A stretch of DNA of 64,000 bases, from contig OZ076410.1 of NCBI GenBank assembly GCA_964187785.1, positions 8,122,001 to 8,186,000 on the forward strand, written 5' to 3'. Shown here piece by piece: positions 1 through 64,000 of this stretch. Source of the stretch: Amphiscolops sp. MND2022 (lineage: Eukaryota). The position numbers and the translations under genes are program-made. The stretch's first letter is position 1. Each line of letters opens with the position of its first letter. The notes below the pieces were generated by a model. The model did not search any database and was not told the origin of the DNA. It worked only from the letters and a program-made list of their open reading frames with translations.

Positions 1-198
1 TTGATTTGATCTCGACTTGTGGTGCAATGGTCCATTCTTCTTCATGTTCAACTGGTTCTTCATTGACTGAAATCTCAATGACTGGTTTGTCTTCTTCGCT
101 CGTATAGTCAATGAGGAATGGAGCCTCGAAGGAAACTTCATAAATGCCTTCATTTTTGATGACGACTGTTTCTCCGCTTTCTGTGAATTCCACTTCAG
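1..198 (-). CDS. Exon, type-A beta-rich module, copy 1 (truncated by window edge)
   Basis: Acceptor tttgttatag|CTGAAG at 199/198; matches exons 1200-1508 and 2505-2813. Confidence 0.85.
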   Translation of the reverse strand, partial: MKWNSQKAEKQSSSKMKAFMKFPSRLHSSLTIRAKKTNQSLRFQSMKNQLNMKKNGPLHHKSRSNQ

Positions 199-3100
199 CT
201 ATAACAAACATTCATCGATTTGAAATCTTCGGATGTTCAGATGAAATTAAGTTTATTTCTTGTTTCCTGAATGCTTCGAAAATGTAAACAAAGAACAAAA
301 GCTGCTACAAAGTTCGACTTTCAAAAAATTCTCACGTAACTTTCCTTTGCTACTAGACCTTCCATTTAGAAAACAGTTTTGAGTTTTCGAAACCGTTTCA
401 AGGCATAGTGAGACAATACATTATTAGCAAAAGTAAAGTGATACAGCGTAGTAATTGTTTTCAGCACCGACGAAGAAAATGATAGCAAAAGTTTCTGGGA
501 GGTGTTTCGACTACTAAATTTTACAAAAAACCCAAGCCTTGGTGCCACTGGTCTCAAAAACACTGAAGAATAGTTGAGAAATCTGAAAATTTTAGGAGCT
601 TGCACACCTTGTTCGAATTTGACGTGATGCACGTGATGCCTGTTGTTCTGCTCGTCCAATACATCAAGCACTAGACTTGGTGGTGCTTGGTCACTCAATG
701 AAGGCATCACCGATGCTTCAAACACACATGTGATAGTCGATGTCATTGATTTTTCGTCAATGATACACACAACATCAATCAACTCGACAGGCTTGTCATC
801 AAGCGTAGCAACGATTTCGACATTTTCCAAGTTTTTGTCGACCACGAATGGAACTGTGAGAGAGATCTTCTTGGTCTTCGGTTCGACAGCATCCAATACA
901 ATGGTTTCGTCGGACTCGGTCTCCTCCGGTTCTGTAGAAACACAACACGATCAGAATTTTCCGCTAGACTCAGATTTCTTCCAAGGTGCTGATGAAAATT
1001 TGTTTATTTGCTATTGACAACATAGTGGGAAAGTGATTCACTGCTAGTGTCCAAATTTGGGAACAAACAAGCATCAACAGCCACCTAATACGTCTATGAA
1101 CGTGTCACAGGAAACTTGTAGTACTTCCGCTTTTTGAAACGCAAAAGAAGTTTTTCAGAGACATGCATTCAGATCTCTAAATAGTAGTTAAACCATTACC
1201 TGATCTGACCACGACAAAGTGAACATGCTTGTGGTTCTTGTGGCTCAAATGCACACATACGCGTTCCACCTTTTTGTTCACTGGTTGAGTAAGCAAGGTT
1301 GTAAATTTGGTTGATTTGATCTCGACTTGTGGTGCAATGGTCCATTCTTCTTCATGTTCAACTGGTTCTTCATTGACTGAAATCTCAATTACTGGTTTGT
1401 CTTCTTCGCTCGTATAGTCAATGAGGAATGGAGCCTCGAAGGAAACTTCACAAATGCCTTCATTTTTGATGACGACTGTTTCTCCGCTTTCTGTGAACTC
1501 CACTTCAGCTATAACAAACGTTCATCAGTTTGAAATCTTCAGATGTTTAGATGAAATTAATTTTTTTCTTAGTTCCTGAATGCTTCGAAAAAGTAAACAA
1601 TGAACTAAAGCTGCTAAAAAGTTCGACTTTCCAGTTTCTCGCGTAACGTTTCTTTGCTATTAGACTTTCCGTTTTGGTAACGGTTTTGAGTTTTCGAAAC
1701 TGTTTCAAGGCATAGTAATACAATACATTAGCAGCAAAAGCGGTTCAACGGAGTAATTGCTTTCAAAAGCGACCAAGGAAAAGATTGCAAAAGTTTCTGG
1801 GAGGTGTTTCGATTACTAAATTTTACAAAAACCCCAAGCGTTGGTGTCACTGGTCTCAACACCACCGAAGAGTGATTGAGAATTCTGAAAAACTTAGGAG
1901 ATTGCACACCTTGTTCGAATTTGACGTGATGCACGTGGTGCCTGTTTTGCTGCTCGTCCAATACATCAAGCACTAGACTTGGTGGTGCTTGGTCACTCAA
2001 TGAAGGCATCACCGATGCTTCAAACACACACGTGATAGTCGATGTCATTGATTTTTCGTCAATGATACACACAACATCAATCAACTCGACAGGCTTGTCA
2101 TCAAGCGTAGCAACGATTTCGACATTTTCCAAGCTTTTGTCGACCACGAATGGAACTGTGAGAGAGATCTTCTTGGTCTTCGGTTCGACAGCATCCAATA
2201 CAATGGTTTCGTCGGACTCGGTCTCCTCCGGTTCTGTAGAAACACAGCAATGACCAGAATTTTCCGCTAGACTCAGATTTCTTCCAAGGCGCTGATGAAA
2301 ACTGGTTTTATTGCCATTGAGAACATAATGGGAAAGTGATTTACTGCTAGTGGCCAAATTTGGAAACAAACAAACATCAACAGTCACCTAATACGTCTAT
2401 GAACGTGTCACAAGGAGCTTGTGGTACTTTCGCTTTTTGAAACGCAAAAGAAGTTTTTCAGAGACACATGCATTCAGATCTCTGAATAGTAGTTAAACCA
2501 TTACCTGATCTGACTACGACAAAGTGATCATGCTTGTGGTTCTTGTGGGTCAAATGCACACATACGCGTTCCACCTTTTTGTTCACTGGTTGAGTAAGCA
2601 AGGCTGTAAATTTAGTTGATTTGATCTCGACTTGTGGTGCAATGGTCCATTCTTCTTCGTGTTCAACTGGTTCTTCATTGACTGAAATCTCAATGACTGG
2701 TTTGTCTTCTTCGCTCGTATAGTCAATGAGGAATGGAGCCTCGAAGGAAACTTCACAAATGCCTTCATTTTTGATGACGACTGTTTCTCCGCTTTCTGTG
2801 AACTCCACTTCAGCTATAACAAACGTTCATCAATTTGAAATCTTCAGATGTTCAGATGAAATTAATTTTTTTCTTAGTTCCTGAATGCTTCGAAAAAGTA
2901 AACAATGAACTAAAGCTGCTAAAAAGTTCGACTTTCCAGTTTCTCGCGTAACGTTTCTTTGCTATTAGACTTTCCGTTTTGGTAACGGTTTTGAGTTTTC
3001 GAAACTGTTTCAAGGCATAGTAATACAATACATTAGCAGCAAAAGCGGTTCAACGGAGTAATTGCTTTCAAAAGCGACCAAGGAAAAGATTGCAAAAGTT

Positions 3101-6100
3101 TCTGGGAGGTGTTTCGATTACTATATTTTACAAAAACCCCAAGCGTTGGTGTCACTGGTCTTAACACCACCGAAGAGTGATTGAGAATTCTGAAAAACTT
3201 AGGAGATTGCACACCTTGTTCGAATTTGACGTGATGCACGTGGTGCCTGTTGTGCTGCTCGTCTAATACATCAAGCATTAGACTTGGTGGTGCTTGGTCA
3301 CTCAATGAAGGCATCACCGATGCTTCAAACACACATGTGATAGTCGATGTCATTGATTTTTCGTCAATGATACACACAACATCAATCAACTCGACAGGCT
3401 TGTCATCAAGCGTAGCAACAATTTCGACATTTTCCAAGTTTTTGTCGACCACGAATGGAACTGTGAGAGAGATCTTCTTGGTCTTCGGTTCGACAGCATC
3501 CAATACAATTGTTCCGTCGGACTCGGTCTCCTCTGGTTCTGTAGAAAAATAATTAACTTCTGTCTGTGTTTTAAGGCTAACTTAGATTTCTGTCAAGGAG
3601 CTGAGGCGTTTTGATTTGTACGAGATTGTGAATATAACGAGGAAGTGATTCCTTGCACAACATTGGGAATATACAAATAGTAAACAATCTAGTTACTTCT
3701 TTTGTATAGACGAAGTCATTTCCATTCGATTTTCAGAGTCGATTTCCAGTTTTTGTCTGTCAAAGAAGTGTCATTGACTAACTTTTTCAGCATTGAGCCC
3801 TCGTTTCTCGTCCTTTATGATGGGAACGCGTTTGATTTTTCCGAACAAATTCGAAACGACGAAACAAATCCGACACGATTTTTTTCCAGTAGAAATATGT
3901 TTGCCAACATATGTTCCAACATAGATTTTTCCCGTTAGTAAACTTGACAGGTTGTATCTGAACACCAGTTTCTAATCAGTTAGCTACTATTATCATTCGA
4001 GCTACACTGTTCCTCTGAAAATTTCCCGAGGTAATTGCCCATGTTCTTGTGCTGGAGTGTTCAACCAGAGCAGACTCCATCATAGTCGAATTTCGTGAGA
4101 CAATTTGATCAGTTGAGTTTGAAATGCTATTTCCAGCCCGTCGGCTGCTAATCTCTCTGGAACCATTCGAGGTACTGGCATGATAAGGAAATGCTTTATC
4201 ATGGTGCACTCCCGGGGTCTTGCCGTGGAATCTCACTGAAGTAGCTACTTGGTGCATTTTGATCAGAACTAATCATTGATAAAATGAGACTTTTATCCAA
4301 TCCGACTAGAGTCTAGTTTTCTTCGAGACTTGCAGATGATTTATATCTGAATTTATTTGGTGTCAAACTAGTTTTCTTTCAGCTTCGAAAACGAAAATTT
4401 TTAGGGTTTCCTCCATTTTCTTTATTTTCACTACCAAAATAGATGACTTGAAACTAACCCAAAATAGATCTAACCGAAGCGGCAGAATGTTTTGCGTTTA
4501 TTACCGACACTTTTTTTAGTAAACGAAAAACGGTAAACTCTGGCAAAGTAGAAAAACCAGAGCCGCATGTGCGGCCAAGGAGTGGCTTGGGTCTTTTTCA
4601 TATGATTTTGATGCCATTGTGCTCGCCGGAGCACCTTTGGGTGTAAAATGACTGTGTAAAATTTTATGGAAATTATATTGACAGTTTTTGAGAAATTTGA
4701 AAGTTTCATTGAAATTTCGGAAGAAAAAAACGACACGATTGCATAAGTATTTGAATTTTTTTCCGATTTCCAAAAATCAACTCTGGTCAGTGAACTTCGA
4801 TTTCTGTCGAGGAGCTGATGACTTTTGGTTTATACGTGATTGCAAATATAATGAAAATGAGATTCTTTGCTAGAGCACAAATTTGGAAACATACAAACAT
4901 CAAAAACAATCTAAATACTACTATTGTTTTTGTTTTGGTTACCTGTTCCGATCTGTAAGTGATGTGTATGCTTGTGGTTCTTGAACACAACTGTAGTTGA
5001 AAAAACTTCATCAAATTCTGTTGGTGTGATCTTCAATGTTGTTGAGAAAATTGTCGACGCTGTGTCTGAGATGGGTTTCACATCCCACTGGTGGACCAAG
5101 ATTGTTTTTCCATTTCTTGTGGTTTCAACTGTCGGTTTTTCTTCCGTATCATCTTGTTGTACCAAAAATGGCACCACAAAGGAGACGTAGATGACACCAG
5201 CGTGTTTCTGACAAGTTGTCTTGCCACTTTCCGATAGCTGAGGCTCAACTGGAAAAGAAGCCAATTTTTACAATCATTTTTTCAGACCTCTGGGCGTTTG
5301 TCAAGGGTTCTACATTATTTCCAAAAATTCGTAGATTTTGTTTTGAATGTTGTCGGTCAATTTTTATGACGTCATTGTGGGCGCTTTGTATTTTGAAAGA
5401 TAAGATGAATAAAACGCAGTGGCTCTGCGATATTTTTTGTAGATTGTTGCAAGATGCCTGTATGAAGAACCAGAGCCGCATATGCGGTAAAGGAGTCGGC
5501 TTAGGTCTTTTTCCTTCTGACTCGCGAGTTTATTGAAACTGAACACATAGGACGATAATATGGTGTAGAAAGACTGTAGGAAATTTCGTTCGAATCGTAT
5601 GGACAGTGTTTGAGAAAATTGAAATAAATCGAAAAATGACTGTTTTTTGGCCAATTTTGGGCTAATTTTGGCTATGTTTCGCACATCCCAGCCATACGGC
5701 TTTGATACCATTGCACATATAGGACTCTAATATGATGTAGAATGACTGTAGAAAATTTTGTTCGAATCGTATGGACAGTTTTTGAGAAAATCGAAAACAA
5801 GTCGGAAAATGGCTGTTTTTTGACCATTTTTGGGCTAATTCTGGTTATGTTTCTCACATTCCAGTCATTCGATTTTGATCCCTTTGCGCATGCAGGGGCC
5901 TCTTTGGGTGTAGAATGACTGCAAAATTTTATAAAAATCGTATGGACAGTTTTTGAGAAATATGAAATTTTCATGGGAGGTCAGGAGAAAAAAGAACACA
6001 AAAACGACACGATTGCATAAGTAGTCGAAATTTTTTCCGACTCCTAAAAATCAGTCACCTCGTTCAGGGCGGACAAATATCAGGAACAGAACGTTACGAG

Positions 6101-9100
6101 AAGAAAACCCGGCAGAAAAATTTTTAAGGCTAAAAATCCTCGTCCTGTTCAACCAACTGGCTTTTAGTGTATTGTTGGACGCCTGTACACTAAACGAAGA
6201 TGTTGTATGAACAGAGCCCACTCGCCTATCCTCTTCGCCATTTTGTTGAACTTACGTTTCTATTAGTACTTTGAGGCCAGATATAACACTTTGAAGTTTG
6301 TCAAATCTTTCTTCGTTTTCGCGTTGAGTTTGTTAGCTCATAAAAAGTGATGGAGACATTCCTTGTCTTTGTGCCTCTTCAATGTTGCTACTATCTTCGA
6401 TTTCGAGATTATAGAGATTTTGTGATACGGTCGAATCAGATTTAGGAAATAATTGGAGCTATGAGTTTTCCGTTTCTAAGTTTTTTATGACAGAAGTCAC
6501 TCATCTAATATCAGTGTTTTACAGTCTACAGAAAAAGCGTATCAGTGTCAACAGTAACTTGCAATTTCGTCAAATGGTTGTCGGTTGTTAGCTTCGCGTT
6601 GGTACGTGGTAAGCCGCTTATCTTACCACCATGCAGCACTCTCTTTAGGTAACAAACGAAGTTATAATTACTATTGGTCACTTGACCGATTGTCATCGTT
6701 TATGTTTGTGGTCTACCAACCACACATCACGCGTTAAAGATAGTTTCGAATCAATTGGCCTAATTATGAGATGGATTTTAACGCGCATTGGATAACGTCT
6801 CTGAGCCATCGTTAGGTAGTTTCCGTTTAGGACTTGAAAAAGATGAAATTTGAGTGTTTAGAAATCAAATCGCTATATTTTAGAGTGGTAGGTGTAGAAG
6901 CGATGCTTTCACTGCAATTACATAGCAATTGAATTGCGAAAAAGAAATTCATCATTTGGACATCGTTTTCTACTCTAGTGTATAGCATCGTTATGGTAAA
7001 ATTCAGTAATCGATGAAGAAATTTCATCACTCCTCCATCGTCGATAATGAAATGGAAATCTTGTTTACATCGTCAGTATTTCAACACCAGCATTTAAAAA
7101 AGCTTTACAATAGGTGATGTATAAACGATGAGAAAATTCATCACTTTCACACGTTACATAAAAACTTTGTTAACTGCATCGCTCATGCGATGGGAAAGTA
7201 ACGAGATTGAAAATGAAGTCACGACAGTTCGTTGTGAGGCTCAACTGGCCGTCGTCTTACATTTTCATCGTTTTATCATCGGTTTGCTTAATTTCAGGTT
7301 TCTGGCTTTCCTCTTGTGATTTGTGTTCTGCCTGGGTTTAAGGACCCGTATTTAAAACATATGTGCACAGCTTTGATTCATTAGGCCCAAAATACACAAT
7401 ACATATCTCAAACTCAGGGTAGGGGATCAGAATAATAATGGAGAGTTGCGCACCATTTTGTTTTATCGCTCCCTATTGCCACTAATTAAGTACGTAAAAC
7501 ATATAATGTACATTATATATAGTAATACATCTATATTTCCATGACATTCATGCATGCTGACATGACATTCATACATGCGAACTTTTATTTATTGTGATTC
7601 ATGTGTACTGAAAGGTTTTTTGGAAATCACAGTGCTGACAAAAATTATGCTACTAGCGTCAATAACACCAAAGGAGACATTTTTTGTGGATTTAAAAACT
7701 GTGTAGAAGCCGCACAGTGTCGAAAAGTACGAAACCGGTGAGCCCTTTGGTCACAGAAAAAGCGAATCTTAACTGAAGGTATCGAGAACGAAACAAACAG
7801 ACTTTTCTGAATAAAAAACAAACCTTAAAGAGTTTGATTTCATTTGTCTTACGACATGGAAAATGAAAGTAATGAAGTTTGCAATGGAAGAACATTGCAC
7901 GTTGTGTTTGAATCGATTCTTGGGCATAAAGCGTGGAACCGGATGGAAAGACAAAGAACCGACGAAAAACAACTGAGATAGTAGTGACCTTCAATCTCAA
8001 ATTGCGCTGATTAAAATGTCCTCCTTGCCTTCATTCTAACCAGACCTGAGTTAAGTAGGTAATTACGTCAAGATTTTGGAAATGTCTCCCTCGATGACCA
8101 ACAACCCTGAAGAATGCTCGGGACGTTTTTGAACAGACCAGACGAAGAAAACAACGATCGGATGCGAACCCGTGAACAATAAAAGAAAAAATTGGAAACG
8201 GAAATAAAGCACGAAAGCGCCACTGAACGGAAAACAAGCGTAATTTGGACAAGATCTCGAAACGATCCCAATAAATTGACCGCAACACACTAGTAACCCT
8301 GTATTCTTTGGACTGATCATTAAATATCACTTAAAAACTAGTTTTTGAGATTGCAGTGTTTCCAACTGTGTGCCTTCACTCGATCAATTTCAGCTCGTTA
8401 AACCAGTTTATGCTTTCGATTCACAAGGTTCAAATACCATTATATCGACATTGTTATATGTCATTTTACCATTATATCTGCCAGTCAAAAGTTGCTCATA
8501 AGATTTTATGCGGAGAAAATTTGCGTTGAAATAGGGGCCTTTTTTATAGGATTTTAGCTTGTTCCAATATATCATAGTATCAAAAATAGGGTCTTTTTTT
8601 GCTGGAAGTGTCAAAGCTGTAAAGACATTCCTCCAATTCTTTACCTTATTTTCATTCAAGAACAAAATGTGCTTTCGTGTTGAGGGGATTCGAAACAAGG
8701 TGTACCTGGGGGGAATAAGTCGCATGGTCCAAAAATTGTAATGACCGCAAAATTGTGTATATTCTATATGACTAACCAACAACCAAGTTAATTTTGTGAA
8801 CGTATTTCACTCGTTTCGTTGTGACCGTCAAGGTGAATTCCTTAGAATGGGCAGTTTCAATTGTGTCCAAAACTTTCTCGATGTACGTTTGAGGCACTTC
8901 CGATGTGTCCAAATCACTCGAATCAGATGTGTGTGACCTTCTCACTTCGAAATCGACCAGTTTTCTGTCTTCGCTTTCCAGAGAAACAATCCAGTCATCT
9001 GTAAAGTTTGTATCATCCACATTCCAATCCTCGGTAACTTCCGCTGGAAGTTTGAACGTTAAAACATGTGTGGTGTTTCGCAAGACTGAAATGTCTTCCC

Positions 9101-12100
9101 GTACCGAAATGGGTTTGCGTTGTTGATCGAGGAAATCGGGACCTGGCAAAATATATTGACTTGAACAAAAAAGAGAAAAATAAGAGTTGGCAAGTTATTT
9201 AAGCGATTTAATCTACCAAACCTTTAACTTCTAAGTTGATTTTCTACGTATGATCTAAATACTAAAACTGAAATACCTGTAAAAGGAATTAAAACTACTG
9301 TTAGTAATATGCAAGAGACATGCGCTGATTAACAATGCTAGAATTGGATGCAATTTGAGCGATTTCAGATTCGTTAATGAAAACCTTGAGAAACAATCAA
9401 CAATATGCGACCAGCATTATGTTACTGTCAAAGAATTTATTGAAATTATTCAAATCCAATAAAAATAGTATACTTCAAAAATCAGAAACACTTACTACAA
9501 ATTGGTTTTTTCTCTAGAGTTAATGTCAGTAAATTACATTGTCCGACAAAGTTTGTCTTGAAGACTTGGCCAGAACACATGAGCAATCAAAAGATACAAC
9601 AGCCTTACAAAACATTGGAAAAATGCATTTTTAATAAATCTAATCGTTTCAAATTGAGACCTATCGAGATGAAATCAAGAATAAACTTCACGGCTTTAAT
9701 GAACAATTCCTCTTTGCAATCCGCGAAGAAATAAAAATGGTGTTTTTGGAACGTTTTATTTCTGATTCATTCAGAAATAGAACTGACATCTTGAGGAATA
9801 CTGGATAACAATTTTAAGAAAAATCGCCGAAACAAAAAACATATTTTTCTTTTTTGAATAATAACTACCGCTGCACCAAAATATTTCGCGTTTCCTATTC
9901 CAGGAAAAACTCAACTCAATTGGGACAACAAACGCAATTGGGAGAATAATAATGTCTTAGCACAAGTTGAACCTTGAAAAAACGTTCAAAAGACGGTTTT
10001 TGAAACGTCTCGCTCTGGATTGTCTTGTGTGTTGTGTGTAGTTCTGATGCGACTATGATAAGTAAATTCTGCAAGCAAGATTCAAGGCTTTTAAAATGAA
10101 ATCGCTCAAAGAAAAAAAAAGAAAAAAGAGGTTTGAATCTGCAGCAGTTCTAATCTACATTGATCTAAATCTAAGCAAGCATTGGTTTCACTACCTTCAC
10201 AATCACATTTCACAGTGTCGTGGACAATTTCGGGCAAAGTGACAGTGCAAACAAGTGACTCTCCATCCGGTTCCCCGACTCCCCTCGCCCCCCGAATGCA
10301 ATCAAAAGCCGTTCCCTTAAAAACCTTAGTTTCTCTTGATACGAGAAGATTATCTTGCGGATGTGCGATATTTGAAACAGCATCAGTGGTTTCACCAACA
10401 CTGGAATCGATGAAACCTATTTTTATAAGCAGCGCTTCCGCTTCCTCAGGATGCTTTCTGGCGAACTCGTTCGCAAGTAATTTGTTCCTGGCGTCATCAC
10501 TGAGCTCCTCGGCTCGTACATTTCGCTCAACGTTTTTGGTTAGAACTTGCTCAGCTTCCTCTGGATGCTGCTCCAGGAACTTACTGGCTAATCGTTTGTT
10601 TCTAGTTTCGTCATTGAGGTCTTCCAGTTTCCATTCTCCTTCAACCACACTGGCAAGCAATGCTTGCACTTCTTGGGGATGTTGTTCCAAAAATGCGATC
10701 GCCAGTTTCTCTTTCGTTGTAGAATCAGTGAGCTCATTCTTTTCAAGGCCTTCATCTCCGACTTTCGAAAGGACACGTTTTACATCTTCGGGGTGCTTTT
10801 CGAGGAACTCGTTCGCAAGTAATGCGTTCCTTGCACCATCACTGAGCTCCTCGGCTCGTACATTTCGCTCAACGTTTTTGGTTAGAACTTGCTCGCCTTC
10901 CTCTGGATGCTGCTCCAGGAACTTACTGGCTAATCGTTTGTTTCTAGTTTCGTCATTGAGGTCTTCCAGTTTCCATTCTCCTTCAACCACACTGGCAAGC
11001 AATGCTTGCGCTTCTTGGGGATGTTGTTCCAAAAATGCGATCGCCAGTTTCTCTTTCGTTGTAGAATCAGTGAGCTCATTCTTTTCAAGGCCTTCATCTC
11101 CGACTTTCGAAAGGAGACGTTTTACATCTTCGGGGTGCTTTTCGAGGAACTCGTTCGCAAGTAATGCGTTCCTTGCACCATCACTGAGCTCCTCGGCTCG
11201 TACATTTCGCTCAACGTTTTTGGTTAGAACTTGCTCGCCTTCCTCTGGATGCTGCTCCAGGAACTTACTGGCTAATCGTTTGTTTCTAGTTTCGTCATTG
11301 AGGTCTTCCAGTTTCCATTCTCCTTCAACCACACTGGCAAGCAATGCTTGCACTTCTTGGGGATGTTGTTCCAAAAATGCGATCGCCAGTTTCTCTTTCG
11401 TTGTAGAATCAGTGAGCTCATTCTTTTCAAGGCCTTCATCTCCGACTTTCGAAAGGACACGTTTTACATCTTCGGGGTGCTTTTCGAGGAACTCGTTCGC
11501 AAGTAATGCGTTCCTTGCACCATCACTGAGCTCCTCGGCTCGTACATTTCGCTCAACGTTTTTGGTTAGAACTTGCTCGCCTTCCTCTGGATGCTGCTCC
11601 AGGAACTTACTGGCTAATCGTTTGTTTCTAGTTTCGTCATTGAGGTCTTCCAGTTTCCATTCTCCTTCAACCACACTGGCAAGCAATGCTTGCGCTTCTT
11701 GGGGATGTTGTTCCAAAAATGCGATCGCCAGTTTCTCTTTCGTTGTAGAATCAGTGAGCTCATTCTTTTCAAGGCCTTCATCTCCGACTTTCGAAAGGAG
11801 ACGTTTTACATCTTCGGGGTGCTTTTCGAGGAACTCGTTCGCAAGTAATGCGTTCCTTGCACCATCACTGAGCTCCTCGGCTCGTACATTTCGCTCAACG
11901 TTTTTGGTTAGAACTTGCTCGCCTTCCTCTGGATGCTGCTCCAGGAACTTACTGGCTAATCGTTTGTTTCTAGTTTCGTCATTGAGGTCTTCCAGTTTCC
12001 ATTCTCCTTCAACCACACTGGCAAGCAATGCTTGCACTTCTTGGGGATGTTGTTCCAAAAATGCGATCGCCAGTTTCTCTTTCGTTGTAGAATCAGTGAG

Positions 12101-15100
12101 CTCATTCTTTTCAAGGCCTTCATCTCCGACTTTCGAAAGGACACGTTTTACATCTTCGGGGTGCTTTTCGAGGAACTCGTTCGCAAGTAATGCGTTCCTT
12201 GCACCATCACTGAGCTCCTCGGCTCGTACATTTCGCTCAACGTTTTTGGTTAGAACTTGCTCGCCTTCCTCTGGATGCTGCTCCAGGAACTTACTGGCTA
12301 ATCGTTTGTTTCTAGTTTCGTCATTGAGGTCTTCCAGTTTCCATTCTCCTTCAACCACACTGGCAAGCAATGCTTGCGCTTCTTGGGGATGTTGTTCCAA
12401 AAATGCGATCGCCAGTTTCTCTTTCGTTGTAGAATCAGTGAGCTCATTCTTTTCAAGGCCTTCATCTCCGACTTTCGAAAGGACACGTTTTACATCTTCG
12501 GGGTGCTTTTCGAGGAACTCGTTCGCAAGTAATGCGTTCCTTGCACCATCACTGAGCTCCTCGGCTCGTACATTTCGCTCAACGTTTTTGGTTAGAACTT
12601 GCTCGCCTTCCTCTGGATGCTGCTCCAGGAACTTACTGGCTAATCGTTTGTTTCTAGTTTCGTCATTGAGGTCTTCCAGTTTCCATTCTCCTTCAACCAC
12701 ACTGGCAAGCAATGCTTGCACTTCTTGGGGATGTTGTTCCAAAAATGCGATCGCCAGTTTCTCTTTCGTTGTAGAATCAGTGAGCTCATTCTTTTCAAGG
12801 CCTTCATCTCCGACTTTCGAAAGGACACGTTTTACATCTTCGGGGTGCTTTTCGAGGAACTCGTTCGCAAGTAATGCGTTCCTTGCACCATCACTGAGCT
12901 CCTCGACTCGTACATTTCGCTCAACGTTTTTGGTTAGAACTTGCTCGCCTTCCTCTGGATGCTGCTCCAGGAACTTACTGGCTAATCCTTTGTTTCTAGT
13001 TTCGTCATTGAGGTCTTCCAGTTTCCATTCTCCTTCAACCACACTGGCAAGCAATGCTTGCGCTTCTTGGGGATGTTGTTCCAAAAATGCGATCGCCAGT
13101 TTCTCTTTCGTTGTAGAATCAGTGAGCTCATTCTTTTCAAGGCCTTCATCTCCGACTTTCGAAAGGACACGTTTTACATCTTCGGGGTGCTTTTCGAGGA
13201 ACTCGTTCGCAAGTAATGCGTTCCTTGCACCATCACTGAGCTCCTCGGCTCGTACATTTCGCTCAACGTTTTTGGTTAGAACTTGCTCGCCTTCCTCTGG
13301 ATGCTGCTCCAGGAACTTACTGGCTAATCGTTTGTTTCTAGTTTCGTCATTGAGGTCTTCCAGTTTCCATTCTCCTTCAACCACACTGGCAAGCAATGCT
13401 TGCGCTTCTTGGGGATGTTGTTCCAAAAATGCGATCGCCAGTTTCTCTTTCGTTGTAGAATCAGTGAGCTCATTCTTTTCAAGGCCTTCATCTCCGACTT
13501 TCGAAAGGACACGTTTTACATCTTCGGGGTGCTTTTCGAGGAACTCGTTCGCAAGTAATGCGTTCCTTGCACCATCACTGAGCTCCTCGGCTCGTACATT
13601 TCGCTCAACGTTTTTGGTTAGAACTTGCTCGCCTTCCTCTGGATGCTGCTCCAGGAACTTACTGGCTAATCGTTTGTTTCTAGTTTCGTCATTGAGGTCT
13701 TCCAGTTTCCATTCTCCTTCAACCACACTGGCAAGCAATGCTTGCGCTTCTTGGGGATGTTGTTCCAAAAATGCGATCGCCAGTTTCTCTTTCGTTGTAG
13801 AATCAGTGAGCTCATTCTTTTCAAGGCCTTCATCTCCGACTTTCGAAAGGACACGTTTTACATCTTCGGGGTGCTTTTCGAGGAACTCGTTCGCAAGTAA
13901 TGCGTTCCTTGCACCATCACTGAGCTCCTCGGCTCGTACATTTCGCTCAACGTTTTTGGTTAGAACTTGCTCGCCTTCCTCTGGATGCTGCTCCAGGAAC
14001 TTACTGGCTAATCGTTTGTTTCTAGTTTCGTCATTGAGGTCTTCCAGTTTCCATTCTCCTTCAACCACACTGGCAAGCAATGCTTGCACTTCTTGGGGAT
14101 GTTGTTCCAAAAATGCGATCGCCAGTTTCTCTTTCGTTGTAGAATCAGTGAGCTCATTCTTTTCAAGGCCTTCATCTCCGACTTTCGAAAGGACACGTTT
14201 TACATCTTCGGGGTGCTTTTCGAGGAACTCGTTCGCAAGTAATGCGTTCCTTGCACCATCACTGAGCTCCTCGACTCGTACATTTCGCTCAACGTTTTTG
14301 GTTAGAACTTGCTCGCCTTCCTCTGGATGCTGCTCCAGGAACTTACTGGCTAATCGTTTGTTTCTAGTTTCGTCATTGAGGTCTTCCAGTTTCCATTCTC
14401 CTTCAACCACACTGGCAAGCAATGCTTGCACTTCTTGGGGATGTTGTTCCAAAAATGCGATCGCCAGTTTCTCTTTCGTGGTAGAATCAGTGAGCTCATT
14501 CTTTTCAAGGCCTTCATCTCCGACTTTAGAAAGGACACGTTTTACATCTTCGAGGTGCTTTTCGAGAAACTCGTTTGCAAGTAATGCGTTCCTTGCACCA
14601 TCACTGAGCTCCTCGGCTCGTACATTTCGCTCAACGTTTTTAGTTAGAACTTGCTCGGCTTCCTCTGGATGCTGCTCCAGGAACTTACGGGCTAATCGTT
14701 TGTTTCTAGTTTCGTCATTGAGGTCTTCCAGTTTCCAATCTTCTTCAACCACACTGGCAAGCAATGCTAGGGCTTCTTGGGGATGTTGTTCCAAAAATGC
14801 GATCGCCAGTTTCTCATTCGTTGTAGAATCAGTGAGCTCATTCTTTTCAAGGCCTTCATCTCCGACTTTAGAAAGGACACGTTTTACATCTTCGGGGTGC
14901 TTTTTGAGGAACTCGTTCGCAAGTAATGCGTTCCTTGCACCATCACTGAGCTCCTCAGCTCGTACATTTCGCTCAACGTTTTTGGTTAGAACCTGCTCGC
15001 CTTCCTCTGGATGCTGCTCCAGGAACTTACTGGCTAATCGTTTGTTTCTAGTTTCGTCATTGAGGTCTTCCAGTTTCCATTCTCCTTCAACCACACTGGC

Positions 15101-18100
15101 AAGCAATGCTTGCACTTCTTGGGGATGTTGTTCCAAAAATGCGATCGCCAGTTTCTCTTTCGTTGTAGAATCAGTGAGCTCATTCTTTTCAAGGCCTTCA
15201 TCTCCGACTTTCGAAAGGACACGTTTTACATCTTCGGGGTGCTTTTCGAGGAACTCGTTCGCAAGTAATGCGTTCCTTGCACCATCACTGAGCTCCTCGG
15301 CTCGTACTTTTCGCTCAACGTTTTTGGTTAGAACTTGCTCGCCTTCCTCTGGATGCTGCTCCAGGAACTTACTGGCTAATCGTTTGTTTCTAGTTTCGTC
15401 ATTGAGGTCTTCCAGTTTCCATTCTCCTTCAACCACACTGGCAAGCAATGCTTGCACTTCTTGGGGATGTTGTTCCAAAAATGCGATCGCCAGTTTCTCT
15501 TTCGTTGTAGAATCAGTGAGCTCATTCTTTTCAAGGCCTTCATCTCCGACTTTCGAAAGGACACGTTTTACATCTTCGGGGTGCTTTTCGAGGAACTCGT
15601 TCGCAAGTAATGCGTTCCTTGCACCATCACTGAGCTCCTCGACTCGTACATTTCGCTCAACGTTTTTGGTTAGAACTTGCTCGCCTTCCTCTGGATGCTG
15701 CTCCAGGAACTTACTGGCTAATCGTTTGTTTCTAGTTTCGTCATTGAGGTCTTCCAGTTTCCATTCTCCTTCAACCACACTGGCAAGCAATGCTTGCACT
15801 TCTTGGGGATGTTGTTCCAAAAATGCGATCGCCAGTTTCTCATTCGTTGTAGAATCAGTGAGCTCATTCTTTTCAAGGCCTTCATCTCCGACTTTCGAAA
15901 GGACACGTTTTACATCTTCGGGGTGCTTTTCGAGGAACTCGTTTGCAAGTAATGCGTTCCTTGCACCATCACTGAGCTCCTCGGCTCGTACATTTCGCTC
16001 AACGTTTTTGGTTAGAACTTGCTCGCCTTCCTCTGGATGCTGCTCCAGGAACTTACTGGCTAATCGTTTGTTTCTAGTTTCGTCATTGAGGTCTTCCAGT
16101 TTCCAATCTTCTTCAACCACACTGGCAAGCAATGCTAGCGCTTCTTGGGGATGTTGTTCCAAAAATGCGATCGCCAGTTTCTCATTCGTTGTAGAATCAG
16201 TGAGCTCATTCTTTTCAAGGCCTTCATCTCCGACTTTAGAAAGGACACGTTTTACATCTTCGGGGTGCTTTTCGAGGAACTCGCTTGCAAGTAATGCGTT
16301 CCTTGCACCATCACTGAGCTCCTCGGCTCGTACATTTCGTTCAACGTTTTTGGTTAGAACTTGCTCGGCTTCCTCTGGATGCTGCTCCAGGAACTTACTG
16401 CCTAATCGTTTGTTTCTAGTTTCGTCATTGAGGTCTTCCAGTTTCCAATCTTCTTCAACCACACTGGCAAGCAATGCTTGCGCTTCTTGAGGATGCTGTT
16501 CCAAAAATGCGATCGCCAGTTTTTCATTCGTTGTAGAACCAGTGAGCTCATTCTTTTCAAGGCCTTCATCTCCGACTTTAGAAAGGACGCGTTTTACATC
16601 TTCGGGGTGCTTTTTGAGGAACTCGCTAGCAAGTAATGCGTTCTTTGCACCATCACTGAGCTCCTCGGCTCGTACATTTCGTTCAACGTTTTTAGTTAGA
16701 ACTTGCTCGGCTTCCTCTGGATGCTGCTCCAGGAACTTACAGGCTAATCTTTTGTTTTTAGTTTCGTCATTGAGGTCTTCCAGTTTCCATTTTCCTTCAA
16801 CAACACTGGAAAGCAATGCTTGCGCTTCTTGGGGATGTTGTTCCAAAAATGCGATCGCCAGTTTCTCTTTCGTTGTAGAATCAGTGAGCTCATTCTTTTC
16901 AAGGCCTTCATCTCCGACTTTCGAAAGGACACGTTGTACATCTTCGGGGTGCTTTTTGAGGAACTCGCTTGCAAGTAATGCGTTCCTTGCACCATCACTG
17001 AGCTCCTCGGCTCGTACATTTCGTTCAACGTTTTTGGTTAGAACTTGCTCGGCTTCCTCTGGATGCTGCTCCAAGAACTTAATGGCTAATCGTTTGTTTC
17101 TAGTTTCGTCATTGAGGTCTTCCACTTTCCAACCTTCTTCAACCACACTAGCAAGCAATGTTTGCGCTTCTTGGGGATGCTGTTCCAAAAATGCGATCGC
17201 CAGTTTCTCATTCGTTGTAGAAGCAGTGAGCTCATTTTTTTCAAGGCCTTCATCTCCGACTTTAGAAAGGACACGTTTTACATCTTCGGGGTGCTTTTCG
17301 AGGAACTCGTTCGCAAGTAATGCGTTCCTTGCACCATCACTGAGCTCCTCGGCTCGTACATTTCGTTCAACGTTTTTGGTTAGAACTTGCTCGGCTTCCT
17401 CTGGATGCTGCTCCAGGAACTTAATGGCTAATCGTTTGTTTCTAGTTTTGTCATTGAGGTCTTCCACTTTCCAACCTTCTTCAACCACACTGGCAAGCAA
17501 TGCTAGCGCTTCTTGGGGATGTTGTTCCAAAAATGCGATCGCCAGTTTCTCATTCGTTGTAGAATCAGTGAGCTCATTCTTTTCAAGGCCTCCATCTCCG
17601 ACTTTAGAAAGGACACGTTTTACATGTTCGAGGTGCTTTTCGAGGAACTCGCTTGCAAGTAATGCGTTCCTTGCAACATCACTGAGCTCCTCGGCTCGTA
17701 CATTTCGTTCAACGTTTTTGGTTAGAACTTGCTCGGCTTCCTCTGGATGCTGCTCCAGGAACTTACTGCCTAATCGTTTGTTTCTAGTTTCGTCATTGAG
17801 GTCTTCCAGTTTCCAATCTTCTTCAACCATACTGGCAAGCAATGCTTGCGCTTCTTGAGGATGCTGTTCCAAAAATGCGATCGCCAGTTTTTCATTCGTT
17901 GTAGAATCAGTGAGCTCATTCTTTTCAAGGCCTTCATCTCCGACTTTAGGAAGGACGCGTTTTACATCTTCGGGGTGCTTTTCGAGAAACTCGTTTGCAA
18001 GTAATGCGTTCCTCGCACCATCACTGAGCTCCTCGGCTCGTACATTTCGTTCAACGTTTTTAGTTAGAACTTGCTGGACTTCCTCTGGATGCTGCTCCAG

Positions 18101-21100
18101 GAACTTACGGGCTAATCTTTTGTTTCTAGTTTCGTCATTGAGGTCTTCCAGATTCCATTCTCCTTCAACCACACTGGCAAGCAATGCTTGCGCTTCTTGG
18201 GGATGTTTTTCCAAAAACACGATCGCCAGTTTCTCATTCGTTGTAGAATCAGTGAGCTCATTCTTTTCACGGCCTTCATCTCCGACTTTAGAAAGGGCAC
18301 GTTTTACATCTTCGGGGTGCTTTTCGAAGAACTCGTTTGCAAGTAATGCGTTCCTTGCACCATCACTGAGCTCCTCGGCTCGTACATTTCGTTCAACGTT
18401 TTTGGTTAGAACTTGCTCGGCTTCCTCTGGATGCTGCTCCAGGAACTTACTGGCTAACCTTTTATTTCTAATTTTGTCATTGAGGTCTTCCAGTTTCGAA
18501 TCTTCTTCAACCACACTCGCAACCAATGCTTGCGCTTCTTGAGGATGCTGTTCCAAAAATGCGATCGCCAGTTTCGCATTCGTTGTAGAATCAGTGAGCT
18601 CATTCTTTTCAAGGCTTTCATCTCCGACTTTAGAAAGGACACGTTTTACATCTTCGGGGTGCTTTTCGAGGAACTCGTTTGCAAGTAATGCATTCCTTGC
18701 ACCATCACTGAGCTCCACGGCTCGTACATTTCGTTCAACGATTTCAGTTAGAACTTGCTTGGCTTCCTCTGGATGCTGCTCCAGGAACTTACGGGCTAAT
18801 CTTTTGTTTCTAGTTTCGTCATTGAGGTCTTCCAGTTTCCATTCTCCTTCAACCACACTGGCAAGCAATGCTTGCGCTTCTTGGGGATGTTGTTCGAAAA
18901 ATGCGATCGCCAGTTTCTCATTCGTTATAGAATCAGTGAGCTCATTCTTTTCACGGCCTTCATCTCCGACTTTAGAAAGGACACGTTTTACATCTTCGGG
19001 GTGCTTTTCGAGGAACTCGTTTGCAAGTAATGCATTCCTTGCATCATCACTGAGCTCCACGGCTCGTACATTTCGTTCAACGTTTTTAGTTAGAACTTGC
19101 TTGGCTTCCTCTGGATGCTGCTCCAGGAACTTACTGGCTATTCTTTTGTTTCTAGTTTCGTCATTGAGGTCTTCCAGTTTCCAATCTTCTTCAACCACAC
19201 TGGCAAGCAATGCTAGGGCTTCTTGGGGATGTTGTTCCAAAAATGCGATCGCCAGTTTCTCATTCGTTGTAGAATCAGTGAGCTCATTCTTTTCAAGGCC
19301 TTCATCTCCGACTTTAGAAAGGACACGTTTTACATCTTCGGGGTGCTTTTTGAGGAACTCGTTCGCAAGTAATGCGTTCCTTGCACCATCACTGAGCTCC
19401 TCGACTCGTACATTTCGCTCAACGTTTTTAGTTAGAACTTGCTTGGCTTCCTCTGGATGCTGCTCCAGGAACTTACGGGCTAATCTTTTGTTTCTAGTTT
19501 CGTCATTGAGGTCTTCCAGTTTCCAATCTTCTTCAACCACACTGGCAAGCAATGCTAGGGCTTCTTGGGGATGTTGTTCCAAAAATGCGATCGCCAGTTT
19601 CTCATTCGTTGTAGAATCAGTGAGCTCATTCTTTTCAAGGCCTTCATCTCCGACTTTAGAAAGGACACGTTTTACATCTTCGGGGTGCTTTTTGAGGAAC
19701 TCGTTCGCAAGTAATGCGTTCCTTGCACCATCACTGAGCTCCTCGACTCGTACATTTCGCTCAACGTTTTTAGTTAGAACTTGCTTGGCTTCCTCTGGAT
19801 GCTGCTCCAGGAACTTACGGGCTAATCTTTTGTTTCTAGTTTCGTCATTGAGGTCTTCCAGTTTCCATTCTCCTTCAACCACACTGGCAAGCAATGCTTG
19901 CGCTTCTTGGGGATGTTGTTCAAAAAATGCGATCGCCAGTTTCTCATTCGTTGTAGAATCAGTGAGCTCATTCTTTTCAAGGCCTTCATCTCCGACTTTA
20001 GAGAGGACACGTTTTACATCTTCGGGGTGCTTTTCGAGGAACTCGTTCGCAAGTAATGCATTTCTTGCACCATCACTGAGCTCTACGGCTCGTACATTTC
20101 GTTCAACGTTTTTAGTTAGAACTTGCTTGGCTTCCTCTGGATGCTGCTCCAGGAACTTACGGGCTAATCTTTTGTTTCTAGTTGCGTCATTGAGGTCTTC
20201 CAGTTTCCATTCTCCTTCAACCACACTGGCAAGCAATGCTTGCGCTTCTTGGGGATGTTGTTCCAAAAATGCGATCGCCAGTTTCTCATTCGTTGTAGAA
20301 TCAGTGAGCTCATTCTTTTCAAGGCCTTCATCTCCGACTTTAGAAAGGACACGTTTTACATCTTCGGGGTGCTTTTCGAGGAACTCGTTTGCAAGTAATG
20401 CGTTCCTTGCACCATCACTGAGCTCCTCGAATCGTACATTTCGTTCAACGTTTTCAGTTAGAACTTGCTCGGCTTCCTCTGGATGCTGCTCCAGGAACTT
20501 ACGGGCTAATCTTTTGTTTCTAGTTTCGTCATCGAGGTCTTCCAGTTTCCATTCTCCTTCAACCACAATGGCAAGCAATGCTTTCGCTTCTTGGGGAAGT
20601 TGTTCCAAAAATGCGATCGCCAGTTTCTCATTCGTTGTAGAATCAGTGAGCTCATTCTTTTCAAGGCCTTCATCTCCGACTTTCGAAAGGACACGTTGTA
20701 CATCTTCGGGGTGCTTTTCGAGGAACTCGTTCGCAAGTAATGCGTTCCTTGCACCATCACTGAGCTCCTCGGCTCGTACATTTCGTTCAACGTTTTTAGT
20801 TAGAACTTGCTCGGCTTCCTCTGGATGCTGCTCCAGGAACTTACTGGCTAATCTTTTGTTTCTAGTTTCGTCATTGAGGTCTTCCAGTTTCCATTCTCCT
20901 TCAACCACACTGGCAAGCAATGCTTGCGCTTCTTGGGGATGTTGTTCCAAAAAGGCGATCGCCAGTTTCTCATTCGTTGTAGAATCAGTGAGCTCATTCT
21001 TTTCAAGGCCTTCATCTCCGACTTTAGAAAGGACACGTTTTACATCTTCGGGGTGTTTTTCGAGGAACTCGTTTGCAAGTAATGCGTTCCTTGCACCATC

Positions 21101-24100
21101 ACTGAGCTCCTCGACTCGTACATTTCGTTCAACGTTTTCAGTTAGAACTTGCTCGGCTTCCTCTGGATGCTGCTCCAGGAACTTACGGGCTAATCTTTTG
21201 TTTCTAGTTTCGTCATTGAGGTCTTCCAGTTCCCATTCTCCTTCAACCACACTGGCAAGCAATGCTTTCGCTTCTTGGGGAAGTTGTTCCAAAAATGCGA
21301 TCGCCAGTTTCTCATTCGTTGTAGAATCGGTGAGCTCATTCTTTTCAAGGCCTTCATCTCCAACATTAGACATGACACGTTTTACATCTTCGGGGTGCTT
21401 TTTGAGGAACTTGCTTGCAAGTAATGAGTTCCTTGCACCATCACTCAGCTCCTCGGCTCGTACTTTTCGTTCAACGTTTTTGGTTAGAACTTGCTCGGCT
21501 TCCTCTGGATGTTGCTCCAGGAACTCACTGGCTAATCTTTTGTTTCTAGTTTCGTCATTGAAGTCTTCCAGTTTCCATTCTCCTTCAACCACACTATCAA
21601 GCAATGCTTGCGCTTCTTGGGGATGCTGTTCCAAAAATGCGATCGCCAGTTTCTCATTCGTTGTAGAATCAGTGAGGTCATTCTCTTCAAGGCCTTCATC
21701 TCCGACTTTAGAAAGGACACGTTGTACATCTTCGGGGTGCTTTTCGAGGAACTCGTTTGCAAGTAATGCGTTCCTTGCACCATCACTGAGCTCCTCGGCT
21801 CGTACATTTCGTTCAATGTTTTTGTTTAGAACTTGCTCGGCTTCCTCTGGATGCTGCTCCAGGAACTTACTGGCTAATCTTTCGTTTCTAGTTTCGTCAT
21901 TGAGGTTTTCCAGTTTCCATTCTTCTTCAACCACTCTAGCAAGCAATGCTTGCGCTTCTTGGGGATGTTGCTCCAAAAATGCGATCGCCAGTTTCTCATT
22001 CGTTGTAGAATCAGTGAGCTCATTCTTTTCAAGGCCTTCATCTCCAACATTAGACAGGACACGTTTTACATCTTCGGGGTGCTTTTTGAGGAACTGGCTT
22101 GCAAGTGATGCGTTCCTTGCACCTTCACTCAGCTCCTCGGCTCGTACATTTCGTTCAACGTTTTTGGTTAGAACTTCCTCGGCTTCCTCTGGATGTTGCT
22201 CCAGGAACTTACTGGCTAATCTTTCGTTTCTAGTTTCGTCATTGAGGTCTTCCAGTTTCCATTCTCCTTCAACCACACTAGCAAGCAATGCTTGCGCTTC
22301 TTGGGGATGTTGTTCCAAAAATGCGATCGCCAGTTTCTCATTCGTTGTAAAATCAGTGGGCTCATTCTTTTCAAAGCTTTCATCTCCGACTTTAGAAAGG
22401 ACACGTTTTACATCTTCGGGGTGCTTTTTGAGGAACTCGCTTGCAAGTAATGCGTTCCTTGCACCATCACTGAGCTCCTCGGCTCGTACATTTCGTTCAA
22501 CGTTTTTGGTTAGAATTTGCTCAGCTTCCTCTGGATGCTGCTCCAGGAACTTACTGGCTAATCTTTTGTTTCTAATTTCGTCATTGAGGACTTCCAGTTT
22601 CCAATCTTCTTCAACCACACTGGCAAACAATGCTTGCGCTTCTTGGGGATGTTGTTCCAAAAACGCGATCGCCAGTTTCTCATTCGTTGTAAAATCAGTG
22701 GGCTCATTCTTTTCAAAGCCTTCATCTCCGACTTTAGAAAGGACACGTTTTACATCTTCGGGGTGTTTTTTGAAGAACTCGCTTGCAAGTAATGCGTTCC
22801 TTGCACCATCACTGAGCTCCTCGGCTCGTACATTTTGTTCGACGTTTTTGGTTAGAATTTGCTCAGCTTCCTCTGGATGCTGCTCCAGGAACTTACTGGC
22901 TAATCTTTTGTTTCTAATTTCGTCATTGAGGACTTCCAGTTTCCAATCTTCTTCAACCACACTGGCAAGCAATGCTTGCGCTTCTTGGGGATGTTGTTCC
23001 AAAAACGCGATCGCCAGTTTCTCATTCGTTGTAAAATCAGTGGGCTCATTCTTTTCAAAGCCTTCATCTCCGACTTTAGAAAGGACACGTTTTACATCTT
23101 CGGGGTGCTTTTTGAAGAACTCGCTTGCAAGTAATGCGTTCCTTGCACCATCACTGAGCTCCTCGGCTCGTACGTTTTGTTCGACGTTTTTGGTTAGAAC
23201 TTGCTCAGCTTCCTCTGGATGCTGCTCCAGGAACTTACTGGCTAATCTTTTGTTTCTAGTTTCGTCATTGAGAGCTTCCAGTTTCCAATCTTCTTCAACC
23301 ACACTGGCAAGCAATGCTTGCGCTTCTTGGGGGTGTTGTTCCAAAAACGCGATCGCCAGTTTCTCATTCGTTGTAAAATCAGTGGGCTCATTCTTTTCAA
23401 AGCTTTCATCTCCGACTTTAGAAAGGACACGTTTTACATCTTCGGGGTGCTTTTTGAGGAACTCGCTTGCAAGTAATGCGTTCCTTGCACCATCACTGAG
23501 CTCCTCGGCTCGTACATTTCGTTCAACGTTTTTGGTTAGAATTTGCTCAGCTTCCTCTGGATGCTGCTCCAGGAACTTACTGGCTAATCTTTTGTTTCTA
23601 ATTTCGTCATTGAGGACTTCCAGTTTCCAATCTTCTTCAACCACACTGGCAAACAATGCTTGCGCTTCTTGGGGATGTTGTTCCAAAAACGCGATCGCCA
23701 GTTTCTCATTCGTTGTAAAATCAGTGGGCTCATTCTTTTCAAAGCCTTCATCTCCGACTTTAGAAAGGACACGTTTTACATCTTCGGGGTGTTTTTCGAG
23801 GAACTCGTTTGCAAGTAATGCGTTCCTTGCACCATCACTGAGCTCCTCGACTCGTACATTTCGTTCAACGTTTTCAGTTAGAACTTGCTCGGCTTCCTCT
23901 GGATGCTGCTCCAGGAACTTACGGGCTAATCTTTTGTTTCTAGTTTCGTCATTGAGGTCTTCCAGTTCCCATTCTCCTTCAACCACACTGGCAAGCAATG
24001 CTTTCGCTTCTTGGGGAAGTTGTTCCAAAAATGCGATCGCCAGTTTCTCATTCGTTGTAGAATCGGTGAGCTCATTCTTTTCAAGGCCTTCATCTCCAAC

Positions 24101-27100
24101 ATTAGACATGACACGTTTTACATCTTCGGGGTGCTTTTTGAGGAACTTGCTTGCAAGTAATGAGTTCCTTGCACCATCACTCAGCTCCTCGGCTCGTACT
24201 TTTCGTTCAACGTTTTTGGTTAGAACTTGCTCGGCTTCCTCTGGATGTTGCTCCAGGAACTCACTGGCTAATCTTTTGTTTCTAGTTTCGTCATTGAAGT
24301 CTTCCAGTTTCCATTCTCCTTCAACCACACTATCAAGCAATGCTTGCGCTTCTTGGGGATGCTGTTCCAAAAATGCGATCGCCAGTTTCTCATTCGTTGT
24401 AGAATCAGTGAGGTCATTCTCTTCAAGGCCTTCATCTCCGACTTTAGAAAGGACACGTTGTACATCTTCGGGGTGCTTTTCGAGGAACTCGTTTGCAAGT
24501 AATGCGTTCCTTGCACCATCACTGAGCTCCTCGGCTCGTACATTTCGTTCAATGTTTTTGTTTAGAACTTGCTCGGCTTCCTCTGGATGCTGCTCCAGGA
24601 ACTTACTGGCTAATCTTTCGTTTCTAGTTTCGTCATTGAGGTTTTCCAGTTTCCATTCTTCTTCAACCACTCTAGCAAGCAATGCTTGCGCTTCTTGGGG
24701 ATGTTGCTCCAAAAATGCGATCGCCAGTTTCTCATTCGTTGTAGAATCAGTGAGCTCATTCTTTTCAAGGCCTTCATCTCCAACATTAGACAGGACACGT
24801 TTTACATCTTCGGGGTGCTTTTTGAGGAACTGGCTTGCAAGTGATGCGTTCCTTGCACCTTCACTCAGCTCCTCGGCTCGTACATTTCGTTCAACGTTTT
24901 TGGTTAGAACTTCCTCGGCTTCCTCTGGATGTTGCTCCAGGAACTTACTGGCTAATCTTTCGTTTCTAGTTTCGTCATTGAGGTCTTCCAGTTTCCATTC
25001 TCCTTCAACCACACTAGCAAGCAATGCTTGCGCTTCTTGGGGATGTTGTTCCAAAAATGCGATCGCCAGTTTCTCATTCGTTGTAAAATCAGTGGGCTCA
25101 TTCTTTTCAAAGCTTTCATCTCCGACTTTAGAAAGGACACGTTTTACATCTTCGGGGTGCTTTTTGAGGAACTCGCTTGCAAGTAATGCGTTCCTTGCAC
25201 CATCACTGAGCTCCTCGGCTCGTACATTTCGTTCAACGTTTTTGGTTAGAATTTGCTCAGCTTCCTCTGGATGCTGCTCCAGGAACTTACTGGCTAATCT
25301 TTTGTTTCTAATTTCGTCATTGAGGACTTCCAGTTTCCAATCTTCTTCAACCACACTGGCAAGCAATGCTTGCGCTTCTTGGGGATGTTGTTCCAAAAAC
25401 GCGATCGCCAGTTTCTCATTCGTTGTAAAATCAGTGGGCTCATTCTTTTCAAAGCCTTCATCTCCGACTTTAGAAAGGACACGTTTTACATCTTCGGGGT
25501 GCTTTTTGAAGAACTCGCTTGCAAGTAATGCGTTCCTTGCACCATCACTGAGCTCCTCGGCTCGTACGTTTTGTTCGACGTTTTTGGTTAGAACTTGCTC
25601 AGCTTCCTCTGGATGCTGCTCCAGGAACTTACTGGCTAATCTTTTGTTTCTAGTTTCGTCATTGAGAGCTTCCAGTTTCCAATCTTCTTCAACCACACTG
25701 GCAAGCAATGCTTGCGCTTCTTGGGGGTGTTGTTCCAAAAACGCGATCGCCAGTTTCTCATTCGTTGTAAAATCAGTGGGCTCATTCTTTTCAAAGCTTT
25801 CATCTCCGACTTTAGAAAGGACACGTTTTACATCTTCGGGGTGCTTTTTGAGGAACTCGCTTGCAAGTAATGCGTTCCTTGCACCATCACTGAGCTCCTC
25901 GGCTCGTACATTTCGTTCAACGTTTTTGGTTAGAATTTGCTCAGCTTCCTCTGGATGCTGCTCCAGGAACTTACTGGCTAATCTTTTGTTTCTAATTTCG
26001 TCATTGATGACTTCCAGTTTCCAATCTTCTTCAACCACACTGGCAAACAATGCTTGCGCTTCTTGGGGATGTTGTTCCAAAAACGCGATCGCCAGTTTCT
26101 CATTCGTTGTAAAATCAGTGGGCTCATTCTTTTCAAAGCCTTCATCTCCGACTTTAGAAAGGACACGTTTTACATCTTCGGGGTGCTTTTTGAGGAACTC
26201 GCTTGCAAGTATTGCGTTCCTTGCACCATCACTGAGCTCCTCGGCTTGTACGTTTCGTTCAACGTTTTTGGTTAGAACTTGCTCGGCTTCCTCTGGATGC
26301 TGCTCCAGGAACTTACTGGCTAATCTTTTGTTTCTAATTTCGTCATTGAGGTCTTCCAGTTTCCAATCTTTTTCAACCACACTAGCAAGCAATGCTTGCG
26401 CTTCTTGAGGATGCTGTTCCAAAAATGCGATCGCCAGTTTTTCATTCGTTGTAGAATCAGTGAGCTCATTCTTTTCAAGGCCTTCATCTCCGACTTTAGA
26501 AAGGACGCGTTTTACATCTTCGGGGTGCTTTTTGAGGAACTCGCTAGCAAGTATTGCGTTCCTTGCACCATCACTGAGCTCCTCGGCTCGTACATTTCGT
26601 TCAACGTTTTTGATTAGAACTTGCTCGGCTTCCTCTAGATGCTGCTCCAGGAACTTACTGGCTAATCTCTTGTTTCTAGTTTCGTCATTGAGGTCTTCCA
26701 GTTTCCAATCTTCTTCAACCACACTGGCAAGCAATGCTTGCGCTTCTTGAGGATGCTGTTCCAAAAACGCGATCGCCAGTTTCTCATTCGTTGTAGAATC
26801 AGTGAGCTCATTTGTTTCAAGGCCTCCATCTCCGACTTTAGAAAGGACGCGTTTTACATCTTCGGGGTGCTTTTCGAGGAACGCGTTTGCAAGTAATGCG
26901 TTCCTTGCACCATCACTGAGCTCCTCGGCTCGTACATTTCGTTCAACGTTTTTGGTTAGAACTTGCTCGGCTTCCTCTGGATGCTGCTCCAGGAACTTAC
27001 TGGCTAATCTTTTGTTTCTAGTATCGTCATTGAGGTCTTCCAGTTTCCAATCTTCTTCAACCACACTGGCAAGCAATGCTTGCGCTTCTTGAGGATGCTG

Positions 27101-30100
27101 TTCCAAAAATGCGATCGCCAGTTTTTCATTCGTTGTAGAATCAGTGAGCTCATTCTTTTCAAGGCCTTCATCTCCGACTTTAGAAAGGACGCGTTTTACA
27201 TCTTCGGGGTGCTTTTTGAGGAACTCGCTAGCAAGTATTGCGTTCCTTGCACCATCACTGAGCTCCTCGGCTCGTACATTTCGTTCAACGTTTTTGATTA
27301 GAACTTGCTCGGCTTCCTCTAGATGCTGCTCCAGGAACTTACTGGCTAATCTTTTGTTTCTAGTATCGTCATTGAGGTCTTCCAGTTTCCAATCTTCTTC
27401 AACCACACTGGCAAGCAATGCTTGCGCTTCTTGAGGATGCTGTTCCAAAAATGCGATCGCCAGTTTCTCATTCGTTGTAGAATCAGTGAGCTCATTCTTT
27501 TCAAGGCCTTCATCTCCGACTTTAGAAAGGACGCGTTTTACATCTTCGGGGTGCTTTTCGAAGAACGCGTTTGCAAGTAATGCGTTCCTTGCACCATCAC
27601 TGAGCTCCTCGGCTCGTACATTTCGTTCAACGTTTTTGGTTAGAACTTGCTCGGCTTCCTCTGGATGCTTCTCCAGGAACTTACTGGCTAACCTTTTATT
27701 TCTAATTTTGTCATTGAGGTCTTCCAGTTTCGAATCTTCTTCAACCACACTGGCAACCAATGCTTGCGCTTCTTGAGGATGCTGTTCCAAAAATGCGATC
27801 GCCAGTTTCGCATTCGTTGTAGAATCAGTGAGCTCATTCTTTTTAAGGCCTTCATCTCCGACTTTAGAAAGGACGCGTTTTACATCTTCGGAGTGCTTTT
27901 TGAGGAACTCGCTAGCAAGTATTGCGTTCCTTGCACCGTCACTGAGCTCCTCGGCTCGTACATTTCGTTCAACGTTTTTGGTTAGAACTTGCTCGGCTTC
28001 CTCTGGATGCTGCTCCAGGAACTTACTGGCTAATCTTTTGTTTCTAGTTTTGTCATTGAGGTCTTCCAGTTTCCAATCTTCTTCAACCACACTGGCAAGC
28101 AATGCTTGCGCTTCTTGAGGATGCTGTTCCAAAAATGAGATCGCCAGTTTCTCATTCGTTGTAGAATCAGTAAGCTCATTCTTTTCAAGGCCTTCATCTC
28201 CGACTTTAGAAAGGACGCGTTTTACATCTTCGGGGTGCTTTTTGAGGAACTCGTTTGCAAGTATTGCGTTCCTTGCACCGTCACTGAGCTCCTCGGCTCG
28301 TACATTTCGTTCAACGTTTTTGGTTAAAACTTGCTCGGCTTCCTCTGGATGCTGCTCCAGGAACTTACTGGCTAATCTTTTGTTTCTAGTTTCGTCATTG
28401 AGGTCTTCCAGTTTCCAATCTTCTTCAACCACACTGGCAAGCAATGCTTGCGCTTCTTGAGGATGCTGTTCCAAAAATGCGATCGCCAGTTTTTCATTCG
28501 ATGTAGAATCAGTGAGCTCATTCTTTTCAAGGCCTTTATCTCCGACTTTAGAAAGGACGCGTTTTACATCTTCGGGGTGCTTTCTGAGGAACTCGCTAGC
28601 AAGTATTGCGTTCCTTGCACCGTCACTTAGCTCCTCGTCTCGTACATTTTGTTCAACGTTTTTGGTTAAAACTTGCTCGGCTTCCTCTGGATGCTGCTCC
28701 AGGAACTTACTGGCTAATCTTTTGTTTCTAGTTTCGTCATTGAGGTCTTCCAGTTTCCAATCTTCTTCAAACACACTGGCAAGCAATGCTTGCGCTTCTT
28801 GAGGATGCTGTTCCAAAAATGCGATCGCCAGTTTTTCATTCGATGTAGAATCAGTGAGCTCATTCTTTTCAAGGCCTTCATCTCCGACTTTAGAAAGGAC
28901 GCGTTTTACATCTTCGGGGTGCTTTCTGAGGAACTCGCTAGCAAGTATTGCGTTCCTTGCACCGTCACTGAGCTCCTCGGCTCGTAAATTTCGTTCAACG
29001 TTTTTGGTGAAAACTTGCTCGGCTTCCTCTGGATGCTGCTCCAGGAACTTACTGGCTAATCTTTTGTTTCTAGTTTCGTCATTGAGGTCTTCCAGTTTCC
29101 AATCTTCTTCAACCACACTGGCAAGCAATGCTTGCGCTTCTTGAGGATGCTGTTCCAAAAATGCGATCGCCAGTTTTTCATTCGTTGTAGAATCAGTGAG
29201 CTCATTCTTTTCAAGGCCTTCATCTCCCACTTTAGAAAGGACGCGTTTTACATCTTCGGGGTGCTTTTTGAGGAACTCGCTAGCAAGTATTGCGTTCCTT
29301 GCACCATCACTGAGCTCCTTGTCTCGTACATTTTGTTCAACGTTTTTGGTTAAAACTTGCTCGGCTTCCTCTGGATGCTGCTCCAGGAACTTACTGGCTA
29401 ATCTTTTGTTTCTAGTTTCGTCATTGAGATCTTCCAGTTTCCAATCTTCTTCAACCACACTGGCAAGCAATGCTTGCGCTTCTTGGGGGTGTTGTTCCAA
29501 AAACGCGATCGCCAGTTTCTCATTCGTTGTAGAATCAGTGAGCTCATTCTTTTCAAGGCCTTCATCTCCGACTTTAGAAAGGACGCGTTTTACATCTTCG
29601 GGGTGCTTTTTGAGGAACTCGCTAGCAAGTATTGCGTTCCTTGCACCGTCACTTAGCTCCTTGTCTCGTACATTTTGTTCAACGTTTTTGGTTAAAACTT
29701 GCTCGGCTTCCTCTGGATGCTGCTCCAGGAACTTACTGGCTAATCTTTTGTTTCTAGTTTCGTCATTGAGGTCTTCCAGTTTCCAATCTTCTTCAACCAC
29801 ACTGGCAAGCAATGCTTGCGCTTCTTGAGGATGCTGTTCCAAAAATGCGATCGCCAGTTTTTCATTCGATGTAGAATCAGTGAGCTCATTCTTTTCAAGG
29901 CCTTCATCTCCCACTTTAGAAAGGACGCGTTTTACACCTTCGGGGTGCTTTCTGAGGAACTCGCTAGCAAGTATTTCGTTCCTTGCACCGTCACTGAGCT
30001 CCTCGGCTCGTACGTTTTGTTCGACGTTTTTGGTTAGAACTTGCTCAGCTTCCTCTGGATGCTGCTCCAGGAGCTTACTGGCTAATCTTTTGTTTCTAGT

Positions 30101-33100
30101 TTCGTCATTGAGATCTTCCAGTTTCCAATCTTCTTCAACCACACTGGCAAGCAATGCTTGCGCTTCTTGGGGGTGTTGTTCCGAAAACGCGATCGCCAGT
30201 TTCTCATTCGTTGTAGAATCAGTGAGCTCATTCTTTTCAAGGCCTTCATCTCCGACTTTAGAAAGGACGCGTTTTACATCTTCGGGGTGCTTTTTGAGGA
30301 ACTCGCTAGCAAGTATTGCGTTCCTTGCACCGTCACTTAGCTCCTCGTCTCGTACATTTTGTTCAACGTTTTTGGTTAAAACTTGCTCGGCTTCCTCTGG
30401 ATGCTGCTCCAGGAACTTACTGGCTAATCTTTTGTTTCTAGTTTCGTCATTGAGGTCTTCCAGTTTCCAATCTTCTTCAACCACACTGGCAAGCAATGCT
30501 TGCGCTTCTTGAGGATGCTGTTCCAAAAATGCGATCGCCAGTTTTTCATTCGATGTAGAATCAGTGAGCTCATTCTTTTCAAGGCCTTCATCTCCGACTT
30601 TAGAAAGGACGCGTTTTACATCTTCGGGGTGCTTTCTGAGGAACTCGCTAGCAAGTATTGCGTTCCTTGCACCGTCACTGAGCTCCTCGGCTCGTACATT
30701 TCGTTCAACGTTTTTGGTGAAAACTTGCTCGGCTTCCTCTGGATGCTGCTCCAGGAACTTACTGGCTAATCTTTTGTTTCTAGTTTCGTCATTGAGGTCT
30801 TCCAGTTTCCAATCTTCTTCAACCACACTGGCAAGCAATGCTTGCGCTTCTTGAGGATGCTGTTCCAAAAATGCGATCGCCAGTTTTTCATTCGTTGTAG
30901 AATCAGTGAGCTCATTCTTTTCAAGGCCTTCATCTCCCACTTTAGAAAGGACGCGTTTTACATCTTCGGGGTGCTTTCTGAGGAACTCGCTAGCAAGTAT
31001 TGCGTTCCTTGCACCGTCACTGAGCTCCTCGGCTCGTACATTTCGTTCAACGTTTTTGGTGAAAACTTGCTCGGCTTCCTCTGGATGCTGCTCCAGGAAG
31101 TTACTGGCTAATCTTTTGTTTCTAGTTTCGTCATTGAGGTCTTCCAGTTTCCAATCTTCTTCAACCACACTGGCAAGCAATGCTTGCGCTTCTTGAGGAT
31201 GCTGTTCCAAAAATGCGATCGCCAGTTTTTCATTCGTTGTAGAATCAGTGAGCTCATTCTTTTCAAGGCCTTCATCTCCGACTCTAGAAAGGACGCGTTT
31301 TACATCTTCGGGGTGCTTTTTGAGGAACTCGCTAGCAAGTATTGCGTTCCTTGCACCGTCACTGAGCTCCTCGGCTCGTACATTTCGTTGAACGTTTTTG
31401 GTTAGAACTTGCTCGGCTTCCTCTGGATGCTGCTCCAGGAACTTACTGGCTAATCGTTTGTTTCTAGTTTCGTCATTGAGGTCTTCCAGTTTCCAATCGT
31501 CTTCAACCACACTGGCAAGCAATGCTTGCGCGTCTTGAGGATGCTGTTCCAAAAATGCGATCGCCAGTTTTTCATTCGTTGTAGAATCAGTGAACTCATT
31601 CTTTTCAAGGCCTTCATCTCCGACTTCAGAAAGGACGCGTTTTACATCTTCGGGGTGCTTTTTGAGGAACTCGCTAGCAAGTATTGCGTTCCTTGCACCG
31701 TCACTTAGCTCCTCGTCTCGTACATTTTGTTCAACGTTTTTGGTTAAAACTTGCTCGGCTTCCTCTGGATGCTGCTCCAGGAACTTACTGGCTAATCTTT
31801 TGTTTCTAGTTTCGTCATTGAGGTCTTCCAGTTTCCAATCTTCTTCAACCACACTGGCAAGCAATGCTTGCGCTTCTTGAGGATGCTGTTCCAAAAATGC
31901 GATCGCCAGTTTTTCATTCGATGTAGAATCAGTGAGCTCATTCTTTTCAAGGCCTTCATCTCCGACTTTAGAAAGGACGCGTTTTACATCTTCGGGGTGC
32001 TTTCTGAGGAACTCGCTAGCAAGTATTGCGTTCCTTGCACCGTCACTGAGCTCCTCGGCTCGTACATTTCGTTCAACGTTTTTGGTGAAAACTTGCTCGG
32101 CTTCCTCTGGATGCTGCTCCAGGAAGTTACTGGCTAATCTTTTGTTTCTAGTTTCGTCATTGAGGTCTTCCAGTTTCCAATCTTCTTCAACCACACTGGC
32201 AAGCAATGCTTGCGCTTCTTGAGGATGCTGTTCCAAAAATGCGATCGCCAGTTTTTCATTCGTTGTAGAATCAGTGAGCTCATTCTTTTCAAGGCCTTCA
32301 TCTCCGACTCTAGAAAGGACACGTTTTACATCTTCGGGGTGCTTTTTGAGGAACTCGCTAGCAAGTATTGCGTTCCTTGCACCGTCACTGAGCTCCTCGG
32401 CTCGTACATTTCGTTGAACGTTTTTGGTTAGAACTTGCTCGGCTTCCTCTGGATGCTGCTCCAGGAACTTACTGGCTAATCGTTTGTTTCTAGTTTCGTC
32501 ATTGAGGTCTTCCAGTTTCCAATCGTCTTCAACCACACTGGCAAGCAATGCTTGCGCGTCTTGAGGATGCTGTTCCAAAAATGCGATCGCCAGTTTTTCA
32601 TTCGTTGTAGAATCAGTGAGCTCATTCTTTTCAAGGCCTTCATCTCCGACTTTAGAAAGGACGCGTTTTACATCTTCGGGGTGCTTTTTGAGGAACTCGC
32701 TAGCAAGTATTGCGTTCCTTGCACCGTCACTGAGCTCCTCGGCTCGTACATTTCGTTCAACGTTTTTGGTTAGAACTTGCTCGGCTTCCTCTGGATGCTG
32801 CTCCAGGAACTTACTGGCTAATCTTTTGTTTCTAGTTTCGTCATTGAGGTCTTCCAGTTTCCATTCTCCTTCAACCACACTGGCAAGCAATGCTTGCGCT
32901 TCTTGAGGATGCTGTTCCAAAAATGCGATCGCCAGTTTCTCATTCGTTGTATAATCAGTGAGCTCATTCTTTTCAAGGCCTTCATCTCCGACTTTAGAAA
33001 GGACGCGTTTTACATCTTCGGGGTGCTTTTTGAGGAACTCGCCAGCAAGTATTGCGTTACTTGCATCATCACTGAGTTCCTGGGCTAGTACATTTCGTTC

Positions 33101-36100
33101 AACGTTTTTGGTTAGAACTTGCTCGGCTTCCTCTGGATGCTGCTCCAGGAACTTGCTGGCTAATCTTTTGTTTCTAGTTTCGTCATTGAGGTCTTCCAGT
33201 TTCCAATCTTCTTCAACCACACTGGCAAGCAATGCTTGCGCTTCTTGAGGATGCTGTTCTAAAAATGCGATCGCCAGATTTTCATTCGTTGTAGAATCAG
33301 TGAGCTCATTCTTTTCAAGGCCTTCATCTCCGACTTTAGAAAGGACGCGTTTTACATCTTTGGGGTGCTTTTTGAGGAACTCGCTAGCAAGTATTGCGTT
33401 ACTTGCATCATCACTGAGTTCCTGGGCTAGTACATTTCGTTCAACGTTTTTGGTTAGAACTTGCTCGGCTTCCTCTGGATGCTGCTCCAGGAACTTACTG
33501 GCTAATCTTTTGTTTCTAGTTTCGTCATTGAGGTCTTCCAGTTTCCATTCTCCTTCAACCACACTGGCAAGCAATGCTTGCGCTTCTTGAGGATGCTGTT
33601 CCAAAAATGCGATCGCCAGTTTTTCATTCGTTGTAGAATCAGTAAGCTCATTCTTTTCAAGGCCTTCATTTCCAACTTTAGAAAGGACGCGTTTTACATC
33701 TTCGGGGTGCTTTTTGAGGAACTCGCTAGCAAGTATTGCGTTACTTGCATCATCACTGAGTTCCTGGGCTAGTACATTCCGTTCAACGTTTTTGGTTAGA
33801 ACTTGCTCGGCTTCCTCTGGATGCTGCTCCAGGAACTTACTGGCTAATCGTTTGTTTCTAGTTTCGTCATTGAGGTCTTCCAGTTTCCAATCTTCTTCAA
33901 TCACACTGGCAAGCAATGCTTGCGCTTCTTGAGGATGCTGTTCCAAAAACGAGATTGCCAGTTTTTCGTTCCGCTCAGAATCAGTGAGCTCCTCATTTTC
34001 AAGACCTCCAGTTCTGTCTTGAGGATTCTCTCTGAGGAACTGATTCGCAAGCAGTTTGCTCGTAGGGTTTTTGCTGTGCTCATCTGGTAAAGTCTTCCTT
34101 TCGATGTTTTTGTTCAGTTTTGCTTCCTCATGCGACTCTGATCTATTGTTCGCTGCTGTTTCAATTTTAGCGACATCATCCAAATGCTCAAGCTCTGTGT
34201 TTCTCCTTGTATCTCCCAAAAAGAGCATCGCTGCGTCAGCTGCTGACTGATTTTTACCGTAGTCTCCTTCATTGGCTTCGCCATTTTCTATTACGCAAGT
34301 TTTTATTCTTTGAGTTGTTGCGTTTTGCAACTGTTTAGAAAAAGTAAATGAGCTTTTGGGGGAGCCGGGGGTTTTTTGAGTGACACGGTGAGCTGTAAAA
34401 TGATAAATGTTTACTACGAGCTCGATAATCAAGGTCAATTGAGGGGTCGAATGCTCTTGCTAATTGTATTTCCTGTCATAGAACGCTAATTTCATAAGTT
34501 TCTTGTTCAAACCGCTTCACTGAAAACAGTTTACGTAAGAAAGTATCGATTAATTCCAAACAATTCCAATTTGTAGTTCAATAGAAGACTTCGTGTATTT
34601 TGCATTTTTATTGCCAGGACTAAAAGAAGTTACTGATGGGAAAATTAACGGCTTCAAGGTACCTCAATTACTACTGAATACTACTGAATGTTTTTGGTGC
34701 TTTACCTCAAAACTAGGCACTGATCGGATTCTAAAACAAGACGTTTATAAAATCTGGATGTAAAATAAAAGAAGCCTTACTTGAATTTTGCGAAGTTGGA
34801 GAATCTTCGACAACTGTAACATCTGCTACTTCCTGCAATTCTTCCATTGTTTTGATGCAACTTGCGTCGTCTAGATCATCCTTTTCTTGGACTTCGTCAG
34901 CCACTGAAGCGTCTAGCGCCTCTTCAGTCTCTTCAGTTGTTTTGACATCTATTTGCTCTTCTGGTTGTTCCTCCTCCTGTTTTTCGAACGAGACGTCGAC
35001 TTTGTCTTCAGCTGTTTCTGATTCTTCAACCACTGTAGCATCTGGTGCCTCTTCAACTTCCTCAGTTGTTTTGACATCAATTTGCTCTTCTGGTTGTTCC
35101 TCCTCCTGTGTTTCGAACGAGACGTCGACTTTGTCTTCAGCTGTTTCTGATTCTTCAACCACTGTAGCATCTGGTGCCTCTTCAGTCTCTTCAGTTGTTT
35201 TGACATCTATTTGCTCTTCTGGTTGTTCCTCCTCCTGTTTTTCGAACGAGACGTCGACTTTGTCTTCAGCTGTTTCTGATTCTTCAACCACTGTAGCATC
35301 TGGTGCCTCTTCAGTCTCTTCAATTGTTTTGACATCAATTTGCTCTTCTGGTTGTTCCTCCTCCTGTGTTTCGAACGAGACGTCGACTTTGTCTTCAGCT
35401 GTTTCTGATTCTTCAACCACTGTAGCATCTGGTGCCTCTTCAGTCTCTTCAGTTGTTTTGACATCTATTTGCTCTTCTGGTTGTTCCTCCTCCTGTTTTT
35501 CGAACGAGACGTCGACTTTGTCTTCAGCTGTTTCTGATTCTTCAACCACTGTAGCATCTGGTGCCTTTTCAGTCTCTTCAATTGTTTTGACATCTATTTG
35601 CTCTTCTGGTTGTTCCTCCTCCTGTGTTCCGAATGAGACGTCAACTTTGTCTTCAGCTGTTTCTGATTCTTCAACCACTGTAGCATCTGGTGCCTCTTCA
35701 GTCTCTTCAGTTGTTTTGACATCTATCTGCTCTTCTGGTTGTTCCTCCTCCTGTGTTTCGAACGAGACGTCGACTTTGTCTTCAGCTGTTTCTGATTCTT
35801 CAAACACTGTAGCATCTGGTGCATCTTCAGTCTCTTCAGTTGTTTTCACATCTATTTGCTCTTCTGGTTGTTCCTCCTCCTGTGATTCGAACGAGACGTC
35901 GACTTTGTCTTCAGCTGTTTCTGATTCTTCAACCACTGTAGCATCTGGTGCCTCTTCAGTCTCTTCAGTTGTTTTGACATCTTTTTGCTCTTCTGGTTTT
36001 TCCTCCTCCTGTGTTTCGAACGAGACGTCGACTTTGTCTTCAGCTGTTTCTGATTCTTCAAACACTGTAGCACCTGGTGCCTCTTCAGTCTCTTCAGTTG

Positions 36101-39100
36101 TTTTGACATCTATCTGCTCTTCTGGTTGTTCCTCCTCCTGTGTTTCGAACGAGACGTCGACTTTGTCTTCAGCTGTTTCTGATTCTTCAAACACTGTAGC
36201 ATCTGGTGCCTCTTCAGTCTCTTCAGTTGTTTTGACATCTATTTGCTCTTCTGGTTGTTCCTCCTCCTGTGTTCCGAACGAGACGTCAACTTTGTCTTCA
36301 GCTGTTTCTGATTCTTCAACCACTGTAGCATCTGGCGCCTCTTCAACTTCCTCAGTTGTTTTGACATCTATTTGCTCTTCTGGTTGTTCCTCCTCCTGTG
36401 TTTCGAACGAGGCGTCGACTTTGTCTTCAGCTGTCTCCGACTCTTCAACCACTGTAGCATCTGGTGCCTCTTCAATTTCCTCAGTTGTTTTGACATCTAT
36501 TTGCTCTTCTGGTTGTTCCTCCTCCTGTGTTTCGAACGAGACGTCGACTTTGTCTTCAGCTGTTTCTGATTCTTCAACCACTGTAGCATCTGGTGCCTCT
36601 TCAACTTCCTCAGTTGTTTGGACATCTATTTGTTCTTCTGGTTGTTCCTCCTCTTGTGTTTCGAACGAGACGTCAACTTTGTTTCCAACTGTCTCTGATT
36701 CTCCAACCACTGTAGCATCTGGTGCGTCTTCAGTCTCTTCAGTTGTTTTGACATCAATTTGCTCTTCTGGTTGTTCCTCCTCCTGCAATTCGAACGAGAC
36801 GTCGACTTTGTCTTCAGCTGTCTCTGATTCTTCAACCACTGTAGCATCTGGTGCCTCTTCAACTTCCTCAGTTGTTTTGACATCTATTTGCTCTTCTGGT
36901 TGTTCCTCCTCCTGTGTGTCGAGCGAGACGTCAACTTTGTCTTCAGCTGTCTCTGATTCTTCAACCACTGTAGCATCTGGTGCCTCTTCAGTCTCTTCAG
37001 TTGTTTTGACATCAATTTCCTCTTCTGGTTGTTCCTCCTCCTGTGTTTCGAGCGAGACGTCAACTTTGTCTTCAGCTGTCTCAGATTCTTCATCAACTGT
37101 AGCATCTGGTGCCTCTTCAGTCTCTTCAGTTGTTTTGACATCAATTTGCTCTTCTGGTTGTTCATCCTCCTGTGTTTCGAACGAGACGTCGACTTTGTCT
37201 TCAGCTGTCTCTGATTCTTCAACCACTGTAGCATCTGGTGCCTCATCAACTTCCTCAGTTGTTTTGACATCAATTTGCTCTTCTGGTTGTTCCTCCTCCT
37301 GCGTTTCGAACGAGACGTCGACTTTGTCTTCAGCTGTCTCTGATTCTTCAACCACTGTAGCATCTGCTGCCTCTTCAGTCTCTTCAGTTGTTTTGACATC
37401 AATTTGCTCTTCTGGTTGTTCCTCCTCCTGCAATTCGAATGAGACGTCGACTTTGTCTTCAGCTGTCTCTGATTCTTCAACCACTGTAGCATCTGGTGCC
37501 TCTTCAACTTCCTCAGTTGTTTTGACATCTATTTGCTCTTCTGGTTGTTCCTCCTCCTGTGTTTCGAGCGAGACGTCAACTTTGTCTTCAGCTGTCTCTG
37601 ATTCTTCAACCACTGTAGCATCTGGTGCCTCTTCAGTCTCTTCAGTTGTTTTGACATCAATTTCCTCTTCTGGTTGTTCCTCCTCCTGTGCTTCGAACGA
37701 GACGTCAACTTTGTCTTCAGCTGTCTCTGATTCTTCAACCACTGTAGCATCTGGTGCCTCTTCAGTCTCTTCAGTTGTTTTGACATCAATTTGCTCTTCT
37801 GGTTGTTCCTCCTCCTGTGTTTCGAACGAGACGTCGCCTTTGTCTTCAGCCGTCTCTGATTCTTCAACCACTGTAGCATCTGGTGCCTCTTCAACTTCCT
37901 CAGTTGTTTTGACATCAATTTGCTCTTCTGGTTGTTCCTCCTCCTGCGTTTCGAACGAGACGTCGACTTTGTCTTCAGCTGTCTCTGATTCTTCAACCAC
38001 TGAAGCATCTGCTGCCTCTTCAGTCTCTTCAGTTGTTTTGACATCAATTTGCTCTTCTGGTTGTTCCTCCTCCTGTTTTTCGAACGAGACGTCGACTTTC
38101 TCTTCAGCTGTTTCTGATTCTTCAACCACTGTAGCATCTAGTGCCTCTTCAACTTCCTCAGTTGTTTTGACATCTATTTGCTCTTCTGGTAGTTCCTCCT
38201 CGTGTGCTTCGAACGAGAAGTCAACTTTGTCTTCAGCTGTCTCTGATTCTTCAACCACTGTAGCATCTGGTGCCTCTTCAGTCTCTTCAGATGTTTTGAC
38301 ATCAATTCGCTCTTCTGGTTGTTCCACCTCCTGTGTTTCGAACGTAACGTCAACTTTGTCTTCAGCCGTCTCTGATTCTTCAACCACTGTAGCATCTGGT
38401 GCCTCTTCAACTTCCTCAGTTGTTTTGACATCAATTTGCTCTTCTGGTTGTTCCTCCTCCTGTGTTTCGAAGGAGACGTCGACTTTGTCTTCAGCTGTCT
38501 CTGATTCTTCAACCACTGTAGCATCTGGTGCCTCTTCAACTTCCTCAGTTGTTTTGACATCAATTTGCTCTTCTGGTTGTTCCTCCTCCTGCGTTTCGAA
38601 CGAGACGTCGATTTTGTCTTCAGCTGTCTCTGATTCTGCAACCACTGTAGCATCTGCTGCCTCTTCAACTTCCTCAGTTGTTTTGATATCTATTTGCTCT
38701 TCTGGTTGTTCCTCCTCCTGTGCTTCGAACGAGACGTCAACTTTGTCTTCAGCTGTCTCTGATTCTTCAACCACTGTAGCATCTGGTGCCCCTTCAGTCT
38801 CTTCAGTTGTTTTGACATCAATTTGCTCTTCTGGTTGTTCCTCCTCCTGTGTTTCGAACGAGACGTCGCCTTTGTCTTCAGCCGTCTCTGATTCTTCAAC
38901 CACTGTAGCATCTGGTGCCTCTTCAACTTCCTCAATTGTTTTGACATCAATTTGCTCTTCTGGTTGTTCTTCCTCCTGTGTTTCGAAGGAGACGTCGACT
39001 TTGTCTTCAGCTGTCTCTGATTCTTCAACCACTGTAGCATCTGGTGCCTCTTCAACTTCTTCAGTTGTTTTGAAATCGGTTTGCTCCTCGGGTTGCTTCC

Positions 39101-42100
39101 CTGCTGGGTTGCTGTCAATGCTGGCTTCAAGACGCGTTCCTTCGTTTTCGTGATCTTCTTTTATTGTTGTCAACACTTCTTTGGTGCTGCGTGGGGAAAC
39201 TGAAAAACATAATGCTTTTCGTTAAATCTTAGTCCGCATCTGCTATGCTTCTTACATCCAATTAATCTACTGATTTTTCTTTTGGAGTAAAAATTGATCG
39301 GACACTTTAAATGCCCAATGCCCACTTTTGAAAAATATATTCGCCTAGTATGTGTAGACTTTTTATTTTCCGCCCACATAAATGGGGGAGGAAAATCATG
39401 ATCTGTGATGCGTTTTTTTACAAATTCTGCCAAAACTCCACATTATGTCCACTCCATGAAGTGCACGTCACTTAGTTACGTGACTATTTTCTTAGTTTAC
39501 TAGCGATAGTTACAACTGAGTTACTTCAATTATGGTGGCTCAGTCAGGTTGTAGGTCCTAGTGTTCGAACCCAGGCGGGTGCTTGAATTTTTTTGTTTCC
39601 CAGCCAGGTCGTGGGTTCGAACCTCTCCTTCGGCATACTTTTTTGCAATAAGCGTGTCGCGGAAAATATCCCGGTGCTTAGCGGGCGTCTTGTCTTAAAA
39701 CCATTTTGTTGGCAAACTAGGTTTGACAGTCAATGCTTCATTGATTTGATAGGTGTTGGAACAAACTTGCGTTTGATTTTTAACACTTAGAGCCAGGTAA
39801 ATTTATAGTGTTCTCGGTTACTAAATATTTTTCTCAACCGCTGTAATACTGCTAAAATATTTTTGGCTGTTTCATGTAGAGTTTGCAATGAACAAAATTG
39901 AATACTCGATCCTATTATTTTCGTATGTTTGAGAAAGCGTAAAACGTTGACTGGTCCTAGGAAAGAGTTTGTTAACATTTCTCCACTTTGGAAGCTTCAA
40001 TTACAGTTCTAGTTTTCGGTCAGAAATTTCGTAACCCTCGAAAATAATGGAATCGATTGGGTAAAAAATGTACCATTGGGAGCAATGGGGAATGGTGATT
40101 TCCATGAATATTTACCTTCTGAGTAAGTTCACGTTGGAAACGTGATTTAATTGAACGTTAATATCTGCAATATTGTATCTGACTCCAATCTCTCCATCTA
40201 TTTTGGTTTCAATTACCTGCGATGTTTCAATTTGATGCGTTTTGAGGACAGAGAAATTGAGTAACTAATGGGCGTCGAACCAACAATTCTGGTACATGCA
40301 ACAGGGTTTAAAATCATAGCCTTCATGAACATCGTGTTGGCGAAATTGCCGCTAATTTTTTTCTAAAAGTTAGGAATTATGTAAAGAAACTTCAATTTTT
40401 GAACCATTTCGCTAGTTTTGCAGTATAAAACATTCGCTCAAAGAGCAAAACTAAAAAATATATTTTTCAAAACTGTCTGTAACCAACGTAATATTTCGAG
40501 AACTGGGGCCACTTTTTAATCTGTGACTTGGTAAAACTTAATGTTTTTGAAAACTTTCTCAATCTAAAATCTAAACCGAGTGTTATGATTTTGAAAAGTG
40601 AAACTGCTTGACGGAAAAGTGATTGTGATCAGTGTCTGAAAGCAGCAGTGTAAGCTTGAAGGGGTGTTAGTTTCTCTTACCTGTAGGTCTGTCAAGTTCC
40701 GCCAACTCTGCTTCGATTTTCTCTAAAATTTCTGGTAATCTAGATCGTCTTCGAGGATGGCCTCGAATTTTGAGCCTAGTGGTCAAAACTTTGATGGGTT
40801 CTACGAATTTTTCGGTCTCCACTGGAAGTAAATCGAAGCTGAGTGCGAAAACATTTTCTTGATCTTCCGATATGATTCCGCGAATTTTGCATTGTATTTC
40901 CTCCAATTCTTCATACAAGTGGCAGACTGTTTGTTCTGAATCGTCTCCGCTCGTCAGCGAGATAGTCAAAGACAAATCAATGAGCTTATCTTGAAGGTCA
41001 AAAAGTTGTTGCAGAGATTTTTCATTTTCCTTTCCCGTCCCAGATTTATTTAGAAACGAAGCCTCGTCGTTGATTGAATGCAATATTCGCCTGACATCAT
41101 CAAGAAGTGAACGGAGATCAATTTCAACTGTTTCGGAGTTTCTGATGTCTGAAGAAGAAAATTGATTCAAGATGTCCTTGCAATCATCCGAATCCAATAA
41201 TTGAGATAGTTCTTCACTTATGCTTCTCAAGTAGTTGATCAAAAATTCTTGCTCTTCGTTGTCGAAGCAGAAATTATCGCAGTTTATGACATCGCTCAAA
41301 GTGTTCAGGTCAAAATTAAGGCAGAGAATATGCTTTAGAAGTGCTTTAACAGCGTCACTTTTGTCCAAGCTGATTCCGAAATGTAGCAAATCGGACAAAA
41401 GGGGACTTTCTGCCAGTTTCCTTGACTTTTCGCTGCAAGATGTCAGGATAGCAACAATCGATGACGATAGAAGAAGCTCTTCATCTTCAATGGACACACC
41501 ATCATGAGTTATTCCATCGCCCGCTTCTGGAGAAGAAGATCGATCAAATGAATCTCCCAAGTCCTCAATCACTGCGTCTTCAGCTGATTCTGATTCTTCA
41601 ACCACTGTTGCTTCTGGTGCCTCTTCAACTTCTTCAGTTGTCTTGAATTCAATTTGCTCTTCAGCTTGTTCCTCTTCTTGTGTTTCGAACGAGACATCGA
41701 CTTTGTCTTCAGCGGTCTCTGATTCTTCAACCACTGTTGCGTCTGGTGCCTCTTCAGCTTTTTCAGTTGTCTTGATGTCAATTTGCTCTTCGGCTTGTTC
41801 CTCTTCTTGTGTTTCGAACGAGACATCGACTTTGTCTTCAGCGGTCTCTGATTCTTCAACTACTGTTGCTTCTGGTGCCTCTTCAACTTCTTCAGTTGTC
41901 TTGATGTCAATTTGCTCTTCGGCTTGTTCCTCTTCTTGTGTTTCGAACGAGGCATCGACTTTGTCTTCAGCGGTCTCTGATTCTTCAACTACTGTTGCTT
42001 CTGGTGCCTCTTCAACTTCTTCAGTTGTCTTGATGTCAATTTGCTCTTCGGCTTGTTCCTCTTCTTGTGTTTCGAACGAGACATCGACTTTGTCTTCAGC

Positions 42101-45100
42101 GGTCTCTGATTCTTCAACTACCGTTGCTTCTGGTGCCTCTTCAAATTCTTCAGTTGTATTGATGTCAATTTGTTCTTCGGTTTGTTCCTCTTCTTGTGTT
42201 TCGAACGAGACATCGACTTTGTCTTCAGCGGTCTCTGATTCTTCAACTACTGTTGCTTCTGGTGCCTCTTCAACTTCTTCAGTTGTCTTGGTGTCAATTT
42301 GCTCTTCGGCTTGTTCCTCTTCTTGTGTTTCGAACGAGACATCGACTTTGTTTTCAGCCGTCTCTGATTCTTCAACTACTGTTGCTTCTGGTGCCTCTTC
42401 AACTTCTTCAGTTGTCTTGATGTCAATTTGCTCTTCGGCTTGTTCCTCTTCTTGTGTTTCGAACGAGACATCGACTTTGTCTCCAGCGGTCTCTGATTCT
42501 TCAACTACTGTTGCTTCTGGTGCCTCTTCAACTTCTTCAGTTGTCTTGATGTCAATTTGCTCTTCGGCTTGTTCTTCTTCTTGAGTTTCGAACGAGACAT
42601 TGACTTTGTCTTCAGCGGTCTCTGATTCTTCAACCACTGTTGCTTCTGGTGCCTCTTCAACTTCTTCAGTTGTCTTGAATTCAATTTGCTCTTCGGCTTG
42701 TTCCTCTTCTTGTGTTTCGAACGAGACATCGACTTTGTCTTCAGCGGTCTTTGATTCTTCAACTACTGTTGCTTCTGGTGCCTCTTCAACTTCTTCAGTT
42801 GTCTTGATGTCAATTTGCTCTTCGGCTTGTTCCTCTTCTTGTGTTTCGAACGAGACATCGACTTTGTCTTCAGCGGTCTCTGATTCTTCAACTACTGTTG
42901 CTTCTGGTGCCTCTTCAACTTCTTCAGTTGTCTTGATGTCAATTTGCTCTTCGGCTTGTTCCTCTTCTTGTGTTTCGAACGAGACATCGACTTTGTCTTC
43001 AGCGGTCTCTGATTCTTCAACTACTGTTGCTTCTGGTGCCTCTTCAACTTCTTCAGTTGTCTTGATGTCAATTTGCTCTTCGGCTTGTTCCTCTTCTTGT
43101 GTTTCGAACAAGACATCGACTTTGTCTTCAGCTGCCTCTGATTCTTCAACTACTGTTGCTTCTGGTGCCTCTTCAACTTCTTCAGTTGTCTTGATGTCAA
43201 TTTGCTCTTCGACTTGTTCCTCTTCTTGTGTTTCGAACGAGACATCGACTTTGTCTTCAGCTGCCTCTGATTCTTCAACTACTGTTGCTTCTGGTGCCTC
43301 TTCAACTTCTTCAGTTGTCTTGATGTCAATTTGCTCTTCCGCTTGTTCCTCTTCTTGTGTTTCGAACGAGACATCGACTTTGTCTTCAGCGGTCTCTGAT
43401 TCTTCAACCACTGTTGCTTCTGGTGCCTCTTCAACTTCTTCAGTTGTCTTGAATTCAATTTGCTCTTCGGCTTGTTCCTCTTCTTGTGTTTCGAACGAGA
43501 CATCGACTTTGTCTTCAGCGGTCTCTGATTCTTCAACTACTGTTGCTTCTGGTGCCTCTTCAACTTCTTCAGTTGTCTTGATGTCAATTTGCTCTTCGGC
43601 TTGTTCCTCTTCTTGTGTTTCGAACGAGACATCGACTTTGTCTTCAGCGGTCTCTGATTCTTCAACTACTGTTGCTTCTGGTGCCTCTTCAACTTCTTCA
43701 GTTGTCTTGATGTCAATTTGCTCTTCGGCTTGTTCCTCTTCTTGTGTTTCGAACGAGACATCGACTTTGTCTTCAGCGGTCTCTGATTCTTCAACTACTG
43801 TTGCTTCTGGTGCCTCTTCAACTTCTTCAGTTGTCTTGATGTCAATTTGCTCTTCGGCTTGTTCCTCTTCTTGTGTTTCGAACAAGACATCGACTTTGTC
43901 TTCAGCTGCCTCTGATTCTTCAACTACTGTTGCTTCTGGTGCCTCTTCAACTTCTTCAGTTGTCTTGATGTCAATTTGCTCTTCGACTTGTTCCTCTTCT
44001 TGTGTTTCGAACGAGACATCGACTTTGTCTTCAGCTGCCTCTGATGCTTCAACTACTGTTGCTTCTGGTGCCTCTTCAACTTCTTCAGTTGTCTTGATGT
44101 CAATTTGCTCTTCCGCTTGTTCCTCTTCTTGTGTTTCGAACGAGACATCGACTTTCTCTTCAGCGGTCTCTGATTCTTCAACTACTGTTGCTTCTGGTGC
44201 CTCGTCAACTTCTTCAGTAGTCATGATGTCAATTTGCGCTACGGATTGTTCCTCTTCTTGAGTTTCGAACGAGACATCGACTTTGTCTTCAGCGGTCTCT
44301 GATTCTTCAACTACTGTTGCTTCTGGTGCCTCTTCAACTTCTTCAGTTGTCTTGATGTCAATTTGCTCTTCAACTTGTTCCTCTTCTTGTGTTTCGAACG
44401 AGACATCGACTTTGTCTTCAGCTGCCTCTGATTCTTCAACTACTGTTGCTTCTGGTGCCTCTTCAACTTCTTCAGTTGTCTTGATGTCAATTTGCTCTTC
44501 CGCTTGTTCCTCTTCTTGTGTTTCGAACGAGACATCGACTTTCTCTTCAGCGGTCTCTGATTCTTCAACTACTGTTGCTTCTGGTGCCTCGTCAACTTCT
44601 TCAGTAGTCATGATGTCAATTTGCGCTACGGCTTGTTCCTCTTCTTGAGTTTCGAACGAGACATCGACTTTGTCTTCAGCGGTCTCTGATTCTTCAACTA
44701 CTGTTGCTTCTGGTGCCTCTTCATCTTCTTCAGTTGTCTTGATGTCAATTTGCTCTTCGGCTTGTTCCTCTTCTTGTGTTTCGAACGAGACATCGACTTT
44801 GTCTTCAGCGGTCTCTGATTCTTCAAGTACTGTTGCTTCTGGTGCCTCTTCAACTTCTTCAGTTGTCTTGATGTCAATTTGGTCTTCGGCTTGTTCCTCT
44901 TCTTGTGTTTCGAACGAGACATCGACTTTGTCTTCAGCGGTCTCTGATTCTTCAACTACTGTTGCTTCTGGTGCCTCTTCAACTTCTTCAGTTGTCTTGA
45001 TGTCAGTTTGCTCTTCGGCTTGTTCCTCTTCTTGTGTTTCGAACGAGACATCGACTTTGTCCTCAGCTGTCTCTGATTCTTCAACCACTGTTGCTTCTGG

Positions 45101-48100
45101 TGCCTCTTCAGCTTCTTCGGTTGTCTTGATGTCAATTTGCTCTTCGGCTTGTTCCTCTTCTTGTGTTTCGAACGAGACATCGACTTTGTCTTCAGCGGTC
45201 TCTGATTCTTCAACTACTGTTGCTTCTGGTGCCTCTTCAACTTCTTCAGTTGTCTTGATGTCAATTTGCTCTTCGGCTTGTTCTTCTTCTTGAGTTTCGA
45301 ACGAGACATTGACTTTGTCTTCAGCGGTCTCTGATTCTTCAACCACTGTTGCTTCTGGTGCCTCTTCAACTTCTTCAGTTGTCTTGAATTCAATTTGCTC
45401 TTCGGCTTGTTCCTCTTCTTGTGTTTCGAACGAGACATCGACTTTGTCTTCAGCGGTCTCTGATTCTTCAACTACTGTTGCTTCTGGTGCCTCTTCAACT
45501 TCTTCAGTTGTCTTGATGTCAATTTGGTCTTCGGCTTGTTCCTCTTCTTGTGTTTCGAACGAGACATCGACTTTGTCTTCAGCGGTCTCTGATTCTTCAA
45601 CTACTGTTGCTTCTGGTGCCTCTTCAACTTCTTCAGTTGTCTTGATGTCAATATGCTCTTCGGCTTGTTCCTCTTCTTGTGTTTCGAACGAGACATCGAC
45701 TTTATCCTCAGCTGTCTCTGATTCTTCAACCACTGTTGCTTCTTGTGCCTCTCCAGCTTCTTCAGTTGTCTTGATGTCAATTTGGTCTTCGGCTTGTTCC
45801 TCTTCTTGTGTTTCGTACGAGACATCGACTTTGTCTTCAGCGGTCTCTGATTCTTCAACTACTGTTGCTTCTGGTGCCTCTTCAACTTCTTCAGTTGTCT
45901 TGATGTCAATTTGCTTTTCGGCTTGTTCCTCTTCTTGTGTTTGGAACGAGACATCGACTTTGTCTTCAGCGGTCTCTGATTCTTCAACCACCTTTGCTTC
46001 TGGTGCCTCTTCAACTTCTTCAGTTGTCTTGAATTCAATTTGCTCTTCGGCTTGTTCCTCTTCTTGTGTTTCGAACGAGACATCGACTTTGTCTTCGGCT
46101 GTCTCTGATTCTTCAACCACTGTTGCTTCTGGTGCCTCTTCAACTTCTTCAGTTGTCTTGATGTCAATTTGCTCTTCGGCTTGTTCCTCTTCTTGTGTTT
46201 CGAACGAGACATCGACTTTGTCTTCAGCGGTCTCTGATTCTTCAACCACTGTTGCTTCTGGTGCCTCTTCAACTTCTTCAGTTGTCTTGATGTCAATTTG
46301 CTCTTCGGCTTGTTCCTCTTCTTGTGTTTCGACCGAGACATCGACTTTGTCCTCAGCTGTCTCTGATTCTTCAACCACTGTTGCTTCTGGTGCCTCTCCA
46401 GCTTCTTCAGTTGTCTTGATGTCAATTTGGTCTTCGGCTTGTTCCTCTTCTTGTGTTTCGTACGAGACATCGACTTTGTCTTCAGCGGTCTCTGATTCTT
46501 CAACTACTGTTGCTTCTGGTGCCTCTTCAACTTCTTCAGTTGTCTTGATGTCAATTTGCTCTTCGGCTTGTTCCTCTTCTTGTGTTTGGAACGAGACATC
46601 GACTTTGTCTTCAGCGGTCTCTGATTCTTCAACCACTGTTGCTTCTGGTGCCTCTTCAACTTCTTCAGTTGTCTTGAATTCAATTTGCTCTTCGGCTTGT
46701 TCCTCTTCTTGTGTTTCGAACGAGACATCGACTTTGTCTTCAGCTGTCTCTGATTCTTCAACTACTGCAGCTTCTGGTGCCTCTTCAACTTCTTCAGTTG
46801 TCTTGATGTCAATTTGCTCTTCGGCTTGTTCCTCTTCTTGTGTTTCGAACGAGACATCGACTTTGTCTTCAGCGGTCTCTGATTCTTCAACCACTGTTGC
46901 TTCTGGTGCCTCTTCAACTTCTTCAGTTGTCTTGATGTCAATTTGCTCTTCGGCTTGTTCCTCTTCTTGTGTTTGGAACGAGACATCGACTTTGTCTTCA
47001 GCGGTCTCTGATTCTTCAACCACTGTTGCTTCTGGTGCCTCTTCAACTTCTTCAATTGTCTTGAATTCAATTTGCTCTTCGGCTTGTTCCTCTTCTTGTG
47101 TTTCGAACGAGACATCGACTTTGTCTTCGGCTGTCTCTGATTCTTCAACTACTGTTGCTTCTGGTGCCTCTTCATCTTCTTCAGTTGTCTTGATGTCAAT
47201 TTGCTTTTCGGCTTGTTCCTCTTCTTGTGTTTCGAACGAGACATCGACTTTGTCTTCAGCGGTCTCTGATTCTTCAACCACTGTTGCTTCTGGTGCCTCT
47301 TCAACTTCTTCAGTTGTCTTGATGTCAATTTGCTCTTCGGCTTGTTCCTCTTCTTGTGTTTCGAACGAGACATCGACTTTGTCTTCAGCGGTCTCTGATT
47401 CTTCAACTACTGTTGCTTCTGGTGCCTCTTCAACTTCTTCAGTTGTCTTGAATTCAATTTGCTCTTCGGCTTGTTCCTCTTCTTGTGTTTGGAACGAGAC
47501 ATCGACTTTGTCTTCAGCGGTCTCTGATTCTTCAACCACTGTTGCTTCTGGTGCCTCTTCAACTTCTTCAGTTGTCTTGAATTCAATTTGCTCTTCGGCT
47601 TGTTCCTCTTCTTGTGTTTGGAACGAGACATCGACTTTGTCTTCAGCGGTCTCTGATTCTTCAACCACTGTTGCTTCTGGTGCCTCTTCAACTTCTTCAG
47701 TTGTCTTGAATTCAATTTGCTCTTCGGCTTGTTCCTCTTCTTGTGTTTGGAACGAGACATCGACTTTGTCTTCAGCGGTCTCTGATTCTTCAACCACTGT
47801 TGCTTCTGGTGCCTCTTCAACTTCTTCAGTTGTCTTGAATTCAATTTGCTCTTCGGCTTGTTCCTCTTCTTGTGTTTGGAACGAGACATCGACTTTGTCT
47901 TCAGCGGTCTCTGATTCTTCAACCACTGTTGCTTCTGGTGCCTCTTCAACTTCTTCAGTTGTCTTGAATTCAATTTGCTCTTCGGCTTGTTCCTCTTCTT
48001 GTGTTTCGAACGAGACATCGACTTTGTCTTCAGCGGTCTCTGATTCTTCAACCACTGTTGCTTCTGGTGCCTCTTCAACTTCTTCAGTTGTCTTGATGTC

Positions 48101-51100
48101 AATTTGCTCTTCGGCTTGTTCCTCTTCTTGTGTTTCGACCGAGACATCGACTTTGTTTTCAGCTGTCTCTGATTCTTCCGTCAGCTCAATGTCTTCTAGT
48201 ATCTGCTGATGCTGCTCTTCGGTTACTCCATAACTCTTGCGCCTTTGTTTTTCTTCCTCTGTTTCTTGATTTTGTTCGGGGTGCCAGGAATGTCGTCTGG
48301 ATCGTCGCTCCATGTTTTCAATTCTCTCAACCAAAGTGTTCCACATATCGGACAAAAGTGTAGATTCAGATGTGTTCCTACTATCATTCGCAGGTGAGGT
48401 TGTTCTTATAAACTCTGAACTGTAGTTCAGGCATTCCAACGGATCAAAGTCATCCTTGCTTTTCTCGTTCACAATCTCTTCAGAATGTGTGTCTAGTTCG
48501 TCAACCACTATATGTGGAATCGCTTTTTCTTCCCTGAAAATTTTGAGAGACTCAATCTGATCTTCAGACGTGAAAAAATTCTTTGAGTCGTGGAGTTTCT
48601 TGTTCTCCGCCTCATCTGAAGCCAAAACTTCATCTTCAGTATCGAAAAACAACTCGTTTCCACTAGAATCCGAGGAGGTTTCTTCAATATCAGCTAAAGT
48701 TTCTTTTTCGTCTTCGGTTTGAGTTTCAGTTGCAATGTCGTACGAGCAAGTTGCTTCACTTTCGATTGTTTTCACGGTTATCATGTTTTCATAATCTTCC
48801 GAAGACGTGTTGCCTACTATGTTCCGTTGTTCGATATCTTCACTCAAAGTTTTCTGCAGAGAAATAATGTGTCTGATATTCTCTTCATATTCGTCAAGAA
48901 CCGCGTGAGATGAAGGACCTTCTTCAGTAACGGCCCAATCCAAAGCTAGAACCCAAGTTAGAAAGTGTTTGACAGACAACGACAGTGAAAATTTGCAACA
49001 ACTCTAAATTGCAGTACTTGGTCCATTCAAATGGCAATCTATCTTTTTTTAAAAAAATCAACTTTTTGTGAAAATAAACTTTTATATTGAGGTGTCATTG
49101 ATTCGTATCTGTGCTATATTAATATCTTAAATTGTATTAATATATATTAATATTATTATTTTACAATAATATTACCTTATTAAATATTAATATTACCTAA
49201 TTAGATTGTAATTCGTATAAAGGTCCCGTGCGTTTTTGTTCAATGTCATTTGTTGCTTATCTGTCTATTCATGGGGTAGAAAATGTAGGCTGAATTTTCC
49301 ATACATACCCGGGTCGACCCTCCATTGATATCTCGGTAAGATCTTGGCAAGATCTTGCCAAAATCTTGGAAAAAGCTTATTAAAGATCTTGCCAAGATAT
49401 TGCCAAGATTTGCAAGATGTCATGGTAAGATCTTATCAATAGAGCCATGTTCCCAAGAAAAATTTTACTGGAAAATTTCCACCATTTATCATACAACTGC
49501 TGAAACAGGCTAAAAGAAAGACGGAGGTATGAATTTTGGAAAAATACCGGACTTCTTAGTGTTACCTGCGTAACTTTCCGATAGTGGCTTTGGACGTTTG
49601 ACACCATTTTTCTCTGCCTCTGGAATCGACAGGAGTGATAAGTCACAAGTTTTCATAAGTCCTTGAAATAAGCGTTGATTTGGTACATTCGCATTTCTCA
49701 GTCTTAAACAGGTAAGAAGTTATTAGGATTCTCGTCAATATTTCCGAAGCCAGAATACGTTATCGTGATTTTTCGCACAATTTTGCATGCCAAATTTTTT
49801 CAGCAGGTTGAAGCATTTTGATTATGAAAACGAGTAGAAATAGTCGTAGTTGGGTGTAATGAACCTTCAGATTGCGTCTCGGCTGCTTCTACGGAAGCTA
49901 TAGTGTTTTTTATAACCTTAGAGAAGTTTGTCCATCGTGATAAGATACGATCTTGGAATAAGTATTATCTTAGTAAGATCCTAATAAGAATCTTGCCATG
50001 GGATCCATGGTTACCAAAATGTAATAAGAATTTGGCAAGATCTTGCCAAGACAGCCAAGATGCTAGTAAGAGGGTCAACCCGGGTATACTTACCGGCAAA
50101 AGTAACGTCGCTAACATGAATTTCAAAATAAAACAAGAAATACAGAATTAACACCATAAAAAACATTCCCATAATTTGGTTACGTTTAGCTACAGTAAGA
50201 TGAGGCATTTTACGTTCTACACTTAATGCCAAAGCCTTTGCAAATTAAGATACTGTAACAAAATAAAAATATTGAAAAAGATGTTGTTCAATGTGATAAT
50301 CCCCTTCCTCTGAGTCCTTCTTCTGATACTAATGTTTCATTCAACTTCGTTTCACTTCTGTACATTGGTTTGGCTGGATGTCTAAGGTCTTTCATTTTAG
50401 AGGCCTGGAGAGGATAATCTTCATCTGAATCTGAGTTTTTGTTAAAAGATGCGTGCACTCCTACAGACTTGTCAATATTGAACCGCGAGGGTTGCAAGTT
50501 TTGGGTATTATTTATTTCGGACCTTGAGTTTGTTACTGTCGATGCAATTTTGTTGGATTTTATCTTTTTTAAAATCACATCTTGTTTGTTCTCCATTTCT
50601 TCTCTCATCTCCATGATCCTATCGTTGTTCTTTTGTTCAAAGGTTTCAGTCCATGCTTGAATCTCATTGCTTATTTGACTAGTTTCTATCGGTAAGTTAT
50701 CAGCACCTGAAATTTCTTGAACATCGGAATTAACATTTGCCAAAGTATCATTACCTTGATTTGAACTGTCTATTTGTCTTTCATCTCGACCTCCGTTAGG
50801 GGATGGTGTTTCCAACCTCCTGGACCTTCTGTTGCTCTTATTTCCCATCTAGCTCAAGTGAAAATCGTACTTTGATTGTTGGGAATGAATTTGAATTTGT
50901 TCAAAGGGATTCTCCAAAACCAATTTGATAATGTGACAAAAGATTAGTTAAAAGACTGCTTTCGCAAAAGTTGAGTTCAGGTTCTGAGCAACTGTTCAGA
51001 GTGAAAGTTATATCTCGTCTCAATGATCCTTACAAGTACATCCTTTCCCAAAAAAATGAAGGATGACAAGCACTTTTTCTGGTATCATTATTTAAAGTTT

Positions 51101-54100
51101 ATATAAACTAAAAACACAACAACGTCAAAGTCACATCACTCTATTTATATCCTTCAGATTGTGTTATCGTGGCATCCTAAATATTATCTCTAAAACCCTA
51201 GAAACGTATTGCAAAATGATATATGAAGCGTTCCAAACGTTATTCAACGACATAAAGATACATGACTACAAAAACGTTGAAAATACAGCTGAAATGTGTA
51301 TTGCCGCATATGCTGTATCCTTCGTACCGTAGGGTGACGTATACAACACAGAGACATTGTTATTCAAAGCGAACAGTAGCGTATATACATTATAATTCAC
51401 ATCGGATGGTTATTTGCAACTCCATTGCGAAAACCGCATGATGACGTATATACGATATTGCATAAACTGCCTAACAGCGTATAGTGGTATTAAAGAAACG
51501 CATATTACCGCACATGCGGTTTGCCCAAAAACGTATGTTGACGTATAGTCAAAAAACGTACAATGCCGCCAATTCGTAAAACCAGTTTACGTATAATGAC
51601 GTGTACAAAACATTTCAAAAATGATCTTTGACGCTTCTACGTCATACCATTTACAGTATAACGACGCATAATGAAATCAAAATCTGTAAAATGGATAGTT
51701 TTATATTACCATTCATGATGAGTCTCATGTTCAAGCACCTTCTGAATGGAGGGAGCGATTCACATTCGCTGGTTTAGAAATAGCTCAAAATTAATCAATC
51801 ACGGATATAAATACAGAATTTACATGACATAATTGAAAATGAATACAAAATCAAATGTACCAGGACTCAAATTGTTTGTTGGTAATGTTTCCTCTGCTTT
51901 CTTTCATCACATTTGCACAACGGAGCCATCGCATCTCTGTGGCTGCGACATTCCATTGAAAAAGAACCCATTGGGCAAAGTTCTAGACGTTTTTGTGAAC
52001 TGAATTTCTTTTTCAATGAAAAGTTCGTGAAGAACGTGATCAATTTTTTATTTCCATTCTTTTTTGAAAAGATCGCTGAAAAAACTGTTTTGCAAACTAC
52101 ACTCAAGACCAAAAGTCTTAGCAAAACAGTTTTTTCAGCGATCTTTTCAAAAATGAACGGAAATAAAAAACTGATCACGCTCTTCACGAGTTTTTCAAGT
52201 TGTTCAAACGGAAATTGAAAAAAGAATGAATGAAAAATTGTCTAACCGGATGTTTGATTTGTTCATGAACAAATCAAACATCCGGTTATACAGCTTTTCA
52301 TTCATTCTTCTATCAATTTCCGTTTGAACAACTTGAAAAATAGGCGATGTTATTTTTATTTGGTAAGTAAACTGTCCGGGCCGTGTCTCACGATGTTGAT
52401 TTTATTTTTGGTACCTGCCCAAGAGAACGGGATATATTGGATAAGAAATATGGTCCATTGATAATGACAATTGGATAATTAAATTAACATTAATTTTAAA
52501 CATTATTTTAAAGTAAATTTGAAATTGTGCGTCGTTCAAAATTGATCAACAATTAATTCTTTGGTCCCAATTTTTGCACTAACGATTTTGACGACGGACT
52601 TATTCGAACTTAGTTTCTCATTTACCTGTGACCGAGGTTTCTGCTAAAATTAGTCTCCACATTTTCATCTGTTTTATATTTACAGTACATACAAGATGTA
52701 CAGTATTTGAGATGTATGGACCAAATACCAGCAAGTTAAGGTTGCCTTTAGCAAATACACCCAATAGTAAAAGCGTGGCAAACTTGGAATTAAAAGCGTG
52801 TAATACGTGGTTTGTTTACATGTATTCAATTTGGAAACTATACACAAACCAGGAGTTTCAAATCAGAACTGTTAAAATTTTCAATTTAGTCTACTGCAGG
52901 GATTGGTAAAAATTAATTGCAATTAATTGGAGGCTAATTTTGGGAAACAATCAATTAATTTTAATTGGTCGTTTTTCCAATCAATTATTGCAATTAATTG
53001 CAATTAATTGCACAATTCAAACTAAAAAGAAAAAAGTTTTATTTTTCAAAAGATAGCTGTCTCAAAGCATATTTACTGTTGTTAACTCGTTTTCACGTTT
53101 CATTTCCATTAATTTTCGCGGATCCCTGAGTGAAAGTTCTTGAACTATTTTTGGAAGCCGAATTGTGATACATATAATACATGAGTTAATACCAAGTTAA
53201 GGTATAATTGCAGTTAATTGCATGTTTTGCAATCAATTAATTGGTTTTATCGACGGCTGACAATTATTTGTGAGAAGAGATGTGAAATATTGTATTAAAA
53301 TATATTTTTTTCAAAAAAATAAATATATTGTTTGATTCAATTTCAGCAATAAATATATTGTATTTATTGTCCTGTAATATTTTAGAAAAACAATAGATTG
53401 TGAAATATTTTATTGGGCAGAGAAACATTCATTTACAAGGCAAACATCCGAATGTTGTTATTTGTATAAAGGAAGACTACAATCTCGAAATTAATTATGC
53501 ATATTGAACAGCTTAGTGAATTTCTCCCTGAATAGTCTTTCACTTCTAGTCTAGAGCTCTACAATATATTGCGCAAAAAATATTGCAAAATAGAAATAAA
53601 ATTTCATTTAATATGCATTTTAAACGGCCGTTTAAAATGCATATTAAATGAAATTCTATTTCTATTTTGCCATAATTTTTTTGCGCAATATATTGTAGAG
53701 CTCTGACAATATTTGCCTTATTTCATTAAATATATTGTATTTTTGCTCCAACTAAATAAATATATTAATTGTATTTAATTGCAATACATTGCAATACAAT
53801 ATAAATGTTTACACCTCTGATTGTGAGAGATAATTGCAATTACATGTAATTGCAATGCAATCAATTTTTACCAATCCCTGGTCTACTGTATTTACTGTAC
53901 ACGACTGTGTTCATCAATGGCAATGCGTACAAAAATTTGAAACCCCAATTGTCTTGAAGTGTGAACGTTGAACTTTGAAAAGTGATCTTAATGTGAACTT
54001 TGCTGATTTGATGACATGAACAATTGTTTAAATTCAACAGTGAGTGCAATTTCTTTGAAAGCGTGAATAAAACAAGTGTGATTCATATTTTGAGCACACG

Positions 54101-57100
54101 AGGTGTGAAAACAAAAGCAGCGAATGTACTTCCGTACCAGTTCACATCTTAGCTTACTTTTAAAAAAGAATGTTATTCTTCAGCAGCGATTCTTGAAACT
54201 GTAGTTTACATTAAAAAATGACCCAAAAAGGCATAGATATAAAAATCGTTTTGAAGTCCAATAAAAGTACAATGGTGTCCTAAAAGCATATGCGACTTAA
54301 TTGCGTAAAATGTCACATTTCGTTGTCTGAAATGTCAAGAAAAGTAAAAGTTCCTGAGAATTTCATTACGATTACAAGGATTTTTTTAAAATTCCTACGA
54401 GCAGTTTTAAAAAGTTACAAAATCCAATTTTACAATCTAAATAACTTAAATAGCAGCTTTTCTATATTTTGATTAAGTTCCATTTGATGTTGTGGCCGAA
54501 GTTCAAGTAAAAGAAACTTGAAATCTCTGGGGAGGGGGAATGAGATCTAAAGAATAAGATCTAAATTAATAAGATCCAAAATTGTGACATGCTCAACTTC
54601 GAAAAGGGGAATAAGATCTAAAAATTTAGATCTTATTCCCTTCAAATCTTATTCTTTAGAGAAGGGGAATAAGATCTAAAATGCATTGATTTTAGATCTT
54701 ATTCCCTTTAGATTTTATTCCCGTCCTGAAATTTTAGATCTTATTCCCTTTAGATCTTATTACCTTTTTTGACTTTAGATCTTATTCTTTAAATCTTATT
54801 CCCCCCTCTAAAATCTCTGAAACATCATGTGCCGGTATTTTTGGGTTCCGAAAATAATCGAGGGGTTTATTCATATCTTTATACATGTAATTTCAAATTT
54901 CTTCATGCAAAATTTTAGATTTATTTCTTTTTTTTTCGAAGTAACCCGGAAAACAAAAAACACCATGCCATGGCGTTATAGAAAAGCTGCTATTTCATTT
55001 ATTTAGATCGCATTTATTCAGAATGCATTCAAGAGAAAGAGGGGAATTTCGATGCTAAAACTACCGAGTAAATTTTTGAATTTTGGCTGTGGGAATTAAA
55101 ATCAGGGGCTGTCAAAAATTAATTTTTTCACAACAATCAATTATAGGGTTTACCAATCAATTAATTGTAATTGCTAGTTCGTAACAATCAATTATTGCAA
55201 TTAATGGGTGCCTTTTGTTACGAGTTCTTAATCCCAGAACTTCTTATTTATCTTAAGAAAAATAAAGAGTGAACGTTTAGACTGATTTAAAAGATCGTAT
55301 CGAATAAAAGCTTGCAGTGAATTCGTCAAATTTGTCTGCAACCGATGTTACGTAATTTCCTGTTCGTAGGAATGATAATTTCATCTCTGAAAAAGAGCTC
55401 AGTGGCGTCGCAGTACATAGGTATTGCTGCACCAAATAATTGGCAATTAATTGGTAATCTGAAATCAATTAATTGTAATTGTGAAATGGCTGAAATCAAT
55501 TAATTGATTGCAATTAATTGCAATGTAATTGGAAGCAATTAATTTTTGACAGCCCCTGATTAGAATAAACCAATGAAATTTTAGACGCAAAAACTAATCA
55601 GCTAATGAGATTTGAGAATCGTTGGGTTTTGAGAACTGCTTAGTCGCATTCTTTTAGCTCAGCACTGTACAAAAAGAAGGTGGATAATTTCTTCTTCTAC
55701 GAGTGAAATAAATAGTCAAACTGTTTTTCAATTAAAGAATTGAAATAAATTATAACAGATGGATTTTTTCCATGAGTCCCCTCATCAATCTAATTCCCCT
55801 TCCCCTTATAAATGCTCAGTCAGCGGAATTGCCTGAGTAGCGGAAGTTATGAAGCAATCCAATTAGACTGGTTCATCCATGGTGAAATGTTCTCAGTTAG
55901 GCGGTCACCTGATCTCAGAAATTTAACCGATCGAATTTCAGCACCTTTCTCGTTCTCACTCTGTTTCCAAATAAGGAGACTAGTTGCCATAAAAATATAG
56001 AATATGAAGACGAAGTAGAATAAATGGTCACAGAAAACCCGAATTCAATTCACACATTCATAAAGGGAAGGGGACTTAGATTGATGAGGGGATTCATGGA
56101 AAAGATCCATGTTATTATTTATTTCAATTCTTTAATTGAAAAACAGTTTGAATATTTATTTCACTCGTAGAAGAAGAAAATATTCGGCCTTGAGCTTATA
56201 CCACAGGAAGTCACTATTAATCGAACCTTTTTTAAAGAACCGATGACTACGCTGTTTTAGCATCGTGGATCAGTAACTTAGATATTAAGGACTTCGGAAT
56301 ACACAAATTGTAGAGATGCCACAAAACCATTTAAGTAGTTTTACCCAAGCATTAATTCAATTTCTGACTGATATTATTCAGCACCGTATATGACATTTTG
56401 ACCAAAAAATTTATCATTTTTTTAAAATCATTTCTGCTACAAAAATTAATAGGGGGTGGGTTTGATGAACAGGGGAATTAACATGGAAGATCCATCGTAT
56501 TGACGCCCTGAAATTTCTATGAAGCGTCTCCTAAGATTAGTCTGTTGATTACCTTTTTCCAAGCCAAATAGAAACAACTTACCTTCAATATCAAAACCAC
56601 TTTCTTCGGTAGCTGCTTCGAAAGTAGAAGTGCTGGCAACGCCTTGAAACTCTTCAACGAAAGTTTCTCGAACTTTTTGCTCAAACATTTCTTCAACGTT
56701 ATCATCGATTACTGATAATTCCACTTCCTTATCATCCGTTTCCTCTGAACTAAAAACAACTTCAGCTGCATTCTGGTCTTGTGCCACTTCACTTGTGGTC
56801 ATGTCTACCTCGAAGTCCTTTTCACTGGTCTCAACTTCTTCGGCGCCGACTGCAATCTGCATTTCTTCAGTGGCATCCTCTCGTGTCACTTCTTCTCCAA
56901 CTTCAATCACCTCCTCCTTCTTTTCTTCTGAAACGCATATTCAAATATCTTTTGCTTGGTTTTGCAAACATGAGGTCGAACATGGGCCATTATTCTGACA
57001 AGACCGCGAGCATCAGCTCCGAGGTATGACATGCAACATTGATGGCTTCTCAAAATATGGAAGATCTTCGATTTGACATGTGCTGGACCCCACAAAAAAA

Positions 57101-60100
57101 ACAAAAGTAGTTTTTGATGAGATTCACACAATTATCGAAACACCGATACTGCAAAACAAAACACTTAGTTATCCCTTAGCACCTGGAAACAGCAAGAACT
57201 AGAACCTAAAACGTAGTAATAAAGACAAAGGATTCCATTCTACAAACCTTGTTCGACATCAGCTTCTTCAAAGGTGCTTTGAACGTTGCTGACTGTATTG
57301 GCGCTTTCTGAATCTTCCATGATTTTCAACTGGAACTGTTCTTCGTTGTCCGTCTCTTCAGAGAAGGTATCCATGTCAACCATGACATCCTCTGCTGCAG
57401 TGTCACTCTTCTGGCTACCACTCTCTACATCAAGATCGACGGATTCTTCGTCTTGTGCCACTTCACTTGTGGTCATGTCTACCTCGAAGTCCTTTTCACT
57501 GGTCTCAACTTCTTCGGCGCCGACTGCAATCTGCATTTCTTCAGTGGCATCCTCTCGTGTCACGTCTTCTCCAACTTCAATCACCTCCTCCTTCTTTTCT
57601 TCTGAAACGCATATTCAAATATCTTTTGCTTGGTTTTGCAAACATGAGGTCGAACATGGGTTATTATTCTGACAAGACCTCGAGTGTCAGCTTTGCGGTA
57701 TGACATGCAACATTGATGGCTTCTCAAAATATGGAAGACCTTCGATTTGAAATGCGCTGGATCCCACAAAAGAAACCAAAAGTGGTTTTTGATGTGATTC
57801 AAACACTTATCGAAACACCAATACCGCAAAATCAAAACACTTGGTTATCCCTTATCACCTGGAAACAGCAAGAACTAGAACCTAAAACGTAGTAATAAAG
57901 ACAAAGGATTCCATTCTACGAACCTTGTTCGACATCAGCTTCTTCAAAGGTGCTTTGAACGTTGCTGACTGTATTGGCGCTTTCTGAATCTTCCATGATT
58001 TTCAACTGGAACTGTTCTTCGTTGTCCGTCTCTTCAGAGAAGGTATCCATGTCAACCATGACATCCTCTGCTGCAGTGTCACTCTTCTGGCTACCACTCT
58101 CTACATCAAGATCGACGGATTCTTCGTCTTGTGCCACTTCACTTGTGGTCATGTCTACCTCGAAGTCCTTTTCACTGGTCTCAACTTCTTCGGCGCCGAC
58201 TGCAATCTGCATTTCTTCAGTGGCATCCTCTCGTGTCACGTCTTCTCCAACTTCAATCACCTCCTCCTTCTTTTCTTCTGAAACGCATATTCAAATATCT
58301 TTTGCTTGGTTTTGCAAACATGAGGTCGAACATGGGTTATTATTCTGACAAGACCTCGAGTGTCAGCTTTGCGGTATGACATGCAACATTGATGGCTTCT
58401 CAAAATATGGAAGACCTTCGATTTGAAATGCGCTGGATCCCACAAAAGAAACCAAAAGTGGTTTTTGATGTGATTCAAACACTTATCGAAACACCGATAC
58501 TGCAAAATCAAAACACTTAGTTATCCCTTAGCACCTGGAAACAGCAAGAACTAGAACCTAAAACGTAGTAATAAAGACAAAGGATTCCATTCTACGAACC
58601 TTGTTCGTTGTCAGCTTCTTCAAAGGTGCTTTGAACGTTGCTGACTGTATTGGCGCTTTCTGAATCTTCCATGATTTTCAACTGGAACTGTTCTTCGTTG
58701 TCCGTCTCTTCAGAGAAGGTATCCATGTCAACCATGACATCCTCTGCTGCAGTGTCACTCTTCTGGCTACCACGGCTACCACTCTCTACATCAAGATCGA
58801 CGGATTCTTCGTCTTGTGCCACTTCACTTGTGGTCATGTCTACCTCGAAGTCCTTTTCACTGGTCTCAACTTCTTCGGCGCCGACTGCAATCTGCATTTC
58901 TTCAGTGGCATCCTCTCGTGTCACTTCTTCTCCAACTTCAATCTCCTCCTCCTTCTTTTCTTCTGAAACATAGATTTAAATCTTTTGCTTGGTTTTGCAA
59001 ACATGAGGTCGAATCGAACATGGGGCATTTTTTGACAAGATTTCGAGCATCAGCTTCTAGGTATGAAATGCAACGAAGAACTCTTCTGAAGAAACGGAAG
59101 ACCTTCGCTTTGAAATGTGCTGGATCCCACAAGTGTTTTTTGTTGAGATTCGAGCATTTATCGAGAAACCGAATCCGCAATATAAAAACATCTGGTTGTC
59201 TCTTATCACGTAAAAAAACAACAACAAAAAAAAACAAAACACGAAACTAAAATGTAGTTAAAAAGACACAGGATTGTTTTCTGTGAACCTTGTTCGTTGT
59301 CAGCTTCTTCAAAGGTGCTTTGAACGTTGCTGACTGTATTGGCGCTTTCTGAATCTTCCATGATTTTCAACTGGAACTGTTCTTCGTTGTCCGTCTCTTC
59401 AGAGAAGGTATCCATGTCAACCATGACATCCTCTGCTGCAGTGTCACTCTTCTGGCTACCACTCTCTACATCAAGATCGACGGATTCTTCGTCTTGTGCC
59501 ACTTCACTTGTGGTCATGTCTACCTCGAAGTCCTTTTCACTGGTCTCAACTTCTTCGGCGCCGACTGCAATCTGCATTTCTTCAGTGGCATCCTCTCGTG
59601 TCACGTCTTCTCCAACTTCAATCACCTCTTCCTTCTTTTCTTCTGAAACGCATATTCAAATATCTTTTGCTTGGTTTTGCAAACATGAGGTCGAACATGG
59701 GTTATTATTCTGACAAGACCTCGAGCGTCAGCTTTGCGGTATGACATGCAACATTGATGGCTTCTCAAAATATGGAAGACCTTCGATTTGAAATGTGCTG
59801 GATCCCACAAAAGAACCCAAAAGTGGTTTTTGTTGTGATTCAAACAATTATCGAAACACCAATACCGCAGAATCAAAACACTTGGTTATCCCTTATCACC
59901 TGGAAACAGCAAGAACTAGAACCTAAAACGTAGTAATAAAGACAAAGGATTCCATTCTACGAACCTTGTTCGACATCAGCTTCTTCAAAGGTGCTTTGAA
60001 CGTTGCTGACTGTATTGGCGCTTTCTGAATCTTCCATGATTTTCAACTGGAACTGTTCTTCGTTGTCCGTCTCTTCAGAGAAGGTATCCATGTCAACCAT

Positions 60101-63100
60101 GACATCCTCTGCTGCAGTTTCACTCTTCTGGCTACCACTCTTTACATCAAGATCGACGGATTCTTCGTCTTGTGCCACTTCACTTGTGGTCATGTATACC
60201 TCGAAGTCCTTTTCACTGGTCTCAACATCTTCGGCGCCGACTGCAATCTGCATTTCTTCAGTGGCATCCTCTCGTGTCACTTCTTCTCCAACTTCAATCA
60301 CCTCCTCCTCCTTTTCTTCTGAAATGCATATTCAAATATCTTTTGCTTGGTTTTGCAAACATGAGGTCGAACATGGGCCATTATTCTGACAAGACCGCAA
60401 GCATTAGCTCCGAGGTATGACATGCAACAAAGATGGCTTCTAAAAATATGGAAGACCTTCGCTTTGAAATGTGCTGGCTCCTACAAAAGAAACCAAAAGT
60501 GGTTTTTGTTGTGATTCAAACAATTATCGAAACACCAATACCGCAAAATCAAAACACTTGGTTATCCCTTATCACCTGGAAACAGCAAGAACTAGAACCT
60601 AAAACGTAGTAATAAAGACAAAGGATTCCATTCTACGAACCTTGTTCGACATCAGCTTCTTCAAAGGTGCTTTGAACGTTGCTGACTGTATTGGCGCTTT
60701 CTGAATCTTCCATGATTTTCAGCTGGAACTGTTCTTCGTTGTCCGTCTCTTCAGAGAAGGTATCCATGTCAACCATGACATCCTCTGCTGCAGAGTCACT
60801 CTTCTGGCTACCACTCTTTACATCAAGATCGACGGATTCTTCGTCTTGTGCCACTTCACTTGTGGTCATGTCTACCTCGAAGTTCTTTTCACTGGTCTCA
60901 ACATCTTCGGCGCCGACTGCAATCTGCATTTCTTCAGTGGCATCCTCTCGTGTCACTTCTTCTCCAACTTCAATCACCTCCTCCTTCTTTTCTTCTGAAA
61001 CGCATATTCAAATATCTTTTGCTTGGTTTTGCAAACATGAGGTCGAACATGGGCCATTATTCTGACAAGACCGCAAGCATTAGCTCCGAGGTATAACATG
61101 CAACAAAGATGGCTTCTAAAAATATGGAAGACCTTCGCTTTGAAATGTGCTGGCTCCTACAAAAGAAACCAAAAGTGGTTTTTGATGAGATTCACACAAT
61201 TATCGAAACACCGATACTGCAAAATCAAAACACTTAGTTATCCCTTAGCACCTGGAAACAGCAAGAACTAGAACCTAAAACGTAGTAATAAAGACAAAGG
61301 ATTCCATTCTACGAACCTTGTTCGACATCAGCTTCTTCAAAGGTGCTTTGAACGTTGCTGACTGTATTGGCGCTTTCTGAATCTTCCATGATTTTCAACT
61401 GGAACTGTTCTTCGTTGTCCGTCTCTTCAGAGAAGGTATCCATGTCAACCATGACATCCTCTGCTGCAGTGTCACTCTTCTGGCTACCACTCTCTACATC
61501 AAGATCGACGGATTCTTCGTCTTGTGCCACTTCACTCGTGGTCATGTCTACCTCGAAGTCCTTTTCACTGGTCTCAACTTCTTCGGCGCCGACTGCAATC
61601 TGCATTTCTTCAGTGGCATCCTCTCGTGTCACTTCTTCTCCAACTTCAATCACCTCCTCCTTCTTTTCTTCTGAAACGCAGATTTAAATCTTTTGCTTGG
61701 TTTTGCAAACATGAGGTCGAACATGGGGCCATTATTCTGACAAGACCGCGAGCATCAGCTTCGAGGTATGACATGCAACAAAGATGGCTTCTCAAAATAT
61801 GGAAGACCTTCGCTTTGAAATGTGCTGGCTCCTACAAAAGAAACCAAAAGTGGTTTTTGATGAGATTCACACAATTATCGAAACACCGATACTGCAAAAT
61901 CAAAACACTTAGTTATCCCTTAGCACCTGGAAACAGCAAGAACTAGAACCTAAAACGTAGTAATAAAGACAAAGGATTCCATTCTACGAACCTTGTTCGA
62001 CATCAGCTTCTTCAAAGGTGCTTTGAACGTTGCTGACTGTATTGGCGCTTTCTGAATCTTCCATGATTTTCAACTGGAACTGTTCTTCGTTGTCCGTCTC
62101 TTCAGAGAAGGTATCCATGTCAACCATGACATCCTCTGCTGCAGAGTCACTCTTCTGGCTACCACTCTTTACATCAAGATCGACGGATTCTTCGTCTTGT
62201 GCCACTTCACTTGTGGTCATGTCTACCTCGAAGTTCTTTTCACTGGTCTCAACATCTTCGGCGCCGACTGCAATCTGCATTTCTTCAGTGGCATCCTCTC
62301 GTGTCACTTCTTCTCCAACTTCAATCACCTCCTCCTTCTTTTCTTCTGAAACGCAGATTTAAATCTTTTGCTTGGTTTTGCAAACATGAGGTCGAACATG
62401 GGGCCATTATTCTGACAAGACCGCAAGCATTAGCTCCGAGGTATAACATGCAACAAAGATGGCTTCTAAAAATATGGAAGACCTTCGCTTTGAAATGTGC
62501 TGGCTCCTACAAAAGAAACCAAAAGTGGTTTTTGATGAGATTCACACAATTATCGAAACACCGATACTGCAAAATCAAAACACTTAGTTATCCCTTAGCA
62601 CCTGGAAACAGCAAGAACTAGAACCTAAAACGTAGTAATAAAGACAAAGGATTCCATTCTACGAACCTTGTTCGACATCAGCTTCTTCAAAGGTGCTTTG
62701 AACGTTGCTGACTGTATTGGCGCTTTCTGAATCTTCCATGATTTTCAACTGGAACTGTTCTTCGTTGTCCGTCTCTTCAGAGAAGGTATCCATGTCAACC
62801 ATGACATCCTCTGCTGCAGTGTCACTCTTCTGGCTACCACTCTCTACATCAAGATCGACGGATTCTTCGTCTTGTGCCACTTCACTCGTGGTCATGTCTA
62901 CCTCGAAGTCCTTTTCACTGGTCTCAACTTCTTCGGCGCCGACTGCAATCTGCATTTCTTCAGTGGCATCCTCTCGTGTCACTTCTTCTCCAACTTCAAT
63001 CACCTCCTCCTTCTTTTCTTCTGAAACGCAGATTTAAATCTTTTGCTTGGTTTTGCAAACATGAGGTCGAACATGGGGCCATTATTCTGACAAGACCGCG

Positions 63101-63695
63101 AGCATCAGCTTCGAGGTATGACATGCAACAAAGATGGCTTCTCAAAATATGGAAGACCTTCGCTTTGAAATGTGCTGGATCCTACGAAAGAAACCAAAAG
63201 TGGTTTTTGATGAGATTCACACAATTATCGAAACACCGGTACTGCAAAATCAAAACACTTAGTTATCCCTTAGCGCCTGGAAACAGCAAGAACTAGAACC
63301 TAAAACGTAGTAATAAAGACAAAGGATTCCATTCTACGAACCTTGTTCGACATCAGCTTCTTCAAAGGTGCTTTGAACGTTGCTGACTGTATTGGTGCTT
63401 TCTGAATCTTCCATGATTTTCAACTGGAACTGTTCTTCGTTGTCCGTCTCTTCAGAGAAGGTATCCATGTCAACCATGACATCCTCTGCTGCAGTGTCAC
63501 TCTTCTGGCTACCACTCTCTACATCAAGATCGACGGATTCTTCGTCTTGTGCCACTTCACTTGTGGTCATGTCTACCTCGAAGTCCTTTTCACTGGTCTC
63601 AACTTCTTCGGCGCCGACTGCAATCTGCATTTCTTCAGTGGCATCCTCTCGTGTCACTTCTTCTCCAACTTCAATCACCTCCTCCTTCTTTTCTT
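1..63695 (-). CDS. Giant multi-exon repetitive acidic protein, partial at both ends; about 14,400 codons in 22 exons within the window
   Basis: All long minus-strand ORFs are bounded by AG acceptors and GT donors in phase 1. Exon lengths (354/363/345/8265/4419/24198/366/306/324/309) are multiples of 3, so they join without stops. ORF-track starts at GTG/TTG fall inside exons or in the intron just upstream. Family not recognised. Confidence 0.85.
608..931 (-). CDS. Exon, type-B beta-rich module (108 codons), copy 1
   Basis: Acceptor tctacag|AACCGG; donor AAG|gtgtgc; 324 nt, phase 1-1; EPEETESDET...NRHHVHHVKFEQ. Confidence 0.8.
1200..1508 (-). CDS. Exon, type-A beta-rich module (103 codons), copy 2
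   Basis: Acceptor gttatag|CTGAAG; donor CAG|gtaatg; 309 nt, phase 1-1; AEVEFTESGET...KNHKHVHFVVVRS. Confidence 0.87.
1910..2233 (-). CDS. Exon, type-B module, copy 2
   Basis: Same splice signals as 608-931; 324 nt. Confidence 0.8.
2505..2813 (-). CDS. Exon, type-A module, copy 3
   Basis: Acceptor gttatag|, donor |gtaatg; 309 nt. Confidence 0.87.
3215..3538 (-). CDS. Exon, type-B module, copy 3
   Basis: Acceptor atttttctacag|AACCAG; donor AAG|gtgtgc; 324 nt. Similarity to the other copies ends just beyond the acceptor. Confidence 0.82.
4943..5248 (-). CDS. Exon, divergent type-A-like module (102 codons)
   Basis: Acceptor cttcttttccag|TTGAGC; donor CAG|gtaacc; 306 nt, phase 1-1. Aligns by eye with type A (ESG-x-T, VSF-x-x-PFL, EKP, W-x-x-x-P, KNHKH-x-H). 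Confidence 0.87.
5540..6055. repeat. Intronic tandem units of about 172 bp (about 2.5 copies), related to sequence at about 4540-4800
   Basis: GTAGAAWGACTG...CGTATGGACAG at 5565, 5737, 5910; GAGCCGCAT-TGCGG and AAAACGACACGATTGCATAAGTA shared with the 4540-4800 copy. Confidence 0.7.
8777..9142 (-). CDS. Exon, distant beta-rich module (122 codons)
   Basis: Acceptor attttgccag|GTCCCG; donor TTG|gttagt; 366 nt, phase 1-1. VLTFKLP and C-terminal KYVHKI resemble motifs of the other modules. Confidence 0.8.
10195..34392 (-). CDS. Giant exon (about 24.2 kb, about 8,066 codons) encoding the 114-aa repeat array
   Basis: Uninterrupted ORF 10106-34438. Acceptor cattttacag|CTCACC at 34393/34392 is clear. 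Donor AAG|gtagtg at 10195/10194 keeps phase 1 but is tentative; the frame otherwise reads to a stop at 10106. Confidence 0.85.
10420..33990. repeat. Coding tandem array, 342-bp unit, about 69 copies
   Basis: Exact 342-bp spacing of shadow ORFs; no frameshifting indels over 23.5 kb. Confidence 0.97.
34781..39199 (-). CDS. Exon (4,419 nt) encoding about 32 copies of a 43-aa Glu-rich repeat
   Basis: Acceptor tgtttttcag|TTTCCC; donor CAA|gtaagg; phase 1-1; open frame. Confidence 0.9.
34900..39090. repeat. Coding tandem array, 129-bp unit, about 32 copies (QPEEQIDVK type)
   Basis: GATTC anchor recurs from 35020 to 39019, i.e. 31 x 129 bp. Confidence 0.95.
39534..39635 (+). other. Degenerate tRNA-derived (SINE-like) fragments in an intron
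   Basis: A-box-like GGTGGCTCAGTCAGG at 39534, B-box GTTCGAACC at 39563 and a second GGGTTCGAACC at 39613; no complete cloverleaf. Confidence 0.35.
40681..48945 (-). CDS. Exon (8,265 nt): unique N-segment, about 51 copies of a 43-aa Glu-rich repeat, unique Leu-rich helical C-segment
   Basis: Acceptor tttctaacttgggttctag|CTTTGG with a CTAAC branch-point-like motif; donor CAG|gtaaga; phase 1-1; open frame. Confidence 0.88.
41590..48185. repeat. Coding tandem array, 129-bp unit, about 51 copies (QAEEQIDIK type)
   Basis: Anchor spacing about 41597 to 48175, i.e. 51 x 129 bp. Confidence 0.95.
49308..50084. mobile_element. MITE-like non-autonomous DNA element, TA-flanked (Tc1/mariner-type target site)
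   Basis: TIR CCCGGGTCGACCCTC / GAGGGTCAACCCGGG with TA on both sides; inverted subterminal TCTTGGCAAGATCTTGCCAAA; many AAGATCTTG motifs; no transposase ORF. Confidence 0.72.
50288..51034 (-). mobile_element. Possible truncated retroelement 5' end (186-aa ORF with coiled-coil-like segment, preceded by a TG...CA-bounded stretch of about 100 bp)
   Basis: ATG-initiated intronic ORF unrelated to the host protein, no phase-1 splice signals noted. Amphipathic stretch EIQAWTETFEQKNNDRIMEMREEMENK. TGTAAGG...TGTCACA at 51034-50932. No zinc knuckle, protease or RT visible, so assignment is inference. Confidence 0.4.
52025..52189. repeat. Hairpin, 69-bp arms (4 mismatches), 27-nt loop
   Basis: 52025-52093 is the reverse complement of 52121-52189. 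Confidence 0.92.
52191..52340. repeat. Spacerless palindrome, 75-bp arms (5 mismatches), centre GTTCA|TGAAC
   Basis: Inner 46 bp perfect (TAACCGGATG...CATCCGGTTA). Confidence 0.93.
53275..53819. mobile_element. Second hAT-like MITE nested in the 52897-53880 element
   Basis: Degenerate TIR AAGAGATGTGAAA / TTTACACCTCTG; flanks TTTGTGAG and ATTGTGAG (7/8 match); internal ATATTG repeats. Confidence 0.6.
53553..53704. repeat. Spacerless palindrome of about 152 bp inside the nested MITE, centre AAACGG|CCGTTT
   Basis: Arms start and end with AGAGCTCT; few mismatches and one small indel. Confidence 0.92.
54530..54810. mobile_element. Short foldback element with 9-bp TSD (Mutator-like target length)
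   Basis: Termini GAGGGGGAAT / ATTCCCCCCTC; internal GAATAAGATCTAAA motifs in both orientations; AAATCTCTG at 54521-54529 and 54811-54819. Confidence 0.7.
55103..55558. mobile_element. hAT-like MITE
   Basis: Perfect 22-bp TIR CAGGGGCTGTCAAAAATTAATT; flanks ATTAAAAT / ATTAGAAT (7/8); same AATTAATTGC subterminal motif as the 52897 element. Confidence 0.85.
55688..56179. mobile_element. Foldback/MITE-like element with inverted arms of about 125 bp
   Basis: 55688-55813 (TTTCTTCTTCTACGAGTGAAATAAAT...) is inverted at about 56054-56179; no convincing TSD. Confidence 0.7.
56583..56927 (-). CDS. Hybrid acidic exon (115 codons) closing the 675-bp array
   Basis: Acceptor tttcag|AAGAAA; canonical donor AAG|gtaagt; first half matches the array exons, second half unique. 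Confidence 0.9.
57248..57601 (-). CDS. Acidic array exon (118 codons)
   Basis: tttcag|AAG ... CAAG|gtttgt; 354 nt, phase 1-1. Confidence 0.85.
57924..58277 (-). CDS. Acidic array exon (118 codons)
   Basis: tttcag|AAG ... CAAG|gttcgt; 354 nt. Confidence 0.85.
58600..58962 (-). CDS. Acidic array exon (121 codons; in-frame 9-nt duplication giving ESGSRGSQK)
   Basis: Same splice signals; 363 nt; the insertion preserves frame. Confidence 0.85.
59289..59642 (-). CDS. Acidic array exon (118 codons)
   Basis: tttcag|AAG ... CAAG|gttcac (variant donor); 354 nt. Confidence 0.8.
59965..60318 (-). CDS. Acidic array exon (118 codons)
   Basis: tttcag|AAG ... CAAG|gttcgt; 354 nt. Confidence 0.85.
60641..60994 (-). 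CDS. Acidic array exon (118 codons)
   Basis: tttcag|AAG ... CAAG|gttcgt; 354 nt. Confidence 0.85.
61317..61670 (-). CDS. Acidic array exon (118 codons)
   Basis: tttcag|AAG ... CAAG|gttcgt; 354 nt. Confidence 0.85.
61992..62345 (-). CDS. Acidic array exon (118 codons)
   Basis: tttcag|AAG ... CAAG|gttcgt; 354 nt. Confidence 0.85.
62667..63020 (-). CDS. Acidic array exon (118 codons)
   Basis: tttcag|AAG ... CAAG|gttcgt; 354 nt. Confidence 0.85.
63342..63695 (-). CDS. Acidic array exon (118 codons)
   Basis: tttcag|AAG ... CAAG|gttcgt; 354 nt. The window ends in sequence matching the donor-proximal end of another unit's intron. Confidence 0.85.
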
Positions 63696-64000
63696 CTGAA
63701 ACGCAGATTTAAATCTTTTGCTTGGTTTTGCAAACAAGAGGTCGAACATGGGGCATTTTTCTGACAAGACCTCGAGCATCAGCTTCTAGGTATGAATTGC
63801 AACGAAGAACTCTTCTGAAGAACCGGAAGACCTTCGATTTGAAATGTGCTGGATCCAACAAGTGTTTCTTTGTTGAGATTCGAGCATTTATCGAAAAACC
63901 GAATCCGCAATATAAAAACATCTGGTTGTCTCTTATCACGTAAAAAAACAACAAAAAAAACAAAACACGAAACTAAAACGTAGTAATAAAGACAAAGGAT

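Follow-up and report, generated by a model that had tools for sequence, protein, structure and literature searches.

The exons of a 64-kb Amphiscolops window are probably the elastic middle of a titin-like gene

The 64,000-nucleotide stretch of Amphiscolops sp. MND2022 DNA analyzed here (the window) is likely to be the repeat-rich center of a single very large gene of titin/connectin type, encoded on the minus strand, and its exons are probably the elastic middle of that gene. Most likely, this is the spring part of a gene in the titin/connectin group, of the sallimus or I-connectin kind. The repeat units themselves are sequence orphans, new in sequence within a protein of a known kind, and no relatives of them were found in Pfam, the PDB, 1.84 billion protein representatives or the ESM Atlas.

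When canonical splice sites were chosen for each ORF block of the 64-kb window, 22 minus-strand exons were joined in frame at 21 junctions into 14,411 codons without a stop, which reproduces the junction number and the length of over 14,400 aa proposed in an earlier note on this DNA. AG precedes all 22 exons, and GT follows all except the last, which is cut off by the start of the window. Intron phase is 1 throughout, all 22 exon lengths are divisible by 3, and all repeat features of the window lie on the minus strand. The exons fall into 11 acidic exons, 2 exons with 43-aa acidic units, 1 helical exon (24,198 nt) and 8 beta modules, which are given below with their basis where this is other than splice sites and phase.

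63342..63695, minus strand: acidic exon, 118 aa, first of eleven (AG acceptor, weak AAG/GTTCGT donor, 354 nt, phase 1-1)
62667..63020, minus strand: acidic 118-aa exon
61992..62345, minus strand: acidic 118-aa exon
61317..61670, minus strand: acidic 118-aa exon
60641..60994, minus strand: acidic 118-aa exon
59965..60318, minus strand: acidic 118-aa exon
59289..59642, minus strand: acidic 118-aa exon, donor GTTCAC
58600..58962, minus strand: acidic exon, 121-aa variant, 363 nt
57924..58277, minus strand: acidic 118-aa exon
57248..57601, minus strand: acidic 118-aa exon
56583..56927, minus strand: last acidic exon, diverged, 115 aa (strong donor GAAG/GTAAGT)
40681..48945, minus strand: 43-aa-unit exon, 2,755 codons (E+D 37%, P+E+V+K 47%)
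34781..39199, minus strand: second 43-aa-unit exon, 1,473 codons (E+D 41%, P+E+V+K 52%)
10195..34392, minus strand: single helical exon, 8,066 codons (array 10452-34007; canonical splice sites)
8777..9142, minus strand: putative diverged Ig-like beta module, 122 codons (ortholog in diverged relative, splice sites conserved)
4943..5248, minus strand: putative Ig-like beta module, 102 codons (ortholog in diverged relative)
3215..3538, minus strand: putative Ig-like module, type B, 108 codons
2505..2813, minus strand: putative Ig-like module, type A, 103 codons
1910..2233, minus strand: putative Ig-like module, type B
1200..1508, minus strand: putative Ig-like module, type A, the copy folded (AF2, pLDDT 85)
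608..931, minus strand: putative Ig-like module, type B
1..198, minus strand: putative Ig-like module, type A, truncated at the start of the window

This model is open at both ends, as had been claimed: seven more 118-aa exons follow upstream and 11 more beta modules downstream. The acidic 118-aa and 43-aa units, the helical-looking array of about 7,900 aa and the serial beta modules described earlier were all recovered. The count of four repeat systems holds for the window but not for the whole protein, which has I-set Ig domains outside it. Some blocks are separated by introns of 7-10 kb that contain transposon fragments. The window exons would belong to a single transcript, presumably expressed in muscle.

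The eleven acidic exons (ten of 118-121 aa and one of 115 aa) recur together with their introns as a unit of ~676 nt from 56.4 to 63.7 kb. In the 2,755-codon exon, a unique stretch of ~270 aa precedes an array in which a 43-aa acidic unit is repeated 51 times (41576-48178), and a unique tail follows. In the 1,473-codon exon, a related acidic unit, also of 43 aa, is repeated ~33 times (array 34893-39100); Tandem Repeats Finder returned 129-nt units over both arrays. The 118-aa and 43-aa units contain 35-41% Asp+Glu and have a net charge of ~-30 per 100 residues. Because they contain little proline (0-4% overall, and 2-4% in the 43-aa arrays at 47-52% P+E+V+K), the acidic units of the window are not classical PEVK.

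In the helical exon, a 114-aa unit is repeated 69 times between a unique head of ~135 aa and a unique tail of ~100 aa, and Tandem Repeats Finder resolved its array as a 342-nt unit in 68.9 copies at 10452-34007, with 96% matches and 0% indels. Each unit is made up of three 38-aa sub-repeats with a conserved His-Pro kink, and the motif FLEQHPEE occurs 65 times, always at a spacing that is an exact multiple of 114 residues. Identity between units is 93-100%, and recent block duplications are present. None of the 187 distinct variants in 68 units is a stop (7.3 expected), and each of the other five frames across the array contains 3-17 stops. The variants between units comprise 132 non-synonymous and 55 synonymous changes, compared to 130 and 49 expected. 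Divergence between copies is near-neutral, and the visible constraint is on the open frame only, not on the residue sequence. Across the 1.07-Gb genome, the unit was located 69 times, always within this exon; it has no relative among the 1.84 billion protein representatives and no sequence match in Pfam or the PDB. AF2 predicted three long amphipathic kinked helices per unit at low confidence (pLDDT 48), and because of this value, the picture of a helical bundle or solenoid is a weak one.

An ENA contig from a diverged relative shows the same module order as the window and has kept the splice sites, including the helical-exon donor G/GTAGTGAA. Synonymous sites are saturated between the two (pS ~0.73), dN/dS is 0.08-0.26, and at the level of sequence the modules show purifying selection. 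At the position of the helical exon, the relative has a called 9,702-aa ORF, a 9,702-codon open exon with motifs in its tail of the type found in the helical unit (LLANxFxxEHP and HPEE). A second assembly, 96.6% identical, contains an ORF of at least 5,258 aa over the same 342-nt array.

The beta module occurs at 19 places in the genome, all in this gene (8 in the window and 11 downstream). The modules lack Trp, and each carries a His cluster on its last hairpin, which could confer metal-ion- or pH-dependent stiffness. They had no Pfam match, including to the I-set profile (PF07679), whose signature is a Trp in strand C and D-x-G-x-Y in strand F. An 11-sequence profile had no PDB sequence match, and it did not align with the profile of the gene's own I-set domains (hhalign probability 0.3%, E 0.2). 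An AF2 model (pLDDT 85, pTM 0.75) points to an Ig-like beta-sandwich fold over the whole module. In VIA-align, 85-94 of its 102 residues aligned to Ig domains of titin, obscurin, Dscam and others at Z 7-8.8 (titin N2A Ig81-83, 8.8; titin M1, 8.2; titin I65-70, 8.0; obscurin Ig58, 7.7; 85-91 residues aligned in these matches), barely above the background of 7-8 stated for the tool, and non-muscle Ig domains (sDscam, PD-L2, RPTP-mu and CD28) scored equal to those of titin and obscurin. Foldseek matched the module to obscurin-like-1, titin M1 and MyBP-C at E ~4e-4.

Annotation of the flanks, which had been suggested as a check, detected minus-strand Pfam I-set exons on both sides, all outside the window: 16 exon pieces over the cut-off ~31-99 kb upstream of the window's end (window coordinates +163k to +95k) and 2 pieces ~26-39 kb downstream of its start. 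With an HMM trained on the Ig domains of the gene itself, ~25 matches were obtained, all on the minus strand, and no Ig match was found on the opposite strand in 304 kb. A downstream exon of ~18 kb and 6,000 codons (-16.5k to -34.5k) contains two I-set domains together with PEVK-like blocks of 50-59% P+E+V+K, and a partial I-set domain lies at -38.8k. One 1,918-codon ORF combines an I-set Ig domain and Glu-rich repeats. The best solved match of the two-Ig exon was titin I65-I70 (E 1.4e-30), compared to 2.7e-13 for the best non-titin chain. Intracellular muscle Ig domains typically lack disulfide cysteines, which are nearly always kept in extracellular Ig domains; of the eight Ig domains sampled here, three are devoid of cysteine, and in most the canonical pair is missing one or both of its members. 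The flanking Ig domains thus look like those of intracellular muscle proteins, with titin as their nearest match. As evidence of family, Ig domains are promiscuous when taken alone, and the link to titin and sallimus is a similarity at the level of domains. A 3,180-aa downstream piece gave only Ig-level matches, e.g., a weak one to hemicentin, and the pieces scanned showed neither EGF nor VWA nor any other extracellular domain. Among the best 150 FN3 (PF00041) candidates scored in the genome, none lies near C2:8.0-8.3 Mb, so that the Ig-FN3 super-repeats of vertebrate-type titin, twitchin or projectin were not found here; an FN3 cluster at C9:50.18-50.34 Mb, on another chromosome, is a projectin/twitchin-like locus. 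By these limits, the gene would span at least ~200 kb (window coordinates about +163,000 to -39,000) and would encode ~27-30 thousand residues if every exon were used, with about nine unrelated repeat systems in all and at least four in the window.

These results bear on the identity proposed in the earlier note. Its comparison with titin, sallimus and connectin was apt, in that acidic low-complexity stretches adjoin serial beta-sandwich modules. Its statement that no I-set signature is visible is true of the window, but this absence is due to the window's edges, beyond which I-set domains flank it on both sides. The suggestion of a lineage-specific protein outside the Ig-based giants is not supported, given the same-strand I-set exons on both flanks and the exons that Ig domains and acidic repeats share. 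The idea of a giant built from novel parts survives in that the window's units lack database relatives, but the beta modules are predicted to be Ig-like and the gene has I-set domains; likewise, the profile and structure searches called for on each unit gave no sequence relatives, whereas the beta modules matched Ig folds by Foldseek and VIA-align.

The inferred gene layout would resemble that of invertebrate I-band titins (Drosophila sallimus/D-titin and crayfish I-connectin), with a run of I-set Ig domains first, then long Glu-rich and PEVK-like stretches, and further Ig domains at the far end. In muscle, such a protein may serve as a molecular spring or ruler with several stages. Its acidic units of 118 and 43 aa would be disordered, self-repelling entropic springs, similar to PEVK, whose length could be tuned by exon skipping given weak donors and symmetric phase. 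The array of 69 114-aa units, with three amphipathic, Pro-kinked helices each, may form a rod of small helical bundles or, alternatively, a helical solenoid that lengthens when loaded. For the 19 Ig-like modules, straightening would come first, and unfolding at high force only.

A different view of the locus, to which we assign a real but minority chance, is that it makes many products through cassette exons or isoforms with internal promoters or poly(A) sites, such that no protein contains all 14,411 codons and much of the arrays is left out of most transcripts; Drosophila sls, with kettin, zormin and other products, is an example of such a locus. All exons are symmetric (phase 1-1), so any subset could be skipped in frame, the 118-aa exons have weak AAG/GTTCGT donors, and titin and sls are known for such behavior (PMC2185597). 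However, the three largest blocks (8,265, 4,419 and 24,198 nt) are single exons that cannot be shortened by skipping, and the frame is open over all 69 helical units. A self-standing, lineage-specific giant of novel parts only, encoded separately from the Ig exons and outside the titin group, is unlikely. The orphan status of the window units, the failure of the beta-module and I-set profiles to align, and the 7-10 kb, transposon-bearing introns that part some blocks would fit such a gene, but the 118-aa exons continue upstream toward exons that join Glu-rich repeats to an I-set domain, and the beta modules continue downstream to the exon with two I-set domains. Moreover, everything lies on one strand, the window exons share one intron phase, and the opposite strand of the 304 kb is free of Ig matches.

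Marine invertebrates have metal-coordinating structural proteins with His clusters and very acidic repeats, which serve here as a lead only. The resemblance of the His clusters and acidic repeats of this gene to such proteins, together with the weak hemicentin match, gives a slim chance to a secreted or extracellular structural giant (matrix, adhesive or tether) in which Ig-like modules would be combined with His clusters and with acidic repeats that bind metal. Against it stand the lack of disulfide cysteines in most Ig domains, the lead of titin as best solved match by 17 orders of magnitude in E-value, and the absence of EGF, VWA and other extracellular domains from the pieces scanned. That the arrays are untranslated, either as satellite DNA whose open frames arose by accident or as a pseudogene in decay, is very improbable: the near-identity and block duplications of the units, their near-neutral ratio of variants and the long ORFs on the opposite strand are as expected of satellites, but the coding frame has 0 stops and 0 indels over 23.5 kb where the other five frames carry stops, canonical in-phase splice sites at both ends are conserved in a relative with saturated synonymous sites, the 9,702-aa ORF of that relative is at the same place, and the unit is confined to this exon.

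Among known systems, Drosophila Sallimus/D-Titin (sls, which includes kettin) is encoded by a 110 kb gene and has 17,903 aa, 56 Ig domains with N-terminal tandem Ig domains, and PEVK regions of 1,240 and 5,065 residues with 58.5% and 52.4% P+E+V+K; it lacks FN3 and kinase domains, and the A-band-type part is a separate projectin gene (PMC2185597). The present gene is similar in its tandem I-set domains, acidic or PEVK-like blocks (47-59% P+E+V+K) and FN3 domains on another chromosome. In contrast to D-titin, its spring units lack detectable sequence kin, ~7,900 residues are predicted to be helical instead of disordered, the 19 modules are Ig-like in predicted fold only, without an I-set sequence signature, and the gene is about twice as long. 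Crayfish I-connectin reportedly combines Ig domains with several unrelated, lineage-specific extensible repeat regions of SEK and PEVK type and is said to span micrometres in giant sarcomeres; by description, its repeat types differ from those here. C. elegans TTN-1 reportedly contains long tandem-repeat and predicted coiled-coil or helical regions that are candidate elastic elements, a precedent for helical springs in invertebrate titins. It is said to have FN3 domains, a kinase and short repeats; none of these is known to be a 114-aa unit repeated 69 times in one exon, and an exhaustive search found no sequence similarity between it and the window units. Of the vertebrate titin I-band (tandem Ig, N2A and PEVK with E-rich motifs), I65-I70 is closest to the Ig exon found here, the predicted model of the beta module superposes on N2A Ig81-83, M1 and I-band Ig domains, and symmetric phase-1 exons likewise permit length tuning. 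A difference is that neither an A-band nor an M-band part was found here; in addition, the springs of the present gene are acidic and proline-poor in their chemistry.

The helical unit resembles spectrin-type repeats (spectrin, dystrophin and nesprin/MSP-300) in length (114 aa compared to about 106-120) and in having three long amphipathic helices, as predicted here at pLDDT 48; here, the three helices are instead copies of one 38-aa His-Pro-kinked motif. We find it rather doubtful that the 69 units are folded modules that constitute a new class of alpha-helical tandem spring, in which the main extensible role has been taken over from PEVK.

The diagnostic domains of this gene lie 31 kb past one edge of the window and 26 kb past the other, which illustrates that a fixed window can hide a gene's family. 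Automatic annotation likely breaks or misses such a gene, for which work could start from the exon model together with the Ig exons on either flank and the orthologous contig. The passive stiffness of muscle and its resting length are set by titin-type proteins, whose spring segments vary between animal lineages and are their fastest-evolving part. This locus would be an extreme case of stacking, in which unrelated repeat systems are placed between ordinary Ig domains, among them 69 near-identical helical units within one exon of 24 kb and a family of Ig-like modules invisible to sequence methods. If the helical array is folded and load-bearing, it would represent a new type of spring.

The block inventory of the window, with coding on the minus strand, was compiled from the ORF listing and Tandem Repeats Finder:

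34459..10109, minus strand: open block of 8,117 codons, carrying 68.9 copies of a 342-nt unit with 96% matches and no indels (ORF list and Tandem Repeats Finder)
49003..40670, minus strand: open block built of a 129-nt unit
39221..34734, minus strand: open block built of a 129-nt unit
56.4-63.7 kb, minus strand: exon-plus-intron unit of ~676 nt, 11 copies
9.2 kb to the window's start, minus strand: eight short open blocks

Every block is bounded by a polypyrimidine-AG acceptor and a GT donor, and the resulting introns are in phase 1. The spliced model joins 22 exons across 21 junctions, each exon with a length divisible by three, into 14,411 residues with zero stops, and it is open at both ends. 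The open-ended protein of over 14,400 residues and 21 junctions described in the earlier note was thereby reproduced, and the observation of a repeat-built giant coding region is confirmed.

We next extended the annotation to 120 kb on each side of the window. Upstream, on the N-terminal side, seven more exons of the 118-aa type are succeeded by further acidic exon families and by a 1,918-codon open block, which has an I-set domain at its head that is directly continued by Glu-rich repeats of ~50 aa. Beyond this block, exons with Pfam I-set domains continue on the same strand out to ~+163,000 in window coordinates. Downstream, eleven more beta modules lead to one further giant block:

-16540 to -34539 (L016/L017, the DNA downstream of the window), minus strand: open block of 6,000 codons with two I-set domains and repeat blocks

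The same block also holds a Glu-rich block (59% P+E+V+K) and PEVK-like repeats of ~48 aa (50% P+E+V+K), and a partial I-set exon was found at ~-38,800. The sequence of a two-Ig exon of the gene matched titin I65-I70 with an E value of 1.4e-30, compared to 2.7e-13 for the best non-titin chain, and a word-indexed search with a 3,180-aa downstream piece returned Ig-level matches only. Among the FN3 matches listed, none fell near the locus. An FN3-dense cluster lies at G000:C9:50187159-50339407 (+), where a single strand carries at least 19 Pfam fn3 matches in 150 kb; it probably represents this genome's giant Ig-FN3 gene of the projectin/twitchin type, distinct from the present locus. At the head of the 6,000-codon exon, we also observed ten W-x-R-x-R-[E/D] motifs (residues ~360-1170) spaced ~45-50 aa apart, with some larger gaps; Pfam gave no match in this region, and the motifs might form an array of binding sites.

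Most likely, the window covers the spring region of a single gene of the titin/connectin type, of the sallimus or I-connectin kind. The Drosophila D-titin/sallimus layout combines tandem Ig domains and very long PEVK blocks, has no A-band part, and is accompanied by an FN3-rich gene elsewhere (PMC2185597). Similarly, the Amphiscolops locus has tandem Ig domains and giant exons with very long blocks of acidic and PEVK-like sequence, shows no A-band part nearby, and has its FN3-rich counterpart elsewhere in the genome. Thus, the proposal of a giant elastic-type protein stands, whereas its placement outside the Ig-based giants, made when no I-set domain was visible in the window, does not hold with I-set exons on the same strand in both flanks.

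Within the window, none of the repeat units gave a real Pfam match when ten pieces were searched. The acidic units contain 35-41% Asp+Glu, with a net charge of ~-30 per 100 residues, Trp and Cys nearly absent, 0-4% Pro and 40-52% P+E+V+K. The beta modules alternate between types A and B, with additional diverged single copies; identity among them is 12-32%. All 19 genomic places of the beta module lie within the titin-like gene. AF2 with an 11-sequence alignment confidently predicted a beta module as a sandwich of ~eight strands (pLDDT 85, pTM 0.75). In a structural search against representatives, the top matches of this model were uniformly Ig domains (titin N2A Ig81-83, Z 8.8; titin M1, 8.2; titin I65-70, 8.0; obscurin Ig58, 7.7), with 85-94 of 102 residues aligned and Z scores just above the tool's stated background, and Foldseek agreed weakly with an Ig-like fold. 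A PDB search with the beta-module profile found no sequence match, a profile-profile comparison with the gene's own I-set domains also gave no match (probability 0.3%), the ESM Atlas returned nothing usable for module A, and nothing was found in JGI metagenomes with module B alone as query. By sequence, these modules do not classify as I-set. Each Ig-like module is closed by a His cluster. In module A, it comprises H86 and H89, both on the penultimate strand, together with H92, H94, and H96 on the last. Because the latter three alternate along the strand, their side chains are expected on a common face. Across 11 diverged modules from two species (alignment A2), H96 and P26 do not vary, and the cluster could be sensitive to metal or pH.

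For the 114-aa helical unit, an exhaustive HMMER search with a 1,200-aa piece of its exon found no relatives among 1.84 billion representative proteins; five matches to STAND NTPase, LRR, and ankyrin repeat proteins (best E 5e-7, 26% identity) were attributed to repeats or composition. A word-indexed search, in which four of the units were scored as part of an 8,117-aa query, gave nothing, and the unit had no PDB sequence match and no ESM Atlas neighbour. Pfam matches on the helical array (MT0933_antitox, Peptidase_M9, MxiC_C, and others) were rejected, because each adds up many weak, repeated matches without any stretch that passes alone. AF2 modelling of three units without an alignment predicted three long helices per unit, with each 38-aa sub-repeat forming one helix that is bent at a conserved His-Pro. 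Since the confidence of this model is low (pLDDT 48), the unit may fold either as a three-helix bundle of the spectrin kind or as part of a helical solenoid.

In the helical array, the motif FLEQHPEE occurs 65 times, with spacings that are exact multiples of 114 residues, and indels are absent over 23.5 kb. The 68 units contain 187 distinct variants, with no in-frame stops compared to 7.3 expected, and each of the other five frames has 3 to 17 stops. The variants divide into 132 non-synonymous and 55 synonymous changes, compared to 130 and 49 expected, which are neutral proportions. Between the copies, selection is therefore visible only on the open frame and not on the residues, and these proportions are consistent with copies that are young and homogenised or with a spacer-like function. 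Neighbouring units are 96.4% identical, and at long range identity drops to 93.6%. Units 26-28 are 100% and unit 29 is 99.7% identical to units 34-37 (~23732-25099 and 20996-22363, minus strand), and many pairs in the array tail (units 58-67) are 99.7-100% identical. Such blocks point to block duplication or gene conversion in the very recent past, and the duplication of multi-unit blocks at 100% identity implies that unequal crossing-over is ongoing in the array. Errors of copy number in the assembly would be hard to notice in these blocks. Two plus-strand ORFs within the array (2,102 and 2,604 aa) were rejected as genes, because in other units their frames are interrupted by stops as often as expected.

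Two ENA metagenome contigs were found with the beta-module profile. A near-identical second assembly (L031; ENA ERZ25074608, a 78-kb contig) is collinear with window 19017..7457 and 96.6% identical over 11.5 kb, including intron sequence. Its ORF over the 342-nt array spans at least 5,258 aa, compared to 8,117 in the window; the shorter length could reflect a difference in copy number, between haplotypes or sister species, or an upstream break. Thus, an independent assembly also keeps the frame open. The contig of a diverged relative (ENA ERZ26859043:ctg83783) has no match to the window at the DNA level, and its module order is the same: two single modules, nine A/B pairs, and the next single module. 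Synonymous sites between the two sets of modules are saturated (pS ~0.73), and dN/dS values of 0.08-0.26 in five module pairs imply clear purifying selection on the beta modules. The relative's giant exon ends with the conserved donor G|GTAGTGAA, and in-phase sites around the next module are also kept. At the position of the helical exon, the called ORF is 9,702 aa long, and its last 204 residues contain two copies of a motif of the same type as in the helical array, LLANxFxxEHP and xxYFxxVHPEE.

Introns of both loci contain other elements. In the relative, the beta-module array is followed by an intron in which >15 kb is occupied by small ORFs on the same strand, among them a DNA_pol_B_2 gene (L034 14500-19050 and L035 100-14500, stretches of its contig); this run looks like a Polinton/Maverick-type or virus-like insertion. 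In the window, the 7.6-kb intron that separates the last acidic exon from the first exon of 43-aa units contains an ATG-started ORF of 186 aa (50291-50848, minus strand). This ORF is a member of a high-copy family (60-69% identity in the best 150 of 5,590 candidates scored), whose copies are often paired at a distance of ~14.6 kb, a spacing suggestive of a large mobile element with a copy in each terminal repeat, and it is not part of the titin-like gene. The intron between beta modules at 3600-4600 and 5549-5960 contains a dispersed repeat with at least 81 matches of 65-90% identity on many chromosomes, as well as 2.4 copies of a 173-nt tandem repeat; these are ordinary transposon debris.

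The main rival to a single continuous spring region is isoform diversity, by which no single 14,411-residue stretch would be made, although the family would be the same. All exons can indeed be skipped in frame; however, the three largest blocks are single exons. For this organism, the run index lists four runs, all from one study and none recorded as RNA. The less likely alternatives concern the nature of the locus. A reading of the arrays as untranslated satellites with chance ORFs was rejected, since the frame is stop-free, the relative keeps a giant ORF at the same position as well as the splice sites, and the unit is confined to its exon, with all 69 places in the 1.07-Gb genome falling within the helical exon. 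Applied to the 43-aa arrays, the stop test is weak (0 seen compared to ~2.5 expected). A separate orphan gene in the window is also less likely; across 304 kb, the opposite strand gave no match to an HMM made from the gene's own Ig domains. Intracellular muscle Ig domains generally lack the disulfide cysteines, and most of the sampled flanking Ig domains are without them; an extracellular structural protein is again a less likely reading.

The titin-type family is already known, and this locus is a novel version of it. Its interest lies in an orphan 114-aa helical array, in Ig-like modules that sequence methods miss, and in the conservation of the position of array and modules across deep divergence.

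Follow-up and report, generated by a model that had tools for sequence, protein, structure and literature searches.

The giant exon and its gene

The window, a 64,000-nucleotide stretch of contig OZ076410.1 from Amphiscolops sp. MND2022, holds on its minus strand a single open exon of 24,198 nt (8,066 codons) at 10195-34392, the same borders at which the original prediction had placed a coding exon of about 24 kb. The open frame itself runs from 10109 to 34459, 8,117 codons from stop to stop, and both exon borders are canonical AG/GT sites with phase 1 at each end. The acceptor (...ttttacAG/C, with AG at 34394-34393) sets the exon start at 34392, and the donor (GAAG/GTAGTG, with GT at 10194-10193), which is of just moderate strength, sets the end at 10195. 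The computed product has a mass of about 916 kDa and a pI of 4.8; Leu makes up 13% of the residues, Ala 9%, and Pro only 2.7%, with Pro restricted to one motif column. The features of the locus are as follows.

40681-49003, minus strand: open frame, next upstream, with about 51 acidic 43-aa repeats plus unique ends; donor ACAG/GTAAGA after 40681, phase 1 (the interval is the extent of the open frame; its 3' border comes from the donor, and its 5' end is not a mapped exon border)
34781-39199, minus strand: upstream exon of about 32 acidic 43-aa (129-bp) repeats with PEVK-like composition, starting and ending in phase 1
34393-34780, minus strand: intron from the 43-aa-repeat exon to the giant exon; GTAAGG donor after 34781, AG acceptor before 34392
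10195-34392, minus strand: giant exon, 24,198 nt, 8,066 codons, phase 1-1, open frame with AG/GT borders
34004-34392, minus strand: N-terminal non-array part of the giant exon, with one or two decayed sub-repeats (e.g., ...LLANQFLRENPQD...), from translation
10406-34003, minus strand: array of 69 units of 342 bp (114 aa each; 207 sub-repeats of 38 aa), from Tandem Repeats Finder and translation
10195-10405, minus strand: C-terminal nonrepeat tail of the giant exon, containing Cys, from translation
9143-10194, minus strand: intron downstream of the giant exon, with five indels versus the second allele, the first of them 75 nt past the donor
8777-9142, minus strand: following exon of 122 codons with both ends in phase 1 and an inferred donor; the second assembly matches it at 99% identity

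The titin-like gene that holds the giant exon is more than 200 kb long and has I-set Ig exons on both sides of it, so that the exon falls in the presumed extensible central region. Pfam I-set was matched by five same-strand upstream exons (E = 2e-27 to 7e-10) and by two domains in a downstream exon of about 18 kb (6,000 codons). The best PDB match of the Ig exons was titin I65-I70, an I-band Ig chain (E = 1.4e-30), versus 2.7e-13 for the best non-titin entry. A more distant relative, P0006, has an Ig region that is 82% identical. The exon at 8777-9142 opens a run of beta-rich modules, each about 110 aa long, that lack a Pfam match, and the C-terminal tail of the giant exon seems to lead into them. 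Since all four of the exon junctions checked were in phase 1, either inclusion or skipping of the giant exon would be possible. The selected ORFs scanned across 264 kb contained neither an Fn3 nor a kinase domain, the pair that marks A-band-type titin, twitchin, and projectin (with the kinase C-terminal), which fits the kinase-less I-connectin/Sallimus type but is not proof of it, and the gene pieces scanned gave no PPAK (PEVK-type) Pfam match. A conserved SESTD1-CCDC141-titin neighborhood is described in PMC12198301. The genome was searched exon by exon for CRAL_TRIO_2 (SESTD1-type), a procedure that may miss the gene, and none of the four matches lay on the contig with the locus; strict titin/Sallimus orthology is therefore not established. 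The Ig and PEVK-like exon context, which gives the likeliest function, had been left out of the original prediction.

Repeat anatomy and copy number

Tandem Repeats Finder returned a period of 342 over 10452-34007, with 68.9 copies, 96% matches, and 0% indels. When the translation was cut at every 114 aa, 69 units were obtained in perfect register, with 83 to 98% identity to the consensus, as expected from the earlier estimate of about 69 repeats of this length. Divergence among the units is about 6% in DNA, with some copies identical; several inner blocks of the array are identical copies, and the most diverged units are the first and the last, the edge units being decayed yet in frame. The proposed division of each unit into three 38-aa sub-repeats was reproduced as well: the sub-repeat strings were equal, and the consensus unit shifted against itself by 38 or 76 residues gave 48 identities in 114 positions, versus 9.4 +/- 6.1 (maximum, 16) for other shifts. 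Eleven columns were identical in all three 38-mers (L6, D8, N12, L15, A16, F19, L20, E21, H23, P24, and L31); they comprise every conserved column named previously, with E21 additional. A six-frame search of the whole 1.07-Gb genome placed all 69 matches to the 114-aa unit in the giant exon, to which the unit is thus unique.

The exon is also present in a second assembly (an ENA contig), where its ORF is 5,258 aa, about 43 units, in the same frame and open throughout. Over the 25 units read, this contig and the window differed only by whole units, plus 0 to 5 nt per matched unit; the units extra in the window lie within blocks of identical or near-identical copies, one a repeat block of 8 units and the other made up of the final 11. 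The count of about 43 units could reflect either an allele that is truly shorter or collapse during assembly. We considered the possibility that the exon is real but that 69 copies are an assembly error, with the true array nearer to 43 units and the identical blocks being false duplications. The shorter ENA ORF (versus 8,110 aa in the window) speaks for such an error, as does the position of the extra units in blocks of identical or near-identical units. Against this, repeat k-mer depth was about 65 to 73 times that of the adjoining single-copy contig in two of the four short-read-type runs (X1 and X3, one sample), a rough figure, with the caveat that depth is not a copy number. Moreover, a minimizer-graph metagenome assembler, the type suggested by the style of the contig names, would collapse exactly such identical blocks, and since the flanks are 98.3% identical (a 1.7% difference), the ENA contig is a different allele regardless of collapse. 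An assembly error of this kind is in our judgment unlikely. With respect to the earlier caveat that reads might reveal far fewer copies, the depth agrees with 69 and the second assembly, with its 43 or so units, does not; the copy number of the array may vary.

Evidence for coding

The sense frame had no stop in 8,117 codons; given the 219 variant states observed, about 8.7 that create a stop were expected. A control was provided by the one antisense frame left open in the consensus, which had acquired 3 stop-creating states in 27 units versus 7.4 expected; calibrated on this control, the sense-frame expectation was still about 3.5. No frame-breaking indel was present in the 23.6-kb array. Between the two alleles, the flanking introns differed by 9 indels over 2.4 kb and the exon parts by none, including the tail at 10195-10405; the intron just beyond this tail has the five indels listed above. 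Differences among units fell on third codon positions 401 times versus 228 and 227 times on the other two, and pairwise pN/pS was 0.42. The 11 motif columns had 0.73 amino acid variant states per column versus 1.26 elsewhere (P = 0.003), and synonymous variation in the same columns was not lower than elsewhere. Distinct variant states numbered 151 nonsynonymous and 68 synonymous versus 153 and 57 expected if neutral, and allelic pN/pS was 0.74 (33 differences only). The amino acid constraint on the array is weak. These comparisons of sequence show coding constraint on the giant exon, which is probably genuine protein-coding sequence with a frame kept open by selection and would be expressed.

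Two run searches found no RNA run with the giant exon; only four runs of one sample hold it. In these four runs the intron was present at single-copy depth with no splice joints, and a 1,028-bp contig spanning 33920-34947 was recovered from all four at single-copy depth with no differences. Since the intron is contained at single-copy depth, those runs are apparently DNA. This result is consistent with the array lying outside any mature mRNA as an intronic satellite, with the open frame being a by-product of very recent amplification, as are the many identical or nearly identical units, the near-neutral number of nonsynonymous variant states, and the antisense frame that is likewise open in the consensus. 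However, that antisense frame is broken 27 times and the introns carry indels, whereas the sense frame has neither a stop nor an indel in 23.6 kb; the frame is also kept in the second allele and in the decayed edge units, canonical splice sites in the right phase stand on both sides, and the motif columns are constrained. An intronic satellite is thus highly improbable.

Relatives, predicted structure, and proposed function

The original statement that the repeat is not TPR, ankyrin, ARM, spectrin, or HEAT stood up to comparison with Pfam and PDB sequences. Three units gave no match to TPR, HEAT, ARM, or ankyrin (hmmscan, Pfam-A, E <= 1), and none to the spectrin repeat, from which the model also differs in having six helices per 114 aa versus three in a bundle of about 106 aa. 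The Pfam matches that did appear at E <= 1 (MT0933_antitox, MxiC_C, Peptidase_M9, and others) were short (about 20 to 50 residues), repeat inflated, and spurious, and a resemblance to FliG/MgtE-like and HEAT-like motifs was dropped for want of Pfam support. PDB sequences gave nothing at E <= 10 with either a single sequence or a 23-row profile, the best ESM Atlas score was 0.77 (below any useful level), and a homologous-protein search with ORF residues 1 to 600 gave nothing. HMMER against 1.84 billion protein representatives found no family and only five marginal prokaryotic matches (E = 3.5e-6 to 5e-4). Because both the HMMER and the homologous-protein searches missed the near-identical ENA ORF, they show the absence of the repeat elsewhere only weakly. 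The repeat matched no described family and is most likely a lineage-specific module of recent origin that serves as a spring or spacer. The five prokaryotic matches were to C-terminal repeats of STAND NTPases (P0002 and relatives), which share its 38-aa period and, where the turn is predicted, the sequence E-[FW]-L-[DE]-x-H-P-E-[DE]. Unlike the giant-exon repeat, they have a different second helix (R-A-A-Y-L-G-L) and belong to prokaryotic signaling proteins, themselves without a Pfam repeat family; the E values are marginal and repeat inflated. This resemblance is most likely convergent, both repeats having reached a common motif of helix cap and turn.

Two AlphaFold runs agreed on 18 helices over 342 aa, a pair in every 38-mer with a break at His-Pro, at low confidence (mean pLDDT, 47 and 44; pTM, 0.23 to 0.24; most residues below 50), and an alignment of 23 three-unit blocks brought no gain (pLDDT, 44). 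The paired helices of the original prediction were thereby recovered; its solenoid or rod is neither supported nor refuted, since neither model contained confident packing between repeats. Foldseek on the low-confidence model gave nothing at E <= 0.001 (best E = 0.02), and its weak list was populated by generic alpha-solenoids (TM, 0.14 to 0.29). Alpha-solenoid hairpins (TPR, 34 aa; HEAT, 37 to 47 aa; prenyltransferase-alpha) are likewise helix-turn-helix elements of similar length; the giant-exon repeat differs from them in having no Pfam match at E <= 1, no PDB sequence match, TM values of at most 0.29, and unstacked AlphaFold hairpins. It can be proposed only tentatively that the His-Pro hairpin is an undescribed fold family, that about 207 copies stack into a rod of hundreds of nanometers unfolding to about 3 µm, a new type of muscle spring whose coding exon would rank among the largest known, and that unit number differs between individuals and tunes extensibility.

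Disorder, which the original prediction had named as contrary evidence, was indicated by charge-hydropathy (0.406 versus a boundary of 0.451), with AlphaFold remaining helical at low pLDDT. We therefore weighed the possibility that the array is coding but largely disordered, an entropic spring like titin PEVK in which any helices would be transient and hairpins would not fold. The hydropathy below the folding boundary, the pLDDT below 50 for most residues in both models, the weak amino acid constraint, and the clearly acidic, low-complexity neighboring exons all agree with this possibility. However, any orphan sequence that lacks a deep alignment would be expected to score a low pLDDT, the composition is rich in Leu and Ala with Pro confined to its single column, and the L-A-x-x-F-L pattern and H-P turn are common to all three sub-repeats and still constrained. 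Only 21 of 5,427 helix cells have gained Pro or Gly. A largely disordered spring appears to us rather unlikely. A multivalent docking scaffold was also considered, in which each 38-aa motif would bind a filament protein, metal ion, or other partner rather than act mainly as a spring. Nebulin-like rulers, repeat arrays that bind filaments, are a precedent, and 4 of the 11 invariant columns are polar or charged (D8, N12, E21, and H23) and kept in about 200 copies; yet helix capping and turn formation explain the same residues and no partner is known, which makes a docking role quite improbable.

The reading that we favor, and hold to be fairly likely, is that the stretch is a genuine coding exon within a titin/connectin-like giant gene, I-band or Sallimus/I-connectin in type, whose young, selected array of helix-turn-helix modules would act as a length and extensibility element in a protein presumably located in muscle. 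In the proposed mechanism, the gene would join tandem I-set Ig domains to extended segments of unique and of acidic repeat sequence, and the roughly 207 copies of the 38-residue module, amplified as 114-residue triplets, would each fold into a short helix-turn-helix that bends at the conserved His-Pro. Such an array would evolve by gain and loss of whole units while selection keeps the frame. Placed in series with the neighboring PEVK-like segments, the chain of marginally stable acidic helical hairpins may extend toward a contour length of about 3 µm under pull, and inclusion or skipping of the phase-1 exon could tune the protein.

Muscle owes its passive elasticity and its working range to titin-like proteins, and the spring segments of these proteins are the site of lineage-specific new sequence. 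Like the PEVK/I-band springs of vertebrate titin, the array is flanked within its giant gene by tandem I-set Ig segments, is acidic, consists of short tandem modules, has same-phase flanking exons allowing differential inclusion, and adjoins E/V/K/P-rich sequence. The modules of titin PEVK are 26 to 28 aa long, Pro rich, and disordered, and each is a small exon; those of the giant exon, in contrast, are 38 aa long, rich in Leu, Ala, and Glu, and predicted to be helical, with Pro in one column and all 207 in a single exon. If expressed, the exon would add about 0.9 MDa and up to about 3 µm of contour length from one module type without known relatives, which would make it well suited to studying the response of a helical or near-helical tandem array to load, and it would show how arrays grow and shrink by whole units with the frame kept.

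Invertebrate titin-like proteins, as represented by titles cited in PMC12198301, have lineage-specific elastic or coiled-coil repeat regions (Flaherty 2002; Fukuzawa 2001): the titles give coiled-coil and new elastic regions for C. elegans TTN-1 (Flaherty 2002) and extensibility up to 3.5 µm for crayfish I-connectin (Fukuzawa 2001). These two proteins and Drosophila Sallimus/D-titin resemble the present gene product in being of I-band type and in combining Ig domains with long taxon-specific tandem repeats, some predicted to be alpha-helical and credited with very long extensibility. The giant exon is set apart from them in that its repeat had no similar sequence among the 1.84 billion representatives beyond the marginal prokaryotic matches, and in that neither its unit length and motif nor a single 24-kb exon is described in the literature surveyed. 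Human TTN likewise has a single coding exon of great size, 17,106 bp, which PMC12198301 cites as the largest of that gene. At 24.2 kb, the giant exon exceeds that 17.1-kb exon, and it differs in being purely one tandem repeat (24,198 bp); its gene further contains the downstream exon of about 18 kb.

Anatomy of the giant exon and its array

The giant exon lies in a minus-strand frame that is open from stop to stop over 8,117 codons (10109-34459), and both of its predicted borders proved correct, with a polypyrimidine tract and AG ahead of 34392 and the donor sequence GAAG/GTAGTG after 10195. The exon measures 24,198 nt, or 8,066 codons, corresponding to ~916 kDa at pI 4.8. Tandem Repeats Finder placed the array at 10452-34007, with a period of 342 bp, 68.9 copies, 96% matches and zero indels. 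When the translation was split every 114 residues, 69 units were obtained in perfect register, each 83 to 98% identical to their consensus and with a net charge of -12. When the consensus unit was shifted against itself, 48 of 114 residues were identical at shifts of 38 or 76, compared to 9.4 ± 6.1 at the remaining shifts, indicating that the 3 x 38 substructure is real. The columns common to all three 38-mers were L6, D8, N12, L15, A16, F19, L20, E21, H23, P24 and L31. The unit of three 38-aa subrepeats, the copy number of about 69 in an exon of about 24 kb and, with E21 added, every conserved column of the original prediction were recovered. No further copies of the unit were found elsewhere in the 1.07-Gb genome.

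The count of 69 units is based on one assembly and a rough depth ratio. One sample was represented by four runs, and in two of these repeat k-mer depth was ~65 to 73 times that of the adjoining single-copy contig, a rough indicator only, and roughly compatible with ~69 copies. Run searches recovered no RNA data set containing the exon. A search with the next exon revealed a second assembly of the locus (L029; ENA ERZ25074608, contig ctg179174_66x_l, 52071-72319), whose unique flank was 98.3% identical to the window (flank divergence, 1.7 to 3%). The ORF called upstream of the next exon in L029 was in the same frame but comprised 5,258 residues, compared to 8,110 aa in the window. The 25 units visible in L029 occurred in the same order as their window counterparts, with 0 to 5 nt differences per unit, and whole units were absent, chiefly in blocks where the window units are mutually identical. 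L029 may represent either a truly shorter allele, that is, copy number variation, or another haplotype whose assembly has collapsed; in both cases, the frame is preserved.

Coding capacity of the array

There were no stops in the sense frame over its 8,117 codons, and no indels across the 23.6-kb array. The units show 219 distinct variant states, from which ~8.7 stop-creating states would be expected in this frame under neutrality. A single antisense frame is likewise free of stops in the consensus. Used as a control, it contained 3 stop-creating states, in 27 units, versus 7.4 expected; the neutral expectation therefore seems to be approximately 2-fold too high. After calibration on this control, ~3.5 sense-frame stops were expected, versus none observed. 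Comparison of two alleles revealed 9 indels in 2.4 kb of flanking introns and 0 in the exon parts, the first intronic indel lying 75 nt beyond the predicted donor.

Differences from the consensus fell mostly at third codon positions (401, versus 228 and 227 at the other two), and pairwise pN/pS among units was 0.42. Amino acid variants were fewer in the eleven motif columns (0.73 states per column) than in the rest (1.26; P = 0.003), and synonymous variation in the motif columns was not reduced. Nonsynonymous variant states among units were close to the neutral expectation, and pN/pS between alleles was 0.74 (33 differences). Constraint outside the motif columns is weak. As judged from these sequence comparisons, the pattern fits a protein that depends on an open frame, its overall character and a short motif more than on exact sequence.

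On the plus strand, long open frames antisense to the exon, the largest of 2,621 aa, also cross the array (10164-30509). They are not genes but a by-product of a consensus without stops in that frame, and the three stop-creating variants interrupt them in 27 units.

A titin-like gene

The window and 100 kb on either side were scanned for context. Many exons upstream on the same strand were called I-set Ig by Pfam, and among solved structures titin I65-I70 gave the best match to an upstream exon with two Ig domains (E = 1.4e-30), well ahead of other Ig proteins. Two acidic-repeat exons and a tandem exon-plus-intron series lie 5' of the giant exon in the direction of the gene, and beta-rich modules lie 3' of it; further downstream are a second giant exon and then a final Ig-like exon.

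Other repeats of the gene and checked exon junctions (window positions)
40681-49003, minus strand: exon of very acidic 43-aa (129-bp) repeats, ~51 copies
34781-39199, minus strand: exon of the same repeats, ~32 copies
56446-64000, continuing to ~68431 in flanking locus L019: tandem 676-bp units, ~18 copies
1-9142 and flanking locus L018 (to about -11300): beta-rich modules, one per exon
-34539 to -16540 (flanking loci L015-L017), minus strand: second giant exon, 6,000 codons
40681: donor of the further-upstream 43-aa-repeat exon, phase 1
39199: acceptor of the exon directly upstream of the giant exon, phase 1
34781/34392: junction into the giant exon, phase 1
10195/9142: junction out of the giant exon, phase 1

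The two exons of 43-aa repeats (…EDKVDVSFETQEEEQAEEQIDIKTTEEVEEAPEATVVEES…), which together account for ~4,200 residues, are PEVK-like in composition and had no Pfam match. Each 676-bp unit carries one exon-like open frame of ~114 to 124 aa, encoding an acidic peptide, and a near-identical intron. The beta-rich modules are of two alternating kinds (~110 to 145 aa) with His-rich tips (…HHVHHVKF…, …HKNHKHVHF…), and Pfam assigned them to no family. Besides two further I-set Ig domains, the second giant exon encodes W-x-R-x-R-E motifs and ~50-aa repeats rich in E/V/K/P (…EELKPVEVAEAQVPVESENADAKPMEKAEVAQLES…); a relative, P0006 (ENA, 5,799 aa), shares 82% identity in the Ig portion.

Because all four checked junctions are in phase 1, the predicted exons could be spliced together or left out with the frame intact, as in the titin I-band. 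Searches of selected ORFs over 264 kb yielded neither an Fn3 nor a kinase domain, and no SESTD1-type neighbor was detected. Therefore, we call the gene titin-like, apparently of the I-connectin/Sallimus kind, by architecture and not as a proven orthologue. Retrotransposon ORFs with BEL/Pao- or gypsy-like pol occupy its introns or flanks on both strands (L012-L014 and L020-L022).

Relatives, fold and possible role of the unit

The unit matched no described family. Pfam returned only short, spurious matches, which were rejected, PDB sequences yielded nothing even with a profile, and the ESM Atlas yielded nothing usable. HMMER against 1.84 billion representatives gave five marginal matches (E = 3.5e-6 to 5e-4), all to prokaryotic STAND NTPases carrying helical repeats of 36 to 39 aa. 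One of these also has a 38-aa period, with E-W-L-D-x-H-P-E-D compared to E-F-L-E-x-H-P-E-D in the giant exon. The prokaryotic matches P0001, P0002 and P0004 (nSTAND_NTPase5/AAA_16) bear C-terminal arrays of such repeats with W-L-D-x-H-P-E-D, for which Pfam has no repeat family. The resemblance probably arose convergently, as a shared helix-cap and turn motif. Both the HMMER pass and a second homologue search missed the ENA ORF of L029, so that an absence from other species is only weakly indicated.

AlphaFold models of 342 residues, from a single sequence or from an alignment of 23 three-unit blocks, had the same 18 helices, each 38-mer contributing two that are separated at His-Pro. This agreed with the helical hairpins originally proposed; neither model showed packing at useful confidence (mean pLDDT, 47 and 44; pTM, 0.23 to 0.24), and Foldseek found nothing significant with the model. 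By charge-hydropathy, the unit falls slightly on the disordered side, far nearer the boundary than the neighboring acidic repeats. Arguing against disorder are the high Leu content (13%), the restriction of Pro (2.7%) to one column, the conserved L-A-x-x-F-L pattern and the rarity of Pro or Gly gains inside predicted helices. A helical hairpin is a plausible model for the 38-mer, and a solenoid or rod of such hairpins a hypothetical one.

Placed in series with PEVK-like segments and between Ig chains, the array would add ~8,000 residues, or a contour of ~3 µm at full extension (0.38 nm per residue). We infer that its most likely role is that of a spring or spacer, built from marginally stable helical hairpins that would open at low force. 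Elastic or coiled-coil repeat regions of their own are known from invertebrate titins, which span micrometers (titles of Flaherty 2002 and Fukuzawa 2001, as cited in PMC12198301), and lineage-specific repeats in titin-like springs are of an already known kind. The largest human titin exon is given in PMC12198301 as 17,106 bp, compared to 24.2 kb here. The searched literature and databases yielded no description of this unit, its predicted helical nature or its packaging in a single 24.2-kb exon.

The decayed edges and homogenized center of the array, its identical blocks and the whole-unit differences between alleles fit evolution by unequal exchange, which, if true, would alter protein length between individuals.
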